Shown here in pieces: positions 1 through 64,000 of a DNA stretch of 64,000 bases. Location of the stretch: positions 208,438 through 272,437 of the IMG/VR virus record IMGVR_UViG_3300042889_001503; one strand, 5' to 3'. Within the stretch, counting starts at the first letter, position 1. The number at the start of each line of letters is the position of its first letter. The notes under the pieces were generated by a model. It saw nothing but the letters and a program-made list of their open reading frames with translations, made no database searches and had not been told where the DNA came from. The position numbers and the translations under genes were made by a program.

Positions 1-524
1 ATCTTCCCATCATAGTTAATTGTTTTTCTATATGCTGTTGGAACGGTTGCTCCGGACGGTAACTTAATTGATTTTGGACCGAAGATACATCTGATTTCAA
101 CTACAACTACTTTATGTGTTTTTGATAGTTCTCGTTCTCTTACTTCAAGTAATCTCCACGTTGTTCTGTTAAGGTTCTCTTGTTGTAGAGAACAATTCAG
201 GTAAGTGAATGTTTTGAATAGAGTTTCTTTATCACAATTAAAGTCGGCCGCGGGAGCTAAATGACCTTTATCGTAAGGGTTTTTTTCGTAATCTTTAGCG
301 TCAGATGTTTTAATTGAATCACAAACATAAAAGTCCATCCCGGTTCTTGACGCAGTTCCATTTGGACATTGAACGGTGTAACGAATAAATTTAGGTTGTT
401 CCAACTTCTCTGAATATACAATCTCAAACATTGGTGTTTTAACCACAATACTATCTCTTAATACTTTTTGTGAAAATGATGTGAATGTGATTAGGGTAAT
501 TAATACTAATAAAATGTTTTTCAT
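1..524 (-). CDS. DNA/RNA non-specific endonuclease (NucA/EndoG family) with signal peptide; 3' end outside window
   Basis: Manual translation MKNILLVLITLITFTSFSQ...YDKGHLAPAADF...QENLNRTTWRLLE; DxGH His-Me motif. Absent from ORF track because no stop lies in the window (the track's 257..448 ORF is an off-frame shadow). Confidence 0.85.
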   Translation of the reverse strand, partial: MKNILLVLITLITFTSFSQKVLRDSIVVKTPMFEIVYSEKLEQPKFIRYTVQCPNGTASRTGMDFYVCDSIKTSDAKDYEKNPYDKGHLAPAADFNCDKETLFKTFTYLNCSLQQENLNRTTWRLLEVRERELSKTHKVVVVEIRCIFGPKSIKLPSGATVPTAYRKTINYDGK

Positions 525-537
525 AATAATGTTTTAC

Positions 538-578
538 TATAAATATCGTAACCATTATTTGTTTTTGTTATATTTATA
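538..578. promoter_or_regulatory. Back-to-back TATTTATA motifs (putative late promoters) driving divergent genes
   Basis: TATAAATA at 538-545 (TATTTATA on minus strand) and TATTTATA at 571-578, 5 nt before ATG 584. Confidence 0.55.
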
Positions 579-583
579 GAGGT

Positions 584-2176
584 ATGAAATTATTAGAAAG
601 TATAAAACAAATTATTACTGAGGCTTCAAAGAAAAAAATCTTAATGGATAAGATTGGTTTTAATGAGGATAATGCTGACCTATTAGATAAATTGTGTGGT
701 CCGTTATCGGTTTGGATGGCAAAAAAAATGATGGAGTTCCAACAATATAGTAGTGGAAGGTTGGGTAATCAAGTAAAAACGGGTTCTGAATTAATAGACC
801 AAATGAATAACAATGGTGTTTTAAGAATGAAACAGAGTGGTATCCAATCTATTATGGATTGGGTTCGGGTTGGTTTAAACGGTAATTTGGGCGAATATAA
901 AGATTTACCTTTTGTTGACTTGGTTTTACAGTCAAAAGAATGGCACGATAATTTGGAAATTGGACAGGGTGATATTAATTATAAAGAACAAAACCCAACT
1001 ATATTAGATTTCACTGATGAAAATGGAAATGGGTTTTATTGGGCTGATTTGAATACAAAAAACTCATCAGAAGAATGTAATAGAATGGGACATTGTGGAA
1101 GAAGTTCTTATGGATATCTTTATTCATTAAGACAAGTAATTCCGATTAACAACAAATATAAATTAAACAAATCAGTTCTAACTGCGGCAATTGGTGAGGA
1201 TGGTATTATGTATCAGTTGAAGGGTGTTAAGAACTCAAAACCAAAAGATGAATACCATCAATACATTCAACCGTTATTCTATGTGTTAGGTGGTGAAGGT
1301 GAAGAAGATGATTATCTAATTCAAGGTTTTGGAACGGAGTACGCATCTGAACAGGATTTTAAATTGTCTGACTTACCGGAACAAACAATCAAAGAATTGT
1401 ATCAAAATAGACCGGAGTTGTTCTCGTCAAGACCTATGCAACGATTGTTAGATAAGATGGGTATTATTGAAATGGAACCATTACCAACAGGATTCTCATT
1501 AGAAATTAAACCTGAGGATTTTGATGATTATGTTGATGGATGTACCTATCGTACTTATACTAATAGAACAACCGGAAAACAAACAAGAACAAGTATTTTT
1601 GTTGAAATAATGGCTGGTGATGCTTGGGATTTGTGGAATCAAGACGGTTACGAAGATTTTGGTAGTTATTTCCAATATACAGTAGACAAACCAACCGAAG
1701 AAAGATTGTGGGATATTGTTAGAAAAATGGCAGAAAGAGATGGTGTTGAATTAGATGAGGATTTAGATTTAGAAGATTCTATCAAACAAGTGGATGATGA
1801 TTGGGAAATAAGAAATGCTATTGGTGGTGCGATAAATGATGCTGACGCAAATGATTATGTAGATTTTCTACAGAAAGAAATTGAGTCGGCGTTAGAGTTT
1901 TATGGTAATGTATATGAATTTAATGACACCGGAGCCAAAATTCAAGTCGATTTAGCTAATTTAGTTGATATTGATGAAGGTTGGGTTGATGAAATATTTG
2001 AAAATCATATGAATAGGGATGGTAAGTATGATTTAGAAGGAATATTTAATGAATTATTATCTGAAAGTCATATTGATAAACCTGACTTTGACCCCGATGA
2101 CAGATGGTATCCATCACCTGATGATAGTGTTGTAAATGAAAATGTTAATTATAGATTAGATGATATAAGTATATGA
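584..2176 (+). CDS. Hypothetical protein, leader-bearing, acidic C-terminal half
   Basis: 530 aa ORF; MKLLESIKQIITEAS leader; ECNRMGHCG motif; D/E-rich C-terminus. Confidence 0.8.
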   Translation: MKLLESIKQIITEASKKKILMDKIGFNEDNADLLDKLCGPLSVWMAKKMMEFQQYSSGRLGNQVKTGSELIDQMNNNGVLRMKQSGIQSIMDWVRVGLNGNLGEYKDLPFVDLVLQSKEWHDNLEIGQGDINYKEQNPTILDFTDENGNGFYWADLNTKNSSEECNRMGHCGRSSYGYLYSLRQVIPINNKYKLNKSVLTAAIGEDGIMYQLKGVKNSKPKDEYHQYIQPLFYVLGGEGEEDDYLIQGFGTEYASEQDFKLSDLPEQTIKELYQNRPELFSSRPMQRLLDKMGIIEMEPLPTGFSLEIKPEDFDDYVDGCTYRTYTNRTTGKQTRTSIFVEIMAGDAWDLWNQDGYEDFGSYFQYTVDKPTEERLWDIVRKMAERDGVELDEDLDLEDSIKQVDDDWEIRNAIGGAINDADANDYVDFLQKEIESALEFYGNVYEFNDTGAKIQVDLANLVDIDEGWVDEIFENHMNRDGKYDLEGIFNELLSESHIDKPDFDPDDRWYPSPDDSVVNENVNYRLDDISI

Positions 2177-2883
2177 GTTTAAGTAAGGATTTAACAATTG
2201 TAATCCCCTGTAAAAATGAGGGATTAATCATAAAGAAAACTTTAGGATTGTTAAACTTGCAAAATAATATTAAAGGTGTAAATGTAATGGTTGCCGATTC
2301 TTCAACGGACGATGGATTCACACAGAAATGTATTCTTGGTTCATACCATACCAACATCAATGTAAAAATAGTTAAAGGGGGATTTCCGGCTGAAGCCAGA
2401 AACAATGGTGTCAAAAAGATAAAAACTCCTTATGTTTTATTTTTGGATGCCGACATATTCATCAACCAATATTGTTTATTAAATTGTATGGTTGAAGTTA
2501 TGAAAGAAAATGATTATCATTTGTCAACAACTAAAATGAGAACTGACGATGGTGATTACAATTATGTGTACAAATCATTTGATGTTATCCAATACTTAAC
2601 CAAATTCTCCACACCCTTTGCGGTTGGAGGATTTATGTTATTTAATTTAGAGGAATTCAATTCATTGGGAGGATTTAATCCGGATGACAAGTTCGCTGAG
2701 GATTATCATTTAAGTTCAAAAATAAAACCAAATAAGTTTTATGTGGCAAACAAAATTGTTTATACCACATCAAGACGATTCAAGAACAAAGGTTTATTCT
2801 ATATGGTTAAGATGATGATTAAATCTTGGTTTAATAGAAATAATGATGAGTTCTTCACAAAGGAACATAATTACTGGACATAA
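2173..2883 (+). CDS. Glycosyltransferase family 2
   Basis: IVIPCKNE, VADSSTD, ARNNG, LFLDAD, GGF...FAED GT-A motifs. Confidence 0.9.
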   Translation: MSLSKDLTIVIPCKNEGLIIKKTLGLLNLQNNIKGVNVMVADSSTDDGFTQKCILGSYHTNINVKIVKGGFPAEARNNGVKKIKTPYVLFLDADIFINQYCLLNCMVEVMKENDYHLSTTKMRTDDGDYNYVYKSFDVIQYLTKFSTPFAVGGFMLFNLEEFNSLGGFNPDDKFAEDYHLSSKIKPNKFYVANKIVYTTSRRFKNKGLFYMVKMMIKSWFNRNNDEFFTKEHNYWT

Positions 2884-3602
2884 TGAAATACAAAACAATA
2901 ATTCTATCAGACATTCACTTGGGTTCCAAATCAAGTAGAGCCAACGATGTTATAGAATTTCTTGAAAACAACACCACAGAGACATTAATATTAAATGGGG
3001 ATATCGTTGATGGTTGGGCACTCAAAAGAGGTGGTAAATGGACCGAAAGTCATACCAAAGTATTGAGAAAGATAATGAAGATGAGTGAGAAAGGTGTGAA
3101 TGTTATTTGGCTTAGAGGAAATCACGATGAGTTCCTAAAAGATTTCATTCCATTTCATTTATCCAATCTAACAATCACGGAGGATTATACCTTCACATCC
3201 ATAGATGGTCGTAAGATGTATGTGTTTCACGGAGATGTATTGGATGTATTCATTACCAAAGCAAAATTTTTAGCTCACATCGGTTCAATAGGTTATGATA
3301 TAGCATTATGGATGAATAGAGTTTACAACAAATATCGTGAGATGAGAGGGTTACCTTATTATTCCATCTCCAAAGATATTAAAAGTGGGGTTAAGAAAGC
3401 CGTTAATTTCATAAATGATTTTGAACATAACGCAATACTATTGGCTTACAAAAAAGGATGTGATGTTGCCGTATGTGGACACATTCATCAACCGGAGTTA
3501 AAAGACAATTATATGAATAGCGGGGATTGGTGTGAAAACTGTACCTCATTAGTGGAAACAAAAAAAGGAACGTGGAAAATAATAGAGTTTCACAAAAAAT
3601 AA
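2883..3602 (+). CDS. UDP-2,3-diacylglucosamine hydrolase-like metallophosphoesterase (LpxH/YbbF-like)
   Basis: SDIHLG, LNGDIVD, RGNHD, FHGD, CGHIH, NSGDWCE motifs. Confidence 0.85.
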   Translation: MKYKTIILSDIHLGSKSSRANDVIEFLENNTTETLILNGDIVDGWALKRGGKWTESHTKVLRKIMKMSEKGVNVIWLRGNHDEFLKDFIPFHLSNLTITEDYTFTSIDGRKMYVFHGDVLDVFITKAKFLAHIGSIGYDIALWMNRVYNKYREMRGLPYYSISKDIKSGVKKAVNFINDFEHNAILLAYKKGCDVAVCGHIHQPELKDNYMNSGDWCENCTSLVETKKGTWKIIEFHKK

Positions 3603-3603
3603 A

Positions 3604-3783
3604 ATGGAATATAAGATAAATACCGAAAATAAAACTATCACAATAACTGATAGTGCTGGAAGAGTTGATGAGATTAAATCATTGATGACTTTATTCCCTG
3701 ACTATACCCTAATTACAGGTATATTCAAGAAGGAATGTGTCTGTAATCCATCCAAAGGTGGTGACGGAATTTGTAAATGTTAA
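3604..3783 (+). CDS. Small hypothetical protein (Cys-rich C-terminus)
   Basis: Manual ORF of 59 aa MEYKINTENK...CVCNPSKGGDGICKC, followed by terminator. Confidence 0.55.
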   Translation: MEYKINTENKTITITDSAGRVDEIKSLMTLFPDYTLITGIFKKECVCNPSKGGDGICKC

Positions 3784-3790
3784 AAAAAAT

Positions 3791-3821
3791 AACCCTAAGA
3801 GTTGAATTCTTGGGGTTTTTT
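3791..3821 (+). terminator. Intrinsic terminator
   Basis: AACCCTAAGA/TCTTGGGGTT stem plus T-run. Confidence 0.7.
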
Positions 3822-3836
3822 ATTTATATTTGTGCT

Positions 3837-3983
3837 ATGGATAATTTAAAAAACTTTATAGTAAATAATAAATACGACTTTTTATCTTTAGGTTGTATAA
3901 TTTTAATGTTCTCTGTTAGTGCGGTATTTGCCATACCATCACTTGTTTTTCTTGTAATCGGAGTAAGTGAATCAAAAAATTAA
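3837..3983 (+). CDS. Small membrane protein
   Basis: MDNLKN start after TATATTTG box (3825-3832); hydrophobic stretch; track start 3777 overlaps the terminator. Confidence 0.6.
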   Translation: MDNLKNFIVNNKYDFLSLGCIILMFSVSAVFAIPSLVFLVIGVSESKN

Positions 3984-4498
3984 TGGGTAAGTTATTACCT
4001 GTACCATATCCCGGTCAATCTATGGATGAATACCGGGAACAATTAGTTAACTTCCAAAAGAATTATTGGAGTTTCTTAAAACCATCCAAAGGTGGAAGTA
4101 AGTTCATCCCTTTACCACCATTAACATTAATCAAAAAAACAAAAGAAATGAGTTCAAAAAAATTAAGCGAACACGTCGAACAAGAATTATTCGACAAAGA
4201 AAAAAGAGTTATACCAAGTGTTTCACCTGAATACAGAGTGAAATTAAACGAAGGAGTTGACCCTAAAAAAGTTATTAAAACAACACCTGTAATCCGTAAA
4301 GAATCTGTATTGGGGTCAGTTGAGGATAAACCGGTTAAAAAGAAAAAACCATACTACAGAAAAAAATACAACAAACCAAAACCTGTTGAGGTTGTGATTC
4401 CGGAATCAACTAACCCAAACACTTTTGTTAGAGGATTTGTAATTGGGGTTATTGTTGGTATTATATTAACATCAATTATTGAAACAATTATAAATTAA
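3983..4498 (+). CDS. Hypothetical protein with basic region and C-terminal TM helix
   Basis: 171 aa; KKKKPYYRKK; FVIGVIVGIILTSII. Confidence 0.65.
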   Translation: MGKLLPVPYPGQSMDEYREQLVNFQKNYWSFLKPSKGGSKFIPLPPLTLIKKTKEMSSKKLSEHVEQELFDKEKRVIPSVSPEYRVKLNEGVDPKKVIKTTPVIRKESVLGSVEDKPVKKKKPYYRKKYNKPKPVEVVIPESTNPNTFVRGFVIGVIVGIILTSIIETIIN

Positions 4499-4513
4499 AA
4501 AACTATTATTTGT

Positions 4514-4633
4514 ATGTGGTTCTATATTTTAATTGTAATATTTGTTGGTTTAGGTGTTGGGTCTTGGTTGTATATAATGTTTGAGTTATTTAGAAATATT
4601 GTTAGACGATTAAAAGAAAAAAAAGATGTTTAA
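4514..4633 (+). CDS. Small membrane protein
   Basis: Manual ORF of 39 aa MWFYILIVIFVGLGVGSWLY. Confidence 0.45.
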   Translation: MWFYILIVIFVGLGVGSWLYIMFELFRNIVRRLKEKKDV

Positions 4634-4943
4634 AGAGGGTGATAAGTATATCCACTTTACCAAGTATGGTGGGATAAATAAAGGTGTTGTTAGTGAATTT
4701 TTTAATACACATTGTATTGATACTAAAAACTGTGTTGCGTATGAAGTTCCCCACGTTAGAAATGAGAATGGAATTGTATTAAATCTTAGAGAAGATGGAC
4801 TTATTTATAAGATAACGCACGAATATTCGGAAGAAGAGTGTGAAAATATAAGAAAAGTTGGGAAATATTATCAAAATAGGAAACAAAACAAAATAGATGA
4901 ATATTTATCCGATGAAGATGTATTAATCTTCCCTAATCTATAA
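4626..4943 (+). CDS. Hypothetical protein
   Basis: 105 aa ORF in co-oriented block. Confidence 0.7.
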   Translation: MFKEGDKYIHFTKYGGINKGVVSEFFNTHCIDTKNCVAYEVPHVRNENGIVLNLREDGLIYKITHEYSEEECENIRKVGKYYQNRKQNKIDEYLSDEDVLIFPNL

Positions 4944-4958
4944 GTAATTCCAACAAAA

Positions 4959-5117
4959 ATGAAATTCATTGCACCTGTCGCAATTCTAGTGATTTTAGTG
5001 TCGCTAGCTCTTTATTTAGTAAAGAAAAAACCTAAACAAATTGTTTCAGAGGAAGTGGTTATTGAACCACCGGTGAAGAAGAAAAGAGTGTATAAAAAGA
5101 AAACAAAGAAGGTATAA
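4959..5117 (+). CDS. Small membrane-anchored basic protein
   Basis: Manual ORF of 52 aa MKFIAPVAILVILVSLALYL...KKKRVYKKKTKKV. Confidence 0.55.
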   Translation: MKFIAPVAILVILVSLALYLVKKKPKQIVSEEVVIEPPVKKKRVYKKKTKKV

Positions 5118-5195
5118 TGGTAACACCTGACCCTTCCGCACCACTACCGTTATTAATCGGTGTGATTTGTTTGTTTGTGATAATAGTGTTGAGAG

Positions 5196-5369
5196 ATGAG
5201 TTTAAAAAAGATAAAGATAAGAGTTAAATTATTATTTGTGTTCCTTGGATGGTGTGTATCAGATATCCGAGAGAACTACGGTGATATGAAATCTCGTTAT
5301 GTTTTGGAAACCGACCCTGAATTATTTGAACTTCAAGAATTTGTTAAAGAACTAATTAAGAAAAAATGA
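5196..5369 (+). CDS. Small hypothetical protein
   Basis: Manual ORF of 57 aa MSLKKIKIRVKLL. Confidence 0.45.
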   Translation: MSLKKIKIRVKLLFVFLGWCVSDIRENYGDMKSRYVLETDPELFELQEFVKELIKKK

Positions 5370-5480
5370 ATGATTGTGTAACTTTTTTGATGTCTGTTAC
5401 GTATAATAACTGACAATAAAGTTGATGAGATAATAAATAAAAAAAACTTTAAAAAAGTTTGGTAGTATTAAAAAAAGTGT

Positions 5481-5488
5481 TATCTTTG
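5481..5488 (+). promoter_or_regulatory. Bacteroidota-type sigmaA promoter -7 box
   Basis: TATCTTTG with upstream TTTG/TTGG near -33. Confidence 0.7.
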
Positions 5489-5494
5489 TCAAAC

Positions 5495-5673
5495 AAATAA
5501 GGAATAAAAGATTATGTCGAAAAAGAGGGGCGGAAACCCAAATACGTCGAAAGATGGTGACAAGGAATGTTAGGCAATCCTAAAACCTAACTGCTAAGAA
5601 TCAAGTGTTATGATTCGGGTTAACAACCTCAACTTATGGTGAAACAAAAAAAGGTTCCTTCGGGAACCTTTTT
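5495..5673 (+). ncRNA. Putative structured non-coding RNA of unknown family
   Basis: Own promoter and terminator; hairpins GGG-CGGAAA-CCC, CGTC-GAAA-GATG (5545-5556), GTTAGG/CCTAAC, GAATCA/TGATTC, GGTT/AACC; only a 19-aa ORF. Confidence 0.5.
5646..5673. terminator. Bidirectional intrinsic terminator with UUCG tetraloop
   Basis: AAAAAAAGGTTCC-TTCG-GGAACCTTTTT between convergent units. Confidence 0.85.
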
Positions 5674-6157
5674 AATTGGGCATATTTCTTGTAAACACAT
5701 CACCATATCTATCAACAATAATTGTTGGGGATTCGTTAACTCTAAATTTAAGATGGTTAGGGTGTTGAATTGATGTATTTATAATTATTTTAATCCTATT
5801 ATGTGTTCCATTTAACCACATATGATAATCAATACCCGCTACATTGTCGATAACATTAATTGAACATCTAACAACACATTCTTGCATTATTCTTCTTGCT
5901 GATTGTATTATTGTTGATTCTATATCCATTATAGAATCGTTAATTTCATCTGGGTCAACTCTTTGAAATGAACTACTAGAACCGACAGACTCCTGAGAAT
6001 GGGGGTTTTTATACAAGTTAATTAAACTATTTTCACTTCTATGTAATCTTCTAATAAAATCTTGTTCACCTAAGATATTATTTACAACAATTTCATATAT
6101 TAAAATTGGTTTTGGTTCTGTATATTCCCTTAATATCTGTCTAATTAATTCCTTCAT
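5672..6157 (-). CDS. Hypothetical protein, leader-bearing
   Basis: Probable start MKELIRQILREY just after TATTTAT on minus strand (6162-6168); track start 6196. Confidence 0.7.
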   Translation of the reverse strand: MKELIRQILREYTEPKPILIYEIVVNNILGEQDFIRRLHRSENSLINLYKNPHSQESVGSSSSFQRVDPDEINDSIMDIESTIIQSARRIMQECVVRCSINVIDNVAGIDYHMWLNGTHNRIKIIINTSIQHPNHLKFRVNESPTIIVDRYGDVFTRNMPN

Positions 6158-6261
6158 AGTAATAAATATATATTTTTTCAATAAATGCTTGTGCAATTAA
6201 AGTAAATGTGTTACTTTTGTCCTATCAAACTGAAACAATAACCTTAACACATACAGAAACT

Positions 6262-6375
6262 ATGAAAACAATTACCTTCACAATGCAAGAGATATGGGCG
6301 GCTTCTCGTCCATCTGTTCAAAAAAGTAAAAAAGCTTACAACAGAAAACCAAAACACAATAAAGATAAGTACTAA
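6262..6375 (+). CDS. Small basic protein, ArfA-like C-terminus
   Basis: Manual ORF of 37 aa MKTITFTMQEIWAASRPSVQKSKKAYNRKPKHNKDKY; own TACTTTTG promoter (6212-6219) and terminator. Confidence 0.6.
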   Translation: MKTITFTMQEIWAASRPSVQKSKKAYNRKPKHNKDKY

Positions 6376-6379
6376 TATC

Positions 6380-6404
6380 AAACCCATCTCCGGATGGGTT
6401 TTTT
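6380..6404 (+). terminator. Intrinsic terminator
   Basis: AAACCCATC-TCCG-GATGGGTTT plus T-run. Confidence 0.8.
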
Positions 6405-6527
6405 ATTTAACGAGAGTAAAAAGTTAAAATAATTACCTTCGTTTTATTTTGGGGAGTAAAAAATTGATAAAATTACCCTCGTAATATAAACGAGAGTAAT
6501 TTTTACCTTCTTGTTATATTTATAGAT

Positions 6528-6896
6528 ATGGATGTTAAAATTAGTGAGGGGAAGTTAGAGTTTTTAATGGATACTATCTTTGATGGTTTGGGTGTAGATG
6601 TCAATCGTCTATCACACAATTTCCAAGTAAGAATGAGTTATTTAGAATTTTTAGCTTCTGTAACAACAAGACGAGAAATGGTTGCTAAATATGATTTTGA
6701 GTGGAATTACATAATTGTGTTTGATGATAAGTTTTATGATTTGGTTAAACCTTGGGTTTCTCGGAAAGTTTATGATGTAATTAAAGAAGATTTAATTAAG
6801 AGAATTTTTAAGGTGTATACCAAGAAATATAAATCAATATATAAAGAGGAGCCTAAATCAATTAAATTTGTTGATAAGGATTTTAATAAAGTTTAA
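6528..6896 (+). CDS. Hypothetical protein, leader-like start
   Basis: MDVKISEGKL; TATTTATA at 6517-6524. Confidence 0.7.
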   Translation: MDVKISEGKLEFLMDTIFDGLGVDVNRLSHNFQVRMSYLEFLASVTTRREMVAKYDFEWNYIIVFDDKFYDLVKPWVSRKVYDVIKEDLIKRIFKVYTKKYKSIYKEEPKSIKFVDKDFNKV

Positions 6897-6906
6897 TAAA
6901 AAAAAG

Positions 6907-6934
6907 AAGGAAGTAGTTGTTACTTCCTTTTTTT
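6907..6934 (+). terminator. Intrinsic terminator
   Basis: AAGGAAGTA/TACTTCCTT stem plus T-run. Confidence 0.75.
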
Positions 6935-6951
6935 ATGCCTACTTTTGTCGA

Positions 6952-7443
6952 ATGGAAATGGACTTTACAAAATACTCGGTAGAAGAATTAAGAGAACTTC
7001 AAAACAAGATTGGTTATTATTTACAAACTCGTAATGATGATTTTGTTTATATCTGTGAGATTAGGTCGTATGGTAAAAATTGGGTGAATAAATACACCAA
7101 TGAACTTGCTGTGAATGATTTGTGTGCTGATTACGATGGTTATGATGGTATCGTGGATGTATATACAACCAATCCGGACGCTAACATTAGTAACTATGGT
7201 GAGGTTAATTACATTAAATCTGAGGACCAATACCGTAAGTGGAAACAGAGTGAGACATTAATCTCTCAGATAAAAAGTGCGGAAGATAAGTTGGCGAAAT
7301 GGAATGATAGAGATAACATCCCATTCCATTCAAGACCAACCTTTGCTCCGATGTGGACAGAACAAGATATCCTTGGGTGGAGAAATGAATTAGAAACAAT
7401 TGAGTGGGATTATGAAGAGCCCGTTTCAATTAAAAAAAAGTGA
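6952..7443 (+). CDS. Hypothetical protein
   Basis: Probable start MEMDFTK after TACTTTTG (6940-6947); track start 6868. Confidence 0.7.
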   Translation: MEMDFTKYSVEELRELQNKIGYYLQTRNDDFVYICEIRSYGKNWVNKYTNELAVNDLCADYDGYDGIVDVYTTNPDANISNYGEVNYIKSEDQYRKWKQSETLISQIKSAEDKLAKWNDRDNIPFHSRPTFAPMWTEQDILGWRNELETIEWDYEEPVSIKKK

Positions 7444-7859
7444 AGACGATTATGATGAATAACGATTCTTATACAGGAAATGAAATGGGTGATAAACCGA
7501 AAGAGTTGACTATGAAAGAGATTAACGAGAAATATGTTAATCGTATTATTGAGTCATTAGAGAATGACAAAGAACTTTGGGTGAGAGAAGTCATGTGTGG
7601 AATGGGAGGATGTTTTGTGGATTATTATAGTCCAAAATATTCAACTAAAGATGGAGGAACTTTACAATTCTCGGACAAGGAATATGCCAAAGCTCATATT
7701 GATGGGAGACCTGCTTGGGAAATTCCATTTTGGATGTATCATAACCCATTTAGTGACAAGTCAAGAAGATTAAGAAGAGCGATGGATGTAATGAGAGTAT
7801 ATCTTATTAACAAGAAAGACAACGAGTATAAAGATAAATTAAGTAAATCAATTGAATAA
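7440..7859 (+). CDS. Hypothetical protein
   Basis: 139 aa ORF overlapping neighbours. Confidence 0.65.
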   Translation: MKTIMMNNDSYTGNEMGDKPKELTMKEINEKYVNRIIESLENDKELWVREVMCGMGGCFVDYYSPKYSTKDGGTLQFSDKEYAKAHIDGRPAWEIPFWMYHNPFSDKSRRLRRAMDVMRVYLINKKDNEYKDKLSKSIE

Positions 7860-8061
7860 TATGTGGGTAGAAACTAAAATAGTGATGGATGGTGGTTACC
7901 AAGAGGCAATCATCTCACAAAATGAAACACAAAACGCAATTGTCTTAAATATTGTTGAGGTTGAAGAACCGGGTTCGGCAAGATTGTATATGTCTTATGA
8001 TGAGGCGTTAAGATTGGCAAATGAGTTAATAGATTTTGTAAGTAAAAACAGAGGGAAATAA
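7852..8061 (+). CDS. Hypothetical protein
   Basis: 69 aa, translationally coupled. Confidence 0.65.
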   Translation: MNNMWVETKIVMDGGYQEAIISQNETQNAIVLNIVEVEEPGSARLYMSYDEALRLANELIDFVSKNRGK

Positions 8062-8669
8062 TGGAAGGATACATTTATTTAGGGGAATATTACGATGTGA
8101 TTGGTAGACCTGTTGCTTTACCGGATAAAAAAATAGGGTTTTCTAAAGTTCCGGTTTCAAGAGAATATCAACTCAATAGAACTAAGTCTCCGATTGGATA
8201 TAGAGTTCTTGAAGTTTATAAGGTTGATAATATGAATAAGGTTGAAAAAATGTTACATTCCATATTGGATAGCCGTAGGTTAGTTGGGGAGTGGTTTAGA
8301 GATGATGAAGATACATTAACCGGTGACTTTATTAACTTTATGATTTCTTATGGTGGTGTAGTATCAAGTATTAGTGAGATTAAAGAATCAAAAGAATTTT
8401 TAGAATCTACTCCTGATACAAGATTAATTGATTTGGCAAACAAATTATGTAACGATACAATATTAATTAGAACTTATTTAGGTAATGACTATGAAGTGAC
8501 CCTTACAACGAAAGGCATGTTGGTATTCAATGGGGAGTCATTTGACACACCAAATAAGTTATACAATAATGGGGTGGTAAAGTTTGTTAAAGGTGTTAAA
8601 GGTGGTAGTGGAACAAATAACCTATCACAATTTAAATTTAAATTAACGGGTGAGCGTTTAAAAGATTAA
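8061..8669 (+). CDS. T5orf172/GIY-YIG-superfamily domain protein
   Basis: GYIYL...KKIGFSK...VEKMLHSIL...RLVGEWF. Confidence 0.7.
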   Translation: MEGYIYLGEYYDVIGRPVALPDKKIGFSKVPVSREYQLNRTKSPIGYRVLEVYKVDNMNKVEKMLHSILDSRRLVGEWFRDDEDTLTGDFINFMISYGGVVSSISEIKESKEFLESTPDTRLIDLANKLCNDTILIRTYLGNDYEVTLTTKGMLVFNGESFDTPNKLYNNGVVKFVKGVKGGSGTNNLSQFKFKLTGERLKD

Positions 8670-8671
8670 TT

Positions 8672-9007
8672 ATGGAAAAGAAATTAGGAAAGATTGAGTC
8701 AATAAGTTTTGGTCTTGGTGGTTATCAGGGAGCAATGATTGGTCTTCACGTTACATTAGGTAATGGAAGTTGGGGTGTTGGAGATTCAAGAGCCAATTGG
8801 GATGCGGAGCAAATAAAGTGGTCCGAACATAGCAAATGGACAGAAGAAGATAGAGACGGTTGGTATGCTGAAATTATGAGATATGTTTCATCGTTACTAA
8901 AAGACGCTAAGGTTAACTCAGTTGACCAATTAAAAGGAAAACCGGTTGAGGTAACCTTTGATGGTAATATGTTAAAGAGTTGGAGAATACTAACTGAAGT
9001 ATTATAG
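8672..9007 (+). CDS. Hypothetical phage protein
   Basis: 111 aa ORF. Confidence 0.7.
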   Translation: MEKKLGKIESISFGLGGYQGAMIGLHVTLGNGSWGVGDSRANWDAEQIKWSEHSKWTEEDRDGWYAEIMRYVSSLLKDAKVNSVDQLKGKPVEVTFDGNMLKSWRILTEVL

Positions 9008-9011
9008 TATT

Positions 9012-9221
9012 ATGGGGTGGAAATCAACAATTGATATTAGTCGTGAAGAAGCAATTAAATTAATTCAGTCAAAGATGTCTGATGAGGTTTTTAAGTCTAT
9101 GTTAAATAGAGATATTGAGTATATGATGGAAGATATGGGGTTTGGAGACAATCCGGATTGGGAATATTTTGGTCATAACTTCTTTGTTGTGAATGAAGTA
9201 AAGGAATATGAAAATGACTAA
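9012..9221 (+). CDS. Hypothetical protein
   Basis: 69 aa ORF. Confidence 0.65.
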   Translation: MGWKSTIDISREEAIKLIQSKMSDEVFKSMLNRDIEYMMEDMGFGDNPDWEYFGHNFFVVNEVKEYEND

Positions 9222-9408
9222 GTTTAACTACGCAAAGATAGAGACTCCGGATGGTGAACTTGTAGGGTATATTGCTATGGAGATTGACACAGAGAATGAA
9301 GTGGCGGTGTTAGATTATGTTGCAGATAATGGATACGTTTTAATCAAATCCACAAAGGAAGAATATGATGGTGCCGATGATGAATACACCGAAATTGAGA
9401 TAAGATAA
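9208..9408 (+). CDS. Hypothetical protein
   Basis: 66 aa ORF followed by terminator. Confidence 0.6.
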   Translation: MKMTKFNYAKIETPDGELVGYIAMEIDTENEVAVLDYVADNGYVLIKSTKEEYDGADDEYTEIEIR

Positions 9409-9412
9409 TAAT

Positions 9413-9438
9413 AACCCCCACAATGATTGGGGGTTTTT
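9413..9438 (+). terminator. Intrinsic terminator
   Basis: AACCCCCA/TGGGGGTT plus T-run. Confidence 0.8.
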
Positions 9439-9460
9439 AATTTATATGATATTTATTGTT

Positions 9461-9655
9461 ATGAAGTTAATTATAACAGAGTCACAATATGAAACCATCA
9501 ACGAGATGATTAAACTTAACATTAAGGTAGGTGATACCATTATGGGTGGAAAATTTAAGAACAAGAAGGTTGTTGTGAAGACAATCGACAAGAATGAAAA
9601 GGGGGATATTACAATAAACGGTAAACCATTGTTACGTTTTAGAATCATAGAATAA
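9461..9655 (+). CDS. Small SH3/KOW-like protein, leader-bearing
   Basis: MKLIITESQYETINEM...IKVGDTIMGGKFKNK; TATTTAT at 9450-9456. Confidence 0.7.
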   Translation: MKLIITESQYETINEMIKLNIKVGDTIMGGKFKNKKVVVKTIDKNEKGDITINGKPLLRFRIIE

Positions 9656-9984
9656 TGAAGATATTGATTAAAGAAGATAAAAGAGATAGAATTGCCAAAC
9701 GGTTATTAACTGAGGAATTCTCCGGAATGTATGAAGATGTTAATTATATGACAGATTCACGGGGGGAACACAAAACAATCGAATACCGTAATGGTGAAGG
9801 AATCATAATGATTTACGGTAATACTGATAATATTTTATATATCTGTGAAGATGTCACTCGTCCACTTAATCTACTTAGTTACACACCAAAACAACTTAAA
9901 GATGTTATTGGTGAATGGTTCTCAGAGTTTTTTGAATTACCGGTTCAATATATTCATCACGTAAATAAATCAGTGTTAAACTAA
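9655..9984 (+). CDS. Leader-bearing hypothetical protein (working name WF family)
   Basis: MKILIKEDK; C-terminal IGEWFSEFFELPV. Confidence 0.75.
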   Translation: MKILIKEDKRDRIAKRLLTEEFSGMYEDVNYMTDSRGEHKTIEYRNGEGIIMIYGNTDNILYICEDVTRPLNLLSYTPKQLKDVIGEWFSEFFELPVQYIHHVNKSVLN

Positions 9985-9985
9985 T

Positions 9986-10579
9986 ATGAAAGAGTTAATT
10001 AAAAAAATATTACGAGAGGAAGTTCAGAAGAGATTTACAAAATCTAATCAAAGTTTTGAGCGTCTTATTATTAAACAGATGGAGTCTTTAATATCCGAAA
10101 CAAATAGAGTTGTTGTCCCACCTGAAGAGAATTATGGAAACTTTAATGAGGAGTGGTGTAAAGGTGATAAAATTATTATGCAGGCAAGATACTTTTTCAG
10201 TAGTGAAGATAGTGATGAAGAAAAGTTTTTTGGTGGTGATTTATATGTTAATAAAGAAGAAATTGATTTTTTATCTCAAATGTTACAGGTTAGAAAACCC
10301 TATTTACTTAATGTAATTACCGAATGGTATGATGAGAAATACGCTACCAAGTTTGGTCAAGAAACCGGACACCCGGAATTGGAGATTGATGAGACTCACG
10401 AAACGGATAGTGACCATAAATGTTATAAAATGATTAATACTTCAAACCTAAGTAGAGAATATATGATTGATTATATTGATACAAATACATTATATAAACT
10501 TAGTGAATTGGAAAAACTACCTGATGATGAGTTAGAAAGAAAATACCGAAGTGTTTATAATATCCAATTAAATAAGTAA
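9986..10579 (+). CDS. Leader-bearing hypothetical protein (WF family)
   Basis: MKELIKKILREE; ITEWYDEKY. Confidence 0.75.
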   Translation: MKELIKKILREEVQKRFTKSNQSFERLIIKQMESLISETNRVVVPPEENYGNFNEEWCKGDKIIMQARYFFSSEDSDEEKFFGGDLYVNKEEIDFLSQMLQVRKPYLLNVITEWYDEKYATKFGQETGHPELEIDETHETDSDHKCYKMINTSNLSREYMIDYIDTNTLYKLSELEKLPDDELERKYRSVYNIQLNK

Positions 10580-10959
10580 TGAAAGTATTAATAACTGAGA
10601 GCAGATTAGAAAGTTTAATCATTGATTACTTAAATGATTCGTATTACCCTGATTATGGGTGGGCAAATCCTGATGTTTATCAAAAAGATGTTAAACAATA
10701 TGGTGATGTTCTTTTCTTTGTTGATGACCGAGAATCTTATATTTATTATGGTTGTAATGCAAACGCCGGTCCGGAAGATGAGTTCTTTGCGGGTTATGGT
10801 CATCTACATAATTATAAATGTCCTTTACTGTCAATATACCCCCTTATAACTCAAAGATTGGATTCTACTTTTGGTGACATATGGAAACCAATATTCAAGA
10901 AATGGTTTGAAGATAATACAGGGTTAGAGGTTACTCAATTAACAACAAATTTCATATAA
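10579..10959 (+). CDS. Leader-bearing hypothetical protein (WF family)
   Basis: MKVLITESR; FKKWFEDNTGLEV. Confidence 0.75.
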   Translation: MKVLITESRLESLIIDYLNDSYYPDYGWANPDVYQKDVKQYGDVLFFVDDRESYIYYGCNANAGPEDEFFAGYGHLHNYKCPLLSIYPLITQRLDSTFGDIWKPIFKKWFEDNTGLEVTQLTTNFI

Positions 10960-11258
10960 TGAAAGTATTAATAAAGGAAAGTAAGTATAATAATTTAATT
11001 GAGAACTATATCCTCAATGGTTATCCTGTAGTTAAAAACGTGACATTTACAACAAAGGATGTTTACTTGGCTAGTGGTAATAAAAGTGAGAGAAGAACAA
11101 TTCAAAGAAACATCATTAATGTTGGGTTTAGAGGAGGTGAGATGCAGAATAGTCCAACACGAACATTAAGAGAAATTAGAGCTGATATTAATCGTATGTT
11201 TGGTTTGGATATTGATATGTCAGGTTCACATTGGGGTATTGAGTATAAAATGTTGTAA
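10959..11258 (+). CDS. Leader-bearing hypothetical protein
   Basis: MKVLIKESK. Confidence 0.7.
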   Translation: MKVLIKESKYNNLIENYILNGYPVVKNVTFTTKDVYLASGNKSERRTIQRNIINVGFRGGEMQNSPTRTLREIRADINRMFGLDIDMSGSHWGIEYKML

Positions 11259-11260
11259 GT

Positions 11261-11590
11261 ATGAGAATAGTAATCACAGAAAATAAAAGAGATATGTTAT
11301 TTAGAGAGGAGTTTAAAAACCTGTTTAATAAATTAACTCCAACAAGAGCCGGACATACCGAGAACATTATCTACATATACTTTGATGAGGTATATGATGA
11401 TAATGCGGTTACAGGGTTGGTATATAGACCAAGTAATCGTCAATTAATTATATATCCGGATTACTTTATTAGTTTAAGAATGTTTGTTTCATCTGAAGAA
11501 GAACTAAAGGAAATGATAGGAATATGTTATGAGGAATTAACTGATAAAATAGTTAGATATTCTTGGATTTGGATAGATAATGAGTTATGA
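11261..11590 (+). CDS. Leader-bearing hypothetical protein (WF-like)
   Basis: MRIVITENK. Confidence 0.7.
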   Translation: MRIVITENKRDMLFREEFKNLFNKLTPTRAGHTENIIYIYFDEVYDDNAVTGLVYRPSNRQLIIYPDYFISLRMFVSSEEELKEMIGICYEELTDKIVRYSWIWIDNEL

Positions 11591-11916
11591 AAATATTAAT
11601 CACAGAAAATAAAAGATACCAATTAGCCTACAAGATATTAGACGATATTTTGAATGGATTGACTCGTGAGGACATTGATTTAAATAAGGATTCCGTATTT
11701 AGTAACCAACAAATAATATTCAGAGATAACAGCGATGACATTTTTATGTGGTGGTCCGAAAAATACGATTTATTGGAAGTTAATAAAGTTATGTGGGAAC
11801 CACTAAGATTGTTCTCATTCAGTGGAGAAGAACTTGAAAGAGTTATTCATTGGTGGGTTAAAAATAGATTAAGAATAGAACCGGAGGAGATTAATTTAAT
11901 TGGTGACTATTATTAA
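11587..11916 (+). CDS. Leader-bearing hypothetical protein (WF family)
   Basis: MKILITENK; IHWWVKNRLRI. Confidence 0.7.
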   Translation: MKILITENKRYQLAYKILDDILNGLTREDIDLNKDSVFSNQQIIFRDNSDDIFMWWSEKYDLLEVNKVMWEPLRLFSFSGEELERVIHWWVKNRLRIEPEEINLIGDYY

Positions 11917-11967
11917 ATGTCTTTTATTCTGAACAAAAACAATAATAATGTCCGTAATAACGGACAT

Positions 11968-12025
11968 TTACATTTATTCCTACGTAAAAGTGTTGCCAAT
12001 TACATTTATTCCTACGTAAAAGTGT
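11968..12025. repeat. 26-bp direct repeat, two copies (period 32)
   Basis: TTACATTTATTCCTACGTAAAAGTGT at 11968-11993 and 12000-12025; preceded by an AATGTCCGT/ACGGACATT hairpin. Confidence 0.9.
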
Positions 12026-12088
12026 AATCAACAAATATATTTCATTTGTATAACTCCACACAATGTGTAGTGGAACGCAAACAGAATA

Positions 12089-12367
12089 TTACTTCATATT
12101 CTTTAACACAGCCTCCAACATAGAGATAGATTCCTTATCTTTTTTTGATTTCACTGACTTAGAATTAAGATACTCCAACGACTCAACCATCTCCTGTTTT
12201 TTATCCATAGGTTTGAAAGGGGAGTTTGGAACATTAATAGACTGTTTAACAACTTGTGGTTGATAAACGGGAGGAGTCACGTTAGGGTATAACGTATTAT
12301 ATACCTTGATGGCATTATCGGACCCCTTAGTGGTTAGACGAATGATTAAGTATTTAAGTAGTTTCAT
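12089..12367 (-). CDS. Hypothetical protein
   Basis: 92 aa; TATCTTTG on minus strand at 12372-12379. Confidence 0.65.
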   Translation of the reverse strand: MKLLKYLIIRLTTKGSDNAIKVYNTLYPNVTPPVYQPQVVKQSINVPNSPFKPMDKKQEMVESLEYLNSKSVKSKKDKESISMLEAVLKNMK

Positions 12368-12415
12368 ATTTCAAAGATACAACATATTTTTTGTTCTCAC
12401 AAGATATTTATCACT

Positions 12416-12823
12416 ATGGACATACAGGAAAACGTATATAGAATTAAACAAATAATGACTGAAGGTAAGGACGCTTATGTCTCAAGAGCTCGTTCTGACC
12501 AAGAGTATGAGGAAGAATATCCAAAATGGAAAAAAACTATAATTAAACTTTTAGAGATGGAAATAGATTCAAAGGCAGAAATTAACAATGGTAAAATAAT
12601 AGTTTTGCTTAATGGGAAAAACCTTGACAAAAATCTAATTAAATATGATAAAATAAATGAAAGATTATGGTATGATTATTCCTTACAAGAAAATTTGGAA
12701 GGTTATATACCATACGGTTATTTATCAAGACATTTTAAATACGGACTTCAGGACTTCTTCAAAAAACATTTCCCGGACTATGGTGTTAGAGAACTAACGG
12801 CTGCGAGTTTAGTAAGTTACTAA
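12416..12823 (+). CDS. Leader-bearing hypothetical protein (WF family)
   Basis: MDIQENVYRIKQIMTEG; TATTTAT at 12405-12411. Confidence 0.75.
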   Translation: MDIQENVYRIKQIMTEGKDAYVSRARSDQEYEEEYPKWKKTIIKLLEMEIDSKAEINNGKIIVLLNGKNLDKNLIKYDKINERLWYDYSLQENLEGYIPYGYLSRHFKYGLQDFFKKHFPDYGVRELTAASLVSY

Positions 12824-12828
12824 TGAAA

Positions 12829-13230
12829 TTATTCCAATAAATGTTTAACATCGTTATAACTTTTATTGTTATCCATACAAAAATCATATAGTTTTATAAC
12901 ACTATCAATCTCGGGGTGTTTATTTTTAATCCATTCCATCATAACAATATTAAATTTGTCAGAAGGTAAAGATAACATAGGTGCAAGTAGGTTTGAGAAT
13001 CCGTAAATACCTTTGACAGTATAACCATCATTTATATATGTTACATTCTGACCGGTCCCAAATATTTTTTTCTTACGTCGTTTAATTCCGATAATTGATT
13101 GTTTCCCATAAGAAAATAAAAAATAACCATTCATACTGACAACCAATACTTCTTCCAACGAGGTTATCTCGTTAATTTTAGGATAGAATACACTAATGTA
13201 TTTGTCTATTATTTTAAGTTGGTCCAACAT
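12829..13230 (-). CDS. Hypothetical protein (WF-like C-terminus)
   Basis: 133 aa; MMEWIKNKHP. Confidence 0.65.
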   Translation of the reverse strand: MLDQLKIIDKYISVFYPKINEITSLEEVLVVSMNGYFLFSYGKQSIIGIKRRKKKIFGTGQNVTYINDGYTVKGIYGFSNLLAPMLSLPSDKFNIVMMEWIKNKHPEIDSVIKLYDFCMDNNKSYNDVKHLLE

Positions 13231-13508
13231 TACACTTTGAAGATAAATTCTTTAGACATATTCTTTTTACACTCAGTTCCGATTGGGAACATACCTTGAC
13301 TATTAGAAACATCTTCACAGTCAACAGCAAGCCAATCAGTAGTCATATGAACCATAAACTTTACTTGTTCCGGTTTCATAGGTTTGTTACAACAAACACA
13401 TCTCTCGGTGTGTCCATCCTTTTGTAATCTTTCGTTTTTATCGAAGTTAGGGCTGATGTATAGTTCGGTAGTGTTCATAATAATATCATTTAGATTACAA
13501 AGATACAA
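13230..13508 (-). CDS. Hypothetical Cys-containing protein
   Basis: RCVCCNKPM...FPIGTEC; real start probably the downstream MNTTEL, since TATCTTTG lies at 13498-13505 on minus strand. Confidence 0.65.
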   Translation of the reverse strand: MYLCNLNDIIMNTTELYISPNFDKNERLQKDGHTERCVCCNKPMKPEQVKFMVHMTTDWLAVDCEDVSNSQGMFPIGTECKKNMSKEFIFKV

Positions 13509-13520
13509 TTATATTTTTAT

Positions 13521-13549
13521 TTGACAAAATAACTTTCAATGATTATTAT
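13521..13549 (+). promoter_or_regulatory. Housekeeping-sigma-like promoter
   Basis: TTGACA-N17-TATTAT upstream of the Pth2 gene. Confidence 0.55.
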
Positions 13550-13555
13550 TGTTGT

Positions 13556-13804
13556 ATGAGAATTAAAGCGATATATAAGAAAAACTTAAAGATGAGTGAG
13601 GGTAAAGTGGCGGCACAGATTGCTCACGCAGTTAAGAATTTGGGAATAACACCGGTTGATAGTGATATCATAGTATTAAAGGTGTCAGATAAGAAGTTTG
13701 ATGAGTTAACATCACAGAATGATTGTTACATTCAAACAGATAAAGGTATGACCGAGGTGGAGTCGGGAACACAAACCGCGGCGGCGTGGATAGAAATACA
13801 ATAA
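13556..13804 (+). CDS. pth2: Peptidyl-tRNA hydrolase, Pth2 family (compact)
   Basis: NLKMSEGKVAAQIAHA and TDKGMTEVESGTQT motifs. Confidence 0.75.
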   Translation: MRIKAIYKKNLKMSEGKVAAQIAHAVKNLGITPVDSDIIVLKVSDKKFDELTSQNDCYIQTDKGMTEVESGTQTAAAWIEIQ

Positions 13805-14085
13805 TGATATTACCTGCTGACTACACAAAATTAACCCAACCACAAAGGAGGGAAGTTAGACTACAATATATCAAGGAACAGAATAATCTTTGTATGTATT
13901 GTGGTGAAACATTATATGAAGGCGCACCCGAAAGAATAACAAAAAAACCAATTACTTGGGGTTTATTTCCTCCGGGATTTTTAGACCACCCAATCCATCT
14001 TCAACATTGTCATAAGACTAATATGACTGAAGGTGCCGTCCATAGTTATTGTAATGCCGTTCTATGGCAATACGAGGGGAGATAA
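13804..14085 (+). CDS. Endonuclease VII-like His-Me finger protein
   Basis: CMYC...HLQHCH...GAVHSYCN; track start 13786. Confidence 0.6.
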   Translation: MILPADYTKLTQPQRREVRLQYIKEQNNLCMYCGETLYEGAPERITKKPITWGLFPPGFLDHPIHLQHCHKTNMTEGAVHSYCNAVLWQYEGR

Positions 14086-14094
14086 AATTAAACG

Positions 14095-14120
14095 AGGGAA
14101 AGTAATTTTTCCCTTTTTTT
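14095..14120 (+). terminator. Intrinsic terminator
   Basis: AGGGAAA/TTTCCCT plus T-run. Confidence 0.7.
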
Positions 14121-14133
14121 TATATTTATAGTT

Positions 14134-14904
14134 ATGAACTTACACGAAGATATACAAAGAATAAGACAAATGATGATTTCTGAGGAGATGGTCCAATCAG
14201 ATGCGTGGAAATCAATCAAAAAAACATTAGACATTCTTAAAAAGAAAAAGAAAGTTTTAATCTTAAGTTGTTCCAATAGATATAATTGGGATGAAAAAAA
14301 CCTTGACATACCAAAATCAAAGATGATTGCAATGTATCTTAACGATGAGTTAAAAGACTCAGTGTTAATTGATGTTTCCGAACTTAACATTGTTCCTTGT
14401 GAGGGGAATGTATCAAGAAAAGACGGGAACAGTTGTGGATTACTTAAATCTATGCTCAAAGATAAGAAAAAGAATCCATCCGGAGACCATAGATGTTGGG
14501 CAAGTTATAACAATCCAAAGGATGAGTTATGGAAGATATCCAAAGAGTTATTTGAGTCAGATGCTGTTGTATTCTTTAGTTCAATTAGATGGGGACAAAC
14601 CAATATGTTCTATCAGAATTTAATTGAGCGATTGACTTGGATTGAGAACAGACACGCAACATTGGGGGAATCAAATCTTGTTAAAGATATTGAGACAGGA
14701 TTCATTTGTGTTGGACAGAATTGGAATGGTGAGAACGTAACTGAAACACAGAAAGAAGTTCATAAGTTTTATGGATTCAAACCAAACAATGACTTGTATT
14801 GGAATTGGCAATATACCAAAGATGTGAATGATGAAACTCAAAAATCATATAAGGATTCACACAAGAAGTTTATTAAAGATACAAAATTACCTGAAGATAA
14901 ATAA
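14134..14904 (+). CDS. Flavodoxin-fold NAD(P)H-dependent FMN reductase-like protein, leader-bearing
   Basis: MNLHEDIQRIRQMMISEE leader; ILSCSNR, IVPCEGNVS, SDAVVFFSSIRWG, LIERL; TATTTATA at 14123-14130. Confidence 0.7.
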   Translation: MNLHEDIQRIRQMMISEEMVQSDAWKSIKKTLDILKKKKKVLILSCSNRYNWDEKNLDIPKSKMIAMYLNDELKDSVLIDVSELNIVPCEGNVSRKDGNSCGLLKSMLKDKKKNPSGDHRCWASYNNPKDELWKISKELFESDAVVFFSSIRWGQTNMFYQNLIERLTWIENRHATLGESNLVKDIETGFICVGQNWNGENVTETQKEVHKFYGFKPNNDLYWNWQYTKDVNDETQKSYKDSHKKFIKDTKLPEDK

Positions 14905-15629
14905 TGAACTTACGACATGACATAAAAAGAATATTAAGGGAAGAAACAAATAAAGATTTAACTTCGGTAATAGAAATGTTATTAGAGGGATTTGTTAATG
15001 ACCACAAAGACATTCTTTGTAAGGTTGAGGTTAAGCACCCGGACAAGAGAACCAAACTACCACATTCGGATAATGTTTATGAGAATTACAGAGCAACATT
15101 TTATTTAATTGCTCATAAAGGTGGGTATTCAACAACAAGAGCTCAATTGATGGATAACGTAATGAATGAGGTGTGGGATTTGGTATATAATTATACCGGA
15201 CAGAAATTAGATATGTTTACCAAACACGTAAAGAGTTGTGACGATATTATAAAAGAGAGTAAAGATAATAGTATTTCTGATATGATAAAAACTTTGGGGG
15301 TTTCTGATGCCATTAAGTATTTTGGGAATTACTACACAATTGAGCCATACTTAAAAGTGGTTGATAAAGTTAATTTTATTAAAGAAAAAGTTAGAGAATT
15401 AAGTGATGATGGTAGTGGTGTTGGTTTACACGAGATAAATGAAGAGCCACTTCATTATAGTGATGAAGATGGGGAGGAACATCAAATAGAATGGTTAGGA
15501 CTAACAAGTGTAGACATTAGTGTATATGAAGATGAGTATAGTGGTCATTTAAGGGACTATTATTCTAAGTATGAAAGTTTACCTGTGCAAATAATTGAGG
15601 AATTGGTTGAGATATTATTAAACCACTAA
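14904..15629 (+). CDS. Leader-bearing hypothetical protein (triplicated family)
   Basis: MNLRHDIKRILREE; LGVSDAIKYFG, HQIEW, YESLP shared with next two ORFs. Confidence 0.75.
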   Translation: MNLRHDIKRILREETNKDLTSVIEMLLEGFVNDHKDILCKVEVKHPDKRTKLPHSDNVYENYRATFYLIAHKGGYSTTRAQLMDNVMNEVWDLVYNYTGQKLDMFTKHVKSCDDIIKESKDNSISDMIKTLGVSDAIKYFGNYYTIEPYLKVVDKVNFIKEKVRELSDDGSGVGLHEINEEPLHYSDEDGEEHQIEWLGLTSVDISVYEDEYSGHLRDYYSKYESLPVQIIEELVEILLNH

Positions 15630-15632
15630 GAT

Positions 15633-16178
15633 ATGAATTTAAACGAGAACATACATAGAATCCATCAGATGATGGGTGTAGTGAGTGAAGATGTGAGTCC
15701 AAACACTGTTAAAACAATAATTGATATATTAGGTATTAGAGATGCTATTAATTATTATGGGGGTTATGAGAACCTTAAAAAATATCTAAATTTGGTTTAT
15801 GATAGGAAGAGTGGTAAATGGGTGCACGCGAGTACATTACAGACCAATCCTGTTGATTTAAATACTATTACATCAAGAGAAGATAAGATTGAGTTTATTA
15901 AGGATACAATTTTTACTCAATACTACGGATTGTTTACTTATGGAGATGAAGGTTGGGACGAGAGTGATTATTCTGTGTTAGAGAGTACTGAAACTTATGA
16001 AAAGGTAGCATTTACATACTATACTGATGAATTAAATGTAACAACATTTTATAGAAATGAGAATGGTGAGTTTTCATCTCAAACCGAAAATGATGACCAT
16101 AGTGAAACAATTAAATATGAGGATTTACCGGATGATATGATTAATAACGCATTTGAGTTTATAGCTAAAAAAATTTAA
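15633..16178 (+). CDS. Leader-bearing hypothetical protein (triplicated family)
   Basis: MNLNENIHRIHQMMG; LGIRDAINYYGGY, YEDLP. Confidence 0.75.
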   Translation: MNLNENIHRIHQMMGVVSEDVSPNTVKTIIDILGIRDAINYYGGYENLKKYLNLVYDRKSGKWVHASTLQTNPVDLNTITSREDKIEFIKDTIFTQYYGLFTYGDEGWDESDYSVLESTETYEKVAFTYYTDELNVTTFYRNENGEFSSQTENDDHSETIKYEDLPDDMINNAFEFIAKKI

Positions 16179-16180
16179 TT

Positions 16181-16639
16181 ATGAATTTAAACGAGAACAT
16201 ACATAGAATCCATCAGATGATGGGGATTATCAATGAGAATAAAGTGGTTGATGTTGTTCAAGAAATGGGGTTATACCAAGCCACTCGTTATTTTGGGGGT
16301 TATGACAAAGTTACAAAATTAATGGGGGATTATGTGTTCTCAAATGAAGAAATGATTGATTTTATTAGAGAGGCTATAAAACATTTAGCTTACAAACATA
16401 ATTCAACCGGGATATCTACGTATGAATTAAATATGAATTCTATTCCATATGGTTCTCCTGATGAGGAGTTACATCAAATTGAGTATTTCAACCCGGAGTA
16501 TGTTACCATAGATGTTTATGGTGGTGAAGAGTATGAAAGACACAGAAGTAGTTATACTGAACGATATGAGGATTTGGATGATAATACATTAGATGAGGTT
16601 TTCCTGTTTATGGTTGACGCAGTAGAACACTACAAATAG
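16181..16639 (+). CDS. Leader-bearing hypothetical protein (triplicated family)
   Basis: First 44 nt identical to ORF 15633; MGLYQATRYFGGY, HQIEY, YEDL. Confidence 0.75.
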   Translation: MNLNENIHRIHQMMGIINENKVVDVVQEMGLYQATRYFGGYDKVTKLMGDYVFSNEEMIDFIREAIKHLAYKHNSTGISTYELNMNSIPYGSPDEELHQIEYFNPEYVTIDVYGGEEYERHRSSYTERYEDLDDNTLDEVFLFMVDAVEHYK

Positions 16640-16641
16640 AT

Positions 16642-17055
16642 ATGAGTTTACAAGATACCATAAGAAGAATATTAAGAGAGGAATCCTATTCTCCGGCGAG
16701 TGATGAATATACTCCGGGGGAATATATTGTTCATAAATCAAATCCTATATGGAGAGACAACATAGAACTTACCGGATTACAAACATCGGTGGGGGAATGT
16801 TATCAATCACACGTCGGTGACGATGAAGAATGTAAACCATCCATATTTGCAACAGATTCATTAGATGAAAAAGATATGTTTGATTCCACATATGACGATG
16901 ACATTTGGATTATCAATACGGAATGTGCCGGGGTTACTTGGTATAAAGACAAACATTTTGATGGTGGATATTACAAACATCATATAGTTACATTCGAGAA
17001 CATATCACCGGACTGTCTTAGATTATTATATAAAGGAACGGGGAAAAGTTATTAA
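16642..17055 (+). CDS. Putative ADP-ribosyltransferase-fold protein, leader-bearing
   Basis: MSLQDTIRRILREE; VHKS...NIELTGL...IFAT...IWII...ENISPDCL pattern. Confidence 0.45.
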   Translation: MSLQDTIRRILREESYSPASDEYTPGEYIVHKSNPIWRDNIELTGLQTSVGECYQSHVGDDEECKPSIFATDSLDEKDMFDSTYDDDIWIINTECAGVTWYKDKHFDGGYYKHHIVTFENISPDCLRLLYKGTGKSY

Positions 17056-17116
17056 TGTATATTATAATATACAAAACACAATAAAAACGGGGATAATGTA
17101 TATTATAGTATACATT
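17056..17116. repeat. Pair of palindromic operator-like sites
   Basis: TGTATATTATAATATACA (perfect, 17056-17073) and AATGTATA-N6-TATACATT (17095-17116). Confidence 0.7.
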
Positions 17117-17123
17117 TAACACT

Positions 17124-17381
17124 ATGGAGGCAGTATTAAAAATAGTAGATAAGTTAATAGATAAATTCATATTACCTATGGATGATGATATTATGGAATA
17201 TCACATAACATCATATGATGATACAATAGAGATTACATTTTGGATGGCAGGAACCGAATCGGAAGTTGAGGAGGAGATTGTGGAAGAATGTTGGACCGTT
17301 TTAAGTACACTTGGTTCAATACCCTACAGATTTTTATTTAGATTCACTACAGAGGGGGACAATTTCTACGAATACTCATAA
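17124..17381 (+). CDS. Acidic hypothetical protein
   Basis: 85 aa ORF. Confidence 0.65.
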   Translation: MEAVLKIVDKLIDKFILPMDDDIMEYHITSYDDTIEITFWMAGTESEVEEEIVEECWTVLSTLGSIPYRFLFRFTTEGDNFYEYS

Positions 17382-17433
17382 TATAAGTCCTAAACCTTAT
17401 AAACCACTAATATAAGTCCTAAACCTTATAAAC
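17379..17433. repeat. 26-bp direct repeat, two copies (period 29)
   Basis: TAATATAAGTCCTAAACCTTATAAAC at 17379-17404 and 17408-17433. Confidence 0.9.
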
Positions 17434-17439
17434 GTGGGA

Positions 17440-17793
17440 TTAATCAATATGATATTTAGTGATATGATATCTACCACATTTATTACAATGCCAAGTAGTA
17501 TATACAACCTTTTCAACGTGTAGATTATATCTTTCCATAAACCAAGGGATAAAGATATCGTTTATATCATAACCACTTGTAACACCAAACATAGATACTA
17601 ATTGATTTGATATCTCCTCAGATAATTCAACTATTCCATTATCACGATTAAATGTGAAAGACATATCGTCACCACTATCTTTATAGATAATAAATCTATG
17701 ACCAACGGAATACTTCCTTAAGTTACCATAGTCCATATCCAACCATTTGGTAACGACATTTTTTCTCTTGTTCTCTGTGATTATTACTTTCAT
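17440..17793 (-). CDS. Leader-bearing hypothetical protein (WF family)
   Basis: MKVIITENK; FIPWFMERYNLHV; C-terminal CNKC. Confidence 0.75.
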   Translation of the reverse strand: MKVIITENKRKNVVTKWLDMDYGNLRKYSVGHRFIIYKDSGDDMSFTFNRDNGIVELSEEISNQLVSMFGVTSGYDINDIFIPWFMERYNLHVEKVVYTTWHCNKCGRYHITKYHID

Positions 17794-18095
17794 ATTTGTT
17801 CTACTCTATGACATTTCTTGGCTCTAAACCCAAACTTTTTATTACCCCAATCCAATAACAACTCACTAACTTCATCGTTATCAAATCCGAACATACTACG
17901 GATAAAATCCCATATTTCATTTAAAACATAGAATCCTTTTACTCTACTGTTGTAAAGCATTTTGAACATTCCCTTATCGGATATGAATACTCCTTCGTGT
18001 GAGGGGAATATCATCTTTTTTAAGTCGGGATATTCCTCTTCTAACCAATTAATGGCGAGACGGATTCGTTTGTTCTCTGTGATTATAATCTTCAT
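17790..18095 (-). CDS. Leader-bearing hypothetical protein (WF family)
   Basis: MKIIITENK; LLDWGNKKFGF; TATTTAT on minus strand at 18101-18107. Confidence 0.75.
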   Translation of the reverse strand: MKIIITENKRIRLAINWLEEEYPDLKKMIFPSHEGVFISDKGMFKMLYNSRVKGFYVLNEIWDFIRSMFGFDNDEVSELLLDWGNKKFGFRAKKCHRVEQI

Positions 18096-18165
18096 ATCAA
18101 ATAAATATCTAACAAAGATAAAACATTTTATTGATTATCCGGGGGGAATTATATATAATTAGAGT

Positions 18166-18342
18166 ATGGAAGAATTAACATTATTAGAAGCGTTATGTAT
18201 TGTGAGAACAGGTTTTGCCACAGAGGAGGAAAAACAACTTCTTTTTATGGCGGAAGATGTTATACAACAGGAAAGTAGAAGGTTACACTTAATATATAGA
18301 AAAGCGTTAATAGAAAACGAACTAAAACAAATAAATAAATAA
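18166..18342 (+). CDS. Small hypothetical protein
   Basis: Manual ORF of 58 aa MEELTLLEALCIVRTG. Confidence 0.55.
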   Translation: MEELTLLEALCIVRTGFATEEEKQLLFMAEDVIQQESRRLHLIYRKALIENELKQINK

Positions 18343-18346
18343 TACT

Positions 18347-18970
18347 ATGGAATTAATAGAATCGTTACAGTGGAGATATGCCACCAAGAAAATGAATGGG
18401 GACAAAATCCCACAAGATAAATTAGAAAGAATCTTAGAGGCGACAAGATTGGCTCCGAGTTCATATGGGTTAACACCGTATCAGGTAATCGTGGTGGAGG
18501 ACCAAGAATTAAAGGAGAGATTGGTGGGAGCTTGTTACGGACAAACTCAATTAAAGGATTCATCAGCTGTATTGGTATTTGCGGTGTGGGACGAGATTAC
18601 TGAATGGGCGGTGGAGAATTATATCAATGATATTGCAAACCAAAGAAATATCCCGGTAAATGTATTAGAGGATTTCAAAGGAATGATGATAGGGACAATC
18701 TCCAATATGACGGAGGAACAAAAACAAACGTGGGCTCAGAAACAAACGTATATAGGATTAGGATTCTCATTAGTAGCATCAGCAGTAGAAGGTGTGGATT
18801 CAACTCCAATGGAGGGATTCTTACCTAATAAAGTAGATGAGGTATTAGGATTAAGAGAATTAGGATTAAAGTCTACATTAGTTCTTACATTAGGATATAG
18901 AGATACAGAAGGAGATTCATTATCTACAATGAAGAAGATAAGAAGAGATAATCTATTCATCAGAAAATAA
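18347..18970 (+). CDS. NAD(P)H-dependent nitroreductase family protein
   Basis: WRYATKK, RLAPSSYG, DSTPMEGF, LTLGYR. Confidence 0.9.
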   Translation: MELIESLQWRYATKKMNGDKIPQDKLERILEATRLAPSSYGLTPYQVIVVEDQELKERLVGACYGQTQLKDSSAVLVFAVWDEITEWAVENYINDIANQRNIPVNVLEDFKGMMIGTISNMTEEQKQTWAQKQTYIGLGFSLVASAVEGVDSTPMEGFLPNKVDEVLGLRELGLKSTLVLTLGYRDTEGDSLSTMKKIRRDNLFIRK

Positions 18971-18981
18971 TAGATAGAAAG

Positions 18982-19010
18982 AACCTCACCAATTAAAGGT
19001 GGGGTTTTTT
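18982..19010 (+). terminator. Intrinsic terminator
   Basis: AACCTCACC/GGTGGGGTT plus T-run. Confidence 0.75.
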
Positions 19011-19019
19011 ATTATAAGA

Positions 19020-19800
19020 TAAAATACTAAACGATAAATCTATTCGTTCATAGTCCTACACTCCGTTCCGGAATTCACTCATAGTTTCATCCTTTACTAT
19101 TTTCTTATGTATAAGAAATCCATTTATTTATACACGTCAACTTCCATATGTATAAAAAACTCAATAATTTATACATAACAGTTTACAGTTTACTATAAAC
19201 AGTCAATAGTAAACAATCCCCCCACTTATACCGGGGGAACAGAGTTCCCCCCTCTGAAGAAGGGGACAATAAAGGGACACGATTAGTTATCCGGTATGGT
19301 GTTCATTATTAATGAATGTTCATTTGCAATGAACAATAAGATTAAATGAACATTGTAATGGATATTACGGTAACTTGTATTACGGTATCGATTAAAAAGT
19401 TATGTTTTGTATCAATACAGTCAGTTTTAAACTCACAAGAGTGATACGAAACATAAGTTTTAATGGTATTTTGTGTCTCTATGGTGTCCCATATATAAAT
19501 CATTTAGTTCGTCCATTGTAGGGTATTTAATTGTCCCCTAACGGTTCGTTGAAGTAATCTTCCTAACACCTAACGGTTCCCACGCATCATACACCATTAC
19601 TGACATTTATCGCTGGGAAACACCTATAGTAAAATAATTAGTCCTGAGAGTATCGTCAGGGGGAAAAAATTGACTTCTCACTATGCTGGAACACAATAAT
19701 GGTGGGAGAAAGTGGTAAACTAAGGTAAGTCTGTGGTATTAAAAGGGGGAAAAGGATTATCCCCAATGACGAAAGAGACTGACATTTTGTCAAAAACAAG
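19020..19800. other. Long structured intergenic region (candidate ncRNA or replication origin)
   Basis: No ORF of 60 aa or more; several inverted repeats and duplicated motifs. Confidence 0.45.
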
Positions 19801-19817
19801 AATTTTAACATAAAAAG

Positions 19818-19889
19818 TTATTAACAATTCCCCCTGACAGTGTTGATAAGTGGATTGTTGATAACTATATTTAGAAAAAGTTATTAACA
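19818..19889. promoter_or_regulatory. Cluster of four DnaA-box-like 9-mers
   Basis: TTATTAACA (19818, 19881) and TGTTGATAA (19841, 19856). Confidence 0.5.
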
Positions 19890-19892
19890 ATT

Positions 19893-20186
19893 ATGGTACC
19901 AAAACAATACTTAACCGGATTTACCCCTACTGTCAGTGTGTCAGGTGATACATATATAGTGGATTATGAGATAGGGGAATGTGTATACACCTATTCGAGG
20001 GTGGGGAAAAGAATAAAACAGGAGGTCCTTCAACTTATCAAATGTGATATGTGGAAGGTGATTACATTAATTAATGAGGACAACCAATTAGACGAGGGGG
20101 ATTATAGGGATATCAATATGGAAATCCGGAATCATTCCCTACGTTATGTGACTGAGTTTATAAATGGTCAGAGTCTTCATCTATAA
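19893..20186 (+). CDS. Hypothetical protein
   Basis: 97 aa ORF. Confidence 0.55.
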   Translation: MVPKQYLTGFTPTVSVSGDTYIVDYEIGECVYTYSRVGKRIKQEVLQLIKCDMWKVITLINEDNQLDEGDYRDINMEIRNHSLRYVTEFINGQSLHL

Positions 20187-20637
20187 TAGTTCTCTTCCAC
20201 CACTTCAGGAACTTGTTATCCGGAGAAAGGTGGGGGATGATAAGTTTGTCTATCAATATCATTATGATGGATAGAGAACCCATTACCATTAGGAAGATTA
20301 AAAATGTCAACATAGTTTATATTATTAAGAGTTACCGGTGATAATCACCGTCAATTAGTAAAGATACAAATAAATTATGACATTCTCAACAAAAGGGGGG
20401 ATTGTTTAATAATAATATTAAATAAAAAAAATAAACCCTTAGTGTGATTATGAGATTCGTAATAAAATGGGGGATTTATATAAAAAATATAAAGCAGGTT
20501 GGAGTCTACTCTTCCACCACTCGGTCCGCCCCCTGTCGGGTTGATTACCGATTCAGTGATACAAATATACGACTAATAATTTACACCACCAAACAAAACC
20601 GGGGATTATTTAATATTATTTCAATATATTTATCTGT

Positions 20638-21120
20638 ATGGCAAAAGAAGAAACACCAAAGGACATTACCCCAAAGAAAAGAAGGGGAATAGATATTGCA
20701 GTCAATGGACTAAGAAAGACATATCCATTTGTAATAGGGTATGAGGATGACCCGGGAGACCAATACGCAGCATCACACTACATTGATTTAATAATAGACC
20801 TACAGAAACTATCTGACTATATGGATGTTCCTGTTAATCCCTATTGGGTGAACTTCGCAAGTCATCCGGACTATAGAAGGATATACTCCTTATGGTCCTA
20901 CCTGAAGTTCCCCGAGGAAATTGAGGTTACATATGATAGAGACATATCAAACCATCCCGGATATAAATTGGGGAAGGATGTAATCTATCTACTTGAATCT
21001 ATATATGAATACATCCCCGAGGAATACAAACTGTTCTATGAGTTCACCTCTGAGTTTGCCCCCGACAAACCTATGACACTCCCCGTGACTCTAAAGGTTA
21101 ACGGATACATTATGACATAA
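20638..21120 (+). CDS. Hypothetical protein
   Basis: 160 aa; TATTTAT at 20627-20633. Confidence 0.65.
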   Translation: MAKEETPKDITPKKRRGIDIAVNGLRKTYPFVIGYEDDPGDQYAASHYIDLIIDLQKLSDYMDVPVNPYWVNFASHPDYRRIYSLWSYLKFPEEIEVTYDRDISNHPGYKLGKDVIYLLESIYEYIPEEYKLFYEFTSEFAPDKPMTLPVTLKVNGYIMT

Positions 21121-21125
21121 GGTCA

Positions 21126-21192
21126 TGTTCATAACCTGTTGATAACTTCTTATCATAAGTTATTAACAACTGTCACCCTGTCATGTTGATAA
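21126..21192. promoter_or_regulatory. Second cluster of four DnaA-box-like 9-mers
   Basis: TGTTCATAA 21126, TGTTGATAA 21137 and 21184, TTATTAACA 21160. Confidence 0.5.
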
Positions 21193-21214
21193 CTTTATTT
21201 GGATATATCGAATA

Positions 21215-21500
21215 CACTCCCTACCCCCCTATAATTACATAGGGGGTTTTTTTGACCCCTCCCCGGTAAACACCCCCCATACCCCCTCCCTTACTACCGT
21301 GGGGGTATCCCCCCTCCCCTCCCTCCCCCTATAATAGTCCAAATAGGGGGGATAATCCCTTCTGCAACGTCTAAGGGTAAAAAAAACTTTATATGAAAAT
21401 CGTTTTAAAATTTCTAAAAAAATTTTTGGGAAAAAATCCCCCCAATTAATGGGGTGTCCGGATAGTGAAAAAAAATTTTTGGAAAAATTTGGTGGGAATT
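21215..21500. repeat. Poly-C/poly-G island with G-quadruplex-type motif and A/T tracts
   Basis: CCCCCCTCCCCTCCCTCCCCC at 21309-21329; two CCCCCTAT...ATAGGGGG hairpins; AAAAAATTTTT tracts. Confidence 0.7.
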
Positions 21501-21532
21501 ATGGAATGTATTATCTTTGTAAAAAATAAGAT

Positions 21533-21781
21533 ATGGGAAAAGAAACGGTTGAGCAGGGGTTTGATAGAATATACGATTCAATGGATTTTACTGAATTTTG
21601 TTTTCCTTCATTTAAGTTGGGGGTTAAATGGGAACAAGAACAAAATGGTTTAACTATGGATGAGGGGATTGACTTTGGTAAGGAGTTATCTAAATGGGGT
21701 TACAATAAGGGTAATTCAATTGATGTTGAGATTTTGGTTAATGAGATACTTCCGGATTTATTCAAACAATTTAATAAATAA
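21533..21781 (+). CDS. Hypothetical protein
   Basis: 82 aa; TATCTTTG at 21512-21519. Confidence 0.65.
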   Translation: MGKETVEQGFDRIYDSMDFTEFCFPSFKLGVKWEQEQNGLTMDEGIDFGKELSKWGYNKGNSIDVEILVNEILPDLFKQFNK

Positions 21782-21784
21782 GAT

Positions 21785-22540
21785 ATGAGAAATATATTTT
21801 TAATCCCCACTTCAATGGAGAGTAGATTGTGGAGGGATTTGGATTCCAATAAATTGACGTTTGAAAATTTATCGAAACCCAATAGTAATGAATGTACCAA
21901 GTGTTCCAATGAGTATGTGTATATTACCTCTGATGAGAAATTTGTTAGAGATGAATATATAACTGATGGACTTGAGGTAATTAAGGCAACACCAAAGTTG
22001 GTTGATGCTCAAGGATTGGTTAATAGAAGAGAATGGAAGAAAATCGTTATGACCAATGACTTGGAATTAACTGAGAATGGTATTCAACAGATTGGGGATT
22101 TATTTTTCCGATGGTTTGTTTTGAATCCTACCTGTGAGGAAGTTGAGATTGGTAAAACCAATAAACTCCTTGATGTATATGAGGACAAGTGGGAAGTGAG
22201 ATATCACATTTACGATATACACGAGAAACCGAAAAAGAATTTCTATTGTGGGGATGAGGTTGACTATGGGGAACAGTGTGACTTTCAATGTGAGAGATGT
22301 GTTAATTGTACCGGAGTTGATTATGGATATCTTCCAAAGGAGGATTTGGGTTATACCACTAAGATTGGGATTAAGGTTGTCGATGGTATGGTTAGACCTC
22401 TTATGGTTCCAAAGAAATATTTTGGTGAAGTTGAACATATACATTATAGTTCGGTATTTGATTGGTTATCTAAAAAGGATTACCTATCTGATAAACGAGA
22501 AGATATACAGAGAGAGTTTGAACAATACTTAAATAAATAA
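21785..22540 (+). CDS. Hypothetical phage protein
   Basis: 251 aa; Cys cluster CDFQCERCVNC. Confidence 0.7.
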   Translation: MRNIFLIPTSMESRLWRDLDSNKLTFENLSKPNSNECTKCSNEYVYITSDEKFVRDEYITDGLEVIKATPKLVDAQGLVNRREWKKIVMTNDLELTENGIQQIGDLFFRWFVLNPTCEEVEIGKTNKLLDVYEDKWEVRYHIYDIHEKPKKNFYCGDEVDYGEQCDFQCERCVNCTGVDYGYLPKEDLGYTTKIGIKVVDGMVRPLMVPKKYFGEVEHIHYSSVFDWLSKKDYLSDKREDIQREFEQYLNK

Positions 22541-22549
22541 TATTGATAT

Positions 22550-22578
22550 ACCCCCGCTTATGTAGTTGGGGGTTTTTT
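22550..22578 (+). terminator. Intrinsic terminator
   Basis: ACCCCC/GGGGGT plus T-run. Confidence 0.65.
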
Positions 22579-22635
22579 ATTTGACATTGGGGATATAATT
22601 GATTATTCTTTAATTCCATAAGGTATATAACAATT

Positions 22636-23043
22636 ATGGTAAAAACAAAATCAATTTCGTTTCTCAAATACAATAGGTTTGAGTTCGGAGAACAAATCGT
22701 TAGTCAATTCGTGGTCTTTGAATGTAAGTGGCTATTCTCAATCATCTTCTTTTATTTTCATAAATCTCTTGGTAGTCAGGATAGGTTTCATACCCACGCT
22801 TTTAACGCGTGGTCTGTAAAACTGTTTGGGGGATATGATGAGCACATCTTGGATGACGAGGTTGGTGGGGAATATCATATTGTTAGACGTGAGAAGGTCT
22901 TGGTTTACTTCCCCCGGGATTCGTATCATCGGATATCTAATAGTGATGGATGTATGACGGTATTGTTCTCGGGTCCTTGGAAAAAGACTTGGAAGGAATA
23001 TGTTAATGGGGAAGTTGTTCACTACGGTTGGGGTCGGGAATGA
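22636..23043 (+). CDS. Cupin-like protein
   Basis: FHTHAF...GYDEH...DSYHRI metal-binding His pattern. Confidence 0.55.
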   Translation: MVKTKSISFLKYNRFEFGEQIVSQFVVFECKWLFSIIFFYFHKSLGSQDRFHTHAFNAWSVKLFGGYDEHILDDEVGGEYHIVRREKVLVYFPRDSYHRISNSDGCMTVLFSGPWKKTWKEYVNGEVVHYGWGRE

Positions 23044-23054
23044 CGGACCTCTGA

Positions 23055-23096
23055 CCACCCGAACTCCCTCCGGTCGTATTCAAATCCCCCCGCCCC
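23055..23096 (+). repeat. 42-bp dispersed GC-rich repeat, copy 1
   Basis: CCACCCGAACTCCCTCCGGTCG-TA-TTCAAATCCCCCCGCCCC. Confidence 0.9.
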
Positions 23097-23165
23097 CTTT
23101 TTTTGAAAAAATATTTGTTAATATAAACTTTTTATATTATCTTTGTGGTATTAAAATAAACTACT

Positions 23166-24242
23166 ATGATAAATCAGGAATTATTGGCTGAGGCAACAAA
23201 TAAATTTAAGACATCGAATGACGACATTAAGTTAGAGGGGAATATTATTGACCTATTGATGAAATGTTATATTAAGTATGACCCATCAAAGAGGGGGAAT
23301 ACTCTTCAGAAGTTGATTATCGAATATTTGGGTAAAGACGTTCTTACGATTCCGGCTACTTGGAACTGTGGGGACTTTGCGTTGGGTGTAGAATCATTCA
23401 AGGGGAATAAGTTATTGAGTAAGATTTTAAAGAAATTGGATTATATCATTGGGGAGACTAAGGTTAAGGATTCTAAATCTATGATAAAGATGAGAAATGA
23501 CATTATTCAAAGATTCTTTGAAATTGTTTCAACCTTCTATGAGATTAAGACATCTTATTTGAATGATAAGGGTTCCTACACAATTGGGAACATTAGGACA
23601 TATCAGAATTATCACAACTTGATTGTTTTATTGGTTGACTGTGAGGATTCGTTTAATTATAAACTTCTTTCAATTCCGAAGGAGGATTTAAAGGAGTTTA
23701 AGATGCACCACCAACACGGAACTAAGGAATCTAACAATGATACAAAGAACCCCCATTTATCGTTTCACGTTAAGAAGGGTTCTGATATTGAAGATAGTTT
23801 AAAGAAGTGGGAGTTACCGGGAGGTTTTGAGGGATTGAACAAGGTATGTAAGATTCAAAGTAGTAAAGTTCGTAGAAATAGTTCAAAGTTGACAAAGGAA
23901 CAATATGATTACATCATAAATGATGAGGTTAAGTTATTCTTTAGTGAACGTGGTTTTGAGGATTATGTAATTGACAATGAGATTGACATTATTCCGTATA
24001 TCTACAAGAAATTCCGTAACATTAAGAAAAGTTCATATAGTAGAGGGGAATCTTATTGGGAGAATGACATGGGTGAGGTTTTATTTTATTATCAGAACCG
24101 GTCTTACATTGTATATGATAGTGTACTTGAGGATATATCTGAAAAGTTTAATTTAACTTATAAGGATGTTATGAATTATCTATCCGTATATTTTGATTTG
24201 AGGTATCCTAATTTGAAACACTATCAGGTTTTGGAGAATTAG
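23166..24242 (+). CDS. Putative PD-(D/E)xK nuclease-like protein with C-terminal WF-like domain
   Basis: CGDFAL...YEIKTS; TATCTTTG at 23138-23145. Confidence 0.45.
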   Translation: MINQELLAEATNKFKTSNDDIKLEGNIIDLLMKCYIKYDPSKRGNTLQKLIIEYLGKDVLTIPATWNCGDFALGVESFKGNKLLSKILKKLDYIIGETKVKDSKSMIKMRNDIIQRFFEIVSTFYEIKTSYLNDKGSYTIGNIRTYQNYHNLIVLLVDCEDSFNYKLLSIPKEDLKEFKMHHQHGTKESNNDTKNPHLSFHVKKGSDIEDSLKKWELPGGFEGLNKVCKIQSSKVRRNSSKLTKEQYDYIINDEVKLFFSERGFEDYVIDNEIDIIPYIYKKFRNIKKSSYSRGESYWENDMGEVLFYYQNRSYIVYDSVLEDISEKFNLTYKDVMNYLSVYFDLRYPNLKHYQVLEN

Positions 24243-24250
24243 ATATATTG

Positions 24251-24282
24251 AACCCCCCGCTTTTATTGGTTGGGGGTTTTTT
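24251..24282 (+). terminator. Intrinsic terminator
   Basis: AACCCCC/GGGGGTT plus T-run. Confidence 0.65.
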
Positions 24283-24322
24283 ATTTGAAATTAATTGTTT
24301 ATACTTAAGAAAAAAAGTTATT

Positions 24323-24748
24323 ATGAAAAAGTTATTGTTATTATTTGCTCTGTTGTTGATGATTGGGTGTAATATGCCTGTTTATAAAACATATCACACA
24401 GATAAAATTTATTTAAGACAATTGGTGAATCGTGATGTTACGGAAACTCATACTTCGGGTTCGTTCTTTTTGATTGCCGGTTCGGTTAGTTCGGATAGTG
24501 AAACCCAAACTGTTATAAAAGTTATGGGTGAGGTTAATGGTGAATATCGTTTTATGCAATTTGATTTTACTAAAGCAAGAATCAAAATTGATAATAAGGT
24601 CACCACCCCATATATTGTTTTGAATTATGTGGACGATGAAAATAAATCAGTTGATTACTTATTGGAATACGATTACAACGTAAAGTCCGTTACCATTATT
24701 TGTCCGGAACAATATTTACCTGAGAAATTATTACCAATTCAAATATAG
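24323..24748 (+). CDS. Putative lipoprotein
   Basis: MKKLLLLFALLLMIGC lipobox-type signal; track start 24248 lies in the terminator. Confidence 0.65.
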   Translation: MKKLLLLFALLLMIGCNMPVYKTYHTDKIYLRQLVNRDVTETHTSGSFFLIAGSVSSDSETQTVIKVMGEVNGEYRFMQFDFTKARIKIDNKVTTPYIVLNYVDDENKSVDYLLEYDYNVKSVTIICPEQYLPEKLLPIQI

Positions 24749-24755
24749 AGATATT

Positions 24756-25205
24756 ATGGAAAACGAAGATAATATAATAAACCTTGCCAACTTTTATGAT
24801 GGACCTTATGGTGGTGTTCCATCTCGGATTGCAACACCTCAACCCACCTTTAATGAGTTCCCGGATAACAAGGAAATTGATGTCCCCGAAAAATTAAAGG
24901 ATGTTGTTAAGAAGATGTGTCCCGAGATTTTGAATATTGTTTCGGTTGGGTATAGAGAACAAACTGTTTATAACCCTATGAACTTTGAACCGGTATACAA
25001 GTATTTGGTTGGTGTTGATTTATATTTTGATAATCATAATGGAATGAAAAAAGGTAAACACGAATATAGTAAGGAAATTGATGATTATTTTAAAATGACA
25101 TACGGTAGTGAGATGGATTTTATATCCTTTCACGTTCAGTCATTTATCTTTCCCCCCGAGAAGACCACTAAGGACAAGTTCTTTGAGTTGTTTGGTAAGG
25201 TGTAA
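24756..25205 (+). CDS. Hypothetical protein
   Basis: 149 aa ORF. Confidence 0.65.
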   Translation: MENEDNIINLANFYDGPYGGVPSRIATPQPTFNEFPDNKEIDVPEKLKDVVKKMCPEILNIVSVGYREQTVYNPMNFEPVYKYLVGVDLYFDNHNGMKKGKHEYSKEIDDYFKMTYGSEMDFISFHVQSFIFPPEKTTKDKFFELFGKV

Positions 25206-25207
25206 CC

Positions 25208-25249
25208 CCACCCGAACTCCCTCCGGTCGATTTCAAATCCCCCCGCCCC
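25208..25249 (+). repeat. 42-bp dispersed GC-rich repeat, copy 2
   Basis: CCACCCGAACTCCCTCCGGTCG-AT-TTCAAATCCCCCCGCCCC; 2 differences from copy 1. Confidence 0.9.
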
Positions 25250-25292
25250 TTTTATTTTGGAGTTGGGGGATATTTATTATAAAAGATATATT

Positions 25293-25625
25293 ATGTTTTC
25301 AGCAGGTGGAGTTTATGTAATGGTAGCAGGAATCCTATTGGGATTAGCTGTTATAGGTGGGTCAGTTTATTATGTTAATAAAATGTTTGCTGATAACACT
25401 CAGGAAATATTGGTTCGGTTTATTTTATTAATATTCACCTCATTGGTTGCGTTATTTATTGTTGATAAGGTAATTGCTTGGCAGGTTAAACTATTGAGTG
25501 ATGAGCAGAATGGGCAATTATTTGATTTGATTAAAACATTGGTGTTAATGATATTCTCGTATTACTTTGGAACTAAAGAAGGAGTTGAAACCAATGGTGA
25601 CCAAAATAAGAAAGATAAAGAATGA
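25293..25625 (+). CDS. Small 3-TM membrane protein (holin-like topology)
   Basis: Three hydrophobic segments, FSYYFGTK end motif, charged tail; TATTTAT at 25271-25277. Confidence 0.5.
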   Translation: MFSAGGVYVMVAGILLGLAVIGGSVYYVNKMFADNTQEILVRFILLIFTSLVALFIVDKVIAWQVKLLSDEQNGQLFDLIKTLVLMIFSYYFGTKEGVETNGDQNKKDKE

Positions 25626-25927
25626 AAATTATTATAACAGAAGAACAGTATGGTAGAATGTTTAATTCCAAACTTTGGTTAAGACGTAACTATGATTTGG
25701 TTAAACAGGAGTTGAAGGCTACAATGGACTTCACCCGGGACCGTATCTGTGATAAAGATGAATTTGAAAATTTTGAATATTATTTCTTCTCCGTGTTTAT
25801 GGATTGCCTTCACCCTTATTATTATGAGGAAGAGAATTTTGATTATAAGGAATTTCAAACCACGTTAACTGATATGTTCTATGTTGAATGTACCGAGTTT
25901 TATTTTAACGGTAGAGAGAAATGTTAA
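25622..25927 (+). CDS. Leader-bearing hypothetical protein
   Basis: MKIIITEEQ; C-terminal half similar to ORF 26643. Confidence 0.75.
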   Translation: MKIIITEEQYGRMFNSKLWLRRNYDLVKQELKATMDFTRDRICDKDEFENFEYYFFSVFMDCLHPYYYEEENFDYKEFQTTLTDMFYVECTEFYFNGREKC

Positions 25928-25961
25928 CACCCCTTTTAAAGTTAAGGGATATTTATTTGAT

Positions 25962-26327
25962 ATGAGAATTATTATAACAGAAAGTAAATTTAAAAGTATG
26001 GTTACCAAAATGGTTGGGTATGATTTATCCCACCGTATTGAGATGATTACAAGTTGGGAGAATTTAACCGGTTCGGAAAAACATAATGTATTTGGTGATA
26101 ATAAATCTATTTTTGTTCAGTATCAAAACCATTATGGTCCGATGTATATATTTTCAAATTTTAAAGGACATAATTATTTGGCTCAAAATCAAAAAGGTAA
26201 ACTATGGTTTATTGTTGATACAAGTACTGGATACGAAATAGATTACTATGATTTTTTACAAATGCTTAATCTTGATATGACGGGTATTAGTTTAAGAAAA
26301 ATAATCGATGAATTTGCTGAAGAATGA
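25962..26327 (+). CDS. Leader-bearing hypothetical protein
   Basis: MRIIITESK after TATTTAT 25950-25956; track start 25881. Confidence 0.75.
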   Translation: MRIIITESKFKSMVTKMVGYDLSHRIEMITSWENLTGSEKHNVFGDNKSIFVQYQNHYGPMYIFSNFKGHNYLAQNQKGKLWFIVDTSTGYEIDYYDFLQMLNLDMTGISLRKIIDEFAEE

Positions 26328-26662
26328 AAATAATAATTACAGAAAGTAAAGTTGGGCAAGTAAAAAATTTAGTACAAGAAATTATTGATGATGAGTTAAA
26401 TAACTTACGTCAAGAGGCTGATGAAGAGTGGGGTTTGGGTGAAATGGATGAGATAAATGAGGTTGGTTCTGTTGAAAAGATTGTTGTTGATGAAATAAAA
26501 ACAACTGATGGTATTAGTGTTAATGTCAATCTTTATTTAAACACAGATAGAGAAGATTTTGAAATAATTTTACCAATGATTGAATATACTATTGAGCAAT
26601 GGATTCCTAATGCTAAAATTCATATAAACAAAATATATCTAAATGAAAATAATAATTACTGA
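26324..26662 (+). CDS. Leader-bearing acidic hypothetical protein
   Basis: MKIIITESK. Confidence 0.75.
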   Translation: MKIIITESKVGQVKNLVQEIIDDELNNLRQEADEEWGLGEMDEINEVGSVEKIVVDEIKTTDGISVNVNLYLNTDREDFEIILPMIEYTIEQWIPNAKIHINKIYLNENNNY

Positions 26663-26963
26663 GAGACAGAATAATTTATTGATGGAGGATTTACCCATTA
26701 GTCTTCGTAGACGAATTAATTATAATATTCTTAAAGACCATTTGGATTTTTCCATATTAGAATCCGTTAATCCTTGTGATTATAGTACATTAGGGGATTT
26801 TATTGGTGAGATGTGTGATATGATGGTTGTGGATTTTTTAGATGATTTTGAATATGATAGCGGTCTAAAAGTTAGTCCAAAAGATAAAGATGATTTTTAT
26901 TATTTTATGACTGATAATTTTGCTGATTACCTTCAAGAATTTTATGATAAACAATGTGCGTAA
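26643..26963 (+). CDS. Leader-bearing acidic hypothetical protein
   Basis: MKIIITERQNNLLMED. Confidence 0.75.
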   Translation: MKIIITERQNNLLMEDLPISLRRRINYNILKDHLDFSILESVNPCDYSTLGDFIGEMCDMMVVDFLDDFEYDSGLKVSPKDKDDFYYFMTDNFADYLQEFYDKQCA

Positions 26964-26991
26964 CCGATATATTTATATTAAAACAAATTAT

Positions 26992-27483
26992 ATGAAAAAA
27001 ATTGTAAGATTAACTGAAGGAGAGTTAACAAATTTAATAAAAAGAATATTAAAGGAGGATTCGACAAAAAATAATTGTCATAAAGAATATACAAACCCTG
27101 AATCCAATACAGACCCATACATATATAGAATGGGTCCGGAATGTATTTGGCAAACTAAAAGTGATAAAACAAAAAAACAAATAGGTAAAGAAATACCTGA
27201 TTGGATTTCATTATATAAAAATGAAAAGGCAAACCAAAAACTTGATAAATGGTTCCCAAACGCTAAATCGGATTGTTCAAAATGTAAAAATGGTGGTATT
27301 AAAAAAACCCCACCATCTGATTTAATTAAGAAAAAAGTTGATTTAGTTAAGGGTAAAATTGGTGAAAATAAATGTCCTAAAACCATAAATTGTATGCCGT
27401 CACCTAATGGTAAACCTAACCCTTGTGATGATTTTTTTATTAGTTACTGTATCAAATCAGGTAAGACTTCGGCAACATATTAA
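26992..27483 (+). CDS. Leader-bearing Cys-rich hypothetical protein
   Basis: MKKIVRLTEGEL...ILKED; TATTTATA at 26970-26977. Confidence 0.7.
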   Translation: MKKIVRLTEGELTNLIKRILKEDSTKNNCHKEYTNPESNTDPYIYRMGPECIWQTKSDKTKKQIGKEIPDWISLYKNEKANQKLDKWFPNAKSDCSKCKNGGIKKTPPSDLIKKKVDLVKGKIGENKCPKTINCMPSPNGKPNPCDDFFISYCIKSGKTSATY

Positions 27484-27488
27484 TAATT

Positions 27489-27950
27489 ATGAAAAAGAAA
27501 ATTATAAAATTAACGGAATCAGATTTAAAAAACATTGTGATGAGAATTATCAATGAACAATTTGATATGGACTACTACGACATTATTTTGGATTTATATA
27601 ACGAGGTTGGTCTTGAGGGTATGACTGATGAAGAAATTGAATATTTGAAAAGTGGCGGTGAGAGTAATGTCCCTGAAAGATTTTTGGGTGGAGACTTGGA
27701 TATTGATTCTGAGGAATCTGAAGATTTTGGTGGACTTGATAGATTCAAGGAAATTATGGACGGATACAATCATAAGATTGTGGATACCGCTCCCGACGGT
27801 AAGTTGAGAGTTGTCTTTAGAGAAAACCCTGAGATATTGGAAAGACTTGATGGTGTGGTTCCGGAATCATTAATAGAAGTTAGACAAGGACATATAATCA
27901 TTCTTGTTCCTGAAAATTGGACGGATGATATTTTCGGAGAAGAAATATAA
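27489..27950 (+). CDS. Leader-bearing acidic hypothetical protein
   Basis: MKKKIIKLTESDL...IINEQ. Confidence 0.75.
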   Translation: MKKKIIKLTESDLKNIVMRIINEQFDMDYYDIILDLYNEVGLEGMTDEEIEYLKSGGESNVPERFLGGDLDIDSEESEDFGGLDRFKEIMDGYNHKIVDTAPDGKLRVVFRENPEILERLDGVVPESLIEVRQGHIIILVPENWTDDIFGEEI

Positions 27951-27954
27951 TTTA

Positions 27955-27982
27955 AGACCCCACCTTGACAGTGGGGTTTTTT
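27955..27982 (+). terminator. Intrinsic terminator
   Basis: GACCCCAC/GTGGGGTT plus T-run. Confidence 0.7.
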
Positions 27983-28012
27983 ATTTCTATCTTTAGACAA
28001 AACTTAAACATT

Positions 28013-28195
28013 ATGTCAAAACATTATCAGGTAGATTATTATTTAATCTATGAAGGAGGGGGTAAAGCATCTCAATCAACAACACTAATTATGGAATCAG
28101 ACTCTGATTCGGAAGCAATTAGAAAAATTAAAGGTAAGAATAATTTAACATCCAATGTTAAAGAAATTCAAATAATTAAAATAAAAAAATCTTAA
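28013..28195 (+). CDS. Hypothetical protein
   Basis: Probable start MSKHYQV; track start 27965. Confidence 0.6.
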   Translation: MSKHYQVDYYLIYEGGGKASQSTTLIMESDSDSEAIRKIKGKNNLTSNVKEIQIIKIKKS

Positions 28196-28199
28196 CATT

Positions 28200-28484
28200 A
28201 TGTCAGAACAAACACCAAAAACAATTGCAGTATTCGCTACAGAATATTATGAAACATCAATCACCAGAGAACCGGTAGAATTAACCCTTGCAGATTATCC
28301 TGAATTGGAAGGTATGTCACAGGACGAAGCTATTAACTATGTTGAATTAAATGCTTCGGATATGGCATCAACAAATCCTGATATGTATGAATCATTGGAG
28401 GAAGAATTAAATGATATGGATATTCGTAGAGACAAAATCACGAATGAAACCCAAGAAATTAACGCGGTAGCTGAAATGTTTTAA
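28200..28484 (+). CDS. Acidic hypothetical protein
   Basis: 94 aa ORF. Confidence 0.7.
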   Translation: MSEQTPKTIAVFATEYYETSITREPVELTLADYPELEGMSQDEAINYVELNASDMASTNPDMYESLEEELNDMDIRRDKITNETQEINAVAEMF

Positions 28485-28489
28485 GAATT

Positions 28490-28523
28490 AAACCCCAATT
28501 ATTTATTTAGTTGGGGTTTTTTT
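28490..28523 (+). terminator. Intrinsic terminator
   Basis: AAACCCCAA/TTGGGGTTT plus T-run. Confidence 0.75.
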
Positions 28524-28537
28524 ATTATCTTTGTCAA

Positions 28538-28798
28538 ATGAAAAAGTTGGTATTCAAATATTTTGACACATTTTGTTACGGGGAACTAATTCCGGATGAG
28601 GGTGACTCTAATTGGATGAAACCATTTATTGAGTATAATGCGTTTGGATATTCAATTAACGAAAACTATCTATTTTATAATGGAGGTTTGATGGACGATG
28701 TTATGGGGATGTTTAGTGTCGGTAAAGCTGACTTTAGAGAATATTTAATGGAGTGGTTTCAAAATAGATATAATTTACCGGTATCAAATGTTGTGTAA
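28538..28798 (+). CDS. Hypothetical protein (WF family, no leader)
   Basis: LMEWFQNRYNLPV; TATCTTTG at 28526-28533. Confidence 0.7.
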   Translation: MKKLVFKYFDTFCYGELIPDEGDSNWMKPFIEYNAFGYSINENYLFYNGGLMDDVMGMFSVGKADFREYLMEWFQNRYNLPVSNVV

Positions 28799-28815
28799 TA
28801 AATAAAAATAAAAAA

Positions 28816-29094
28816 ATGAATGAGTTAACAGTTGCTGTAACGTGGAGACGAAAAGATAAAACAAATTATTTTGATATTAAATTCCCAAAGGACCAAGAGT
28901 TATTATCGGTTAAGGAATCAATAATGATGTTGGCTGCCGGTATGTCTATGTTAATTAAAGCCGGACACAAACGAGGAGATTTTAAAGATTACGAAATGTT
29001 TGAACACGTAATTGATTATATGAAAAGTGAGTTTGTTTCTACAGAATCATTTGAAGACGCTACTATCCAACCAAACACAATTAAGAGTGAGTAA
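28816..29094 (+). CDS. Hypothetical protein
   Basis: 92 aa ORF. Confidence 0.65.
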   Translation: MNELTVAVTWRRKDKTNYFDIKFPKDQELLSVKESIMMLAAGMSMLIKAGHKRGDFKDYEMFEHVIDYMKSEFVSTESFEDATIQPNTIKSE

Positions 29095-29347
29095 TAAAAG
29101 AGAACAAAACATTTTTAAATTTTTAGATATTACCTATGGTAGTTGTATATTATTTGAAAACGATACGTGTTACTATATTGCCGGTGTTTGTATCTATTAC
29201 AAAAGTTCTAAACAAGTTGGGTGGACAGGTGTTACTCATTTAGATTTAGTTAGAACTTTTGGTGAAGGAAGATACTACCCCCAACTAAACAAATGGTTCT
29301 CTGAGAAATATAATTTAGAAGTTATTAAAACCCCCATCTTTAATTAG
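29027..29347 (+). CDS. Hypothetical protein (WF family, no leader)
   Basis: LNKWFSEKYNLEV; start may be GTG at 29087. Confidence 0.6.
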   Translation: MSLFLQNHLKTLLSNQTQLRVSNKREQNIFKFLDITYGSCILFENDTCYYIAGVCIYYKSSKQVGWTGVTHLDLVRTFGEGRYYPQLNKWFSEKYNLEVIKTPIFN

Positions 29348-29367
29348 ATTGGGGGATATTTATTTAT

Positions 29368-30495
29368 ATGAATATTAAGATAAGTAAAAATCAATACGAT
29401 AAATTAAAAAAGAAAATACAATTGACAATTGATTTCCCAAAAGAAATCGTTGTTAGGTTTGGAGGTTTTAAACCCGACGACTATTACCAACCAACATTTG
29501 TGTATCTTGATGAAATGCCTGAAGATGATATTCTTAAACTAAAAGAGTTAAAAGATAGAAACGAGGGTTTAACCGTTAAACTTAATAATATTTACACAAA
29601 AGAAGAATTTGATTTCCCGTTGGAAATTATAAATTTCACTAAATCACGAGGTAATCCATACATATTTAAATCAGAATACGAAAAGATTGAATCCGAACTT
29701 GAATCCCACGAACTTATATTAAGTGCTGATTTATTAAAAAAATCAATTTCAAAATTTCCTCAATTTATGTTGAATACGTTATATGACCTATATCCAAATA
29801 ATATTGGTAAAAATAGTTTCATTGATGGTGATGGTATTTGTAATAGTGAAGATGGGTTGATAGATATTCCAAACACAAATGTTCCCGGACAAACTTGGTC
29901 AATCCTTAATTATTTTGATACCAATCCAATGGTTATCAAAAAACTTATTGAATGGTTTATGCACGGGGTATTTAATAATAATGAGACACCAAAGATAGTT
30001 TCTAACGAGAAATTTAAGGAATGGATTAAAAATAATTCATCCTCATTGTTTAAAGATGGTGAATACTTGGAGGAACTCGTTAACATTAATCTTAAATCAT
30101 ATAAGTCAGGGGTAAAAACCGAAAATTCGGCAATTAAAAAATTAACTGAATCACCATTTAATATTGATGGAAAAAACATTAAACAATATTGTTCAGGTTC
30201 AAAACAAGATAGAGTTGATGGTAAAGATATTGAAATAACGACTACTGAAGGTGTTCGTTATGCTCAGATTAAACCATTATCGGGGTATAAGGTTAATGAA
30301 ATTACAATAGAAAATAAAATTACAAAAGAATATGAGGTTAACACTTATCAAATGAAAAACTATAAGAGTAAACCAATTCAATATCTTATTTTCTCAAACG
30401 CAAAAAATATTTTAATATTTGAAAATAATAATTACAAAATTATTGGTACCGGTTTAGTAGTGTTTAAAAATCCACCATTATCTAATTTAGATTAA
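29368..30495 (+). CDS. Hypothetical protein, possible C-terminal PD-(D/E)xK-like nuclease domain
   Basis: MNIKISKNQ leader variant; DRVDGKDI...YAQIKP; TATTTAT at 29357-29363. Confidence 0.45.
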   Translation: MNIKISKNQYDKLKKKIQLTIDFPKEIVVRFGGFKPDDYYQPTFVYLDEMPEDDILKLKELKDRNEGLTVKLNNIYTKEEFDFPLEIINFTKSRGNPYIFKSEYEKIESELESHELILSADLLKKSISKFPQFMLNTLYDLYPNNIGKNSFIDGDGICNSEDGLIDIPNTNVPGQTWSILNYFDTNPMVIKKLIEWFMHGVFNNNETPKIVSNEKFKEWIKNNSSSLFKDGEYLEELVNINLKSYKSGVKTENSAIKKLTESPFNIDGKNIKQYCSGSKQDRVDGKDIEITTTEGVRYAQIKPLSGYKVNEITIENKITKEYEVNTYQMKNYKSKPIQYLIFSNAKNILIFENNNYKIIGTGLVVFKNPPLSNLD

Positions 30496-30496
30496 T

Positions 30497-30817
30497 ATGA
30501 GGGTTATAATTACAGAAGATAAAAGGGAACGTCTTATTGATAATTTTTTATCTGAGGAATATGGTGGATTAATCCGATATGAACCTAAAAACAGACCTGA
30601 CCTTATTTTTTTTGTAAAAGACACGGGAAAAGACCCTATAAAAAGAGATATTGTATTATTTTACAATAAAGATGACCAATATGCTTTTATTAATTGGAAT
30701 ATTGTGGATAGTATTAGAATGTTCACCGGTGATGAATGGGACTCAGAACAATTTGTTAAAAGATGGTTAAAGAAAACTTACGGGATTGACCCGATTAAAT
30801 TATACAACAATTTTTAA
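30497..30817 (+). CDS. Leader-bearing hypothetical protein (WF family)
   Basis: MRVIITEDK; VKRWLKKTYGI. Confidence 0.75.
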   Translation: MRVIITEDKRERLIDNFLSEEYGGLIRYEPKNRPDLIFFVKDTGKDPIKRDIVLFYNKDDQYAFINWNIVDSIRMFTGDEWDSEQFVKRWLKKTYGIDPIKLYNNF

Positions 30818-30818
30818 T

Positions 30819-31634
30819 ATGAACAAAAGATTAAAATACTTATCTCTTATTAAGAAATTAATTTCTTGCGAAAGTCGTGAGCAATTATCCGACACTATTA
30901 AAGAAATTAATGAATTTAATAAAGAATATTCTATTACCTCAACGTCGGAAGAATTTAAAAAATTTGAAATTGCTATTGCAGTAATGAGAGTTAAATTAAA
31001 ACGTAAACACGATATTATAGAAAACCAATTGAGGGGTCAAAAACAAAATAACAAGACTAATATGAAAATAGTAATTACAGAAAGACAAGAAGATTTATTA
31101 TTCAGTTTACTAACCGAAGGGGAAAACAAACCAACCAACCCAAAGTTATGGGCACAATGTCTTGCTTGGGCAAGGTCAAGATATAAAGTATGTCCAAGTG
31201 CGTATTGTAATGGAGCTGCTGCCAAACGATATAAATCAAAAGGTGGTGGATGGAGAAAAAATAAAAAATCCACTAATGAGGCATCAAGTCCAACACAACA
31301 AGCGGCGATTGCCATCAATATGAAGAAGAAAGGGGTTGAACCAAAGAACGAAAATGTTAATGAAGATTTGAAAAGATGGTTTAAGGAGAAGTGGGTTGAT
31401 GTAAGCAAAAAAGTTGACGGGAAACATCCACCCTGTGGAAGAAAGGACGCTGATGGTAAGTCATATCCAAAATGTCGTCCATCAAAAAAGGTTTCATCTG
31501 AAACACCTAAGGTGGCTTCATCATATGATAAAGATGAGAAGAAAGCGATGACACAACAAAAACGAAGAGCTGAAAAGAAAGACCCAAAAGTGGGAACAGG
31601 AAATAAACCAACAATGACACATTACGAAAAATGA
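30819..31634 (+). CDS. Multi-domain basic protein with internal leader (DUF5872-like C-terminal domain)
   Basis: Internal MKIVITERQ at 31062; KVCPSAY, QQAAIAINMKK and LKRWFKEKWVD...CGR...YPKCRP modules. Confidence 0.65.
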   Translation: MNKRLKYLSLIKKLISCESREQLSDTIKEINEFNKEYSITSTSEEFKKFEIAIAVMRVKLKRKHDIIENQLRGQKQNNKTNMKIVITERQEDLLFSLLTEGENKPTNPKLWAQCLAWARSRYKVCPSAYCNGAAAKRYKSKGGGWRKNKKSTNEASSPTQQAAIAINMKKKGVEPKNENVNEDLKRWFKEKWVDVSKKVDGKHPPCGRKDADGKSYPKCRPSKKVSSETPKVASSYDKDEKKAMTQQKRRAEKKDPKVGTGNKPTMTHYEK

Positions 31635-32002
31635 AAATAGTGATTACAGAATCTCAATACAACAAACTATTCAACGACTTAGACGATAGTTTTTTTGGAA
31701 CCGTAGAAGAAACCAACTTTGTTGTTGGTGACTTACTGACTGAGGCGGAATATCAGGGACGCAAAGTTCAACTTGGTAAAATTATGCAAGGGGATGTTAA
31801 AAAATTCAAAGTGTATGTTAAGAACGACAAAGGAAATGTTGTTAAGGTTAACTTTGGTTTTGGTGGTAAATCGGCAAAAGGAAAACGAATGGTTATCAAA
31901 AAAAATAATCCGGCTAGAAGAAAATCTTTTAGAGCAAGAATGAATTGTGATAGTCCGGGACCAAGATGGAAAGCAAGATACTGGGCTTGTAGAACTTGGT
32001 AA
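31631..32002 (+). CDS. Leader-bearing basic phage protein (DUF6321-like)
   Basis: MKIVITESQ...LTEAEYQGRKV...KVNFG...RRKSFRARMNC...ARYWAC. Confidence 0.65.
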   Translation: MKIVITESQYNKLFNDLDDSFFGTVEETNFVVGDLLTEAEYQGRKVQLGKIMQGDVKKFKVYVKNDKGNVVKVNFGFGGKSAKGKRMVIKKNNPARRKSFRARMNCDSPGPRWKARYWACRTW

Positions 32003-32003
32003 T

Positions 32004-32375
32004 ATGGATGTAAAAATTAAATACGATAAATTGTTTTCCACGTTTGAAAAAATGATGGAAGAGTATTCCAATTTGGACCACACCGAAAAATCTTACGATT
32101 CTTGGATTCAGGAAAAGGGTGGTTATATTGATTTGGATGTTATAAATTTTTATCGCGATATTGAAGAAGATTATGAAGATGATGATTGGGTTATGCAATA
32201 TCAAGATAGTTCAGGTGATGAAGGAAGAGATGAAGATTTACCAATATTAAGATATGGTGATGGTTATTCATTTAAATCTGAACAGTCAATGTTTGGGCAT
32301 CACTTTGATGAGTTATTAAAAGATTGGTTTGAAAAAGTATACGGGTATAATGTTAAAACAATTGAAAGGATATAA
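32004..32375 (+). CDS. Hypothetical protein (WF family)
   Basis: MDVKIK; LKDWFEKVYGYNV; track start 31947. Confidence 0.7.
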   Translation: MDVKIKYDKLFSTFEKMMEEYSNLDHTEKSYDSWIQEKGGYIDLDVINFYRDIEEDYEDDDWVMQYQDSSGDEGRDEDLPILRYGDGYSFKSEQSMFGHHFDELLKDWFEKVYGYNVKTIERI

Positions 32376-32767
32376 TGAATATAGAAGATGAAATAGTTCC
32401 CAAAATGATTACCAAGTATATGAATACTTTTGGTAATAAAAAAATAAATGAAATGACTTGTTCCGACACAAAGTATAACTTCAGTGTTCATATTGTTAAT
32501 TTGTATAAAGGTGAGGAACGTTGGAAGTTTGATGATAGTTGGAGAAATACATACGACTATGTTCTTGTTATTGATTCTGAGATTCCGGTCCCTAATAATA
32601 TCTGTGATGAGTATAAAGAAAAACATTTTAAGGATGAAAGAGCTTTAAAATACCCGTTATTGTGGGCGTTTGACACTGAAATGATAGATGATTTAAAATA
32701 TATGGGGGTTGATTTAACCTCTTGGTCATTTGGTAAAGCGGGGTTACATTTTAAAAATAGAGAATAG
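32375..32767 (+). CDS. Hypothetical protein
   Basis: 130 aa ORF. Confidence 0.65.
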   Translation: MNIEDEIVPKMITKYMNTFGNKKINEMTCSDTKYNFSVHIVNLYKGEERWKFDDSWRNTYDYVLVIDSEIPVPNNICDEYKEKHFKDERALKYPLLWAFDTEMIDDLKYMGVDLTSWSFGKAGLHFKNRE

Positions 32768-32792
32768 TGATACTTATTAGTAAATCATTATT

Positions 32793-32909
32793 ATGTCAAA
32801 ATCAAAAAAAATAGGGAAACCTAAAAAAAACAGAGTAAATGTTGTTAAGAAATTAAAGATAATGAATAAAAACAACGAAATCCTTTCAAGATTAAAATCT
32901 GAATTGTAA
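32793..32909 (+). CDS. Small basic protein
   Basis: Manual ORF of 38 aa MSKSKKIGKPKKNRVNVVKK. Confidence 0.5.
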   Translation: MSKSKKIGKPKKNRVNVVKKLKIMNKNNEILSRLKSEL

Positions 32910-32913
32910 AATT

Positions 32914-32941
32914 AACCCCATCCTAAACGGTGGGGTTTTTT
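32914..32941. terminator. Terminator between convergent genes
   Basis: AACCCCA/TGGGGTT plus T-run. Confidence 0.75.
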
Positions 32942-33645
32942 AATTTATCTTCCATCATCGAATATACCTTCTCCTTTAATTTTTTGGTGTCCTTAATTGT
33001 TAACCCGTCAACACTAACCTCATCTAAAAATACAACACGATTTATTCCCGGAGTTAACCCAAACAAACTTGAATGATGAAGACGTTTATCTGTGTCCAAC
33101 AATAACATTGGTTTAATAGGTGTTTGAGTTTCAATAGCAATTCTAAATGCTCCGTCAAAGAAATCACATAACGTATCATCCGTATCATTAAACTTACCTT
33201 CCGGAAATAAAAATATTGAAATCCCTTTTGAAATTTCTGATTTTAATTTTCTGATACTCTCAACACGACTACTTGACTCAGTCCGTTTAATTGTTATTAC
33301 ACAGGTTTTCCAAATGTAACCCAACAAAGGTATTGATGATGTTTCGTGTTGACCCAAAACTCTAAAAGGTTGATTGATACTCAACGCAATTGATGGTGCG
33401 TCCATATAGGATTTATGGTTTGAGATAAAAACATATTGTTTATTCTTATCGTGAGGTTTGTCGTAAATTATTTTGTGACGAATACCAATTAAGAAGAACC
33501 AAGATTTTGCCCACAGGTTAACCACCCGGTAATTCATATTGGTCCCTTTCATACCAAAAAATGAAAATACAAATATGATTGGTGATATCAATAACATTAT
33601 TAAGACAAATGTTATTAACGAATAAATTGTAAATATTTTTTTCAT
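32923..33645 (-). CDS. plsC: 1-acyl-sn-glycerol-3-phosphate acyltransferase (LPLAT)
   Basis: SNHKSYMD (HxxxxD), FPEG, N-terminal TM; probable start MKKIF. Confidence 0.85.
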   Translation of the reverse strand: MKKIFTIYSLITFVLIMLLISPIIFVFSFFGMKGTNMNYRVVNLWAKSWFFLIGIRHKIIYDKPHDKNKQYVFISNHKSYMDAPSIALSINQPFRVLGQHETSSIPLLGYIWKTCVITIKRTESSSRVESIRKLKSEISKGISIFLFPEGKFNDTDDTLCDFFDGAFRIAIETQTPIKPMLLLDTDKRLHHSSLFGLTPGINRVVFLDEVSVDGLTIKDTKKLKEKVYSMMEDKLKNPTV

Positions 33646-33646
33646 A

Positions 33647-35080
33647 TCAAATTTGTTTTCCATATTCAATAACGGTTTCAGTTTTTTCTTCTTGACGGTG
33701 ACCGCCAACATAAGTTCCACATACTTTATTACCATTATCAATCACGTCCTCAATTTGAGTCTCCCATCTAATATATAGAAGACTTGTTGATGGGTCGGTA
33801 TAATTTCCTGACATAGTTTTTTTTACACCGTTTTTAATCACACCATTAATTCTTCCTTTGTGGTGATATACATCTTCATAGGTTTCTTTAACACCTTCAC
33901 TAATAACGTCCTTTATTAAATCTGTTGGGACATCCCAATCACATTCAATGGTGTCCGTAATACCTTTGTTAATAATCTTATCAATTATGTTTTCACCAAC
34001 ATATTGACGTGGGGTGGAACTTCTCACACCATCTCTAACGACAAGATGTGATTCTAAAATAAGTTCTCTACCGCTAGTATCTAAAATCAGAAGAGCATTC
34101 TTTTTTTGTTTTGTTTCTTTTACACCATTTTTAAGTGCGTCTTCCATTTTATTATCAAAAAATTTCATCACATCAACGTGACTAGTTTCTTTAACACCAA
34201 TATCAATCACTTTATAAGCATCAACCCTAAGTTTTGACATATGATATTTAGTTTCCTTCACACCCTTATCAATTACTTCTTCACATAAAAATTGGAATTT
34301 ATCTCCCGATTTGGTTTCTTTCACACCTTCTTTAATGACACCATTAATCCAACTTTGATTTTCGTACTCACTATATTGAGTGTCTCTCACACCATTTTGA
34401 ATAACATCTTTAACGTCACCTCTAAATCCTTTATACTCGTAAATTTCTTTCACCCCATTTTGAATGATGTCGTTAATATCTCCAAGTTTTTTATCTGAAC
34501 TTCCGTTATCGGTATCTTTAACAAGGAATGGTCGATGGAAATGGAGGGGGTCAGTTTTCTTCACACCATTTTCAAGAGTACCCTCAACTGATAAGGTTCT
34601 TTTATCGCCCCAATAATCGGTGTTCTTCACCCCATTTTGAATGATATCGTCAACCCCAAGAAGAGTACGTCGTAATGTGCTATTAGTTTCTTTCACCCCA
34701 TTCTCAATGGTATCGTCAACGGACCAACACGTTTTCATATGAGCCATCTTAGTTTTATTTACACCATTTTCAAGAGTATCTTCAAATTGTTGTTTTCTAT
34801 CCCGGGCATCTCTAAAGAGTGTAACATAAGTTAACTCTTTATTTATAATATTGTCTTCCACCCATTTTGTGATGAGGTGTTGATTCTGAACGCAATCCAA
34901 CGAAGCGTAAGCAAAAACACTTTTAAAAAAGTTGTAATTATACCACAGAGTTTTATTCTCAGTTAATTCAATCACCCATTGTTTAGTCTCAGTAAAGATT
35001 AACCAAGTGGAATCATTGTGGGTGTAGGTATCCACACCTTCGGTAAATTCGTTGATTAGTTTATGTATAATTTTTTCCAT
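33647..35080 (-). CDS. Tandem-repeat protein, about 15-16 repeats of roughly 22 aa
   Basis: Recurring D(I/V)IxNGVK(E/K)T scaffold with variable linkers; N-terminal WF-like domain; TATCTTTG on minus strand at 35085-35092. Confidence 0.85.
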   Translation of the reverse strand: MEKIIHKLINEFTEGVDTYTHNDSTWLIFTETKQWVIELTENKTLWYNYNFFKSVFAYASLDCVQNQHLITKWVEDNIINKELTYVTLFRDARDRKQQFEDTLENGVNKTKMAHMKTCWSVDDTIENGVKETNSTLRRTLLGVDDIIQNGVKNTDYWGDKRTLSVEGTLENGVKKTDPLHFHRPFLVKDTDNGSSDKKLGDINDIIQNGVKEIYEYKGFRGDVKDVIQNGVRDTQYSEYENQSWINGVIKEGVKETKSGDKFQFLCEEVIDKGVKETKYHMSKLRVDAYKVIDIGVKETSHVDVMKFFDNKMEDALKNGVKETKQKKNALLILDTSGRELILESHLVVRDGVRSSTPRQYVGENIIDKIINKGITDTIECDWDVPTDLIKDVISEGVKETYEDVYHHKGRINGVIKNGVKKTMSGNYTDPSTSLLYIRWETQIEDVIDNGNKVCGTYVGGHRQEEKTETVIEYGKQI

Positions 35081-35136
35081 ACAACAAAGATACTAAAACT
35101 ATTTCTTATTATCTAATAATAATTTATATTTTTACA

Positions 35137-35433
35137 ATGAAGAAGTTGATTATTATCAGAAAAGTGTTTAAGGAATTATATCCTGAGTTAAAGGTGCTTG
35201 TCCGGTATAACCAAAAAAAGTATTTTGAAATCATTCTCAAAAATGTTAAAGGGTCTTATGTAGACGACACTTCATTTAAATATATGCTCACCATCCCGGG
35301 TTCTGAAAATATTGTAATTGAAGATTTTGTTAATTCTTTATTTGGGTATTGTTCCATTCTCAATGAGGATAATTGTATAATAAAGTATTTGGATAAAAAA
35401 GGTTCCCGAACAATCACTAAAATATTACAATAG
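35137..35433 (+). CDS. Hypothetical protein
   Basis: 98 aa ORF. Confidence 0.6.
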   Translation: MKKLIIIRKVFKELYPELKVLVRYNQKKYFEIILKNVKGSYVDDTSFKYMLTIPGSENIVIEDFVNSLFGYCSILNEDNCIIKYLDKKGSRTITKILQ

Positions 35434-35444
35434 ATTATTGATAG

Positions 35445-35651
35445 ATGAATAAATTTTATCTATACTTACCTATGGAAGAATCTAAAATAACAAGAACTAT
35501 TAAGTTCGTAGACAAAAAATGTGTTATGAAACCAATGGATGGAGAAACCGGTTTAACTGAAACTTGGAACACCCACCCAACCGTTGACAATCCAAGAGAT
35601 GTTTTTTTTAAACAAGAAGGAACCACATATTATTTAGTTTCATCTAAATAA
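35445..35651 (+). CDS. Hypothetical protein
   Basis: 68 aa ORF followed by terminator 35656-35681. Confidence 0.6.
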   Translation: MNKFYLYLPMEESKITRTIKFVDKKCVMKPMDGETGLTETWNTHPTVDNPRDVFFKQEGTTYYLVSSK

Positions 35652-35695
35652 TTCTAACCTCCGGTTAAACGGGGGTTTTTTAATTTAATGAAAAT

Positions 35696-36190
35696 ATGAA
35701 ATTTATTATTTGTTTATTGTTTTGTTTGGTTGGGTATTCACAGATTCCCAATAACATTATTATCGGAGATTCCCAAACTCCATACGTTGATAGAAACTCA
35801 AAAAAAGTAGAGAGGGTGGTTGGACTATGGAAAGGTGGGATTGCTGTCCCATACCTTACAAAAATGGTTCAGAGATATAAAGTTTCACCCAATGTCCAAA
35901 ATGTTTTTTTGTGTATTGGAACCAACGACTTATATGTGGATAAAGGAATTGATAAATTATTTAAGTCAATACGGATTACATTTCCAAATACCAAGATTTA
36001 TGTTATTCAGGGTTCTTGGGGTTGGGGTGGTGTTACTCACACCAAGTATGATAAGATTAAAAAATATTATAAACGATATCAAGAATTGGGTGGAACAATA
36101 ATTGGACCACCAATTGGTAAAGGTGACCCCCATTGTGATTGTCCTGTATATAAAGAAATCGGAAAAGTTATTGATAATATCTTGTTGTGA
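35696..36190 (+). CDS. SGNH/GDSL-like hydrolase with signal peptide
   Basis: IIGDSQ, IGTND, DPH; signal MKFIICLLFCLVGYSQ. Confidence 0.65.
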   Translation: MKFIICLLFCLVGYSQIPNNIIIGDSQTPYVDRNSKKVERVVGLWKGGIAVPYLTKMVQRYKVSPNVQNVFLCIGTNDLYVDKGIDKLFKSIRITFPNTKIYVIQGSWGWGGVTHTKYDKIKKYYKRYQELGGTIIGPPIGKGDPHCDCPVYKEIGKVIDNILL

Positions 36191-36203
36191 GATATTTATT
36201 GAT

Positions 36204-36596
36204 ATGAAAATTATAATAACTGAGAGTAAATTAAATCAAGCGGTCATTGATTACCTGAACGAGACATACGATACCAATAACATTGGTTGGACATATGGTA
36301 TTGATGATTGGGGTAATGAAGTGGACTACGCAATTGAATTTTATACTGACGATTATGATGAAGGTGATAATACTTTATTTAGATGGTATGGTGAAGATTA
36401 TTGGGATAGTGATGATGCTGATGGTTGGGGTGAACCATATCGTAGCGAATTAAAAAGTAAATCTCCTTTGTTAATATTTGAAAATGATGATGTTTTTATT
36501 GCTTTAAACGGTTATTTTGGTGATAAATGGAAACAACCATTTATTGATTGGTTTTGGGATAAATTCCACGTACCGGTTAAGACAATCAATAAGTAG
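36204..36596 (+). CDS. Leader-bearing acidic protein (WF family)
   Basis: MKIIITESK after TATTTAT 36193-36199; FIDWFWDKFHVPV. Confidence 0.75.
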   Translation: MKIIITESKLNQAVIDYLNETYDTNNIGWTYGIDDWGNEVDYAIEFYTDDYDEGDNTLFRWYGEDYWDSDDADGWGEPYRSELKSKSPLLIFENDDVFIALNGYFGDKWKQPFIDWFWDKFHVPVKTINK

Positions 36597-36677
36597 TGGA
36601 AAATAATTGATAAAATACCTCTTTTAGTGGAAAAAAACGCCATAAATGGTATAAAATTTGATATTTAATGGAAAACT

Positions 36678-36938
36678 ATGAAAAAAATTGTATTACTTTT
36701 AATGTTGGTTTTGTTAACTTCTTGTGAAGGTTATCAGACTATGGTTTACGCTTACGGTATTCGTCAAAGACCAGAACCACAACCAAGACCAAAACGAGTG
36801 TATCATTATTACACACCATACACTTATTATCCGGTAGTGACTCCGGTTTATGTTTATCCACGAAGATTTTCCGCACCATATTTTAATGTTAGAGGGAACA
36901 ACTTTGAACAACAACATCAGGGGGGAAGAAGACGTTAA
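36678..36938 (+). CDS. Putative Tyr/Pro-rich lipoprotein
   Basis: MKKIVLLLMLVLLTSC lipobox-type signal. Confidence 0.65.
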   Translation: MKKIVLLLMLVLLTSCEGYQTMVYAYGIRQRPEPQPRPKRVYHYYTPYTYYPVVTPVYVYPRRFSAPYFNVRGNNFEQQHQGGRRR

Positions 36939-37061
36939 TTTTTTTTAATCAATTTGGATTTTTATTTTTTTGAGATATTTATAAAAACTAGAGCATTATA
37001 TTACTAGTTTTTTTTATTAAATTTATTCTTATTATTAAGATAAAAATATCAAGACCCAAAT

Positions 37062-37085
37062 TCCCTCCTGTCCGGAGGGTTTTTT
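37062..37085 (+). terminator. Intrinsic terminator
   Basis: CCCTCC/GGAGGG plus T-run. Confidence 0.7.
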
Positions 37086-37107
37086 ATTTACACAGATATT
37101 TATAGTT

Positions 37108-38226
37108 ATGAAAATTAAGATTACCGAAACTCAATATAAAAATTTAGACGAAGCCGTTGGTGTCCCAACCAATATTATTTCCGTCTCCCAACAACTATAC
37201 GATAAGATGATGTTGGAACTTAGACCCAACGCCAATTTAAACGCTCAATTCCAAAAAACAATTACCTTAAAAGGTGATTTTCAAATTAACGAATATAAGT
37301 TTGACACAATAAAATTATCTTTTAATGTTCACGATTTGGATGATTATGAATTTGACGGTATAGAAAAACCTAAAGTGTTGTTAAATGGTATGACACACCA
37401 CGGGAAGGTTAAGATGAATGCTAAGTTTAATTATGAGGCAAACCAAAATATGAACAAAATTGAATTGTCAATTACTTTTGTTGTTGATAATGATGCGACA
37501 AGTCAAGACGTTATTGATGAGTTTAAGAAAGAACGAACATTAATGATTTCAAGTTTGGCTCACGAACTAAAACACGCTTATGATGAATCTGTTAACCCAA
37601 TAGTTCAAACACATAAAAGAGTTGATTATAATATTGGGACTCAAAGAAGATTTGGGAATATCCCACCGTTAAATAAATTATTAAATTATATGTATTTTGC
37701 TCACACCACAGAAAATTTGGTTAGAGCAACTGAAGTATATGCCGCGTTGGAAGAGAGTGGAATCACAAAGGAAGATTTTCTTAAATTTATCACAAACCAT
37801 AAAGTTTACGTTGCCTATAAAGATGGGATTAATTTAACTTACGAGGGATTAAAAGAAGATTTAAAGAATATTATTCCTCAAATTAAACAAACTTTTGACG
37901 ATAGTGGTATTAGTTATCCGGAGGACGCATCTGATGATGAGATGGTTGAAGTGACATTAGAGGTATTCTTTAAAACATTATTACAATGGAAAGCTGGTGG
38001 TATGAGAGATTTTTTAACCGATGATTTTATGGAAGAACTATTTGGATTCAGAGGTGCTAAACAAAGATATTTTGATAAGTATCTTAGTAAGATTACTCGA
38101 TTTGGTAACGACTACGAGAAATTCTTCAAATATGAGATTAATCAAACAAGAAACATTTGTCTTAAGATGACAAAAAAATTAAGTAAATTATATTCCTTAA
38201 TAAAAGACAAAAACCCCCAACAATAG
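37108..38226 (+). CDS. Leader-bearing protein with HExxH zinc-protease motif
   Basis: MKIKITETQYKNLDEA; LAHELKHAYD; TATTTATA at 37097-37104. Confidence 0.6.
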   Translation: MKIKITETQYKNLDEAVGVPTNIISVSQQLYDKMMLELRPNANLNAQFQKTITLKGDFQINEYKFDTIKLSFNVHDLDDYEFDGIEKPKVLLNGMTHHGKVKMNAKFNYEANQNMNKIELSITFVVDNDATSQDVIDEFKKERTLMISSLAHELKHAYDESVNPIVQTHKRVDYNIGTQRRFGNIPPLNKLLNYMYFAHTTENLVRATEVYAALEESGITKEDFLKFITNHKVYVAYKDGINLTYEGLKEDLKNIIPQIKQTFDDSGISYPEDASDDEMVEVTLEVFFKTLLQWKAGGMRDFLTDDFMEELFGFRGAKQRYFDKYLSKITRFGNDYEKFFKYEINQTRNICLKMTKKLSKLYSLIKDKNPQQ

Positions 38227-38240
38227 TTGAGGGTTTTTTT
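38211..38240. terminator. Terminator between convergent genes
   Basis: AAACCCCCAAC/GTTGAGGGTTT plus T-run. Confidence 0.7.
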
Positions 38241-38244
38241 ATTA

Positions 38245-38577
38245 TTAAGATTTAAATTTTTCTCCTTTAACTTTCACCCATTCCAAATCACCATCTAAAA
38301 TTAAGACATCACTATATGATGGGACATCTTTAGTGTTTTCCTCGGTGTGTTTATCATCATAATCATCCCCAATAGATGGGATAACTTTAACAAAATCAGA
38401 ACCTTCTTCGGTGATTGTTATTTTCCATTCACCATTATATAAAATAGTTCCTTTAGTCCCTAATGAAGTTTTAAACTTGATAGGTTTTCTCTCGGATGAG
38501 TAAGCCTCGACCTCATCAATAATTTGTCCGTCAATCTCAATTAAATCATCGGACGCTCCGTAAATCCTTGTTATCAT
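38245..38577 (-). CDS. Hypothetical phage protein
   Basis: 110 aa MITRIYGASDDLIEIDG. Confidence 0.7.
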   Translation of the reverse strand: MITRIYGASDDLIEIDGQIIDEVEAYSSERKPIKFKTSLGTKGTILYNGEWKITITEEGSDFVKVIPSIGDDYDDKHTEENTKDVPSYSDVLILDGDLEWVKVKGEKFKS

Positions 38578-38578
38578 A

Positions 38579-39313
38579 TTATCGTTTTAAGATTTCTTTA
38601 GAGTAAAATTCATCAAACCCAACCATCATTTCTGTCATAGATTTGTTTGTCTCTAATCCAACGATGTTATCAATTAAACCAAACTTTTTCGCCTCATCTG
38701 AGTTGAACCATTTGTCATTTCTTGATGACTCATACATCTCGTCAAATGTTTTCCCACAATTCTCCGCCAAGATTTTGAATAACATATAGTTATACTTCTC
38801 CGCCTCCAATTGGTTGATACGAGTGTCCTGAACATTTCCTTGTGTTCCGTGAGATACCATATGTGTCATAATTTTTGAGAAGATTAATGAACTTCTTTTT
38901 CCTTTGGCTCCTGACGATACTAATACGGAACCCATAGACGCACACATCCCAACATTTAATGTTGCAACATCCGGTTTGATGTAGTTCATAGTATCTCGGA
39001 TTCCAAGACCTGACAATACGGAACCTCCCGGAGTGTCAAGATACATACTGATATCTTTTTTATCTGTGGTTTCCAAGAAGATAAGTTGAGCTTGTATGAT
39101 AGATGCCATCTGACTCTCAACCGGTCCGGAAACCCAAATAATTCTGTCCATCATAAGTCGGGAGAAAATATCAAGTTGAGTTGCTCTCATCTCTCTTTCT
39201 TCCAAAATGTATGGAGTAACACTCTCGATGTGTTTTTGGTAGTAATCCAAATTAAGTCCTGAAATACCTCTGTCGCTCATCGCGAACTTTTGAAACTCTT
39301 TTCCGTAATTCAT
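38579..39313 (-). CDS. clpP: ATP-dependent Clp protease proteolytic subunit
   Basis: DIFSRLMMDRII, YLDTPGGSV, GMCASMGS (catalytic Ser), IMTH, AKKFGLID. Confidence 0.95.
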   Translation of the reverse strand: MNYGKEFQKFAMSDRGISGLNLDYYQKHIESVTPYILEEREMRATQLDIFSRLMMDRIIWVSGPVESQMASIIQAQLIFLETTDKKDISMYLDTPGGSVLSGLGIRDTMNYIKPDVATLNVGMCASMGSVLVSSGAKGKRSSLIFSKIMTHMVSHGTQGNVQDTRINQLEAEKYNYMLFKILAENCGKTFDEMYESSRNDKWFNSDEAKKFGLIDNIVGLETNKSMTEMMVGFDEFYSKEILKR

Positions 39314-39537
39314 TATGCTTTTTGTTTGGTTGGTACTAATGTTAATGCTTTTGCAACGGCAGCATCTTTGGACTTTAATCCTTTCTCAATAAGTTTTCCG
39401 TTTTTGTAGATTCGGAAATCATACGTCATTGAATACCCGTGTTTTTTTGTTGTATCTGGTTTTGACGTTGCTAACACATAAATGTCATTAAGACCCACTT
39501 TAACAACATACTTCCCTTTTGAACTTTGTTTTCCCAT
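39313..39537 (-). CDS. Small basic hypothetical protein
   Basis: Probable start MGKQSSKGK; TATCTTTG on minus strand at 39568-39575. Confidence 0.65.
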   Translation of the reverse strand: MGKQSSKGKYVVKVGLNDIYVLATSKPDTTKKHGYSMTYDFRIYKNGKLIEKGLKSKDAAVAKALTLVPTKQKA

Positions 39538-39636
39538 CTTTAAATGTTTTAGATTATTAATATTGGACAAAGATATACAAAAAATGTTATTACAACAACT
39601 TTTAATTAAAAATATTTTTATTATACTTGTGGTATT

Positions 39637-39870
39637 ATGGAGCAGAAAAAATTTGAAAAGATATTATATTCATTATATCCCGACCTTGAGGTTATGGACT
39701 ACACCTTGTTTGAGAGGTATGACGTTGGTGAGGATGGTCAATTTGAGAATAAAATGACTTCGGCAATTTTTGTTACGGTTAAAGGTGAGTTTCAAAGTAC
39801 CGGTGTTAGTATTGGTGAAGATATTAGTCGTATGGCAAATATTGAAGTTGTTGTAGATAAATTTGAATAA
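39637..39870 (+). CDS. Hypothetical protein
   Basis: 77 aa ORF. Confidence 0.65.
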   Translation: MEQKKFEKILYSLYPDLEVMDYTLFERYDVGEDGQFENKMTSAIFVTVKGEFQSTGVSIGEDISRMANIEVVVDKFE

Positions 39871-40290
39871 ATGGAGAAGAAACCGGATTTAGTTGTTTGG
39901 AGTGAAAAGGATGGTTACGACGCAAAATTAAAGTCGTATCCGACGAGTGCTGGTGGTCAAGGTTTTGACTTACCTAATGTTCCGTTGTTTAGAGAACAGT
40001 CATCAAAAAAGATGATGGATGTCTTTAACAGGGAACATCAAGAAATAAAAGAAAGGATTGAAAAGATGTATGATGAGTATAATACTTCCATTATGGTGTG
40101 GGAATCTAAAATTTCTTTTGAGCCGATAGTAGGAAAGTCATATTTTTTATATAACTTTGCAGGAGAATTAACATTATCTCTTATTGCACCCAATGAATGG
40201 AGACGAGGAGACGATTTTGTTGGTGAGTATTTATTAAATTCTGATAACAAATGGATAACAAAAAATCTTGCAAAGAATGTCCCTGGATAG
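39871..40290 (+). CDS. DUF2452-like protein
   Basis: YPTS, FEPIVGKSYFLY, LSLIAPNEW. Confidence 0.6.
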   Translation: MEKKPDLVVWSEKDGYDAKLKSYPTSAGGQGFDLPNVPLFREQSSKKMMDVFNREHQEIKERIEKMYDEYNTSIMVWESKISFEPIVGKSYFLYNFAGELTLSLIAPNEWRRGDDFVGEYLLNSDNKWITKNLAKNVPG

Positions 40291-40472
40291 TTAGGAATCA
40301 CTTTAACGATATGATTATCGGACATTCAATGAAACACGACAAGTCCCACAATTGTCATATGATACCTCCGGATAAAAGAGGTGGTCTGTGGGAAACAAAA
40401 GAAGAAACTAAATGTATTGGTAGAAAACAATTTGAAAAACAAAAAGAATATGAAAGCAACATTATCGTATAA
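40251..40472 (+). CDS. Small Cys/His metal-binding protein
   Basis: CKECPW...HNCHM...KCIG. Confidence 0.6.
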   Translation: MDNKKSCKECPWIVRNHFNDMIIGHSMKHDKSHNCHMIPPDKRGGLWETKEETKCIGRKQFEKQKEYESNIIV

Positions 40473-40698
40473 CTTAAACGACCCGGATGACAGAATGGCT
40501 CATATGAGAGCGGTTAAATCTTTGGATATGGCATCCGCATTATTTGAAATTACAAGAAACCTAAAAAAACAAGTTGAAAGAAAGTTTGAGAATGATGATA
40601 AAGAATATGACGAATTTGATGGTATCCAAGAGGTATTTGAAAGAATTTACGAAATATTGGGAGATAACAGTATAGATATAGATGAATTAATTAATTAA
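40450..40698 (+). CDS. Hypothetical protein
   Basis: Probable start MKATLSYNL; track start 40381. Confidence 0.65.
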   Translation: MKATLSYNLNDPDDRMAHMRAVKSLDMASALFEITRNLKKQVERKFENDDKEYDEFDGIQEVFERIYEILGDNSIDIDELIN

Positions 40699-40701
40699 GG
40701 T

Positions 40702-40905
40702 ATGGAACAAACAGAATTAGAATTTATGTTCTTTATGAAAGGAACATCAGGGTCATTTATGACAAACTTATTTAAAACCATAATGAATGCTGATATAGGT
40801 AATCAAGTAAAACTATCATTGGGATTCCCTAACGAAGTTGAGGTGGTTCGTAGATATCAAAACGAAGATGGTTATTGGCAAGAATTACAAAAAAAATTAG
40901 GGTAA
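40702..40905 (+). CDS. Hypothetical protein
   Basis: 67 aa ORF. Confidence 0.65.
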   Translation: MEQTELEFMFFMKGTSGSFMTNLFKTIMNADIGNQVKLSLGFPNEVEVVRRYQNEDGYWQELQKKLG

Positions 40906-40906
40906 T

Positions 40907-41293
40907 ATGAAAAAAAATACACGAATAGCGGTAATTGCTCACGACGGGAAAAAAGCGGATATGGTCGCCTTTATTATGAAGAGATTAGATTTCTTTAAAA
41001 AGGTTGATGTTATGGCAACAGGTACAACTGGAAAACATATTGAACACGCGGGACTTGATGTGAATTGTCTTAAATCAGGTCCTTTAGGTGGTGATGCTCA
41101 AATTGCTTCGTTAATATCTGATGGTAAAATAGACGCTGTTGTGTTTTTTATTGACCCATTAGGTCTTCATCCCCATCAGGTAGATGTGAATATGTTATTA
41201 CGAATTTGTAATGTTTATAATATACCATTGGCGACAAATTATTCCACAGCATCTTTAGTAATAAGTGGACTTAAAAAAAAATTAAAACTGTAA
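40907..41293 (+). CDS. mgsA: Methylglyoxal synthase
   Basis: IAVIAHDGKK, ATGTTG, SGPLGGDAQI, HPHQVDV, LLRICNV..IPLATN. Confidence 0.95.
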   Translation: MKKNTRIAVIAHDGKKADMVAFIMKRLDFFKKVDVMATGTTGKHIEHAGLDVNCLKSGPLGGDAQIASLISDGKIDAVVFFIDPLGLHPHQVDVNMLLRICNVYNIPLATNYSTASLVISGLKKKLKL

Positions 41294-41307
41294 CGTTAAA
41301 TTAAATT

Positions 41308-41760
41308 ATGAAAAAGTTAGTATTATTATTGTGTTTAGTATTGTCATCGTGTTATGTTCCTGAAGTTCACGAAGGACCAATAGATAACACCGGACCAATT
41401 ATCGTAAATCCCCCACCGGGTAGTGGAGGCGTTATCACAACACAAAGTTTGGTTGGTCAAACTTGGAAAATATTTTATTACCGAGTTGGTCCGATGGGAA
41501 CGGTTATGAGTGCGAATGACACGTTAATCTTTTTAACCTCATCGACTTACACTTATAACGGATATCAATCAACATACTACTTAACCCCAACCGGTTCCGG
41601 ATATAATTTAAGTTTGTATGAAACTCCTTGGGGTAATTTGAGTGGTTCAATATTATCAAACAATATAACTCAGGGACAAATATTGGGAACCAAGTTTGTG
41701 GACATCTCAACCGGGTCGTCAAATACCACTGAGTATTACTTGTGGATGAACAAAATATAA
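41308..41760 (+). CDS. Putative lipoprotein
   Basis: MKKLVLLLCLVLSSC lipobox-type signal. Confidence 0.7.
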   Translation: MKKLVLLLCLVLSSCYVPEVHEGPIDNTGPIIVNPPPGSGGVITTQSLVGQTWKIFYYRVGPMGTVMSANDTLIFLTSSTYTYNGYQSTYYLTPTGSGYNLSLYETPWGNLSGSILSNNITQGQILGTKFVDISTGSSNTTEYYLWMNKI

Positions 41761-41807
41761 CGATGTCTCCGACATTGATGTCGGGGACATATTAAAAAAA
41801 TAATAAA

Positions 41808-42362
41808 ATGGATAACGCAATTTACGAATACATAAAAAACGGAATAACTATTAATGGTAATCCAATTGATGGATATACTGTTTTCACAATCCCAACCCAA
41901 CATTTCAAAATTGATAATTTGGATGAATTAACGAAATGGACTTTTGAAAATGAGATTAGAAAACAGAAAGAACACGATGAATTAACTTCTGAGATATTCA
42001 AGGAAGTTCAAAAAGAAATTGACCAAGAGATTCTAAACCAATTACGTGGTGGTGAACCTAACCCGGATTTCATCCCAATGAATACGACTGATAGATTATT
42101 TCATAAATTTTTGGATGCTCCTGACCCCGATGCTGACCCGGACGTAATATGGGGTAAAAACCAATTTGTTAATATGTTATTAACCGATGATGACTTCTAC
42201 CAAAAGTGGGGTGAGAATTGTTGTGAAGAATTAACTTACGAAGAAAGATATAAATATTGGTTTTCACATAACTATGAAACCGGATTTGAATATACACCAA
42301 CTATTGAACCCGATTTTGATAATGATTATTTTGAACCAACACCAAAAAGAAAATTAAAATAA
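41808..42362 (+). CDS. Hypothetical protein with ThyA-insert-like motifs
   Basis: TDDDFYQKWGE and ELTYEERYKYW. Confidence 0.65.
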   Translation: MDNAIYEYIKNGITINGNPIDGYTVFTIPTQHFKIDNLDELTKWTFENEIRKQKEHDELTSEIFKEVQKEIDQEILNQLRGGEPNPDFIPMNTTDRLFHKFLDAPDPDADPDVIWGKNQFVNMLLTDDDFYQKWGENCCEELTYEERYKYWFSHNYETGFEYTPTIEPDFDNDYFEPTPKRKLK

Positions 42363-42363
42363 A

Positions 42364-43026
42364 ATGGAATTAAGTGTAATGGAAAGGTATGTTGCATTCA
42401 TTTGTAGTGAACTACCAAAAACAAGAAGAGTATTACTAACGCCACCACCTCCAATGGAAAACGGAGAGTATGGGTATAAGAGAATGAGTAAAGTCGGACC
42501 TCACGTTTATATGCCTGTGGAAATTGAGATTGTTGAAACATATACTCGTTCTGCTAAGTTGTGTGTCAAATTTGAGGATTATCAAATGAATGATATTTTC
42601 TATATGTCCCGTCATAAAGGACCGGATAAATTATTGGAGGAAATTGACAAGAAGATTGATAAGATTGTTAATAGAACCTTGATTGATGATGGAAGACAGG
42701 AGTGGGTTAGAGAACAATATAAAATCAAGAGTGATGATTTCCCGTTATTTAAACTTCGTCCGGGAGTTGAGGTTGATGTGTATGGTGATTTGTATAAGAG
42801 GTATCTTGTACATACTATTGAAGGTGTGAAAAATGGTTTTGATAGAATAAAAGGTTATTTAGATAATTGTTTAGTTGAGTTTGATGGTTCATATGAACAC
42901 TTCTCTAACCCATCATTCCAATATGGGTATAGACCTCATACACAAGAAGAATTTATTGAGAAGTTAAAAACCGACGAGGAGTTTAACAAAAAGTGGGGTG
43001 GTATGAGAAAAAATATTGTTGAGTAA
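42364..43026 (+). CDS. Hypothetical protein with ThyA-insert-like C-terminus
   Basis: TQEEFIEKLKTDEEFNKKWG. Confidence 0.7.
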   Translation: MELSVMERYVAFICSELPKTRRVLLTPPPPMENGEYGYKRMSKVGPHVYMPVEIEIVETYTRSAKLCVKFEDYQMNDIFYMSRHKGPDKLLEEIDKKIDKIVNRTLIDDGRQEWVREQYKIKSDDFPLFKLRPGVEVDVYGDLYKRYLVHTIEGVKNGFDRIKGYLDNCLVEFDGSYEHFSNPSFQYGYRPHTQEEFIEKLKTDEEFNKKWGGMRKNIVE

Positions 43027-43204
43027 TATGGAAATTAAAATAAGTAGTTTAGACCCAACCGGTGTATCAGATGAAATTTTCTCAACTGATACACATATAA
43101 AGTATTTTCGGTTTTTAGTTGAAATAGACGGAGTTAAATATATGTTAACCAAATTTGACTCTTACGTAATTGAAAATAATAACCCAAATAAAACTGAAGA
43201 GTAA
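43016..43204 (+). CDS. Hypothetical protein
   Basis: 62 aa ORF. Confidence 0.55.
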   Translation: MLSNMEIKISSLDPTGVSDEIFSTDTHIKYFRFLVEIDGVKYMLTKFDSYVIENNNPNKTEE

Positions 43205-43395
43205 TGTATATCATAGTTTGGAGAAATAGTCACCGGGAACCATTTATTGATGTGAATCATAGTCAATTTATGGAATCGTATTATAGTTACGAGGAGGCTA
43301 AGGCTGTTGCCGAAGAAATTGTTAAGAACGAAAGTGAGGGTGAACCAAGTCCTTGGTATTTTGATTATAAAATTTATGAAGAGGCAAATGGATAA
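43204..43395 (+). CDS. Hypothetical protein
   Basis: 63 aa ORF. Confidence 0.6.
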   Translation: MYIIVWRNSHREPFIDVNHSQFMESYYSYEEAKAVAEEIVKNESEGEPSPWYFDYKIYEEANG

Positions 43396-43561
43396 AAAAT
43401 TAGACATTAGTTGGAAATCTTATTCAAAAACCTTACCTTTGTCCAGAGAGATATATTTGGAAGTATTTGGTGAGCCAAAGACCCACGCAGAATGGGCGGA
43501 TAGTTTTAATAAAATAGGAAGAATAAACGGATTAATAATAAAACACACAAATGGCAACTAA
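43388..43561 (+). CDS. Hypothetical protein
   Basis: Probable start MDKKLD; track start 43307. Confidence 0.55.
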   Translation: MDKKLDISWKSYSKTLPLSREIYLEVFGEPKTHAEWADSFNKIGRINGLIIKHTNGN

Positions 43562-43868
43562 AAAAGAAAAGAAAGTTAGAGAAATAATTGATTTGGACCA
43601 CGATACCCTTATGGACTTGTGGGACAATGTTGGTTATAAAGGTGATAGTCACGAATTAAATGGTGAGACATATACTCACGTTGATAAAATAAACACATCG
43701 GATAAGTCCGACGGTGATTCTTGGGATTACATTATACAAAGAAAATCAGATGGGAAACATTTTAAATTTAATGTTTGGGATGCTGGTTCACATAATGGAT
43801 ATGTCTTTGAAGATAAGTTCTTAAAAGAAGTATTCCCTAAAACAGTTACAACAACCAAATATAAATAA
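43551..43868 (+). CDS. Hypothetical protein
   Basis: 105 aa ORF. Confidence 0.65.
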   Translation: MATKKEKKVREIIDLDHDTLMDLWDNVGYKGDSHELNGETYTHVDKINTSDKSDGDSWDYIIQRKSDGKHFKFNVWDAGSHNGYVFEDKFLKEVFPKTVTTTKYK

Positions 43869-43869
43869 A

Positions 43870-44373
43870 ATGGCGAAATACGATAATAAAAACAGAAAAC
43901 CCCACTTAGGATTACTAAATTTTGAGGGTGACACATTCAGAGCATACAAACTTGGTGTTTCTGATTACGTAATTGTGGATGACCACCACGAGATAATTGA
44001 ATTTACCAATACAAAAGGTATAATCTTTATTATGAATGGTGGTAAATCTTTAACAACAAGTTATGGTAGAACATATACCATCCCAAACGAACACGAGAAC
44101 GCAAGACCATCTGACGAACAATTAAGAAGTTTCTTGGGGTTGGCATCTTTGGAACAAGAAGAAGATGATTTGGAACTTTGGGAGTCCGTTCAATATAGAA
44201 TGGATGCAGAAGGTTTTGACTATTGTTTTGAGAGTTATAGTCATTGGGATGAAATCAAAGATGAAGAATTCCACCGGTTAAGAAAAGAGTTTTTAAGAAC
44301 GATGGAAGAACTGAGAAACTATATTGATAATAAAGTTGATGAAGGAAGACAAAAAGAGTGGGATGGGGAATAA
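43870..44373 (+). CDS. Hypothetical protein
   Basis: 167 aa ORF. Confidence 0.7.
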   Translation: MAKYDNKNRKPHLGLLNFEGDTFRAYKLGVSDYVIVDDHHEIIEFTNTKGIIFIMNGGKSLTTSYGRTYTIPNEHENARPSDEQLRSFLGLASLEQEEDDLELWESVQYRMDAEGFDYCFESYSHWDEIKDEEFHRLRKEFLRTMEELRNYIDNKVDEGRQKEWDGE

Positions 44374-44512
44374 TCCACAAGTAATTCACGATGAATTGTG
44401 GGACCATTACAGCGGGTTACCAAATCCGATGTGGTATCAACATATTACAGAATTAGAAGATGAAGAAGAAGATACAAGTGATAGTGATGATACTGAAGTT
44501 ACTACTGAATAA
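44363..44512 (+). CDS. Small acidic protein
   Basis: MGNNPQ...LWDHYSGLPNPMWY; track start 44324. Confidence 0.5.
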   Translation: MGNNPQVIHDELWDHYSGLPNPMWYQHITELEDEEEDTSDSDDTEVTTE

Positions 44513-44536
44513 AATAAAACAAAAAAGAAAAAGTAT

Positions 44537-44710
44537 ATGGGATTTATAGATAATCTTTACGCTGTGTATGAAAAAGTACCAGCACACGGGAGTAAAGAAC
44601 ATAATGTAATCTTGGCTCCTTTCAAAACTAAAGAAGAAGCAGAACAAAGCAGAATTAAATATGGTTATAACACCGATAATTATTACGTAGATATTTTGAA
44701 ATATGAATAA
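44537..44710 (+). CDS. Small hypothetical protein
   Basis: Manual ORF of 57 aa MGFIDNLYAVY. Confidence 0.5.
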   Translation: MGFIDNLYAVYEKVPAHGSKEHNVILAPFKTKEEAEQSRIKYGYNTDNYYVDILKYE

Positions 44711-45974
44711 ATTAGACAAAACATATCAGGACTTACTCCAAGACATTCTTGACAACGGAGTAGTAAAACAAGACAGAACAGGGACGGGAACAATCTCGGT
44801 ATTCGGAAGACAAATCAGACATAAAATGTCAGAAGGATTCCCATTACTTACAACCAAAAAAATGCCATTCAAAACAATCGTAACAGAACTTCTTTGGTTC
44901 TTAAGAGGTGATACCAACATTAAGTTTTTGGTTGATAATGGATGTAATATTTGGAATGGTGATGCTTATAAGAACTACATAAATAACCCAGCTTACAAAG
45001 CTGAATCTGTTGCCGATTTAATGGGTTCACAAGCAGGTCAATTGGTAAAATGCTCAACACAAGAAGAGTTCATCAACAAAATAAAGACAGATGATGAGTT
45101 TGCTAAGAAGTGGGGTGAATTGGGTCCAATTTACGGTAAGCAATGGAGAAATTGGGGGAGGTTTGAGTATGAAGGTTTCACCCAAGAAGGTAGCGAAACA
45201 TTAAATAACATAGATGTAAATTGGAAAATACCAACAGACCAAATCCAAAACCTAATCAACGACCTTAAAACAAATCCAGACTCAAGACGATTGATGGTTA
45301 ATGCTTGGAATGTTGGAGAACTGGACCAAATGGTTCTTCCACCTTGTCATTATGGATTTCAAGTTTATACAAGAGAGTTGAGTAATGAAGAACGATTAGA
45401 TTGGATGAGAGGTAATAAGTCTAAAGTAATCTTACCAATGAGAGACCCTAATATTGAGTTTTCTATGGATGAATGGTTTAGACCATACGGAGTTCCTAAA
45501 CGAGCAATCTCTTTAATGTGGAATCAACGTTCAGTAGATACATTCTTAGGATTACCATTCAACATTGCTTCTTATGGATTGTTATTAGAAATAATTGCAA
45601 AAGAAGTTAATATGGTTCCTGACCAGTTGATTGGGAATCTTGGTGATGTTCATTTATATTCAAATCATATTGAACAAGCCAAAGAACAAATTGGAAGAGA
45701 ATATACTCACCAAGAAAGAGATGAATTGTTACAACAAGAGATGGGTAGAGAAAGATATAATAAGGCGGTTGATGAATTGATGCCGTTCGGTGGGGGATTA
45801 AGTGGATATTATGAATTTTATAAAATTCCATATAGAACAAGAGAACCTTATCGATTACCAACATTAGTAATGGTTACTAACCCCGATTTAAAGTTTGATG
45901 AATATGTTTATGATAATTTAAAACTTGTAAACTATCAATCACATCCAACCATTAAAGCACCTTTAAGTAATTAA
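44703..45974 (+). CDS. thyA: Thymidylate synthase (ThyA type) with large in-frame insertions
   Basis: DRTGTGT, FPLLTTKK, ELLWFL, LGPIYG.QWR, MVLPPCH, QRSVD.FLG.PFN, GDVHLYSNH, IKAPLSN. Confidence 0.95.
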   Translation: MNKLDKTYQDLLQDILDNGVVKQDRTGTGTISVFGRQIRHKMSEGFPLLTTKKMPFKTIVTELLWFLRGDTNIKFLVDNGCNIWNGDAYKNYINNPAYKAESVADLMGSQAGQLVKCSTQEEFINKIKTDDEFAKKWGELGPIYGKQWRNWGRFEYEGFTQEGSETLNNIDVNWKIPTDQIQNLINDLKTNPDSRRLMVNAWNVGELDQMVLPPCHYGFQVYTRELSNEERLDWMRGNKSKVILPMRDPNIEFSMDEWFRPYGVPKRAISLMWNQRSVDTFLGLPFNIASYGLLLEIIAKEVNMVPDQLIGNLGDVHLYSNHIEQAKEQIGREYTHQERDELLQQEMGRERYNKAVDELMPFGGGLSGYYEFYKIPYRTREPYRLPTLVMVTNPDLKFDEYVYDNLKLVNYQSHPTIKAPLSN

Positions 45975-45976
45975 AA

Positions 45977-46213
45977 ATGTTAATACATATTCAGACACAG
46001 GAATTGGAAAAAGAGTTTATAAATCCGGTTAAAAATGGGTTTGTATTTCAACCGGCAATTGATTACCAAACAAATGCCATCCACGCACAATTTGAAGGGA
46101 AAGATGTTATCATCTTTAACTTCAAAAAGTATGGATGGTTTAACGATAACAGATTTAACACCTACAACCTATCATTAGGACCGGCAGGTATAACAATTGA
46201 AATACTATTATGA
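45977..46213 (+). CDS. Hypothetical protein
   Basis: 78 aa ORF. Confidence 0.65.
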   Translation: MLIHIQTQELEKEFINPVKNGFVFQPAIDYQTNAIHAQFEGKDVIIFNFKKYGWFNDNRFNTYNLSLGPAGITIEILL

Positions 46214-46416
46214 CTATAACACAAATAACGACACCTACTTTTGAATATGACGGTGAAAAATATAGTGTATTTATCCGAAGGTTTATAGATTTTAATGATT
46301 TTCAAAATTACTTGGAAAGAAAGGAAAAATTAGGTAAAACAAAATTATTCATTCATTCCATATTTACATTACCTGAACAAACAGAAATTTGGATTAAATA
46401 TCAAATACTATTATGA
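46210..46416 (+). CDS. Hypothetical protein
   Basis: 68 aa ORF. Confidence 0.6.
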   Translation: MTITQITTPTFEYDGEKYSVFIRRFIDFNDFQNYLERKEKLGKTKLFIHSIFTLPEQTEIWIKYQILL

Positions 46417-46631
46417 TAGTTAACGAAAAGGTGGATGATAAAGGTAGAGTTGTTGAAAAGAAAATAACAGGTTCTTACTATAATTCCATTTGGAGTTATA
46501 TCTATGACGATAAAAACCAAACCGTAACCCAAAAAAGAAGTGATTCACCTTTTTATAAAATTATTACGGATTTAATAAGTAAAACAAGTAAAATCGTTTG
46601 GAACGATGGTAAAGAAGAACAAATAATATGA
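46413..46631 (+). CDS. Hypothetical protein
   Basis: 72 aa ORF. Confidence 0.6.
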   Translation: MIVNEKVDDKGRVVEKKITGSYYNSIWSYIYDDKNQTVTQKRSDSPFYKIITDLISKTSKIVWNDGKEEQII

Positions 46632-46894
46632 AAAGTCCATTAACCGGAAAAGAAATGAAACTAATGTCGGAACCATCCACAATGGATTATAAAGGTAAGA
46701 CATACAATGTGATTCACCACCATTATCTGTGTGAATTAACAAATGAACAATTCACAACATCAGAGTTAGATGAAATGAATTTATTAGAACTAAACAAACA
46801 AGTTAAACTTGATTTTTTAGACCAATTCGAGGCAACTGAGGGGAAAATTAACATAGCAACCTTATACGAAGGTAAAGATAAACAAACAATATGA
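46628..46894 (+). CDS. MqsA/YgiT-type antitoxin N-terminal domain, stand-alone
   Basis: MKSPLTGKEM...YLCELTNEQFTTSELDEMNL; no HTH domain. Confidence 0.55.
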   Translation: MKSPLTGKEMKLMSEPSTMDYKGKTYNVIHHHYLCELTNEQFTTSELDEMNLLELNKQVKLDFLDQFEATEGKINIATLYEGKDKQTI

Positions 46895-47082
46895 AAGAAT
46901 CGACAGAATTTGAAATGATGAGGTCACTCCATACATTATGGGTGAAAGGGTTAATAACTTTTGAACAAGTTGAACTATTATTAATTCAAAATAACCAATT
47001 AGAACTAACATTCTTAAATAAGAATGAATTTATGGCAGAAACATTAGATGGAAAAACAAAATATAGACTCGGAGAACAATAA
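46891..47082 (+). CDS. Hypothetical protein
   Basis: 63 aa ORF. Confidence 0.55.
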   Translation: MKESTEFEMMRSLHTLWVKGLITFEQVELLLIQNNQLELTFLNKNEFMAETLDGKTKYRLGEQ

Positions 47083-47401
47083 TTACTTTAAGAAAAATAA
47101 AGTAAAAATTAATAAAATTGTTAAGGAATATGAAAATGCCACCACAAAAGAAGTTTGGGAAGGTGTAAGAGATAATTTTACCTTTGGGTTCATAGGAGCT
47201 ACCTTAGTAGTTTTCATAGCAACACGGACAGATATTGCAGTTTTAATGGGGTATATAATATATTACTTCTTTATGGGTAAGATTGTGAACCGACCAAAAT
47301 ACGTGACTGATTTGGGTAAGTTAATTGTATTCCCGATACCGTCAGCGTTGGGTGCATTTGCCGGATATAAATTAAGTTATGTTCTACTACATTTAATATA
47401 A
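47048..47401 (+). CDS. Membrane protein
   Basis: Three hydrophobic segments. Confidence 0.65.
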   Translation: MEKQNIDSENNNYFKKNKVKINKIVKEYENATTKEVWEGVRDNFTFGFIGATLVVFIATRTDIAVLMGYIIYYFFMGKIVNRPKYVTDLGKLIVFPIPSALGAFAGYKLSYVLLHLI

Positions 47402-47425
47402 AAAAAACCGACTGATGTCGGTTTT
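47401..47425. terminator. Terminator between convergent genes
   Basis: AAAACCGAC-TGAT-GTCGGTTTT. Confidence 0.75.
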
Positions 47426-47431
47426 GTTGTT

Positions 47432-48199
47432 TTAAGCCAAATTCAAATTAGCACTTGTCATAACTGAAGCTACTTTATCTTGATTATGTAAATTTGTACT
47501 TTTTCTATCGGAAATTGCTTGTTTAATTAATTCTTCATCAGATTTACCTGATTTAATACCTTCATCTAAACTTTTTGCAAATTTCTTAAAATATCCCGGA
47601 CCATTCCAGCAAGCGTATGAAAAGTGCATTAATAAACTATCATTAGCCTCAACACGTTTTTTAAGTTCAGGATTTGTAAAATAGTTTTTTGAATTAGTGT
47701 CATATTGATTTTTCATTATTTTAGCGGCTAAAGTTTTTAATGTATCCTCTAGTTGACCCCCTCTATAATAATGTTTCCAAGTTTTACAAAACTGTTGCAT
47801 ACCTAAGTCAGTTTTTTCTTTATCAATAATTCTAAAAAATTCCTTACCCTCAGGTGAACTTTCAATACTACCATTGTATCTGTCAAGACCAAACATAGTT
47901 TCTGTTGATACACCCATTCCTTTAGTTGAATGTCCACATTTAGGATTCCAGTAACCACCTTCAAATTCGTCAATCACTTTTTTGGTTACGTTTTCCCATT
48001 TAGAATCAACAGACCCTGAACTTAAATCAAATTTTCCAATTGCCGATTTTATTTTATTTCCAAAATCACCGGTTTTAAGCATATTAACAATTGTATCTGC
48101 CAAACCTTTAAGTGCGTCACCGGCTCCTTGTTCGTTAATATTATATAATGATTTAATATTGTTTTTTTCTTCTTCGGTTATTAATAATTTTTTTGACAT
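47432..48199 (-). CDS. GH108-like lysozyme, leader-bearing
   Basis: MSKKLLITEEEK...INEQ leader; VIDEFEGGYWNP...ETMFGLD. Confidence 0.6.
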   Translation of the reverse strand: MSKKLLITEEEKNNIKSLYNINEQGAGDALKGLADTIVNMLKTGDFGNKIKSAIGKFDLSSGSVDSKWENVTKKVIDEFEGGYWNPKCGHSTKGMGVSTETMFGLDRYNGSIESSPEGKEFFRIIDKEKTDLGMQQFCKTWKHYYRGGQLEDTLKTLAAKIMKNQYDTNSKNYFTNPELKKRVEANDSLLMHFSYACWNGPGYFKKFAKSLDEGIKSGKSDEELIKQAISDRKSTNLHNQDKVASVMTSANLNLA

Positions 48200-48216
48200 A
48201 TCAAATTTTCTTTTAT

Positions 48217-48248
48217 TATAAATACTAACATATTTTAATATATTTATA
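48217..48248. promoter_or_regulatory. Back-to-back TATTTATA motifs (putative late promoters)
   Basis: TATAAATA at 48217-48224 and TATTTATA at 48241-48248, 3 nt before ATG 48252. Confidence 0.55.
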
Positions 48249-48251
48249 AAT

Positions 48252-48641
48252 ATGAAAATAACGATTAAACATATTGATTCGGATGTCCCAAAAGAGAATT
48301 ATGAATTTTATAATGATTTTATCCAATATCTACAAAAATCTTATCCGTTAAAAAATAATATAATAATTAAGTTTGTTGGAAAAAGAGTTGGAGGTATGAC
48401 TACCGGACAAAGAAATACTCAAAATGAGTTAATAATATTATCTAAAGGTAGAATGAATAGGGACATTTTAAGAACACTTGCTCACGAATGGGTTCACGAA
48501 TATCAAAGAACCATTTTAAATCGAGACCAAGGTCCTGATATAGGTGGAAAGAATGAAGATGAAGCAAATTCTGAGTCAGGTTCGATAATTAAGAAATTTG
48601 AACAATCTCACCCTAAGGATGAGAAAAAAATGTATGAGTAA
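48252..48641 (+). CDS. HExxH metallopeptidase-like protein
   Basis: RTLAHEWVHEYQ...EDEAN. Confidence 0.6.
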   Translation: MKITIKHIDSDVPKENYEFYNDFIQYLQKSYPLKNNIIIKFVGKRVGGMTTGQRNTQNELIILSKGRMNRDILRTLAHEWVHEYQRTILNRDQGPDIGGKNEDEANSESGSIIKKFEQSHPKDEKKMYE

Positions 48642-49202
48642 TTACGTTCCTTTAATGTATACCCAATTTTTTTGATAATTTTTATTCTTTATACAGAATA
48701 ACGCATATCCGTTAACAATAGGTCTCCCGGTATTATAACATCCGCAAACTAAACCCCAATTTCCGTATCTACCGTATAATTGATTAAGTAATTTCATACT
48801 TGTCCGGATATTGAGTTCAATGTTATTTTTTAAATCCCCTTTTGATATTTTTTGTTTATGAATATAATTTGCTGTTGATGGCATAATTTGCATTGGTCCC
48901 ACAGCACCGGCAAATGAAGTTTGTCCGGGTTTATATTTCCAATCAAATGGTCCTTTATAGTGAGTTTCTAAATACGCAACATTAAAGGCGATGTATTTGG
49001 GTATTTTGTAAATATTGGAGTAGTGGTCAATTAACTCGTACATCTTTAACGGAGTTGGGGAACTCACATCCGAGTTCCCCAATTCTGAAAGTTCAATACT
49101 TAGTTTTTTTTCTACTTTATTGTTCATCAGTTTGAACGACATTGTTATAATCATTGTCGACAAAATCAGTGTCGTAAATAAGATAATTCCTCGTATTTTC
49201 AT
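48642..49202 (-). CDS. Lytic transglycosylase (SLT family) with N-terminal signal/anchor
   Basis: AYLET, GAVGPMQIMPSTA, CYNTG; probable start MKIRG. Confidence 0.85.
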   Translation of the reverse strand: MKIRGIILFTTLILSTMIITMSFKLMNNKVEKKLSIELSELGNSDVSSPTPLKMYELIDHYSNIYKIPKYIAFNVAYLETHYKGPFDWKYKPGQTSFAGAVGPMQIMPSTANYIHKQKISKGDLKNNIELNIRTSMKLLNQLYGRYGNWGLVCGCYNTGRPIVNGYALFCIKNKNYQKNWVYIKGT

Positions 49203-49207
49203 AGTTT

Positions 49208-49549
49208 TTATTTTATAGTTGATGTCGAAACAGGGTTGTTTTGACCCCATACGTTTTTGGCGTATAGTTTAAAAATTGTTTTACCAATTGAGTCTTGGTA
49301 TATACTATAATTACCTGTTTTTTTCTCAATAACGATTAAATGGTTATTTTCATCTATCGCAAGATTGACTTCTGACTTAACAATTGTTCTCACTTGAACC
49401 TTTGAAATCTTGTCTTTGTTTATCATTTGGTTATAAAATATCCCGATAAAGAACGACGCAGTTACAGAACATAAGATAATTCCGTAAATTGTTACACTTT
49501 TAAAAAAAGGTGTAATTTTTTCTTTTAAACTTTTTAGTTTTTCATTCAT
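49208..49549 (-). CDS. Membrane-anchored hypothetical protein
   Basis: Single TM segment near N-terminus. Confidence 0.65.
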   Translation of the reverse strand: MNEKLKSLKEKITPFFKSVTIYGIILCSVTASFFIGIFYNQMINKDKISKVQVRTIVKSEVNLAIDENNHLIVIEKKTGNYSIYQDSIGKTIFKLYAKNVWGQNNPVSTSTIK

Positions 49550-49634
49550 AATTTTTAATTTTTAATGTTTTGACAAAAATAAAGCTAAGAAACGAGTCCA
49601 CCAACTTTATTAACAAAAAGTTGTTAATATCTCA

Positions 49635-50060
49635 TTACGAGATACTAACAACTTCTAAATCAAAGATTAATTTTTTTCCTGCTAAAGGATGATTGGCGTC
49701 TAAAGTAACAGTTTCTTCGTTAACTGCAATTACTAGTACATTCACCGGTCCTTGAGGTCCATTACCTTGTAATGATTCACCAACTTGAATTCCTTCAGGA
49801 ACATTAGCTCTTGGAACTTCGTTAATAAACTCAGGTTTTGGTTCACCGTAAGAATCTTCAACAGAAAGCTCAATAGTTTTTTTATCACCTTCAACCATAT
49901 CGATTAAACCTGATTCAAATCCTTTAATAAGTTGTCCTAATCCTAACTCAACCTCTAATGGTTCACGACCTTCAGCGATTGATGTGTCAAAGATTGTTCC
50001 GTCTTCTAATCTTCCTGTGTAATGTACTTTTACTTTACTCGTTGTTTCTACTTTTTTCAT
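49635..50060 (-). CDS. FKBP-type peptidyl-prolyl isomerase (SlyD/FkpB-like)
   Basis: VKVHYTGRLEDGTIFD, GQLIKGFE, LDANHPLAGKKL. Confidence 0.95.
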   Translation of the reverse strand: MKKVETTSKVKVHYTGRLEDGTIFDTSIAEGREPLEVELGLGQLIKGFESGLIDMVEGDKKTIELSVEDSYGEPKPEFINEVPRANVPEGIQVGESLQGNGPQGPVNVLVIAVNEETVTLDANHPLAGKKLIFDLEVVSIS

Positions 50061-50181
50061 AAATTAAATGTTTTTGATAATAATAAGATTAATAAAAATA
50101 AAAATCAAACATTATTGATTAAAAAACAAATAATCACTATAATTATATTAATAATTAACCCCCAAAAACCCTTATAATCTT

Positions 50182-50376
50182 ATGTCAAACGAAGAACACG
50201 TTGAGGAAATGTACTATTTCGCTCACATTTCAGGAGTATTTAAAGAATTCTCAAATGAAGTAACTAAAATTAGAAATAATGACCCTAAAAAACATTTTTC
50301 GGAGGTTGTTGAAGACGTGTTTAATAAATTTGTTAACGGAGGATTAATTCAAAGTGATTTACACCTATTTATTTAA
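50182..50376 (+). CDS. Hypothetical protein
   Basis: 64 aa ORF. Confidence 0.6.
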   Translation: MSNEEHVEEMYYFAHISGVFKEFSNEVTKIRNNDPKKHFSEVVEDVFNKFVNGGLIQSDLHLFI

Positions 50377-50674
50377 CATCAATTGTTGATGTTAGGTTAA
50401 TATTTTCTTTTTTACCCATATATTTCCAACCTTCTAAGACCAAATGTTCCATTCCTACCGGAAATGACTCTAAACATAATTCAGGGTCGGTGGTGAGTAA
50501 CTTACAATCAACGGTAAAACATTTATTATTAGTAGAATATCGGATAAAATTGACTACAATGACGCTACCCACACCAAATAATAGTTCAAGGTCGTCTTTT
50601 AGGACAATATTTATAAAAAATTCAAAAGCTTTCTTCATATTATTAAATATAGGTGGAAAAATAGGTTTTTCCAA
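50369..50674 (-). CDS. Hypothetical protein
   Basis: 101 aa ORF. Confidence 0.55.
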   Translation of the reverse strand: MEKPIFPPIFNNMKKAFEFFINIVLKDDLELLFGVGSVIVVNFIRYSTNNKCFTVDCKLLTTDPELCLESFPVGMEHLVLEGWKYMGKKENINLTSTIDVK

Positions 50675-50724
50675 TTAACCATTTGATTTATATTAAATCA
50701 TTATTTATAATTAAAGAAAAAACT

Positions 50725-50973
50725 ATGTATTTAAATGTAATTTTAACGATTTTCGTGGTTGTCCAAGTTGCCACACTAGTATTAATCTATAAATGGTGGG
50801 ACAAATACGGAAGAAAACTATTCACATCATTTACTGATATGAAAAAAGGATTTTCAGATAACCCATTTGTTGGTCCCACGAGTAAAGGTCCAAACCCATT
50901 TGGAAATATTCCGGATATGAGTCAAATGATGAAACAATTTGAATCTATGACCAAAAATATGGGAAAAAAGTAA
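50725..50973 (+). CDS. Small membrane protein
   Basis: MYLNVILTIFVVV; TATTTATA at 50702-50709; terminator 50993-51028. Confidence 0.65.
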   Translation: MYLNVILTIFVVVQVATLVLIYKWWDKYGRKLFTSFTDMKKGFSDNPFVGPTSKGPNPFGNIPDMSQMMKQFESMTKNMGKK

Positions 50974-51067
50974 GTTATAACTGAGAAAAATAGAAAAAGG
51001 AGTTAGTTTTTTACTAATTCCTTTTTTTATTTGGAAAAATGTCTTATCTTTGTAAAAAATATTAAAA

Positions 51068-51703
51068 ATGGAGCCAGAAAAAGACATATTCGACGAATGG
51101 GCGGACGAAAGAAAAAAAGAATCGTGGATTATGAGAAAACTACGTTTTATTCCGGCATGGTGGGACCACGATGGTCAATATTACCATAAATACGTTAAAA
51201 TGGGTGTAAAAAACCTAATTTATTGGTTCCCAATCATATGGAAAGACAGAAATTGGGATAGTCATTACATCTTTGATATAATGAAACATAAATTATCGGG
51301 ACAAGCTGATTATATTGGACGTAGAGATTTACATACACGTGCACAAGAAGACGCAAAAAGAATGAGGTTATGTGTAAAATTGATGGGTTTGGTTCAAGAG
51401 GAGTTTTATTCTTCTGAATACTCCGATTTTCATAAAACCAAACATTGGTTTGAACCTGTTCCGGATAAACCAAATTTATCATCTTGGGAATCACGATTAT
51501 TAGAAGAAAATTTTGATGATTACTTCAAAAAATACCCATTAATTTACAAAAGAGTGTTAAATGGCGAGGGAGTATTTAATAGAGAAGGTCGTGAGGAAGA
51601 TAAACAAATCATTGCGATGAACATTGGACATATAAACCACGACAGAGCAAGAAAATTGTTATTCAAAGTGATGGAAGAAAATATCGAGAGATGGTGGGAT
51701 TAA
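51068..51703 (+). CDS. Hypothetical phage protein
   Basis: 211 aa; TATCTTTG at 51045-51052. Confidence 0.75.
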   Translation: MEPEKDIFDEWADERKKESWIMRKLRFIPAWWDHDGQYYHKYVKMGVKNLIYWFPIIWKDRNWDSHYIFDIMKHKLSGQADYIGRRDLHTRAQEDAKRMRLCVKLMGLVQEEFYSSEYSDFHKTKHWFEPVPDKPNLSSWESRLLEENFDDYFKKYPLIYKRVLNGEGVFNREGREEDKQIIAMNIGHINHDRARKLLFKVMEENIERWWD

Positions 51704-51704
51704 T

Positions 51705-51878
51705 ATGAGCACATTTGATGAAGTTTGGGATAAAGTTGCGGAAGAACTCCGAGGAAATCTAACTGTTGAGGAATATAAAGAGTTAATCACTCTTGAATAT
51801 GTATTAACTTGGGGTTATGGAAGTCCTGAAGACGATGAACGGTTTAAAGAATTAAGAATTAAAAAACACGGAGTGTAA
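51705..51878 (+). CDS. Small hypothetical protein
   Basis: Manual ORF MSTFDEVWDKV. Confidence 0.5.
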   Translation: MSTFDEVWDKVAEELRGNLTVEEYKELITLEYVLTWGYGSPEDDERFKELRIKKHGV

Positions 51879-52034
51879 TGAGTAACGAATTAATTTTTAC
51901 AATAGTATTTGGGTTAGCTTATTTGGGTGTAATAATTCTATGGGTAGAAGGGATTGATTATATGAAAAAAAATCATCCTGATTATAAAGGTGAAGATTTA
52001 TTTAACGAAGAAGAAGGTAAAGACGAAGAAAAAA

Positions 52035-52343
52035 ATGATTGAAGATACAAAAGGACATTCAACAAGACATAAGGCTAAAGAATATCCATTAACATATAAA
52101 AAAAATATGAAAAACTATGTAGTTGGAATTTTAAGTATGTATGAAAATGACTTAAAATTATTTAAAGTTGAAGCTGAAGACAAATATGAGGCTTTAAAAA
52201 AAGGGATGGTGGATTTTACTTCGGAAGAGTATAAAGAACACGAACTTGAATTCCAAAATGGTGCGATATGTCCCCCCAATTTTGAATCATTAACCGGATT
52301 TTATAATGTTGGAGATATAATGACAAATGTTATAGAAATATAA
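52035..52343 (+). CDS. Hypothetical protein
   Basis: Within track ORF 51990..52343; start uncertain. Confidence 0.55.
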   Translation: MIEDTKGHSTRHKAKEYPLTYKKNMKNYVVGILSMYENDLKLFKVEAEDKYEALKKGMVDFTSEEYKEHELEFQNGAICPPNFESLTGFYNVGDIMTNVIEI

Positions 52344-52377
52344 TATTTTTTATTATCTTTGTAAAAAAATAGAAATA

Positions 52378-53070
52378 ATGAGAGTTACATTTATAAGTGA
52401 TACACACAACAAACACAAACAAGTCACACAGGATTTACCTGGTGGAGATTTACTAGTGCATAGTGGAGATTTAACATCTATGGGTTACGAACACGAAATC
52501 AGAGAGTTCTGTAAGTGGTTTAATAACATAGAAGGTTATACTCACAAGGTATTCATCGCCGGAAACCACGATTGGGGTTTTCAAGATAACGTTGACAAGG
52601 TAAAAGAGATATTAGATTTCTACACCGGAATCACATATCTTCAAGATAGTGCATTGGTAATCAAAGTTGGGGATGAAAGAGAAGTAAAAATCTATGGTAG
52701 CCCTTGGCAACCTTGGTTTCACGATTGGGCATTCAACTTACAAAAAAATGGTATGACGTTGGCAGGTAAATGGGAAGGAATCCCTGATGATACTGACATC
52801 TTACTTACTCACGGACCAGCGTTCGGAATCTTAGACACTGTTGACGGTAGAAGATACGATAATTTAGGTTGTGAGTTATTATCTGAGAGATTAGAAAGAT
52901 TAAACGTTAAACTTCATAATGTTGGTCATATCCACACCGGATATGGTTACGTTAAAAAAGGGGACACACATCACTTTAACTCTGCGGTATTAGATGAGAG
53001 ATACATCTACACTCAAAAACCAATGACTGTTGATTGGAATCCGGATACAAACGAAGTAGAGTTTGTTTAA
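52378..53070 (+). CDS. Calcineurin-like metallophosphoesterase (MPPED2-like)
   Basis: SDTH, HSGD, AGNHD, YGSPWQP, LTHGP, GHIH; TATCTTTG at 52354-52361. Confidence 0.9.
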   Translation: MRVTFISDTHNKHKQVTQDLPGGDLLVHSGDLTSMGYEHEIREFCKWFNNIEGYTHKVFIAGNHDWGFQDNVDKVKEILDFYTGITYLQDSALVIKVGDEREVKIYGSPWQPWFHDWAFNLQKNGMTLAGKWEGIPDDTDILLTHGPAFGILDTVDGRRYDNLGCELLSERLERLNVKLHNVGHIHTGYGYVKKGDTHHFNSAVLDERYIYTQKPMTVDWNPDTNEVEFV

Positions 53071-53072
53071 TA

Positions 53073-53101
53073 AAAAACCCCCTTAATTGGGGGTTTATTT
53101 T
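53073..53101. terminator. Terminator between convergent genes
   Basis: AAACCCCC/GGGGGTTT. Confidence 0.75.
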
Positions 53102-53287
53102 TTAAGACATAATCTGTTGTAACTTATTCATTATACGACCCTGTTCTTCTTGGAGTTGTCTAATTTTCAGTAACTGATTTGAATTTAGGTCGATACTCTC
53201 ACCTTTAATTGAGGCGATTTCGTTAGACAGCTTATCAAAACTATAAGTTAATTGGCTGTACAATTGGGCTTTTTGGTCGTTGTTCAT
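53102..53287 (-). CDS. Small coiled-coil protein
   Basis: 61 aa ORF. Confidence 0.6.
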   Translation of the reverse strand: MNNDQKAQLYSQLTYSFDKLSNEIASIKGESIDLNSNQLLKIRQLQEEQGRIMNKLQQIMS

Positions 53288-53362
53288 ATCCCAATAATAA
53301 ATAAGTAAATTAAAAAGTAAAACATATTGATTTTTTATCTGAGTATAGTATATTTATTACCA

Positions 53363-53444
53363 ATGACGAGATACAAACTATACACGCCGAACAATTATAT
53401 TACTTAACAAGTAAGTCCCTATTTTATTTTAGGGACTTTTTTTT
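53363..53444 (+). promoter_or_regulatory. Leader peptide plus terminator (putative Asn-sensing attenuator)
   Basis: ORF MTRYKLYTPNNYIT (53363-53407); terminator AAGTCCCTA/TAGGGACTT plus T-run (53413-53444); competing ACTTA/TAAGT pairing. Confidence 0.55.
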
Positions 53445-53480
53445 GCCCATACGTAAACAATTAAAATTAAATATAAAACT

Positions 53481-54308
53481 ATGAAACAAACAAAAACTTA
53501 CCACGAATTGGTACAAAAAATGAGAACGTTCTTTGTAAACAAGAACTTTATTGAGGTTCCATCTCAATCACGATTATCTATTTTAGCTGCTTGCGAAAAT
53601 CCACATTCAGTTAAAACATTTGAATATGGAGGTGAAATTTGGCCGTTACCACAGACAGGACAAATGTGGTTGGAATATGAATTATTGAAAAATCCTGAAT
53701 GGGACGGTGTATTCTGTATATCAACATCATACAGAGAAGAGAAAAATCCAATCCCGGGTCGTCACGAATTAATCTTCCCAATGTTTGAATTTGAATCAAA
53801 AGGAACGATGGAAGATTTGGTTGCATTAGAACTTGAATTGTTACAATTCTTAGGATTTGATTCACCGGTTGAGGTAAACTATGAAGATGTGTGTAAAGAA
53901 TACGGTGGTGTATCCATTTTAGAGGACGAACACGAATCAAGAATGTGGAAAGAAAAAAGTGAGGTTATTTCATTACAAAACTTCCCAATTAGAACAAACC
54001 CATTTTGGAATATGAAACATAATTCAGATAACATCTTCAATAAGGTTGACGTAATCCTTTTTGGGCAAGAAACAATTGGTTCAGCTGAGAGAAGTTGTGA
54101 TGTTGTTAAGATGAGAGAGATGTTCTATACCATAGAAAATGGTGGTTACTCTCAGAAACTATTTGAATTATTTGGGAAAGATAGAGTTGAGAAAGAATTG
54201 GAAGAATTCTTATCTTTGGACTTCTTCCCACGTTTTGGTGCGGGGATTGGTCTAACAAGATTGGCGAGAGCTTACAATATAAATAAAGAATTAGTTGAGA
54301 CATATTAA
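53481..54308 (+). CDS. Class II aaRS catalytic-domain-only protein (AsnRS paralogue, asparagine synthetase AS-AR type)
   Basis: LPQTGQMWLE, STSYREE...RH...FPMFEFE (motif 2), ETIGSAERS, GAGIGLTRL (motif 3); no anticodon-binding domain. Confidence 0.8.
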   Translation: MKQTKTYHELVQKMRTFFVNKNFIEVPSQSRLSILAACENPHSVKTFEYGGEIWPLPQTGQMWLEYELLKNPEWDGVFCISTSYREEKNPIPGRHELIFPMFEFESKGTMEDLVALELELLQFLGFDSPVEVNYEDVCKEYGGVSILEDEHESRMWKEKSEVISLQNFPIRTNPFWNMKHNSDNIFNKVDVILFGQETIGSAERSCDVVKMREMFYTIENGGYSQKLFELFGKDRVEKELEEFLSLDFFPRFGAGIGLTRLARAYNINKELVETY

Positions 54309-54328
54309 AATGAATAGTATTTATTACT

Positions 54329-54526
54329 ATGAAGAAATTTTTAACATTTTTAATAATATGGATTGGTAGTAATTTGGCAGTACCTTTTTGGGTTGTTGGT
54401 CACGTTCATTTAAGTTTGAATATCTATAAAGATATTTATGAAATCTTGGCTTCTTGTGGTATGAACATATTAGTTTTGTTGGCTTTTTGGTTTGAATGGA
54501 AAAAAGAGAAAAAAAAAGAAAATTAA
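54329..54526 (+). CDS. Small membrane protein
   Basis: Two hydrophobic segments; TATTTAT at 54318-54324. Confidence 0.6.
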   Translation: MKKFLTFLIIWIGSNLAVPFWVVGHVHLSLNIYKDIYEILASCGMNILVLLAFWFEWKKEKKKEN

Positions 54527-54562
54527 TTTTGAAATGTCATAAAGATTATTTAATTTTGTCCT

Positions 54563-54742
54563 ATGAGTAAAGTAGTAAAAGAAATAGGGAAAAAATGGGA
54601 ACAAGTTTATGATGATATAGACGAGACGATTATTTGGAGATACGACACTTCAAAAAGCACATTTGGACCGTATGAGGTCGAAATAAAATATAAACGACCG
54701 GTGGTTAAAACCAAGAAGGTAATAAGGAAAGTCACAATATAG
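54563..54742 (+). CDS. Small hypothetical protein
   Basis: Manual ORF of 59 aa after TAATTTTG (54551-54558); terminator 54728-54753. Confidence 0.55.
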   Translation: MSKVVKEIGKKWEQVYDDIDETIIWRYDTSKSTFGPYEVEIKYKRPVVKTKKVIRKVTI

Positions 54743-54776
54743 TGACTTTTTTTGGTTTATAAAATATTTATGAATT

Positions 54777-55120
54777 ATGGAACAAACAAGAATGTCAGAA
54801 ATTAATCAACTATTTGAGGAAATTAAAAGTCAAACTAAATTGAAAGAAGTTAAACCTTTATTAGTTGAATTGGAAGAAATAATTACCAAAAAAGAGGAAT
54901 CAAATCAAAATAAAGTTATCCAACTACAACAGGAAATCAATCGACTTAGTCATCTGTAACATCCGGTGATAATTCTACACCAAAAACTAATAACTCCACA
55001 ACACCAAATTATAATAACTCCACAAGGAATCAGGTTGGGTATACCCATAATTCACAACTTCAGGGGTATAATAATCAAATTTCACCAATTATACCTAATT
55101 TTCACGGTTTACCAATATAA
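54777..55120 (+). pseudogene. Coiled-coil protein with apparently frameshifted Asn/Ser/Thr-rich tail
   Basis: ORF 54777-54959 stops; an adjacent frame is open from 54950 to TAA at 55118-55120. Confidence 0.35.
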
Positions 55121-55201
55121 CACAAAAAAAAATAAAAGAAATAGTTAATACAATTATTTGTTGATATTTATTAGTAACCAAATCTATAAAACACAACAAT
55201 T

Positions 55202-56323
55202 ATGAAAAACCTATCAAAAGAAGAATTATTAAGCCGTCTTGAGGCAATTAACAGAAGTAATGCTATTATTTATTTCGATTTATCGGGAATTATATTAGGT
55301 GTTAATGACATTTTTTTGGTGGCAATGGGGTATGGAATCGGTAATCACGATGAACTTATTGGTAAACACCATAGTACTTTTGTATGTGAAGAATATGCAA
55401 AGTCACCTGAATATGAAAAATTTTGGGACATATTAAGAAGTGGTAAGTACTACCAGGGAGAATTTGAAAGGAGAAGAAAAGATAGAAGTCTTATAAATCT
55501 TCAAGCGACTTATAATCCTATTTTTGATGATAGTGGTAAGATTACTAAAATAATGAAAATCGCTACTGACATTACGTCAATTGTTGATAGCAAGAAACAA
55601 ATAGACGCAATTAACCGAAGTACTGCTCTTATTAATTTTAATACAGATGGATTTATATTAGATGTAAATTCTATATTTTTAGAAACTATGGGGTATAAAC
55701 CCAACGAAAAAAATAATTTAATAGGGAAACATCACAGTGTTTTTGTAAGTTACGAGTATTCAAAGTCCGATGAGTATATTAAGTTTTGGGAAAATCTAAG
55801 AAAGGGTAAGTTTTTTGATGGAATATTTGAAAGAAGAAAAGTAGATGGTTCTATTGTTTATTTACAGGCATCTTATAATCCTGTGGTTGACAGTAAAGGA
55901 AATATTACTGAAGTAGTTAAAATTGCGACAGATATTACTGAGTCAGTAAATAATAAGAAAAAAATAAATGAACTTACGACTAATTTGACAATTGAGTTGG
56001 AAAACTCTCAAAAACTTAAACACTCAATTGAATTAGAAAAAAATGCCGCTCTGAATGATTTAGATGTAGTATTGAAAAAGAGTCAAAATGAGTTAATAAA
56101 AATAATTGTTAAATGTGCATTGGCTGTTATAGTTGGTGTTGGTATTGTGACAACTATGTTATATTGGGTGGCTATTGTGACAAATCAAGATACACAAATT
56201 ATTGGTTCAACTTGGTCAAATATGTTTAGTGTATTATTAACTAACGCATTTTCAATCGTTGGTACAATTATGGGAATTAAATACGCCACGCAGGATGGTA
56301 GTAATAAACCCTCAAGTAATTAA
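55202..56323 (+). CDS. Tandem PAS/PAC sensor fused to coiled coil and two C-terminal TM helices, no output domain
   Basis: Two AINRS...IGKHHS.FV...FW..LR.GK...F.RR.......LQA.YNP..D..G.I....KIATDIT repeats; TATTTAT at 55165-55171. Confidence 0.85.
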   Translation: MKNLSKEELLSRLEAINRSNAIIYFDLSGIILGVNDIFLVAMGYGIGNHDELIGKHHSTFVCEEYAKSPEYEKFWDILRSGKYYQGEFERRRKDRSLINLQATYNPIFDDSGKITKIMKIATDITSIVDSKKQIDAINRSTALINFNTDGFILDVNSIFLETMGYKPNEKNNLIGKHHSVFVSYEYSKSDEYIKFWENLRKGKFFDGIFERRKVDGSIVYLQASYNPVVDSKGNITEVVKIATDITESVNNKKKINELTTNLTIELENSQKLKHSIELEKNAALNDLDVVLKKSQNELIKIIVKCALAVIVGVGIVTTMLYWVAIVTNQDTQIIGSTWSNMFSVLLTNAFSIVGTIMGIKYATQDGSNKPSSN

Positions 56324-56349
56324 AATTTACCACAAATAACTAAAATTGA

Positions 56350-56398
56350 ATTGTCTTTGATATTTATATTAATAAACTAATTAAATATCAAAGACAAT
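56350..56398 (+). promoter_or_regulatory. Perfect 17-bp hairpin covering the endolysin initiation region, with TATTTATA in its 5' arm
   Basis: ATTGTCTTTGATATTTA (56350-56366) / TAAATATCAAAGACAAT (56382-56398); ATG at 56399. Confidence 0.8.
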
Positions 56399-57223
56399 AT
56401 GTTATTAAAAGTAGGGTCGAAAGGTGACGACGTAAAAAAACTACAAACAAAATTAGGGACAACCTCTGATGGTAATTTTGGTCCCGGTACCGAGAAATTG
56501 GTTAAAGAATGGCAAACCAAAAACGGATTAACTGCTGACGGAATAGTTGGTGAAGGAACTTGGAAAAAAATGTTTCCGGGTGAGATAATCAAAGAAGATG
56601 TTGTGATTCCAACAGGTGGTCCATTTAAATTAGAAAAATTAAAAGGACATATCCCTGAATCAGTAATTGCTCAGATTCCGGACACAGCAAAAAAATTCAA
56701 CATTACTAATCCATTAAGATTAGCTCACTTCTTAGCTCAATGTGGTCACGAATCAGGTGGATTCAAATCAGTGTCGGAAAACTTAAATTATTCAGCAAAA
56801 GGTTTAAAAGACACATTTAAAAAATATTTTATAAGTGAAGCTGCGGCAACACCTTACGCAAAAAACCCTGAAAAAATCGCATCAAAAGTATATGGTGGAA
56901 GAATGGGTAATGGTGATGAATCTACAAAGGAAGGTTATAAATTCAGAGGTAGAGGATATATCCAATTAACTGGTAAAGACAACTATAAAAATTTCACTAA
57001 ATTCATCGGAGAAGATTGTATTGGAAATCCTGATTTAGTTGCAACAAAATATCCGTTAGCGTCTGCGGCATTCTTCTTTGACTCAAATAAATTATGGTCT
57101 ATTTGTGATAAAGGCTCGGATGATGCTACGGTAACGTCGGTTACTAAAAGAGTAAATGGTGGAACCATTGGTTTACCTGACAGAATTAAACACTTTAAAG
57201 AATATTATAACTTATTAAAATAA
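56399..57223 (+). CDS. Endolysin: peptidoglycan-binding domain plus GH19 catalytic domain
   Basis: LKVGSKGDDV..LQ..L...DG.FG..T; RLAHFLAQCGHESG; RGRGYIQLTG; VTKRVNGG..GL.DR. Confidence 0.92.
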   Translation: MLLKVGSKGDDVKKLQTKLGTTSDGNFGPGTEKLVKEWQTKNGLTADGIVGEGTWKKMFPGEIIKEDVVIPTGGPFKLEKLKGHIPESVIAQIPDTAKKFNITNPLRLAHFLAQCGHESGGFKSVSENLNYSAKGLKDTFKKYFISEAAATPYAKNPEKIASKVYGGRMGNGDESTKEGYKFRGRGYIQLTGKDNYKNFTKFIGEDCIGNPDLVATKYPLASAAFFFDSNKLWSICDKGSDDATVTSVTKRVNGGTIGLPDRIKHFKEYYNLLK

Positions 57224-57266
57224 TTTTATATATTTACGGTATATTTATAATAAAAAACAATTAAAA

Positions 57267-58145
57267 ATGAATAAGAAATTAATTAAAGAAGACATTGCAA
57301 ATATGAAATACCTTTTTGGTTATAAACCGGGAAGAGTTATTTCTGAACAAGATATTGATTACACTACTGACGATTATTTAGATACTAACGACACTGAATT
57401 AGAAGAAAGTAACCCATTCAAAATTGGTGGGGGATTTGAAGATTACAATTTCCCTGATAAATTAAAAGATAGATTAAGTGACATTTATGATTTATTAGAT
57501 GAAGTAATGGAAGACCCGGATAACGACCCATCTGATTATTCAGATATGTATGATTTTGCGGGTGTAATAATTAGTCAAGTCTTAAATAAATTACGTGATG
57601 AATTTGGTGAGGATTTTGAAGAATACGAAGATGATGTTGATGATTATCTTAGAAATAATGAAGATGAAACAATATTTGATTTTTATAATAGTCGTTCAGG
57701 TTTTGACGATGAAGATGATGAAGATGAATTTGATGAGGATATGAATGAACAATATGACAACCAAAATGGTATGAATTGGGTTCAAAATACTACAATGGAT
57801 AGACAAAGTCCAATAGATGATGACAATGATGTTGAAGGGGGTGTGATATCAATCCTTAAAAAACATCGTTTACTTGATAACGTAGTAGAACCGGATGATG
57901 CAAGAATATTACTTAGAAATCAATCATCTGAAGTTGTTCAAAAGATTTTATCACTTTTACCTTCATTTACTGAATTAGGGTTTTTAGCGTTTATAAATTG
58001 TGAATCAGCAGATTTTTCTGATGTGGACATTTGTAGTTTACCTAACTTAGCTTTTATAAACTTAAATGGTACTGAAAATAATTTTGAAGAACAAGATTAT
58101 GAATGTGCTAACACAGAAGATTCACCTTTTTATTTCCTTGAATAG
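57267..58145 (+). CDS. Very acidic leader-bearing protein
   Basis: MNKKLIKEDIANMK...ISEQ; D/E-rich tracts; LRR-like C-terminal fragment; TATTTATA at 57242-57249. Confidence 0.75.
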   Translation: MNKKLIKEDIANMKYLFGYKPGRVISEQDIDYTTDDYLDTNDTELEESNPFKIGGGFEDYNFPDKLKDRLSDIYDLLDEVMEDPDNDPSDYSDMYDFAGVIISQVLNKLRDEFGEDFEEYEDDVDDYLRNNEDETIFDFYNSRSGFDDEDDEDEFDEDMNEQYDNQNGMNWVQNTTMDRQSPIDDDNDVEGGVISILKKHRLLDNVVEPDDARILLRNQSSEVVQKILSLLPSFTELGFLAFINCESADFSDVDICSLPNLAFINLNGTENNFEEQDYECANTEDSPFYFLE

Positions 58146-58158
58146 ATATTAAAAAAAT

Positions 58159-58184
58159 AAAACCCCCAATTTAGGGGGTTTTTT
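58159..58184. terminator. Terminator between convergent genes
   Basis: AAAACCCCC/GGGGGTTTT. Confidence 0.75.
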
Positions 58185-58186
58185 AT

Positions 58187-58879
58187 TTAAGATAAGTCTT
58201 TGGACATATTGATTGCAGCTTGTAAAGCCATTCCCATATCCTCAATTACTAATTTACCACGTTTCTTATATGGTATAACATAAGATATACCGGATTCTCT
58301 CATCCATTTTTTATCTAACTTGTCAGATTTACCATATAATTCAAGATACTTATATTCCCAACCAGCCCATTCCCACTCTTCGTAGTCTTCTTCTTTTGGT
58401 TTATAGTCGGCATCAAATAATCTATCCCCAATTTTAAATGTTTGACCTCCTCTGTGTGTATATCCGTGGTAACCAATTAGTTTATTATTATCGTCATATA
58501 CTTCAGCAACTCCGTGAGGATATTCCTCACAAACTTTCATTTTGTTTTGGTAATACCACCAACCACGTTCAATATCACCAACATATTCATCATCTTTGGT
58601 TAAAAATGAATTTGGTAAATGTTGTTCTCTTTTTAATTCTGGGGTATCTCCAAAATAATGAGAACCAATTTTTCCTCCGGTATATTTTTGTATAAAATAA
58701 ATACATTCCGGATTTATTAACCACCCATTTAAATCTCGGTGTGGAGTAATTCGGGACACTAGTTTTGTGAAACCTAAATTAATGTGAATTTTGTTTAATT
58801 TAGATTTTCCGGTATATTCAGGGTATTTTTCAAACTTTAATTTGATTTTCCCAATGTAGGGAGTTGTATTTTTTATCAT
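58187..58879 (-). CDS. Hypothetical protein
   Basis: Probable start MIKNTT; track start 58954. Confidence 0.7.
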   Translation of the reverse strand: MIKNTTPYIGKIKLKFEKYPEYTGKSKLNKIHINLGFTKLVSRITPHRDLNGWLINPECIYFIQKYTGGKIGSHYFGDTPELKREQHLPNSFLTKDDEYVGDIERGWWYYQNKMKVCEEYPHGVAEVYDDNNKLIGYHGYTHRGGQTFKIGDRLFDADYKPKEEDYEEWEWAGWEYKYLELYGKSDKLDKKWMRESGISYVIPYKKRGKLVIEDMGMALQAAINMSKDLS

Positions 58880-58927
58880 AATATAAAATTTTATGTAATG
58901 ATATGAAATTTCAAAGTATTTATCAAT

Positions 58928-59167
58928 ATGAAAATTAGAATAACTGAATCGCAAATAAAAAAAATCGAAGAAGGTATCTTTTGGGATGAGGAGAACTTAA
59001 ATGCGTTAAAAGGTATTACGGGAACCAAACAACAAAAAGAAGTCTTTAATGTTGAGGTAATAGAACCATTTTCAATAACATTGACGGATTCAATTCAATA
59101 TCATAGATTAGTTTATATATTAAGAACAAATGGTGTTAAATTTAAAGCTAAGGTTGATAAAATATGA
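58928..59167 (+). CDS. Leader-bearing hypothetical protein
   Basis: MKIRITESQIKKIEE; TATTTAT at 58917-58923. Confidence 0.7.
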   Translation: MKIRITESQIKKIEEGIFWDEENLNALKGITGTKQQKEVFNVEVIEPFSITLTDSIQYHRLVYILRTNGVKFKAKVDKI

Positions 59168-59622
59168 AACTAATAATTACAGAAAGTCAGTATAGAAAAA
59201 TAATCAAAGAAGATACTCAATTAGAATACACTAGTGAATTTTTGGATGGTGTTACGGTTGTTGTGGTATTTGAGGATGACCCATTATACGAACAAGTTAA
59301 AGGATACTTTGAGGAGTATGGGTTTGGGTTTATGGTTCCCGGTAAGAATTTAATCATTATTGATGGTGAAATATTAGTGGGACAACCGGACGCTAAAAGT
59401 GTTTTAAAATTTATTGAAGCTCACGAGGTTACCCACGTATTATTAAGTCACGATGGTCCAAGAGATGAGAAAGATGAGTTGGAGGCTGACTTGGGAGCTT
59501 ACCTATTATTACAAGATAAAGGATATTACGAATCAATCCGAACATTACTAGACCACTTCCAAGAAAGACACGGAGTTGAGTTTGATGAGAGTATGTTGGA
59601 CGATATAAAAAATAGAATGTAA
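59164..59622 (+). CDS. Leader-bearing HExxH metallopeptidase-like protein
   Basis: MKLIITESQYRKIIKED; IEAHEVTH...ELEAD. Confidence 0.65.
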   Translation: MKLIITESQYRKIIKEDTQLEYTSEFLDGVTVVVVFEDDPLYEQVKGYFEEYGFGFMVPGKNLIIIDGEILVGQPDAKSVLKFIEAHEVTHVLLSHDGPRDEKDELEADLGAYLLLQDKGYYESIRTLLDHFQERHGVEFDESMLDDIKNRM

Positions 59623-59634
59623 AAAAAAACAATT

Positions 59635-59889
59635 ATGACAGAAATAAATTACCCTTCAGAAAAAACGTATTTCATTGGATATAATGAAAACGATGATAAT
59701 GTTCATTATGGAATAATAGATGTTGACCAATGTATGGTGACAGGAAAAGAAACCGTTTATACAACAACAGTGGAACAGGAATATATTGACGAATTATTAG
59801 TTCATAATATAATATATGAAGATACTTTACCAAAATCGTTGGATTTACCTGAAGGTTTATCTGGATTGACTCACACTTTAACAATTTAA
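59635..59889 (+). CDS. Hypothetical protein
   Basis: 84 aa ORF. Confidence 0.6.
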   Translation: MTEINYPSEKTYFIGYNENDDNVHYGIIDVDQCMVTGKETVYTTTVEQEYIDELLVHNIIYEDTLPKSLDLPEGLSGLTHTLTI

Positions 59890-59898
59890 ACACAATAC

Positions 59899-60005
59899 CT
59901 GACAAAATAACAAACTAACCTGACATCTTGTCAGGTTTTTTGTTTTGGCACGATTTTGATAAAATGAGATTTGTGCTTGACACATTATAAATTAATATAT
60001 ATACT
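59899..60005 (+). promoter_or_regulatory. dnaK upstream region: TGACA-N3-TGTCA palindrome and TTGACA-N17-TATACT promoter
   Basis: AACCTGACATCTTGTCAGGTT inverted repeat; TTGACA at 59977-59982; TATACT at 60000-60005. Confidence 0.6.
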
Positions 60006-60025
60006 TTAACAAAACTTATTAAACT

Positions 60026-61894
60026 ATGGGAAAAATTATTGGAATTGACTTAGGAACAACTAACTCGTGTGTCTCTGTAATGGAGGGTAACGAACCGGTT
60101 GTAATAGCAAATTCAGAAGGTAAAAGAACAACACCTTCAATCATCGGTTTCATCAACGAAGGAGAAAGAAAAGTTGGTGACCCGGCAAAAAGACAGGCGG
60201 TAACCAACCCGACTAAAACAATATCATCAATTAAACGATTTATGGGTTCTACCTATGACGAGAGTAAAAACGAAATTGGGAAAGTTCCTTACTCTGTTGT
60301 AAACGAAGGTTCTCAACCAAGAGTTCAGATTGACGATAGAAAATACTCACCACAAGAATTGTCGGCAATCATCTTACAAAAGATGAAACAAACTGCCGAA
60401 GATTATTTAGGTGAATCAGTAACTGATGCGGTAATCACCGTCCCAGCTTACTTTAACGATGCCCAACGTCAGGCTACAAAAGAGGCGGGTGAAATTGCCG
60501 GATTAAATGTTCGTCGTATTATCAACGAACCAACCGCGGCGGCTCTTGCGTATGGACTTGACAAAAAAGGTGATAGTAAAATTGTTGTGTTTGACTGTGG
60601 AGGGGGAACTCACGACGTGTCTATTCTTGACTTAGGTGGTGGTGTATTTGAGGTATTATCTACCGATGGAGACACACATTTAGGAGGGGACGACTTTGAC
60701 AGAGTCATTATTGATTTCTTGGTTGAAGAATTTAAGAACGATAATGGTGGTTTAGACATCTCAAAAGATGCTATGGCATTACAAAGGTTAAGAGAAGGTG
60801 CTGAGAAAGCGAAGGTTGAATTATCTTCATCACCTCAGACAGAAATCAACTTACCTTATTTAAGTGCTGATGCTACCGGACCAAAACACTTGGTAAAAAC
60901 ATTAACAAGAGCGAAGTTTGAACAACTTGCGGCTGAGTTAATCAAAAGAACCATTGACCCTTGTAAAACGGCATTGAAAAACGCGAAACTTAAGGTTTCC
61001 GATATTGATGAGATTATCCTTGTTGGTGGAACAACAAGAATCCCGGCAATACAAGATGCGGTTAAGAAGTTCTTTGGTAAAGAACCATCAAAAGGTGTTA
61101 ATCCGGATGAGGTAGTTGCGTTAGGTGCGGCTATTCAAGGAGGTGTATTGGCTGGTGATGTGAAAGACGTGTTGTTATTAGACGTAACACCACTTTCATT
61201 AGGTATTGAAACAATGGGTGGTATTTTAACACGACTTATTGAGGCAAATACCACAATCCCAACCAAAAAGTCACAAGTGTTCTCAACAGCTGTTGATAAT
61301 CAACCTTCTGTAGAGATTCACGTCTTACAAGGAGAGAGACCAATGGCAAAAGACAACAGAACGATGGGTAGATTCCATTTAGATGGTTTACCACCATCAA
61401 TGAGAGGTGTTCCTCAAATTGAGGTAATCTTTGATATTGACGCGAATGGTATCATCAATGTATCTGCAGTTGACAAATCAACAAACAAAACACAATCAAT
61501 TAGAATTGAGGGTTCAACGGGATTATCTCAAGAGGATATTGAAAGAATGAAGGCTGAAGCTGAAGAAAATGCTGAAGCGGACAAAAAACTTAAAGAGGAT
61601 GTGGACACATTAAACTCCGCTGACAACCTGATATTCCAAACAGGTAAATCTTTAACGGATTTAGAGGATAAGATTTCTGAAGAACAAAAAACAGAAATAA
61701 CAACTCTTCTTGATACCTTGAAAGAATCTCATTCTAATAAAGATGTGGAAAATGTTAAAACGATTATGGAAGAACTTACCCAAAAGTTTCAAACCATCAC
61801 ACAGGAATTATACAATAGTGTAAATGAGAGTGAGACTCCGGAATCAGATATTAACGCTTCTGACGTAGAGTTTGAAGAAGTTAAACCTGAGTAA
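60026..61894 (+). CDS. dnaK: Hsp70 chaperone DnaK
   Basis: [57 protein letters not shown]. Confidence 0.98.
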
Positions 61895-61915
61895 CATTTT
61901 ACGATAATGTTTTTT

Positions 61916-61946
61916 AATCCCAATAATTTTTTTATTGGGATTTTTT
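61916..61946 (+). terminator. Intrinsic terminator
   Basis: AATCCCAATAA/TTATTGGGATT plus T-run. Confidence 0.75.
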
Positions 61947-61977
61947 GTTTATCTTTGTTCCATAAATAAATAATATT

Positions 61978-62388
61978 ATGAAAGGAATATTGAAAAAAAC
62001 GACAGGTGGTTTTTTTGTTTGGTATGATAAACCGGTTGATGAGGTTGCCACGGCATATGACTCACTTCCATTACATCCAAAGGCGACTGAAGGGTGGTCG
62101 GTAACGGAACGAGAAGATTTCTTCAAAAAATTTGTTGGTAAGACAATTGAATTTGAAATTGTTAATGAAACCATTACCGGTGAGTTTAGTTCTATGGGTG
62201 GTGGATATACAAATTACCAAGTTCAGTTAGCTAAACCAATTAAACCAAAATTTGATTGGGAATATTGGAAAAATAGATGTTTGGCTGCCGAACTTTTTAT
62301 TGAGAAAAGTCCTTGTGACCCGGATATATATCCAAAACAAATGGAGGCGTATAACGAATGGCAAAAATGGGTAGAAGATGAAAGGTAG
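61978..62388 (+). CDS. Hypothetical protein (N-terminal domain paralogous to next ORF)
   Basis: MKGILKK...LPLHP...IEF; TATCTTTG at 61950-61957. Confidence 0.7.
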   Translation: MKGILKKTTGGFFVWYDKPVDEVATAYDSLPLHPKATEGWSVTEREDFFKKFVGKTIEFEIVNETITGEFSSMGGGYTNYQVQLAKPIKPKFDWEYWKNRCLAAELFIEKSPCDPDIYPKQMEAYNEWQKWVEDER

Positions 62389-63175
62389 ATTAAAAAAAAT
62401 TGATGATAAGTGGGTTATTGAATACTCAGGTGTTTCATATAAAGGTGGTAATCCAAAACAATTAGGTAATTACACAAAAAAAGTTGAGAAAAAAACTTTA
62501 CCATTACATCCTAATTTTGTTACAATGACAGATTATGTTTGGGTTAAAGGTATTAAGGTTTACGATGGTGACGAGGTTGAATTTACTCAAGTATTAGTTA
62601 ATCCTATGGGAAGAGAAGTTGACCCGAATGATTTAGGTAAAAATCTCTCAAAATGTAAATGGTACGCTAAACCCTCTTTAGTAGAAAAAGAAGAACAAAA
62701 ACAACATCTAATTGATATGATGAAATCTGATGAAGAGTTGGGTTTGTATGATGAACCTAAACAAGAATTATCTAAAGATGAAATTGATAAGTTTTTTGTT
62801 GATATGATTTGTAATCCTAAACAAGAATTATCTGTAAGACTACAAAATTCATTAAAACAATTCAATCTAACTTTAGAAGAAGCAATGAATACAGAAACGT
62901 ACAAACTAAAACAAATTGGATTTGGAAACAGAAGTATTATTGAGTTGCAAAGTTTTAAATCTAAACAAGAAATTAAACTTGAGGATATCTTTAACGATGA
63001 GAAAAGAGAAGGAGCTAAAAGAGTAATTCATCAACATAAAGTTTTGAAAGGTTTGTATTTAATCAACCCTGTTCATTTGGAAATGACAAGTGATGGTCAC
63101 GGAGAATTTCCGGATGGTTATAAATTGACTCATAAAGGTATTCAATATATTATTAACCAATTAAATAAAGAATAA
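62378..63175 (+). CDS. Hypothetical protein
   Basis: MKGRLKK...LPLHP...VEF; repeated PKQE motifs. Confidence 0.7.
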   Translation: MKGRLKKIDDKWVIEYSGVSYKGGNPKQLGNYTKKVEKKTLPLHPNFVTMTDYVWVKGIKVYDGDEVEFTQVLVNPMGREVDPNDLGKNLSKCKWYAKPSLVEKEEQKQHLIDMMKSDEELGLYDEPKQELSKDEIDKFFVDMICNPKQELSVRLQNSLKQFNLTLEEAMNTETYKLKQIGFGNRSIIELQSFKSKQEIKLEDIFNDEKREGAKRVIHQHKVLKGLYLINPVHLEMTSDGHGEFPDGYKLTHKGIQYIINQLNKE

Positions 63176-63178
63176 AAA

Positions 63179-63595
63179 ATGAGCGAGAATAACAAACCAA
63201 GAGTGTATACTTCAGAAATCTTAAAAGATATGATATCAAAAATCACACCGGAAGAATTGGCGTTAACTGAGATTGAAATGATGAATATGGTTTATGAGGA
63301 TACCTACACCAATAAAGAAATTAGAACTTGGTGGTTAAACCAAACTGAGGAAAGAAGACGAAATATGGTTCGTGAATATTTCAAAGGTGGTAATAGTGAA
63401 AACATCAACACATTATACGGAATTATGCCGGAAGAAATGGAGGAAATGTATAACATTAATGTTGATGTTGTTATAATGGATTGGGAAGAAATCTTATTTG
63501 ATTTTATAGATTTTTACCCGTGTCAATTACCTGACGAATTATTTGAATGGTTAAAAGAAAATTACGAAATACCAAAGAAAAAAAATGGATTATAA
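63179..63595 (+). CDS. Hypothetical protein
   Basis: 138 aa ORF. Confidence 0.7.
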   Translation: MSENNKPRVYTSEILKDMISKITPEELALTEIEMMNMVYEDTYTNKEIRTWWLNQTEERRRNMVREYFKGGNSENINTLYGIMPEEMEEMYNINVDVVIMDWEEILFDFIDFYPCQLPDELFEWLKENYEIPKKKNGL

Positions 63596-63731
63596 TTATT
63601 GGCACAAACAAGTTATGATAAAGATGGGGATTCCTTTTACGGGATATCCGGTGATTATTGAGACGGAATGGGAAACTTTGGTGTTAAATAAAAATAATGG
63701 TAAATTTATAAGAAAAGATGGAAAAGATTAA
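63585..63731 (+). CDS. Small hypothetical protein
   Basis: Manual ORF of 48 aa MDYNYWHKQV. Confidence 0.45.
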   Translation: MDYNYWHKQVMIKMGIPFTGYPVIIETEWETLVLNKNNGKFIRKDGKD

Positions 63732-64000
63732 AGTTATATTTTTAGACATAGATGGAGTTCTTAATGTTTACTCCCACGACCACGATGAGTTTGGTAGTCA
63801 ATTTCAACCCCAATTCGTCAATAACCTTAAACGAGTTATTGAAGAAACCGGAGCCAAGATTGTAATATCATCAACTTGGAGATATGCGGGTCTTGATAGG
63901 ATGAAAGAAATGTGGGAAAAGAGAAACTTACCTGGTGAGGTGATTGATATCACAGAGGATTGTACTTACTTATTTAATGAAGGTTTATTTGAATGGTTAG
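63718..64000 (+). CDS. HAD-superfamily protein (RNA-repair-associated HAD-like); truncated by window
   Basis: MEKIKVIFLDIDGVLN...IIEETGAKIVISSTWR. Confidence 0.8.
   Translation, partial: MEKIKVIFLDIDGVLNVYSHDHDEFGSQFQPQFVNNLKRVIEETGAKIVISSTWRYAGLDRMKEMWEKRNLPGEVIDITEDCTYLFNEGLFEWL

What the first reader, a model, noticed from the sequence alone, without database searches (positions are those of the whole stretch)
538..61957. Two mutually exclusive promoter classes; TATTTAT(A) motif implies near-leaderless late mRNAs
Seen: Bacteroidota-type TAnnTTTG boxes (3825, 5481, 6212, 6940, 12372-, 13498-, 21512, 23138, 28526, 35085-, 39568-, 51045, 52354, 54551, 61950) precede genes without the leader. 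A different motif, (GA)TATTTAT(A), occurs more than 20 times (571, 538-, 6517, 9450, 12405, 14123, 18101-, 25950, 26970, 29357, 36193, 37097, 48217-, 48241, 55165, 56361, 57242, 58917 and others) and heads the leader-bearing and lysis genes. It often lies only 3-5 nt before ATG, and twice forms back-to-back divergent pairs. Known: TAnnTTTG is the Bacteroidota sigmaA -7 element; the T4 late promoter is TATAAATA, which is the exact reverse complement of this motif. Inference: a phage late sigma (gp55-like) recognises TATTTATA and makes essentially leaderless transcripts.
Basis: partly seen in the sequence, partly recalled or inferred. Interest (0 to 1): 0.65.

Follow-up and report, generated by a model that had tools for sequence, protein, structure and literature searches.

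The report
Phage late promoter TATTTAT, often leaderless
A 272-kb freshwater phage of Flavobacteria-like hosts marks its non-early genes with an exact heptamer, TATTTAT, that behaves like a promoter. It is probably read by a previously unrecognised phage sigma factor, and in a third of cases it sits so close to the start codon that the mRNA should have no leader.

Summary
Whole-window counts of TATTTAT and TAnnTTTG are not above chance. Their positions are.

- **Enrichment.** TATTTAT is the most enriched 7-mer upstream of starts in the 272-kb phage genome (68 observed, 4 expected). One-mismatch variants are barely enriched.
- **Likely start site.** An A lies 4 nt after the heptamer in 82% of gene-proximal sites.
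- **Leaderless arrangement.** TATTTAT-N4-ATG occurs 22 times, and all 22 open real ORFs. Control heptamers of the same composition give 0-4.
- **Conservation.** The heptamer is invariant in 35 of 37 diverged relatives while its flanks vary. It is also the top upstream motif before portal, terminase and tail genes of the cultured T4-like Flavobacterium phage immuto.
- **Genes served.** It heads the head, tail, baseplate, protease and endolysin genes.
- **Sigma factors.** The genome, outside the window, encodes two. One is SigA-like. The other is a divergent 249-aa protein with a weak match to the T4 gp55 family. Immuto has only the divergent one, so I assign TATTTAT to it.

- Mutual exclusivity is not shown (7 genes carry both motifs, 9.6 expected).
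- The host-type class also has leaderless members.
- A small third class, TTGACA-N17-TATAnT, exists.
- The reverse-complement likeness to T4's TATAAATA has no mechanistic meaning.

No transcription start data could be obtained.

The parts
571..577 (+). TATTTAT, 6 nt before ATG of 584-2176 (530 aa); half of a divergent pair
539..545 (-). TATTTAT, 14 nt before ATG of the minus-strand gene ending at 524; other half of the divergent pair. The 59-nt gap holds no other promoter-like motif
6162..6168 (-). TATTTAT-N4-ATG, gene 5672-6157 (-)
6517..6523 (+). TATTTAT-N4-ATG, gene 6528-6896
9450..9456 (+). TATTTAT-N4-ATG at 9461 (MKLIITESQ...); first of an array of leader-bearing paralogs running to about 11916
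12405..12411 (+). TATTTAT-N4-ATG, gene 12416-12823; diverges from the host-type box at 12372-12379 (-)
14123..14129 (+). TATTTAT-N4-ATG, gene 14134-14904; directly follows a hairpin and T-run
18101..18107 (-). TATTTAT-N5-ATG, gene 17790-18095 (-); in tandem with the host-type box at 18113-18120 (-)
20627..20633 (+). TATTTAT-N4-ATG, gene 20638-21120
25950..25956 (+). TATTTAT-N5-ATG at 25962 (MRIIITESK...)
29357..29363 (+). TATTTAT-N4-ATG, gene 29368-30495; follows a terminator-like hairpin
36193..36199 (+). TATTTAT-N4-ATG, gene 36204-36596 (MKIIITESK...)
37097..37103 (+). TATTTAT-N4-ATG, gene 37108-38226 (MKIKITETQ...)
48241..48247 (+). TATTTAT-N4-ATG, gene 48252-48641; half of the second divergent pair
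48218..48224 (-). TATTTAT, 18 nt before ATG of 47432-48199 (-); other half of the pair in a 52-nt gap
54318..54324 (+). TATTTAT-N4-ATG, gene 54329-54526
54765..54771 (+). TATTTAT-N5-ATG, gene 54777-54959
58917..58923 (+). TATTTAT-N4-ATG, gene 58928-59167 (MKIRITESQ...)
25271..25277 (+). TATTTAT tata AAAG..., short leader (15 nt gap), gene 25293-25625; follows a terminator-like hairpin
26970..26976 (+). TATTTAT with a 15-nt gap to ATG 26992
50702..50708 (+). TATTTAT aatt AAAG..., 16-nt gap, gene 50725-50973
53297..53303 (-). TATTTAT with a 9-nt gap, gene 53102-53287 (-)
55165..55171 (+). TATTTAT with a 30-nt gap, gene 55202-56323 (protein with two PAS domains)
56361..56367 (+). TATTTAT with a 31-nt gap, gene 56399-57223 (endolysin: PG_binding_1 + Glyco_hydro_19)
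57242..57248 (+). TATTTAT aata AAAA..., 18-nt gap, gene 57267-58145
3825..3832 (+). host-type box TATATTTG-N4-ATG (3837); overlaps a TATTTAT at 3821
6940..6947 (+). host-type box TACTTTTG-N4-ATG (6952)
12372..12379 (-). host-type box TATCTTTG-N4-ATG, gene 12089-12367 (-)
13498..13505 (-). host-type TTTG...TATCTTTG, gene 13230-13478 (-)
21512..21519 (+). host-type TTTG...TATCTTTG, gene 21533-21781
23138..23145 (+). host-type TTTG...TATCTTTG, gene 23166-24242
28526..28533 (+). host-type TATCTTTG-N4-ATG (28538). The TATTTAT at 28500 lies in the loop of the preceding terminator hairpin and is probably not a promoter
35085..35092 (-). host-type TATCTTTG-N4-ATG, gene 33647-35080 (-)
51045..51052 (+). 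host-type TATCTTTG, gene 51068-51703
52354..52361 (+). host-type TATCTTTG, gene 52378-53070
54551..54558 (+). host-type TTTG...TAATTTTG-N4-ATG (54563)
61950..61957 (+). host-type TATCTTTG, gene 61978-62388
59977..60005 (+). third class: TTGACA-N17-TATACT, 20 nt before the Hsp70/DnaK gene 60026-61894
22581..22609 (+). third class: TTGACA-N17-TATTCT before gene 22636-23043; follows a terminator
13521..13549 (+). third class: TTGACA-N17-TATTAT, 6 nt before ATG 13556

Best explanation
(a)TATTTAT is the core, -10-like element of the phage's own middle/late promoters. It occupies -12 to -5, the register of the host sigma-A box TAnnTTTG. Transcription starts at the conserved A four bases downstream.

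Where that A is the A of ATG (22 genes), or lies 1-2 nt before it (about 8 more), the mRNA is leaderless or nearly so. Elsewhere it carries a short A-rich leader of about 10-27 nt (TATTTAT-wwww-AAAA...).

The phage has no RNA polymerase of its own. Host core polymerase is redirected by a phage sigma factor. The likeliest reader is the divergent 249-aa sigma at G000:43791-44540 (-), outside the window. Host-type TTTG...TATCTTTG promoters serve early genes.

**Shown:** motif, geometry, conservation, gene association, and presence of the sigma genes.
**Inferred:** start site, timing, and which sigma reads the motif.
For: **It is a promoter-like signal**
- Enrichment and strictness.
- A flank signature found only at gene-proximal copies: A at -1 (62-82% against 25% at other copies), no G or C at position -15, T then A at the predicted -1/+1, then AAA.
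- In divergent gaps of 31-59 nt the only recognisable signals are back-to-back TATTTAT.

**Geometry**
- In F. psychrophilum the sigma-A box lies at -12 to -5, so N4 puts +1 on the A (PMC9723704).

**Selection**
- Upstream of gene 43385-43765 (-) the heptamer is identical in 35 of 37 distinct relatives. The spacer (4-6 nt) and the upstream flank (0-16 nt) vary freely.
- The motif stays a top upstream 7-mer, at the same distances, in relatives whose sigma proteins are 68-78% identical.

**Timing**
- It heads the prohead protease (28453), the major-head operon (29562), the tail sheath (92503), baseplate hub and wedge, the head-tail adaptor and the endolysin.

**Reader**
- Only one genome hit to phrog_234, the T4 gp55 family.
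- In the AlphaFold model, residues 30-131 superpose on sigma-E region 2 (91 residues, rmsd 2.3 A, Z 8.8). Every top match is a sigma factor.
- The nearest ESM Atlas clusters are all viral 'RNA polymerase sigma factor'.
- The cultured Flavobacterium phage immuto has TATTTAT as its top upstream 7-mer before portal, terminase and tail genes.
- Immuto has a full-length homolog of this sigma (27% identity, hhalign 97%), placed behind one of its early promoters.
- Immuto has no SigA-like sigma.
Against: - There are no start-site data. The only RNA runs holding related sequence are short, low-depth metatranscriptome contigs of 90-97% identical strains. They show no ends.
- The sigma assignment rests on co-occurrence in two lineages. 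A third homolog-bearing phage (LR756508, 25% identity) shows no TATTTAT enrichment in the 40 kb examined. That could be co-variation or a counter-example.
- In this phage the 249-aa sigma gene has no recognisable early promoter. It lies in a block of 22 same-strand genes (43385-61160) whose only visible intergenic signals are a TATTTAT (61182-) and a TTGATA-N17-TATATT (58458-).
- TATTTAT also precedes a DnaB-like helicase and many small genes scattered among early-type promoters. 'Late' is secure only for the structural module.
- The match to the gp55 family is weak (E 3e-5, one third of the profile). hhalign against T4 gp55 gives 5.7% probability.
Confidence: 0.6

Rival explanations
1. TATTTAT is a promoter, but it is read by the phage's SigA/RpoD-like sigma (G000:163675-164475, 266 aa), not by the divergent sigma.
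For: - This sigma is unambiguous: regions 1.2, 2 and 4, and E 4e-47 to solved SigA.
- Its operon sits behind a canonical host-type promoter at 163065. It is therefore plausibly made early, as a factor for later promoters should be.
Against: - Immuto has the TATTTAT motif but no SigA-like sigma.
- Its region 4.2 reads LTKERVRQIKEKALRKLR. This nearly matches my recollection of the E. coli sigma-70 helix that reads TTGACA. That fits the separate TTGACA-N17-TATAnT class better than a motif with no -35 element.
Confidence: 0.17
2. Host sigma-A holoenzyme itself reads TATTTAT as a weak variant of its -7 box, perhaps after phage modification of the polymerase or with a phage activator. No phage sigma would be needed.
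For: - The register is the same as the host box (-12 to -5).
- Shifted by one base, the heptamer shares TA..T.T with TAnnTTTG.
- T4 middle transcription is a precedent for appropriating the host sigma (general knowledge).
Against: - The final G of the host box, which defines its consensus, is absent and position 6 is A.
- None of the six motif classes found at mapped F. psychrophilum start sites resembles TATTTAT.
- The heptamer is far stricter than host boxes.
- Both phages that have the motif carry a dedicated divergent sigma.
Confidence: 0.13
3. TATTTAT is not a promoter. It is an RNA-level signal, such as an endonuclease processing site or a translation enhancer placed before start codons in a host without Shine-Dalgarno pairing.
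For: - It lies close to start codons.
- The hosts use A/U-rich, non-SD initiation regions (PMC6847099; abstract only, listed).
Against: - The distance to ATG is not fixed (11, 21-25 and 38). The A four bases after the heptamer is what stays conserved.
- Back-to-back copies are the only signals in short divergent gaps, where promoters must lie.
- About a tenth of the sites directly follow terminators.
- Intragenic copies lack the flank signature.
Confidence: 0.06

Closest known systems
T4 late promoters (TATAAATA) read by gp55 with gp33 and the gp45 clamp
   Same: - A T4-type virion module: gp23-like head protein, gp21-type protease, sheath, baseplate.
- A single, very strict, A/T-only -10-like element with no -35 element.
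- It heads the structural and lysis genes.
- A phage sigma whose best family match is gp55.
   Different: - A different sequence (TATTTAT), one base closer to the start.
- The sigma carries a second, sigma-4-like domain.
- No gp33 or gp45 homolog was detected.
- About a third of the promoters abut the start codon. I do not recall such abutting being a feature of T4 late promoters.
Bacteroidota sigma-A promoters (TTTG at -33, TAnnTTTG at -7)
   Same: - Same register of the downstream box (-12 to -5) and the same 4-nt gap to +1.
- The phage's own early class (TATCTTTG) is of this type.
   Different: - TATTTAT lacks the terminal G and the -33 TTTG.
- It tolerates no mismatch.
- It is tied to phage structural genes.
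Bacillus phage SPO1 sigma cascade (gp28, gp33/34)
   Same: - Host core polymerase is re-aimed by successive phage sigma factors.
- Here there are two phage sigmas and three motif classes.
   Different: - The order of the cascade is not established here.
- The motifs are unrelated.
- The third class is small (about 10-15 sites).
Leaderless genes of Actinobacteria, Deinococcus and archaea (a -10 or TATA box at fixed distance from ATG)
   Same: A promoter element at a fixed short distance from the start codon, so the transcript begins at AUG.
   Different: Here it is a phage-specific promoter in a host phylum where only about 5.5% of mRNAs are leaderless.

Membership tests
T4-type late transcription (gp55 / gp33 / gp45 / TATAAATA) | Sigma belongs to the gp55 sequence family | tested here: inconclusive
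   phrog_234 matches only this gene in the genome, but weakly (E 3.4e-5, profile positions 63-128 of 181). hhalign against T4 gp55 gives E 0.007 and probability 5.7%.
T4-type late transcription (gp55 / gp33 / gp45 / TATAAATA) | Sigma has a region-2-like domain only; gp33 takes the role of region 4 | tested here: not met
   The model has a second helical domain (residues 159-248). Full-length alignments to sigma-B, sigma-E and sigma-H span both sigma-2 and sigma-4.
T4-type late transcription (gp55 / gp33 / gp45 / TATAAATA) | gp33 co-activator and gp45 sliding clamp present | tested here: inconclusive
   No match to T4 gp33, PF02916 or PF09116. These proteins diverge fast and the record is 91% complete, so absence is not shown.
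T4-type late transcription (gp55 / gp33 / gp45 / TATAAATA) | Promoter is one strict -10-like element with no -35 element | tested here: met
   Only the heptamer, A at -1 and a weak W at -15/-16 carry information. Mismatch variants are not enriched.
T4-type late transcription (gp55 / gp33 / gp45 / TATAAATA) | Promoter sequence is TATAAATA | tested here: not met
   The invariant core is TATTTAT. TATAAATA arises only when the next bases happen to be AAATA, a minority of sites.
Sigma-70 family (for the 249-aa protein) | Sigma-2 fold with the region 2.2-2.3 signature | tested here: met
   - 91 residues superpose on sigma-E region 2 at rmsd 2.3 A, Z 8.8.
- All 50 top Foldseek rows are sigma factors or models of sigma factors bound to polymerase.
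- PF04542 gives a weak match, E 0.008.
- The stretch KFKPSKEKKAYSYFGT aligns with gp55's region 2.
Bacteroidota sigma-A promoter (for the TAnnTTTG class) | TAnnTTTG at -12..-5 with TTTG about 17-23 nt upstream | tested here: met
   Among 40 gene-proximal boxes, 20 are TATCTTTG. Upstream TTTG is present in 33% against 9% of other boxes. An A at the predicted +1 is present in 60% against 31%. Start sites were not mapped.
Leaderless mRNA | The primary 5' end coincides with the A of the start codon | not testable with these tools
   Only short assembled metatranscriptome contigs of related strains were on hand.

The most novel reading that the evidence does not exclude
The window is a hyperplastic cargo region built from a reusable cassette. 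Each cassette has three parts:
- a strict late promoter fused directly to the start codon (TATTTAT-N4-ATG);
- a leaderless mRNA;
- a 7-9-residue N-terminal tag, M(K/R)(I/V/L)(I/L)I(T/K)E, that ends in a gp21-type I-x-E cleavage site.

The tag would send at least 22 otherwise unrelated small proteins into the capsid for injection. A dedicated, previously unannotated sigma factor, shared with cultured Flavobacterium phages, would drive the set.
Probability: 0.3. Interest if true: 0.75.

Novelty: new variant of a known kind. Interest (0 to 1): 0.58.

Why it matters
- **Annotation.** It gives a simple, testable rule for the transcription programme of an abundant, uncultured group of freshwater jumbo phages of Bacteroidota. 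In immuto the sigma homolog is annotated as a hypothetical protein. The one lineage paper I found that probably covers these phages does not analyse promoters.
- **An experimental handle.** The same motif and sigma occur in a cultured phage-host pair (immuto and Flavobacterium sp. LMO8). Start-site mapping and in vitro transcription are therefore feasible.
- **Leaderless expression.** The heavy use of promoter-to-ATG fusions in a phylum without Shine-Dalgarno initiation offers a natural system for studying leaderless translation.
- **Practical uses.** The motif improves start-codon calling, as several ORFs here clearly start at the ATG 4 nt after the heptamer. It also offers compact promoter parts for Bacteroidota.

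Tried and rejected
- **De novo motif finding.** Two versions of my own EM motif finder gave nothing useful. One timed out and the others converged on ATG or A-runs. I used k-mer and fixed-spacing tests instead.
- **Close relatives in GenBank.** A megablast of 10 kb against GenBank phages found nothing.
- **RNA evidence.** Three metatranscriptome runs were laid on window 32500-38499. They yielded only short contigs of 90-97% identical strains, with no ends and no strand.
- **Terminator-promoter cassettes.** As a general rule this fails. Only 9 of 89 sites follow a strict hairpin and T-run.
- **Solved structures by sequence.** Searches with the 249-aa protein gave only chance-level MarR hits.
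- **A gp33 counterpart.** The gene next to the sigma (43385-43765) shows no similarity to the immuto neighbour (E 0.37). No gp33 or gp45 match was found.
- **Leader-bearing paralogs.** A PHROG scan of ten small window proteins, six of them leader-bearing, gave no function.
- **Third class, whole-genome count.** TTGACA-N16-18-TAnnnT is not above shuffles overall (16 against about 20). Only its intergenic placement is notable: all 7 sites with an exact TTGACA lie in upstream gaps.
- **tRNAs.** None in the window.

Full report
**Context**

The window is the last 64 kb of a 272,437-bp IMG/VR virus record. It is 32% G+C, and CheckV estimates it 91% complete. The same DNA is held by many lake-water metagenomes.

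The virion module is T4-like:
- a gp23-type major head protein;
- a gp21-type prohead protease;
- a tail sheath, a baseplate hub and wedges, and a head-tail adaptor.

I found no hint of a phage RNA polymerase among the large proteins I scanned, though I ran no RNA polymerase family search. The phage resembles the 'moraphages' described from freshwater metagenomes. Those are up to 307 kb, have predicted Flavobacteriia hosts, carry DnaK and a sigma factor, and lack an RNA polymerase (PMC12619734). I did not test membership. That paper does not analyse promoters.

**The observation**

Total counts are at chance level: 64 against 54 for TATTTAT, and 102 against 99 for TAnnTTTG. The signal lies entirely in placement.

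I used a crude set of 338 genes for the whole genome. With it:
- TATTTAT is the most enriched 7-mer in -30..+3 of starts, 68 observed against 4.05 expected.
- It is 14-fold denser between genes than within them.
- It occurs 83 times in sense orientation within 45 nt of starts. Its same-composition permutations occur 7-34 times.
- Single-mismatch variants are scarcely enriched. The element is an exact heptamer.

The distance to ATG is sharply bimodal, at 11 and at 21-25, with a few at 38. TATTTAT-N4-ATG occurs 22 times, and every one opens an ORF of 40 or more codons. The twenty control heptamers give 0-4.

The window holds 16 sites with 4-6 nt to ATG and about 9 with a short leader.

**Anatomy**

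Gene-proximal copies share features that the 153 other copies lack:
- A at -1;
- no G or C at position -15;
- T then A at positions +10 and +11 from the heptamer's first base;
- AAA after that A in the leadered sites.

The conserved A, four bases after the heptamer, is present in 68 of 83 sites whether or not it belongs to an ATG. This is what a transcription start looks like, with a pyrimidine at -1 and a purine at +1.

In Flavobacterium psychrophilum, where starts were mapped, the sigma-A box TAnnTTTG lies at -12 to -5. Only 5.5% of mRNAs there are leaderless (PMC9723704). (a)TATTTAT with a 4-nt gap has exactly that register. The 22 N4-ATG genes should therefore give leaderless mRNAs, the N5 and N6 genes near-leaderless ones, and the rest leaders of about 10-27 nt.

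**Is it a promoter?**

- Short divergent gaps must contain two promoters. In the gaps at window 524-584 and 48199-48252, and at genome 200793-200836 and 202196-202228, the only recognisable signals are back-to-back TATTTAT.
- Upstream of gene 43385-43765 (-), 35 of 37 distinct relatives keep the heptamer. The spacer sequence, the spacer length (4-6 nt) and the upstream flank (0-16 nt) all vary.
- In relatives whose sigma proteins are only 68-78% identical, the motif remains a top upstream 7-mer at the same distances.
- An RNA-level signal is unlikely, because what is conserved is the distance to the A, not the distance to the ATG.

**Which genes**

TATTTAT heads the prohead protease, the operon with the major head protein, the sheath, baseplate genes and an adaptor. 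In the window it heads an endolysin and a PAS-domain protein.

It also precedes a DnaB-like helicase and many small genes. 'Non-early', meaning middle or late, is the safe label.

Host-type promoters cluster in blocks of small genes (154.9-164 kb and 177-207 kb) and are scattered through the window. Their sequence is mostly TATCTTTG, with an upstream TTTG in a third of cases and an A at the predicted +1.

**The reader of the motif**

The genome encodes two sigma factors, both outside the window.

*The SigA-like sigma.* G000:163675-164475 encodes a compact SigA/RpoD-like protein with regions 1.2, 2 and 4, and E 4e-47 to solved SigA. It lies in an operon behind a canonical host-type promoter.

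*The divergent sigma.* G000:43791-44540 (-) encodes a 249-aa protein.
- Its only family match is weak and is to phrog_234, the family of T4 gp55.
- In its AlphaFold model, residues 30-131 superpose on sigma-E region 2 (rmsd 2.3 A, 91 residues, Z 8.8).
- Every top structural match is a sigma factor, over both sigma-2 and sigma-4.
- ESM Atlas neighbours are viral 'RNA polymerase sigma factor' clusters.

*The deciding comparison.* The cultured T4-like Flavobacterium phage vB_FspM_immuto_3-5A (MW353176) settles the assignment as far as computation can.
- Its top upstream 7-mer is again TATTTAT, often as cTATTTATAAATAAA. It lies before portal, terminase, tail-fibre, tail-spike and structural genes.
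- It has a full-length homolog of the 249-aa sigma, annotated as a hypothetical protein (27% identity, hhalign 97%).
- That homolog lies behind one of about 25 near-identical early promoters.
- It has no SigA-like sigma.

I therefore assign TATTTAT to the divergent sigma, with moderate confidence.

**A third class**

The SigA-like protein keeps a region 4.2 helix (LTKERVRQIKEKALRKLR). From memory, this is close to the E. coli sigma-70 helix that reads TTGACA.

Seven intergenic sites carry TTGACA-N17-TATAnT, and several more do so with one mismatch. They lie before the DnaK gene (window 59977), the DNA polymerase gene (82382) and others. Genome-wide the pattern is not above shuffles. Only its placement is notable, so this class is tentative.

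- Exclusivity is not demonstrated: 7 genes carry both motifs against 9.6 expected (p = 0.43). At least one of them, at window 18113-/18101-, is a plain tandem arrangement.
- Host-type boxes also occur as N4-ATG fusions, 7 genome-wide.
- The reverse-complement identity with T4's TATAAATA is true of the letters. It is irrelevant to a strand-specific element whose orientation is fixed by the downstream A and ATG.
- The gp55 idea is right in spirit: a phage sigma, a lone strict -10-like box, and late genes. But two defining features of the T4 system were tested and not met (a sigma-2-only protein, and the TATAAATA sequence). For two more, gp33 and gp45, nothing was detected.

**What is missing**

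No start-site data exist. The metatranscriptome contigs laid on window 32500-38499 come from related strains, are short and carry no ends.

In this phage the promoter of the 249-aa sigma gene itself is unresolved.

A third phage with a distant homolog (LR756508) shows a different upstream motif in the 40 kb examined. This may be co-variation and deserves a systematic test.

**A side result that bears on timing**

Twenty-two proteins share an N-terminus, M(K/R)(I/V/L)(I/L)I(T/K)E(S/N)..., and then diverge completely.

In T4, the first 10 residues of internal proteins form a capsid targeting sequence. The prohead protease gp21 removes it by cutting after a Glu in a short motif. Diverse T4-like phages attach such tags to unrelated cargo (PMC9026906).

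This phage has a gp21-type protease, and the tag ends in I-x-E. If the tag is a capsid targeting sequence, these genes must be expressed during head assembly. That fits their TATTTAT promoters: 8 of the 20 leader genes in the crude gene set have one directly upstream, none has a host-type box, and the other 12 have no promoter-like motif within 60 nt.

Noticed in passing
window 9461-11916, 17440-18095 (-), 25622-26662, 30497-30817, 31631-32002, 36204-36596, 37108-38226, 58928-59622; also G000 90376-91226, 180408, 198224, 202228: At least 22 proteins begin M(K/R)(I/V/L)(I/L)I(T/K)E(S/N/D)(Q/K) and are unrelated after about residue 12. The tag ends in an I-x-E motif, like the cleavage site of the T4 prohead protease, and the phage has a gp21-type protease (G000:28476-29201). 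It is a candidate capsid targeting sequence for injected cargo proteins.
   Followed up: partly
G000:163675-164475 (+), outside the window: A compact (266 aa) SigA/RpoD-like sigma factor. Its region 4.2 is close to the TTGACA-reading type (from memory). It sits in an operon behind a host-type promoter at 163065.
   Followed up: partly
window 59977-60005, 22581-22609, 13521-13549, 27965-27993, 19843-19871, 58898-58926 (-); G000 27921, 82382, 113617, 58458 (-): A small set of intergenic TTGACA-N17-TATAnT sites, of the kind I know from Proteobacteria and Firmicutes and unlike the Bacteroidota sigma-A promoters described in PMC9723704. They precede the DnaK and DNA polymerase genes, among others. 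They may be targets of the SigA-like phage sigma.
   Followed up: partly
window 60026-61894: A full-length Hsp70/DnaK gene (Pfam E 1e-254), as reported for 'moraphages'.
   Followed up: partly
window 55202-56323: A phage protein with two PAS domains behind a TATTTAT site; I do not recall seeing one in a phage before.
   Followed up: no
window 36976-37020: An orphan gaTATTTATa site followed at once by a hairpin (AAAACTAG...CTAGTTTT) and no ORF. It could be a very short transcript, or the motif may merely sit beside a terminator.
   Followed up: no
window 5455-5575 and 6212-6400: Host-type promoters (TATCTTTG at 5481, TACTTTTG at 6212) are followed only by tiny ORFs of 19 and 37 codons. The second ends at a clear terminator. 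These may encode micro-proteins or small RNAs.
   Followed up: no
L188 (MW353176) 60900-76200: Phage immuto has about 25 near-identical early promoter cassettes, aGTTGc-N19-TAtaTTTAGGTATCAATAATTAAAAC. Each sits before a small gene, and the box ends in AG rather than G.
   Followed up: partly
window 14134-17055: A second paralog array whose members all begin MNL(H/N/R)E(D/N)I(Q/H/K)RI(R/H)QMM or similar. The same ...IRRILRE-like N-terminal motif recurs at 5672-6157 (-).
   Followed up: no
L184 (LR756508) 80339-120962: This huge uncultured phage has a distant homolog (25% identity) of the 249-aa sigma. It shows no TATTTAT enrichment. Its top upstream words are TTAAGTT and TTTAAGT, which may be a different cognate promoter.
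   Followed up: no

What the first reader, a model, noticed from the sequence alone, without database searches (positions are those of the whole stretch)
584..59622. A shared N-terminal 'address label' on about 34 unrelated proteins: candidate capsid-cargo loading system
Seen: I count about 34 ORFs with one of three related leaders. Type A is MK(I/V/L)(I/L)ITE(S/N/R)(Q/K) (e.g. 9461, 10579, 11261, 11587, 17793-, 18095-, 25622, 25962, 26324, 26643, 30497, 31631, 36204, 37108, 58928, 59164). Type B is M(N/S)LxExIxRI..M / MKELIK.ILREE (6157-, 9986, 12416, 14134, 14904, 15633, 16181, 16642, 57267). Type C is MKKI..LTE(S/G)(D/E)L (26992, 27489). Most have a second I/L-x-E site 8-15 residues later (INEM, ILKED, IINEQ, LDEA, IIKED, ISEE), after which the sequences diverge completely. 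The cargo includes a GH108-like lysozyme, an ART-fold protein, a flavodoxin-fold reductase, HExxH proteases and very acidic proteins. Known: T4 internal proteins and Alt carry N-terminal capsid-targeting peptides removed by prohead protease gp21, which cuts after Glu in I/L-x-E; phiKZ gp175 similarly cuts after Glu. Inference: a modular signal that lets the phage package and inject dozens of effectors, with new cargo added by recombination at the conserved 5' DNA.
Basis: partly seen in the sequence, partly recalled or inferred. Interest (0 to 1): 0.82.

Follow-up and report, generated by a model that had tools for sequence, protein, structure and literature searches.

The report
Expanded capsid-targeting leader peptides, T4-like phage
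About a quarter of the genes in this stretch of an uncultured ~318-kb T4-related phage start with one of a few short conserved peptides ending in the motif that T4-type head proteases cut, and the phage encodes such a protease, so they are most likely removable address labels that load many different proteins into the capsid: a known T4 trick used on a far larger scale, still unproven by experiment.

Summary
Thirty window genes fall into conserved N-terminal leader classes (19 A, 7 B, 2 C, 2 D/E) and three more are variants. Conservation is at the amino-acid level, not the DNA level. The only invariant residues after Met in type A are Ile5 and Glu7, an I-x-E. In three cargo families the peptide upstream varies in type and length while an (L/I)-x-E junction before the conserved domain is kept (64 of 64 distinct leaders in one family). 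Walking out of the window, I found that the same phage has a T4-type head module: portal gp20, a gp21-family prohead protease with its His and Ser, an acidic scaffold, and a gp23 capsid protein whose propeptide ends I-N-E|A, aligned with T4's cut site. T4 gp21 cuts after L/I-X-E, and T4's 10-residue capsid targeting sequence works this way. Two structure models show the MKIIIT tip as a loose tail. Leader genes share a promoter motif with head genes. Two cultured relatives lack the expansion. Not supported: "all unrelated" (12 genes are paralogues), the lysozyme and ART labels, and recombination at conserved 5' DNA. Packaging, cleavage and injection remain untested. Verdict: a new, greatly expanded variant of the T4 capsid-targeting system.

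The parts
584..2176 (+). 530-aa protein, variant leader MKLLE|SIKQIITE|AS (two sites)
   Evidence: TATTTAT at 571-577
5672..6157 (-). 161-aa protein, type B-like leader MKELIRQILRE|Y
   Evidence: TATTTAT at 6162-6168 on the minus strand, 4 nt before the ATG
6528..6896 (+). 122-aa protein, degenerate A-like leader MDVKISE|G
   Evidence: TATTTAT at 6517-6523
9461..9655 (+). 64-aa protein, type A leader MKLIITE|SQYETINE|M
   Evidence: terminator hairpin, then TATTTAT at 9450-9456
9655..9984 (+). 109-aa protein, type A (MKILIKE|D), small paralogue family
9986..10579 (+). 197-aa protein, type B leader MKELIKKILRE|E
   Evidence: resembles the T4 gp24 propeptide MAKINELLRE|S
10579..10959 (+). 126-aa protein, type A, small paralogue family
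10959..11258 (+). 99-aa protein, type A (MKVLIKE|S), small paralogue family
11261..11590 (+). 109-aa protein, type A (MRIVITE|N), small paralogue family
11587..11916 (+). 109-aa protein, type A (MKILITE|N), small paralogue family
12416..12823 (+). 135-aa protein, type B leader MDIQE|NVYRIKQIM
   Evidence: TATTTAT at 12405-12411
14134..14904 (+). 256-aa flavodoxin/WrbA-like protein, type B leader MNLHE|DIQRIRQMMISE|E; fold starts near residue 36
   Evidence: TATTTAT at 14123-14129
14904..15629 (+). 241-aa protein, type B leader MNLRHDIKRILRE|E; paralogue of 15633 and 16181
15633..16178 (+). 181-aa protein, type B leader MNLNE|NIHRIHQMMG
   Evidence: no family found
16181..16639 (+). 152-aa protein, type B leader MNLNE|NIHRIHQMMGIINE|N
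16642..17055 (+). 137-aa protein, type B leader MSLQDTIRRILRE|E
   Evidence: orthologue leader kept in L021
17440..17793 (-). 117-aa protein, type A, small paralogue family
17790..18095 (-). 101-aa protein, type A, small paralogue family
   Evidence: TATTTAT at 18101-18107 on the minus strand
25622..25927 (+). 101-aa protein, type A (MKIIITE|E)
25962..26327 (+). 121-aa protein, type A (MRIIITE|S)
   Evidence: TATTTAT at 25950-25956
26324..26662 (+). 112-aa protein, type A (MKIIITE|S)
26643..26963 (+). 106-aa protein, type A (MKIIITE|RQNNLLME|D)
26992..27483 (+). 163-aa protein, type C leader MKKIVRLTE|GELTNLIKRILKE|D
27489..27950 (+). 153-aa protein, type C leader MKKKIIKLTE|SDLKNIVMRIINE|Q
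30497..30817 (+). 106-aa protein, type A (MRVIITE|D), small paralogue family
31062..31634 (+). 190-aa DUF5872 protein, type A leader MKIVITE|RQEDLLFSLLTE|GENKPTNP (start is an in-frame Met inside ORF 30819-31634)
   Evidence: the LTE|G junction is kept in relatives with a different upstream peptide
31631..32002 (+). 123-aa protein, type A (MKIVITE|S ... DLLTE|AEYQGRK)
36204..36596 (+). 130-aa protein, type A, small paralogue family; modelled
   Evidence: residues 1-6 are coil, helix from residue 7; TATTTAT at 36193-36199
37108..38226 (+). 372-aa HExxH protein, type A leader MKIKITE|TQYKNLDE|AVGVP; best-sampled junction
   Evidence: TATTTAT at 37097-37103 after a terminator hairpin
47432..48199 (-). 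255-aa protein, type D leader MSKKLLITE|EEKNNIKSLYNINE|QGAG
   Evidence: the same class occurs outside the window
57267..58145 (+). 292-aa protein, type E leader MNKKLIKE|DIANMKYLFGYKPGRVISE|Q
   Evidence: a paralogous leader at L050:13103
58928..59167 (+). 79-aa protein, type A (MKIRITE|SQIKKIEE|G)
   Evidence: TATTTAT at 58917-58923
59164..59622 (+). 152-aa protein, type A (MKLIITE|SQYRKIIKE|D), weak metalloprotease-like hit
   Evidence: phrog_87 at E = 6.7e-4

Best explanation
The leaders are N-terminal propeptides of the T4 capsid-targeting-sequence kind. Each is 7 to about 30 residues long. It has a hydrophobic or amphipathic head that would dock the new protein to the scaffolding core of the prohead, and one or two (I/L)-x-E sites at which the phage's gp21-family prohead protease would cut it off during head maturation. 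That would leave the mature cargo inside the capsid, available for ejection into the next host cell. Shown here: the leaders exist in several conserved classes; selection acts on the peptide; the leader tip lies outside the folded domain; the (L/I)-x-E junction is conserved while the rest of the leader varies; the same genome encodes a T4-type portal, protease, scaffold and capsid protein; and the capsid protein keeps the matching site. Inferred: that the protease keeps T4's specificity, that the leaders bind the core, that the proteins are packaged, cut and ejected, and that the shared promoter motif means late co-expression.
For: (1) Peptide-level selection. Codons vary freely, Ser uses both TCN and AGY, and Ile5 is invariant while its third base is only 50% conserved. 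Synonymous usage matches the genome, with only a mild excess of the Ile codon ATA. (2) In type A the only invariant residues after Met are Ile5 and Glu7, which would be P3 and P1 of I-x-E. In T4's 10-residue CTS, residues 8 and 10 govern processing and residues 4 and 7 govern targeting (PMC9026906). (3) Junction rule. In the 372-aa HExxH family, 64 distinct leaders of 5-19 residues have P3 = L (44) or I (20), P1 = E in 64 of 64, P1' = A in 55, and a variable P2. The DUF5872 family keeps LTE|G behind different upstream peptides. The flavodoxin-like family keeps (I/L)xE|E(M/L)VQSDAWK behind two different heads. (4) The same phage encodes Portal_T4 (3e-79) and Peptidase_S77 (4.9e-24). The protease matches PDB 5JBL, T4 gp21, at 2e-15 and is 35% identical to it, with the ELNHP His and GxSSRG Ser present. 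It also encodes an acidic scaffold and Gp23 (1.3e-74), in T4 gene order. (5) T4 gp21 cuts after L/I-X-E (PMC9026906). This phage's capsid protein has an invariant LINE|A in 22 variants, aligned with T4 E65|A66 (T4 mature chain 456 aa vs 521-aa precursor). T4 gp24's 10-residue propeptide MAKINELLRE resembles the type B ...ILRE leaders. (6) Proteins in the gp67/68 position and the scaffold are rich in [IL]xE (2.4-4.6 per 100 aa, vs about 1.0-1.6 in the other head-module proteins), as are T4 gp22, gp68 and gp21. (7) Both structure models (pLDDT 89.6 and 90.9) leave residues 1-6 as low-confidence coil, with a helix from residue 7. Cellular flavodoxin homologues align only from about residue 36. 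(8) The TATTTAT(A) motif precedes leader genes (14 of 23 vs 51 of 263; odds ratio 6.5, p = 4e-5) and also the portal, protease, scaffold and core-like genes. (9) Leader genes sit inside the head module too. (10) The leader classes recur across the clade.
Against: There is no virion proteome, no N-terminal sequencing and no cultured member, so packaging, cleavage and ejection are all inferred. [IL]xE is a low-information motif. P1' is Ala in the capsid and HExxH proteins but Q, S, N, E, D, R or K elsewhere, and the tolerance of this protease is unknown. In the small paralogue family, residues 8-25 are part of the fold, so only a 7-residue peptide could be removed. Forty-five or more different cargo proteins in about half the genome is far more than T4's handful. 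The leaders show no sequence similarity to the T4 CTS beyond an MK start and an I/L-x-E end. The promoter's timing is unknown. The RNA-library data were uninformative. Leader proteins are on average acidic (median pI 4.8), whereas T4-type internal proteins are described as basic (PMC9026906).
Confidence: 0.6

Rival explanations
1. The leaders are retained N-terminal docking or assembly motifs. They would bind a shared partner, such as a phage chaperone (DnaK/DnaJ), an assembly factor or each other, and are neither cut off nor used for packaging.
For: The exposed hydrophobic tip MK-(I/L/V)3 preceded by a basic residue would suit a chaperone-binding site (own knowledge of DnaK-binding preferences). 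The phage encodes DnaK and DnaJ. T4's capsid protein N-terminus is reported to direct proteins to GroEL (reference 29 cited in PMC10052503). The leader is more conserved than the cargo, as expected for any shared partner.
Against: This does not explain why the two invariant residues are exactly I-x-E. It also does not explain why an (L/I)-x-E junction is kept in front of the conserved domain while the upstream peptide changes type and length, or why the same motif marks the capsid protein's propeptide end. Acidic residues next to the hydrophobic core are unfavourable for DnaK binding (own knowledge).
Confidence: 0.17
2. The shared N-termini simply reflect common descent: one or a few gene families expanded by duplication and kept their first residues.
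For: Nine proteins of 100-130 aa form one diverged family with weak full-length similarity, and 14904/15633/16181 are paralogues.
Against: The other roughly 20 genes share only residues 1-9. They include different folds and sizes: flavodoxin-like, HExxH, DUF5872, a peptidoglycan-binding protein, and proteins of 455-580 aa. Orthologues in one family carry different leader classes. The leader lies outside the fold.
Confidence: 0.08
3. The leaders are N-terminal degradation or unfolding tags read by a Clp-type machine, with the phage's ClpP acting with a host or phage unfoldase, to time the removal of these proteins.
For: ClpP (3.3e-52) lies next to the 372-aa gene. An AAA+ Clp-family protein is encoded elsewhere in the genome. 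One class of ClpX N-terminal signals is Met-basic-hydrophobic x3 (own recollection of the published classes, not checked here).
Against: The phage AAA+ protein has no IG[F/L/M] ClpP-docking tripeptide, so it looks ClpB-like. A degron does not predict the conserved (L/I)-x-E junction, the second sites, or the match to the capsid protein's cleavage site. The multiple unrelated leader classes all converge on x-E.
Confidence: 0.06
4. The conservation is a nucleotide-level element, such as a translation-start, leaderless-mRNA or promoter signal, rather than a peptide signal.
For: Many leader genes have a promoter-like TATTTAT only 4-5 nt before the ATG, so the coding start would be the 5' end of the mRNA. 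The leader codons are AT-rich.
Against: Genes inside operons, without the motif, carry the same leaders. Third codon positions vary, Ser uses two codon families, and synonymous usage equals genome usage. Median nucleotide identity over the first 27 nt is 70%, with identical runs of 6 nt.
Confidence: 0.03

Closest known systems
Phage T4 capsid targeting sequence (CTS) of internal proteins IPI/IPII/IPIII and Alt, and the 10-residue propeptide of vertex protein gp24, all removed by prohead protease gp21
   Same: Short N-terminal peptide (10-20 residues in T4) on otherwise unrelated proteins. It ends in L/I-x-E. The genome has a gp21-family protease, a gp20 portal, an acidic scaffold and a gp23 capsid protein in T4 order. 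The capsid protein's own propeptide ends at the aligned site. Cargo genes are variable between relatives.
   Different: Scale: at least 33 genes in 64 kb and at least 45 in 150 kb, against a handful in T4. There are at least five conserved leader classes rather than one, often with two sites. There is no sequence similarity to the T4 CTS itself. The cargo proteins are mostly acidic. Many cargoes are small paralogous proteins. Nothing has been shown experimentally.
Propeptides of head and ejection proteins in giant phages phiKZ, 201phi2-1 and SPN3US (proteases gp175, gp268, gp245)
   Same: Large phage with many head proteins processed after Glu by a diverged gp21 homologue. Multiple sites occur within a propeptide, and paralogous cargo share identical N-termini (PMC10052503, PMC5694885).
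   Different: Those proteases use A/S/G-x-E and most of their propeptides are 100-250 residues long. Here the motif is the T4-type L/I-x-E, the leaders are 7-30 residues, and the head module is T4-like at Pfam level rather than only by remote profile.
Cultured relatives Flavobacterium phage vB_FspM_immuto and Microcystis phage Mel-JY01
   Same: Closest capsid proteins (41.5% and 42.5% identity), the same T4-like head module, and a capsid propeptide ending x-x-E|A.
   Different: Neither has conserved leader classes. [IL]xE in the first 12 residues is at background in both (14% and 13%). Only 150 kb of each genome was scanned.

Membership tests
T4-type capsid targeting / gp21-processed propeptide system | A gp21-family (Peptidase S77) prohead protease with catalytic His and Ser is encoded in the same genome | tested here: met
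   L053:19061-19786: Pfam Peptidase_S77 at 4.9e-24; PDB 5JBL at 2.1e-15; 35% identity to T4 gp21, with ELNHP and GISSRG conserved. The gene lies on the same 272-kb contig as the window.
T4-type capsid targeting / gp21-processed propeptide system | T4-type prohead: gp20 portal, acidic scaffolding core and gp23 capsid protein | tested here: met
   Portal_T4 at 3e-79 and Gp23 at 1.3e-74. The scaffold is assigned only by position, acidity and [IL]xE density.
T4-type capsid targeting / gp21-processed propeptide system | The signal is a short N-terminal peptide ending in L/I-x-E, just before the mature domain | tested here: met
   Type A has I5 and E7 invariant. Junction P3 is L or I and P1 is E in 64 of 64 distinct leaders of one family, and the same rule holds in two more families.
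T4-type capsid targeting / gp21-processed propeptide system | The protease of this phage uses the L/I-x-E specificity | tested here: inconclusive
   Only by homology. The capsid protein's LINE|A aligns with T4's experimentally known E65|A66, and core-like proteins are rich in the motif. There is no biochemical test.
T4-type capsid targeting / gp21-processed propeptide system | The signal is dispensable for the fold of the cargo (an add-on) | tested here: met
   Two AlphaFold models leave residues 1-6 as coil. Cellular flavodoxin homologues start at about residue 36. Leader type is swapped among orthologues.
T4-type capsid targeting / gp21-processed propeptide system | Cargo is physically incorporated into proheads, processed, and present in virions | not testable with these tools
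   No cultured member and no proteome. The RNA-library contigs were uninformative.
T4-type capsid targeting / gp21-processed propeptide system | Cargo genes are expressed together with head genes | tested here: inconclusive
   A shared TATTTAT(A) upstream motif. Timing was not measured.
phiKZ-like giant-phage propeptide system | A/S/G-x-E cleavage motif and long (over 100 residue) propeptides | tested here: not met
   Junction P3 is L or I in 64 of 64 leaders, and leaders are 5-30 residues long. The motif for phiKZ and SPN3US comes from PMC5694885 and PMC10052503.
Clp N-terminal degron | A phage-encoded ClpP-docking unfoldase that could read the tags | tested here: not met
   The 681-aa AAA+ protein has two Walker A motifs but no IG[FLM] tripeptide. 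A host ClpX or ClpA cannot be excluded.

The most novel reading that the evidence does not exclude
The five or more leader classes are distinct 'postcodes'. Each class would dock to a different partner among the unusually many acidic core-like proteins of this phage (503, 450, 462, 312, 238 and 229 aa). In this way a ~318-kb T4-superfamily phage would sort perhaps 50-100 different proteins into defined places, amounts or ejection order inside its capsid: a programmable multi-address protein-delivery system rather than a single CTS.
Probability: 0.15. Interest if true: 0.88.

Novelty: new variant of a known kind. Interest (0 to 1): 0.66.

Why it matters
If these leaders work as inferred, a simple sequence rule gives a ready-made catalogue of the proteins that an abundant, uncultured freshwater phage clade carries into its host. 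The rule is an N-terminal class motif plus (I/L)-x-E. Packaged and ejected proteins are where T4 keeps anti-restriction and host-takeover factors, so the list is a shortlist for new counter-defence or takeover functions. It includes HExxH proteins, a flavodoxin-like enzyme, peptidoglycan-binding proteins and many unknowns. It would also show that the T4 capsid-targeting principle, so far known from a few proteins, can be scaled to a sizeable fraction of a genome. Finally, it would offer several new short tags for loading foreign proteins into T4-type capsids.

Tried and rejected
- Nucleotide-level element: rejected by codon analysis.
- Recombination at conserved 5' DNA: rejected. Identical runs between leader DNAs have a median of 6 nt.
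- Core beta-strand explanation for MKIIIT: rejected by two confident models.
- ClpP next to the 372-aa gene as the maturation protease: set aside once a true gp21 homologue was found.
- Fold search of the 372-aa HExxH protein: no PDB match, and only uncharacterised viral proteins.
- Pfam, PHROGs and ESM-atlas searches on most cargo proteins: nothing, so the 'GH108' and 'ART' labels are unsupported.
- Megablast and tblastn of window proteins against GenBank phages: no match. DnaK hits only point to huge uncultured phages.
- Cultured relatives immuto and Mel-JY01 (150 kb of each scanned): no leader system, so no existing proteome can be used.
- Metatranscriptome contigs: fragmentary, from relatives, and without transcript-start information.
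- tRNA and Rfam scans of the window: nothing.
- Genome walk: only about 200 kb of the ~318-kb genome was seen, so the census is incomplete and no gp24-type vertex gene was located.
- Not run: the profile search of protein representatives and the metagenome scan. Neither gives genomic context, and neither would have changed the verdict.

Full report
**What the window is.** The window is AT-rich (30-36% GC) and densely coded with small genes. It is the last 64,000 nt of a 272,437-nt metagenomic contig (JGI Ga0453676_0000003 = IMGVR_UViG_3300042889_001503). A 159,912-nt contig of the same phage bridges that contig's end to its start with about 46 kb of extra sequence, so the genome is about 318 kb, like relatives of 308-318 kb. 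Nothing in GenBank phages is close at the DNA level, nor for the two window proteins tested. The window holds no tRNA or Rfam RNA gene.

**The observation.**
- With a rough set of 133 genes, 30 fall into conserved classes and three more (584, 5672-6157 minus strand, 6528) are clear variants.
  - Class A (19 genes): MK(I/L/V)(I/L/V)I(T/K)E(S/N)(Q/K).
  - Class B (7 genes): MNLxExIxRIxQMM, or ...ILRE.
  - Class C (2 genes): MKK..(K/R)LTE(S/G)(D/E)L..I..RI(I/L)xE.
  - Classes D/E (2 genes).
- All 19 six-frame matches to the strict type A pattern are at ORF starts.
- In a 150-kb composite of the same phage (286 genes), the Glu of [IL]xE sits at residue 7 in 29 genes, residue 9 in 12 and residue 15 in 10, against about 3 per position elsewhere.
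- A second site with Glu at residues 11-30 is present in 20 of 30 leader genes, against 19 of 103 others.
- The classes recur in 35 related loci (113 type A, 17 type C, 2 type B) and beyond the window. Further classes there end in (I/L/V)-x-E-Q followed by linker-like sequence.

**Are the cargoes unrelated?** Partly.
- With the first 25 residues removed, BLAST links only 14904, 15633 and 16181.
- Full-length alignment shows that nine proteins of 100-130 aa form one diverged family.
- The others share only residues 1-9.
- Identified cargo domains are:
  - an HExxH family (37108; invariant H152, E153, H156, D159, E202);
  - a flavodoxin/WrbA-like protein (14134);
  - DUF5872 (31062);
  - a weak metalloprotease-like hit (59164);
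  - outside the window, a peptidoglycan-binding protein and proteins of 455-580 aa.
- No support was found for a GH108 lysozyme or an ART fold.

**Peptide or DNA?**
- Codons in the leaders vary freely and Ser uses both codon families.
- Ile5 is invariant while its third base is only 50% conserved.
- Synonymous usage equals genome usage, apart from a mild excess of the Ile codon ATA.
- Leader DNAs share identical in-register runs with a median of 6 nt.
- So the conserved object is the peptide, and the leader DNA is a poor substrate for homologous recombination.

**The junction rule.**
- The 372-aa family has 266 homologues. Among the 120 retrieved there are 64 distinct leaders of 5-19 residues, of type A, of type B, or minimal. 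The mature domain always begins after (L 44 / I 20)-x-E, with Glu in 64 of 64 and Ala next in 55.
- The DUF5872 family keeps L-T-E|G-(E/K)-N-K-P-T-N-P even where the upstream peptide is unrelated.
- The flavodoxin-like family has two different heads that converge on (I/L)-x-E|E-(M/L)-V-Q-S-D-A-W-K.
- In type A, the invariant residues are exactly I-x-E.

**Structure.**
- AlphaFold models of the 372-aa protein (pLDDT 89.6) and of the 130-aa family (pLDDT 90.9) both leave residues 1-6 as low-confidence coil, with the first helix starting at residue 7. The hydrophobic tip is therefore an exposed tail, not a core strand.
- Cellular flavodoxin homologues align only from about residue 36.
- The 372-aa fold has no PDB match.

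**The protease.** Walking outwards reached the head module, about 65-90 kb beyond the window's end.
- It runs, in order:
  - the large terminase (Terminase_6N);
  - DUF285 repeat proteins;
  - a portal (Portal_T4, 3e-79);
  - two small [IL]xE-rich proteins;
  - a 241-aa Peptidase_S77 protease;
  - a 503-aa very acidic scaffold-like protein;
  - a 623-aa Gp23 capsid protein (1.3e-74).
  This is the T4 gene order.
- The protease hits Pfam at 4.9e-24 and PDB 5JBL (T4 gp21) at 2e-15. It is 35% identical to T4 gp21, with the His and Ser present.
- T4 gp21 cuts after L/I-X-E. The T4 CTS is the first 10 residues of IPIII, with residues 4 and 7 needed for targeting and residues 8 and 10 for processing. 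It carries foreign proteins into the head and is then removed (PMC9026906, PMC10229621, PMC5694885).
- The capsid protein's N-terminal region ends in an invariant L-I-N-E|A in 22 variants. This aligns with T4's E65|A66 and immuto's I-V-S-E|A. The T4 mature chain in PDB is 65 residues shorter than the precursor.
- T4 gp24's 10-residue propeptide MAKINELLRE resembles the type B leaders.
- Core-like proteins are rich in the motif, as in T4.

**Context.**
- A motif (a/t)TATTTAT(A) lies exactly 4-5 nt before the ATG of operon-first genes, often after a terminator hairpin. It is associated with leader genes (odds ratio 6.5, p = 4e-5).
- The same motif lies 13-35 nt before the portal, protease, scaffold and core-like genes. 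This suggests co-expression with head genes, but timing is unknown.
- Leader genes also sit within the head module.
- The cultured relatives immuto and Mel-JY01 have the same head module but no leader expansion.
- Host hints point weakly to Bacteroidota: MAG labels, the absence of Shine-Dalgarno sequences upstream of the starts examined, and kinship with a Flavobacterium phage.

**Rivals.**
- A retained docking or chaperone tag, a Clp degron and plain paralogy each explain part of the picture. None predicts the conserved (L/I)-x-E junction or its match to the capsid protein's own site.
- The phage's AAA+ protein lacks a ClpP-docking loop.
- The nucleotide-element idea is refuted.

**Verdict.** It is best described as a greatly expanded, multi-class variant of the T4 capsid-targeting system in an uncultured clade of about 300-kb T4-superfamily phages. 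A literature search found no description of such a repertoire.

Noticed in passing
window 9450-9456, 12405-12411, 14123-14129, 25950-25956, 36193-36199, 37097-37103, 58917-58923 and 9 more; also L053 and L135 upstream of head genes: A promoter-like (a/t)TATTTAT(A) lies exactly 4-5 nt before the ATG of operon-first genes, which implies leaderless or near-leaderless mRNAs. The same motif lies 13-35 nt before the portal, protease and scaffold genes. It reads as the reverse complement of T4's late promoter TATAAATA (T4 sequence from memory). A sigma70-like gene lies at L051:2911-3711.
   Followed up: partly
window 58187-58879 (-): A 230-aa protein carries a precomputed Pfam hit to Tad6 (PF25188), an anti-defence family.
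   Followed up: no
window 60026-61894, 38579-39313 (-); L048:1870-2790; L050:14229-16274 (-); L050:8231-8668: The phage encodes a full proteostasis kit: DnaK, ClpP, DnaJ, a ClpB-like double-AAA+ protein without a ClpP-docking loop, and SmpB.
   Followed up: partly
window 44703-45974 and 42364-43026: ThyA is unusually long (423 aa; the Pfam match is split into two stretches). A 220-aa neighbour shares 37% identity over 72 residues with it, so it may be a ThyA-derived fragment or paralogue.
   Followed up: no
L135:17057-18280: An HExxH protein encoded near the capsid gene begins MNKNNKIQIKE|ATGESGTRGSF, which mimics the capsid protein's predicted mature N-terminus INE|ATGEGSNGSF.
   Followed up: no
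L053:12469-15591: A 1040-aa protein is made largely of Pro/Thr repeats and has a C-terminal end that looks Hint/intein-like (...NNVLTHNK).
   Followed up: no
L052:8249-12330; L043:10615-11304: Four additional extremely acidic, low-complexity proteins (450, 312, 462 and 229 aa) are encoded besides the scaffold, three of them just upstream of the terminase. They may be extra core or internal proteins.
   Followed up: no
window 30819-31061: The DUF5872 gene's ORF extends 81 codons upstream of its type A leader Met. Relatives L007 and L008 have an unrelated N-terminal peptide that still ends in LTE|G.
   Followed up: partly
window 11260, 13804, 14134: Contigs of 90-99% identical relatives in freshwater RNA libraries diverge from the window exactly at gene starts, which is typical gene-cassette mosaicism.
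   Followed up: no
window 53481-54308, 55202-56323, 56399-57223: Host-like genes: a 275-aa tRNA-synt_2 protein, a double-PAS protein, and an endolysin-like protein with PG_binding_1 plus a GH19 fragment.
   Followed up: no
L220-L234: Capsid-protein relatives (50-74% identity) are binned into MAGs with many labels. Bacteroidetes and Bacteroidales labels recur, including a Lake Erken bin. This is a weak host hint and an example of phage contigs binned into MAGs.
   Followed up: no

Follow-up and report, generated by a model that had tools for sequence, protein, structure and literature searches.

A pseudoknotted phage RNA gene convergent with a gene for a predicted RegB/RelE-like ribonuclease

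We analyzed a 64,000-nt stretch (hereafter the window; positions 208,438–272,437 of IMG/VR record IMGVR_UViG_3300042889_001503) of the genome of an uncultured Bacteroidota jumbo phage and found that it encodes a structured, pseudoknotted non-coding RNA of about 180 nt (predicted transcript 5494–5673, + strand). In almost every relative found, this RNA gene was located tail-to-tail with an unannotated gene for a probable RegB/RelE-like endoribonuclease, and the two were exchanged together as one cassette. This suggests a new kind of RNA–protein partnership, possibly an RNA brake on a phage ribonuclease; the latter is inferred, and direct evidence for it is lacking. The RNA gene had been flagged from the sequence alone, and this observation was confirmed. 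Its original interpretation was partly supported.

Sequence features of the RNA gene

The promoter was of the consensus Bacteroidota type: the –7 element TATCTTTG (TAnnTTTG consensus) was found at 5481–5488 (+) and the –33 element TTTG at 5458–5461 (+), exactly 19 nt upstream. The full TTTG-N17-22-TAnnTTTG pattern occurred 11 times in the window against 5.0 expected. The same arrangement stands upstream of the RNA in relatives, and the promoter with the leader (5438–5514) was 80% identical to intergenic promoters upstream of CDSs in Flavobacterium phages tant8-1 and FPSV-S2. The transcript start (5494) was inferred from promoter geometry, while the end corresponds to the U-tract of an intrinsic terminator (5648–5673). 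This terminator (A5-GGUUCC-UUCG-GGAACC-U5; stem-loop and U5 at 5653–5673) is bidirectional and is shared with the convergent gene, the stop codon of which (5672–5674) overlaps the U-tract. Between positions 3500 and 8000, 8 terminator-like sites were found against 2.0 expected. G+C content of region 5512–5645 was 40.3% against 32.2% for the window. The single-sequence fold was only modestly better than shuffles (z = –2.3); the case for structure therefore rests on comparative evidence.

All the hairpins named in the original prediction were present. Closing helix P1 is formed by 5512–5518 (UUAUGUC) and 5559–5565 (GACAAGG); its inner 4 bp are firm, whereas the outer part competes with pseudoknot stem 1 in this subtype. 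It is followed by the junction GAAAAA (5519–5524), conserved as (G/U)AA(A/G)A in 19 relatives, and by the variable hairpin P2 (5527–5539, GGG-GCGGAAA-CCC, with GGG at 5527–5529 and CCC at 5537–5539), which is long in other subtypes and absent or replaced in subtype C. The most conserved part of the family is the core UAC-[P3]-GU-G (5543–5559), in which P3 is CGUC-GAAA-GAUG (5545–5556). An H-type pseudoknot occupies 5563–5591: stem S1 pairs AGGA (5563–5566) with UCCU (5578–5581), and stem S2 pairs GUUAGG (5569–5574) with CCUAAC (5586–5591). The alternative pairing of GTTAGG with either CCTAAA or CCTAAC, originally read as switch-like, is thus not a switch but one stem of the pseudoknot, and the intervening UCCU is the 3′ strand of the other stem. 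Downstream are hairpin P5 (5598–5616, GAAUCA-AGUGUUA-UGAUUC, with strands at 5598–5603 and 5611–5616) and a small hairpin specific to this subtype (5618–5628, GGUU-AAC-AACC, with strands at 5618–5621 and 5625–5628), for which the only substitution in L011, a close relative of the window locus (loci are numbered with L), falls in the loop. The only open reading frame, of 19 aa (5514–5573, +; MSKKRGGNPNTSKDGDKEC), was judged not to be a gene; its ATG is part of the P1 5′ strand.

A covariance-model search against Rfam, proposed beforehand as a check on the RNA, gave no family. No Rfam 15 family (including c-di-GMP-I, hammerhead, twister, pistol, tmRNA, 6S, and the abiF motif) reached the gathering threshold in the whole window; at E up to 10 on the slice 5300–5800, only terminator-driven noise appeared, and nothing relevant was found on 8 relatives. 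ARAGORN detected no tRNA or tmRNA.

Conserved structure of the RNA family

Relatives from viral and metagenome contigs define a new RNA family with P1, variable P2, a near-invariant UAC-[P3]-GGU(G/A) core, an H-type pseudoknot, and P5. The core was found by exact-pattern scans. A scan of genome contigs with the 19-nt core gave about the chance number of hits (75 against roughly 70 expected), and only locus L199, a MAG contig, was a true member. Scans with relaxed P3 stem or loop patterns mostly returned chance hits, only L375 (GUAA loop) being new, while a search with a 10-sequence alignment added one locus. MAFFT alone misaligned the pseudoknot of the window subtype; the window was therefore parsed separately with a descriptor script and showed the same helices (P1 6/7, P3 4/4, S1 4/4, and S2 6/6 positions paired; P1 is 7 of 7 in most relatives). 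A model built without the window hit 5506–5559 at 24.3 bits (E 0.0066), as a local match only; a weak second hit at 34808–34941 (16 bits, E 0.39) was treated as noise.

Absence of covariation, or conservation of the 19-aa peptide rather than of base pairs, had been named in advance as grounds for rejecting the RNA; neither was observed. Nineteen parsed relatives share P1, P3, and the pseudoknot topology with different sequences. Our own count gave 96% canonical pairs and compensatory changes in 18 of 20 pairs, and 0 of 2000 shuffles were as good. A tool-based count was made on an alignment of 16 other members, which did not include the divergent window subtype: 97% of cells paired, 15 of 20 pairs changed on both sides, and the covariation score was 0.524 against 0.223 (0 of 500 shuffles), slid controls reaching at most 0.10. 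The covariance-model alignment was fitted to P1, P3, and S2, which favors those helices, while S1 was not part of the model. In this alignment, 6 of 7 pairs of P1 and 5 of 5 pairs of S2 changed on both sides; S2 was paired in 100% of cells and S1 in 93%. P3 covaries in distant members (GGU/ACC in locus L456 and ACU/GGU in locus L454). The strand is fixed by many G-U pairs and the GNRA loop. All substitutions in L011 fall in loops or are wobble or compensatory, including a G:C to A:U change in P5 (5598/5616); a hairpin at this place in the other subtypes was read by eye and not counted. Between the window and loci L009 and L011, the RNA was 94% and 92% identical, while the partner ORF was 82% and 80% identical. 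The ATG of the 19-aa ORF was absent from sister loci at the same genomic position (L012, L065, and L456).

The convergent partner gene and cassette exchange

Contrary to the original prediction, the RNA gene is not stand-alone. In every locus with enough flank except L199, which has no partner gene nearby, the RNA converges on a gene of 160–220 aa of an unannotated family; in the window, it is the gene 5672–6157 (–), encoding a protein of 161 aa. The partner ORF abuts the terminator, although in locus L031 a 102-aa ORF separates the two genes. The partners are homologous in all subtypes. An HMM of the family hit only RNA-bearing loci among about 460 loci and matched the window gene at E 7e-15. 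The family comprises 100 cluster representatives (about 100 clusters among 1.8 billion representatives). Pfam (E up to 1), PHROGs, PADLOC, and PDB-sequence searches of the partner protein found no family, and Pfam RegB_T4 was not hit. Megablast of the first 20 kb of the window and tblastn of two family proteins against cultured phages gave no match; all members come from uncultured phages.

The AF2 model of the window protein was poor (pLDDT 64) and was not used for the fold search; instead, the relative P0001 (pLDDT 87.5) was used. Its best match among 48,161 chains was T4 endoribonuclease RegB (Z 5.3, 119 residues aligned), followed by RelE, YoeB, YafQ, ParE, HigB, and CdiA-CT, many RelE-class toxins scoring Z 3–4.3. 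The match is weak in absolute terms, since a Z of about 8 is the tool's stated comfort zone. Foldseek against the PDB gave only weak rows (ParE, HigB, RelE, and CdiA-CT toxins), with RegB not among the top ones, whereas BFVD returned RegB-type hits, including a "Site-specific RNA endonuclease". The only hhalign stretch with T4 RegB (E = 0.12) placed the invariant His of the family (H53 of the window protein) and the Arg four residues after it on RegB H48 and R52; H48 is catalytic in RegB (PMC3014915). As regards the RegB/RelE-like (BECR) fold, two helices packed on a 3–4-stranded antiparallel sheet with a catalytic His/Arg/Glu cluster, these observations leave the assignment undecided; spatial clustering of the conserved residues was not examined. 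Sequence membership in RegB_T4 was not supported.

Sister phages with nearly identical flanks carry very different RNA–protein pairs, or neither. One conserved flank (6107–6270, –) comprises the upstream region and the first ~51 nt of the partner ORF and is nearly identical in phages whose cassette body is very different (window versus L012, L065, and L009); the other is the promoter and leader of the RNA. The window and L012 share flanks (93% aa identity of the flanking ORF o6208; near-identical first 51 nt of the partner ORF), but their RNA bodies and protein bodies differ (27% aa identity). Locus L016 lacks both the RNA and the protein. The most divergent protein branch (P0079/P0124) is accompanied by an RNA which keeps the topology but lacks the UAC...GGU core.

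Interpretation

We propose, tentatively, that the RNA binds its cognate protein directly and restrains or times its RNase activity as an antitoxin-like pseudo-substrate. In this view, strong early transcription would supply excess RNA, and the RNase would be released when the RNA decays or is titrated. The RNA family with its structure, the linkage to the gene, and the joint cassette exchange were demonstrated by our analysis, whereas the RNase identity is inferred with moderate support, and binding and inhibition are inferred without direct evidence: no experimental or transcript data exist, binding and neutralization were not assayed, and the complex was not modeled. RNA antitoxin was one of the four original guesses and is the closest to this explanation; the host-type promoter, the intrinsic terminator, and the non-coding nature of the gene were also supported. 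Precedents are the pseudoknotted RNAs of type III toxin–antitoxin systems and the non-repeat RNA antitoxin of AbiF-RCd22. However, the architecture differs from every known RNA-antitoxin system, the RNA being single-copy, without repeats, and convergent rather than upstream.

It is possible, although less likely than not, that this is the first RNA partner of a RegB/RelE-fold (BECR) ribonuclease, a single-copy "anti-RegB" RNA acting as a decaying timer or brake on phage-directed mRNA destruction, with RNA and enzyme co-diversifying as an exchangeable cassette under an arms race between phages or between phage and host. All known neutralizing partners of this class are proteins, so an RNA partner would be a new solution and a new architecture in RNA–protein toxin–antitoxin biology; it would also answer the question, explicitly left open for T4 (PMC3014915), of whether RegB-type enzymes have an "anti-RegB" partner, which two small synthetic genes make directly testable. 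Irrespective of this, the RNA family is absent from Rfam and so far seen only in uncultured Bacteroidota phages. The swapping of cognate pairs between nearly identical flanks marks the locus as a conflict or accessory hot spot in jumbo phages and offers natural specificity variants for dissecting RNA–protein recognition.

Tight linkage, co-variation, and joint exchange would equally be expected if the RNA were a positive partner of the protein (cofactor, scaffold, specificity subunit, or guide), resembling the way T4 RegB, nearly inactive without a helper (PMC1702504), needs ribosomal protein S1; the variable P2 and 5′ parts could carry specificity. We consider this unlikely because no complementarity to any target was found, no RNA-guided or RNA-activated RelE/RegB-fold enzyme is known to us, and the strong promoter, which should give an RNA excess, fits a buffer better than a stoichiometric subunit. 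Control of the convergent gene through nucleic-acid effects alone (transcriptional interference, read-through antisense, or kissing of the shared palindromic terminator), as in the par (Fst RNA I/RNA II) type I system, is still less likely. It agrees with the conserved convergent layout, with the bidirectional terminator overlapping the stop codon, and with the perfect consensus of the RNA promoter, no comparable consensus being seen by eye upstream of the partner gene. However, duplex energy between the RNA and the partner mRNA start region was no better than shuffles in 10 loci (|z| < 1.7), the two genes are separated in L031, and interference alone does not explain a conserved, covarying junction-plus-pseudoknot fold.

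An independent trans-acting RNA, such as an sRNA or a decoy for a host RNA-binding protein or defense system, is similarly doubtful: the orphan copy in L199 and the near-invariant core, which could bind a conserved host factor, speak for it, but adjacency and orientation are kept across protein relatives down to about 15% identity and in different phage backbones, and the RNA core changes in the most divergent protein branch. The riboswitch-like or ribozyme readings are very unlikely. The multi-helix junction with a GNRA loop and a pseudoknot, and a loose resemblance to GGCAAACC...GAAA...GGGAC of c-di-GMP-I (GEMM-I) noted in the original prediction, are all that favors them; the c-di-GMP echo is not supported, since no Rfam family was found and the GEMM-like letters lie in variable P2 and are not conserved in relatives, and no gene lies downstream on the same strand, the terminator being followed by a convergent gene. 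Least likely is a small-protein gene. The leader upstream of the ATG resembles leaders of coding genes in other Flavobacterium phages, the 19-aa ORF shows 3 silent changes and 1 replacement within the window subtype, and many members have an AUG in the conserved core (GAUGGUG). Nevertheless, the 19-aa ORF is absent from the other subtypes at the same locus, ORFs from the core AUG vary from 8 to 30 aa with unrelated sequences and are missing in L456, and the substitutions preserve base pairs, not residues.

Comparison with known systems

In type III toxin–antitoxin systems (ToxIN, CptIN, TenpIN), a protein endoribonuclease is tied to a cognate pseudoknotted RNA in subtype-specific pairs associated with phage–host conflict, as the presumed RNase is here, but the antitoxins are tandem repeats, lie upstream of the toxin on the same strand, separated by a terminator, and are processed by the toxin. 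Here, the only tandem repeat in 5300–6300 was a 2-copy A-rich 10-mer in the promoter, the arrangement was convergent, the protein had no match to the ToxN/AbiQ, CptN, or TenpN families and a RegB/RelE-like predicted fold, and the carriers are jumbo phages. AbiF-RCd22 of a C. difficile prophage is also a phage-borne, non-repeat structured RNA, which neutralizes an adjacent RNase-type toxin by direct binding; however, it lies upstream of and in cis with an Abi_2/HEPN-type protein, the RNA and protein families are different, and the abiF motif is in Rfam. In the par (Fst RNA I/RNA II) type I system, convergent transcripts share a bidirectional terminator, but the toxin is a small hydrophobic peptide controlled by antisense pairing at the start region, whereas our partner has 161–220 aa and no such complementarity was found.

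T4 RegB is an early phage gene, and both proteins would be phage RNases of the RelE/YoeB structural class; however, significant sequence similarity was absent, and a second catalytic His was not identified in the family. T4 RegB has no known RNA partner and targets GGAG Shine–Dalgarno sites with S1; Bacteroidota mRNAs largely lack such sites. RelBE, YefM-YoeB, and ParDE type II systems share the predicted fold class of the presumed toxin and the idea of a dedicated neutralizing partner, but their antitoxins are proteins encoded in the same operon, while at our loci no such conserved neighboring protein gene was seen, and the conserved neighbor is an RNA.

Sequence features of the RNA gene

We verified that every feature listed in the original prediction is present in the sequence; thus, the observation holds. 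The TATCTTTG element (5481–5488) is the −7 box of a Bacteroidota-type promoter, with its −33 TTTG located at 5458–5461 and a spacer of 19 nt. The full promoter pattern occurs 11 times in the window, while 5.0 occurrences are expected. About 180 nt follow, with a G+C content of 40% for positions 5512–5645 against 32% for the window. The unit ends in GGUUCC-UUCG-GGAACC-U5 (5653–5673), which the terminator scan also reported as a terminator on the minus strand. The only ORF of note was the 19-aa one at 5514–5573. Folding of the single sequence was only modestly better than that of shuffled sequences (z = −2.3) and therefore does not settle anything by itself. The interpretation given in the original prediction, a stand-alone structured RNA gene with switch-like pairing and an echo of c-di-GMP-I, is supported only in part, as described below.

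Origin and probable host

Over this region, the window is identical to three IMG/VR contigs of 50–272 kb, and its relatives are contigs of up to 318 kb; the source is therefore an uncultured jumbo phage. Three lines of evidence point to a Bacteroidota host, probably freshwater Flavobacteriales: the promoter type, an 80% match of the promoter and leader to intergenic promoters of Flavobacterium phages tant8-1 and FPSV-S2, and the presence of one family member (locus L199, 2575–2760) on a contig of a Crocinitomicaceae MAG (JBILHL010000038). The latter is an orphan copy of the RNA, close to the type found in locus L089, with no partner protein within the 8-kb locus; it is either a clue to the host or a phage contig binned with its host. 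No cultured phage matched in our searches.

The stretch similar to the Flavobacterium phages comprises positions 5438–5514 of the window (TTTG-N19-TATCTTTG-TCAAACAAATAAGGAATAAAAGATT) and corresponds to intergenic promoter–leader stretches (L001, 1501–1576; L002, 1501–1569) that directly precede protein-coding genes in these two unrelated siphophages. The cassette occurs only once in this 64-kb window. It may copy a strong host promoter and leader. Two copies of AAAAAACTTT (5441–5460) are located just upstream of, and overlapping, the −33 box; they are conserved in the close relative L009 and partly in another relative, L011, and may represent an UP-like or regulatory element.

A new structured RNA family

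A comparison with Rfam, proposed in advance as a check of the RNA's identity, gave no hit at the gathering score of Rfam 15 in the whole window. At E-values of up to 10 on a 500-nt slice, only terminator-driven noise was detected, and nothing relevant was found in eight relatives. No tRNA or tmRNA was found with ARAGORN. The resemblance to c-di-GMP-I suggested in the original prediction falls in the P2 hairpin, which is the least conserved part of the family.

Close relatives were found through the neighboring gene (L009 and L011, with 97% and 91% nucleotide identity, respectively). In L011, every substitution is located in a loop or linker, or is a G-U to A-U change, or is compensatory; in particular, the P5 pair 5598/5616 changes from G:C to A:U. 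A sister phage, L012, carries the same promoter and leader at the same place; after that, its sequence is quite different and shares only AAAUAC-AUUGAAAGAU-GGUG. Exact-pattern scans of viral contigs, metagenomes, and genomes with this core retrieved further members among many chance hits, and more were retrieved by examining the regions next to relatives of the partner protein.

Nineteen distinct sequences could be parsed into one architecture: helix P1 of 7 bp; a (G/U)AA(A/G)A junction; a variable hairpin P2; UAC followed by P3 (4 bp, mostly with a GAAA loop) and GGU(G/A); the 3′ strand of P1; an H-type pseudoknot with stems S1 of 3–4 bp and S2 of 4–6 bp; usually CGUAA; hairpin P5; and a terminator. 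The stems keep their places while their letters change. Stem S2 is CUUGG/CCAAG, GCUUA/UAAGC, CCAGU/ACUGG, CUAGU/ACUAG, CCGGU/ACCGG or, in the window, GUUAGG/CCUAAC. P3 is AUC/GAU in most members, GGU/ACC in locus L456, and ACU/GGU in locus L454.

Covariation among homologues, the absence of which had been set beforehand as grounds for rejecting the RNA, was assessed with two counts, and both support the structure. Our own count gave 96% canonical pairs and 18 of 20 pairs with compensatory changes, with 0 of 2000 column shuffles as good. The second count was made on a 16-sequence model-based alignment (A10): 97% of positions were paired, 15 of 20 pairs were changed on both sides, and the covariation score was 0.524 against 0.223 for shuffles (0 of 500). 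The alignment was fitted to P1, P3, and S2, whereas S1 was not in the model and still pairs in 93% of cells; it should also be considered that the sequences are related within subtypes. The window subtype is the most divergent: it was hit only locally by a model built without it (24.3 bits, E-value 0.0066) and was parsed by script rather than by the model. A weak full-length hit of the RNA model at 34808–34941 of the window (16.2 bits, E-value 0.39) lacks the conserved core and is probably noise. In all slid registers of the 16-sequence alignment, pairing collapsed to 24–52%, with a score of at most 0.10. Many G-U pairs and the GNRA loop fix the strand as plus in the window.

The GTTAGG segment, previously regarded as switch-like and able to pair with either of two partners, received another explanation. 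GUUAGG (5569–5574) pairs with CCUAAC (5586–5591) as S2, while the nearer UCCU (5578–5581) pairs back to AGGA (5563–5566) as S1; this is a pseudoknot, not two alternative hairpins. Conservation of the 19-aa peptide instead of the base pairs would have spoken against an RNA gene, but it was not observed: the ATG of this ORF is part of the P1 5′ strand and is missing in the other subtypes at the same genomic position. Short ORFs starting at the AUG inside GAUGGUG differ in length (8–30 aa) and sequence and are absent in L456.

Linkage to a convergent protein-coding gene

In contrast to the proposed stand-alone character of the gene, in every locus with enough flank except L199 the RNA converges on an ORF of 160–220 aa. 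In all but locus L031, the stop of this ORF abuts or overlaps the terminator of the RNA. In the window, the partner gene is encoded at 5672–6157 on the minus strand. In L031, one 102-aa ORF (1949–2257) is inserted between the partner gene and the RNA.

The partner proteins are homologous despite only 14–27% identity across subtypes. They share an invariant N-terminal M(R/K)xLI(R/K)xIL motif, one invariant His, and motifs such as EG(I/V)D and TQIKG. A profile search found 100 cluster representatives among 1.8 billion, nearly all of 190–220 aa; those checked are annotated as “hypothetical protein” or are unnamed. A family HMM run on the six-frame translation of all loci collected (about 460 loci and 3.3 Mb, mostly unrelated DNA) hit only RNA-bearing loci.

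Exchange of the RNA–protein cassette

Related jumbo phages share the genes surrounding the cassette. Upstream genes of the window (2173–3602) encode a family 2 glycosyltransferase and a calcineurin-like metallophosphoesterase; the latter is 94–97% identical across the related jumbo phages and is a useful marker for this phage group. The window and L009 have the RNA and the protein between ORFs o5196 and o6208. L012 has the same order, but with an RNA and protein of another subtype, and in the related phage L065 the pair is located after ORF o6528. Neither the RNA, nor the protein, nor o6208 is present in the sister jumbo phage L016, which carries there instead a 526-aa ORF of unknown function (4202–5782), near where the cassette sits in L065, between the homologues of o6528 and o6952. 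The small plus-strand ORF at window 6208–6401 (55 aa from GTG 6208), with its own terminator at 6380–6401, is divergent from the partner gene and stays 79–96% identical in sister phages even where the cassette is replaced. It is missing together with the cassette in L016 and was not found next to the module in other phage backbones.

Between the window and L012, the sequence is near-identical up to the end of the RNA's leader on one side and through the first ~51 nt of the protein ORF on the other; in between, it is unalignable except for the RNA core. Thus, RNA and protein are exchanged together. The RNA is also more conserved than its partner: between the window and L009 and L011, respectively, the RNA has 94% and 92% nucleotide identity against 82% and 80% for the partner. 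Next to the most divergent protein branch (P0079/P0124), beside a family B DNA polymerase gene, a longer (about 260 nt) divergent form of the RNA was found (L460, 3190–3450, and L447, 790–990, both on the minus strand). It keeps P1, a hairpin, the pseudoknot, and P5, but the UAC-P3-GGU core is replaced, which is consistent with co-evolution of the two partners.

Predicted fold of the partner protein

Searches of Pfam, PHROGs, PADLOC, and PDB sequences with the partner protein gave nothing. The AF2 model of the window's own, shorter protein was poor (pLDDT 64), whereas that of the relative P0001 was good (pLDDT 87.5, pTM 0.82). When aligned against 48,161 PDB representatives, the best match of the P0001 model was phage T4 endoribonuclease RegB (2hx6, Z 5.3, 119 residues, model residues 41–183). 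It was followed by a CdiA-CT RNase (Z 4.7) and a long run of RelE, YoeB, YafQ, HigB, and ParE toxins at Z 3–4.3 over residues 78–183. Foldseek weakly listed ParE, HigB, RelE, and CdiA-CT toxins, while RegB was not among its top rows. A search of BFVD returned uncharacterized jumbo-phage proteins and a “Site-specific RNA endonuclease”.

An endoribonuclease of the RegB/RelE fold is somewhat more likely than not, although a Z value below 8 can reflect a common arrangement only. The alignment with T4 RegB by hhalign was not significant (E-value 0.12). Its single aligned stretch places the invariant His of the family, and the Arg four residues later, on RegB H48 and R52. H48 is one of two catalytic histidines of RegB, and RegB is structurally a relative of RelE/YoeB (PMC3014915).

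Possible function of the module

Our data demonstrate that a structured RNA and a probable RNase gene are linked, with L199 as the one exception, are convergent, share a terminator, and diversify as a unit. Binding of the RNA to its cognate protein, however, is an inference. In this view, the near-invariant junction core is the natural candidate for the site that meets the conserved catalytic cleft, while the variable pseudoknot, P2, and P5 would give subtype specificity. We favor an inhibitory, antitoxin-like role: the RNA has a perfect consensus promoter, RNA antitoxins of RNases are pseudoknots (type III systems), a non-repeat example exists (AbiF-RCd22), RelE-class enzymes normally come with a neutralizer, and exactly this possibility was raised for RegB in a review on T4. 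A decaying RNA brake would make a simple timer for the shut-off of early messages, which is the role of RegB in T4.

Alternatively, the RNA may be an activating cofactor or specificity subunit, or an independent decoy that is merely linked to the gene. None of these possibilities is excluded in the absence of experiments; the same is true for control through convergent transcription or terminator kissing, although no RNA–mRNA complementarity was found at the start region of the partner. In the proposed role, the module would work most like a type III toxin–antitoxin pair, but it lacks three defining features of that class: tandem repeats, the same-strand upstream position of the RNA, and a ToxN/CptN/TenpN toxin. 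The RNA is in no Rfam family, and the protein resembles RegB and RelE in predicted fold only. What is already known is thus the pairing of an RNA with an RNase, whereas both the RNA family and the protein family are new to the databases searched.
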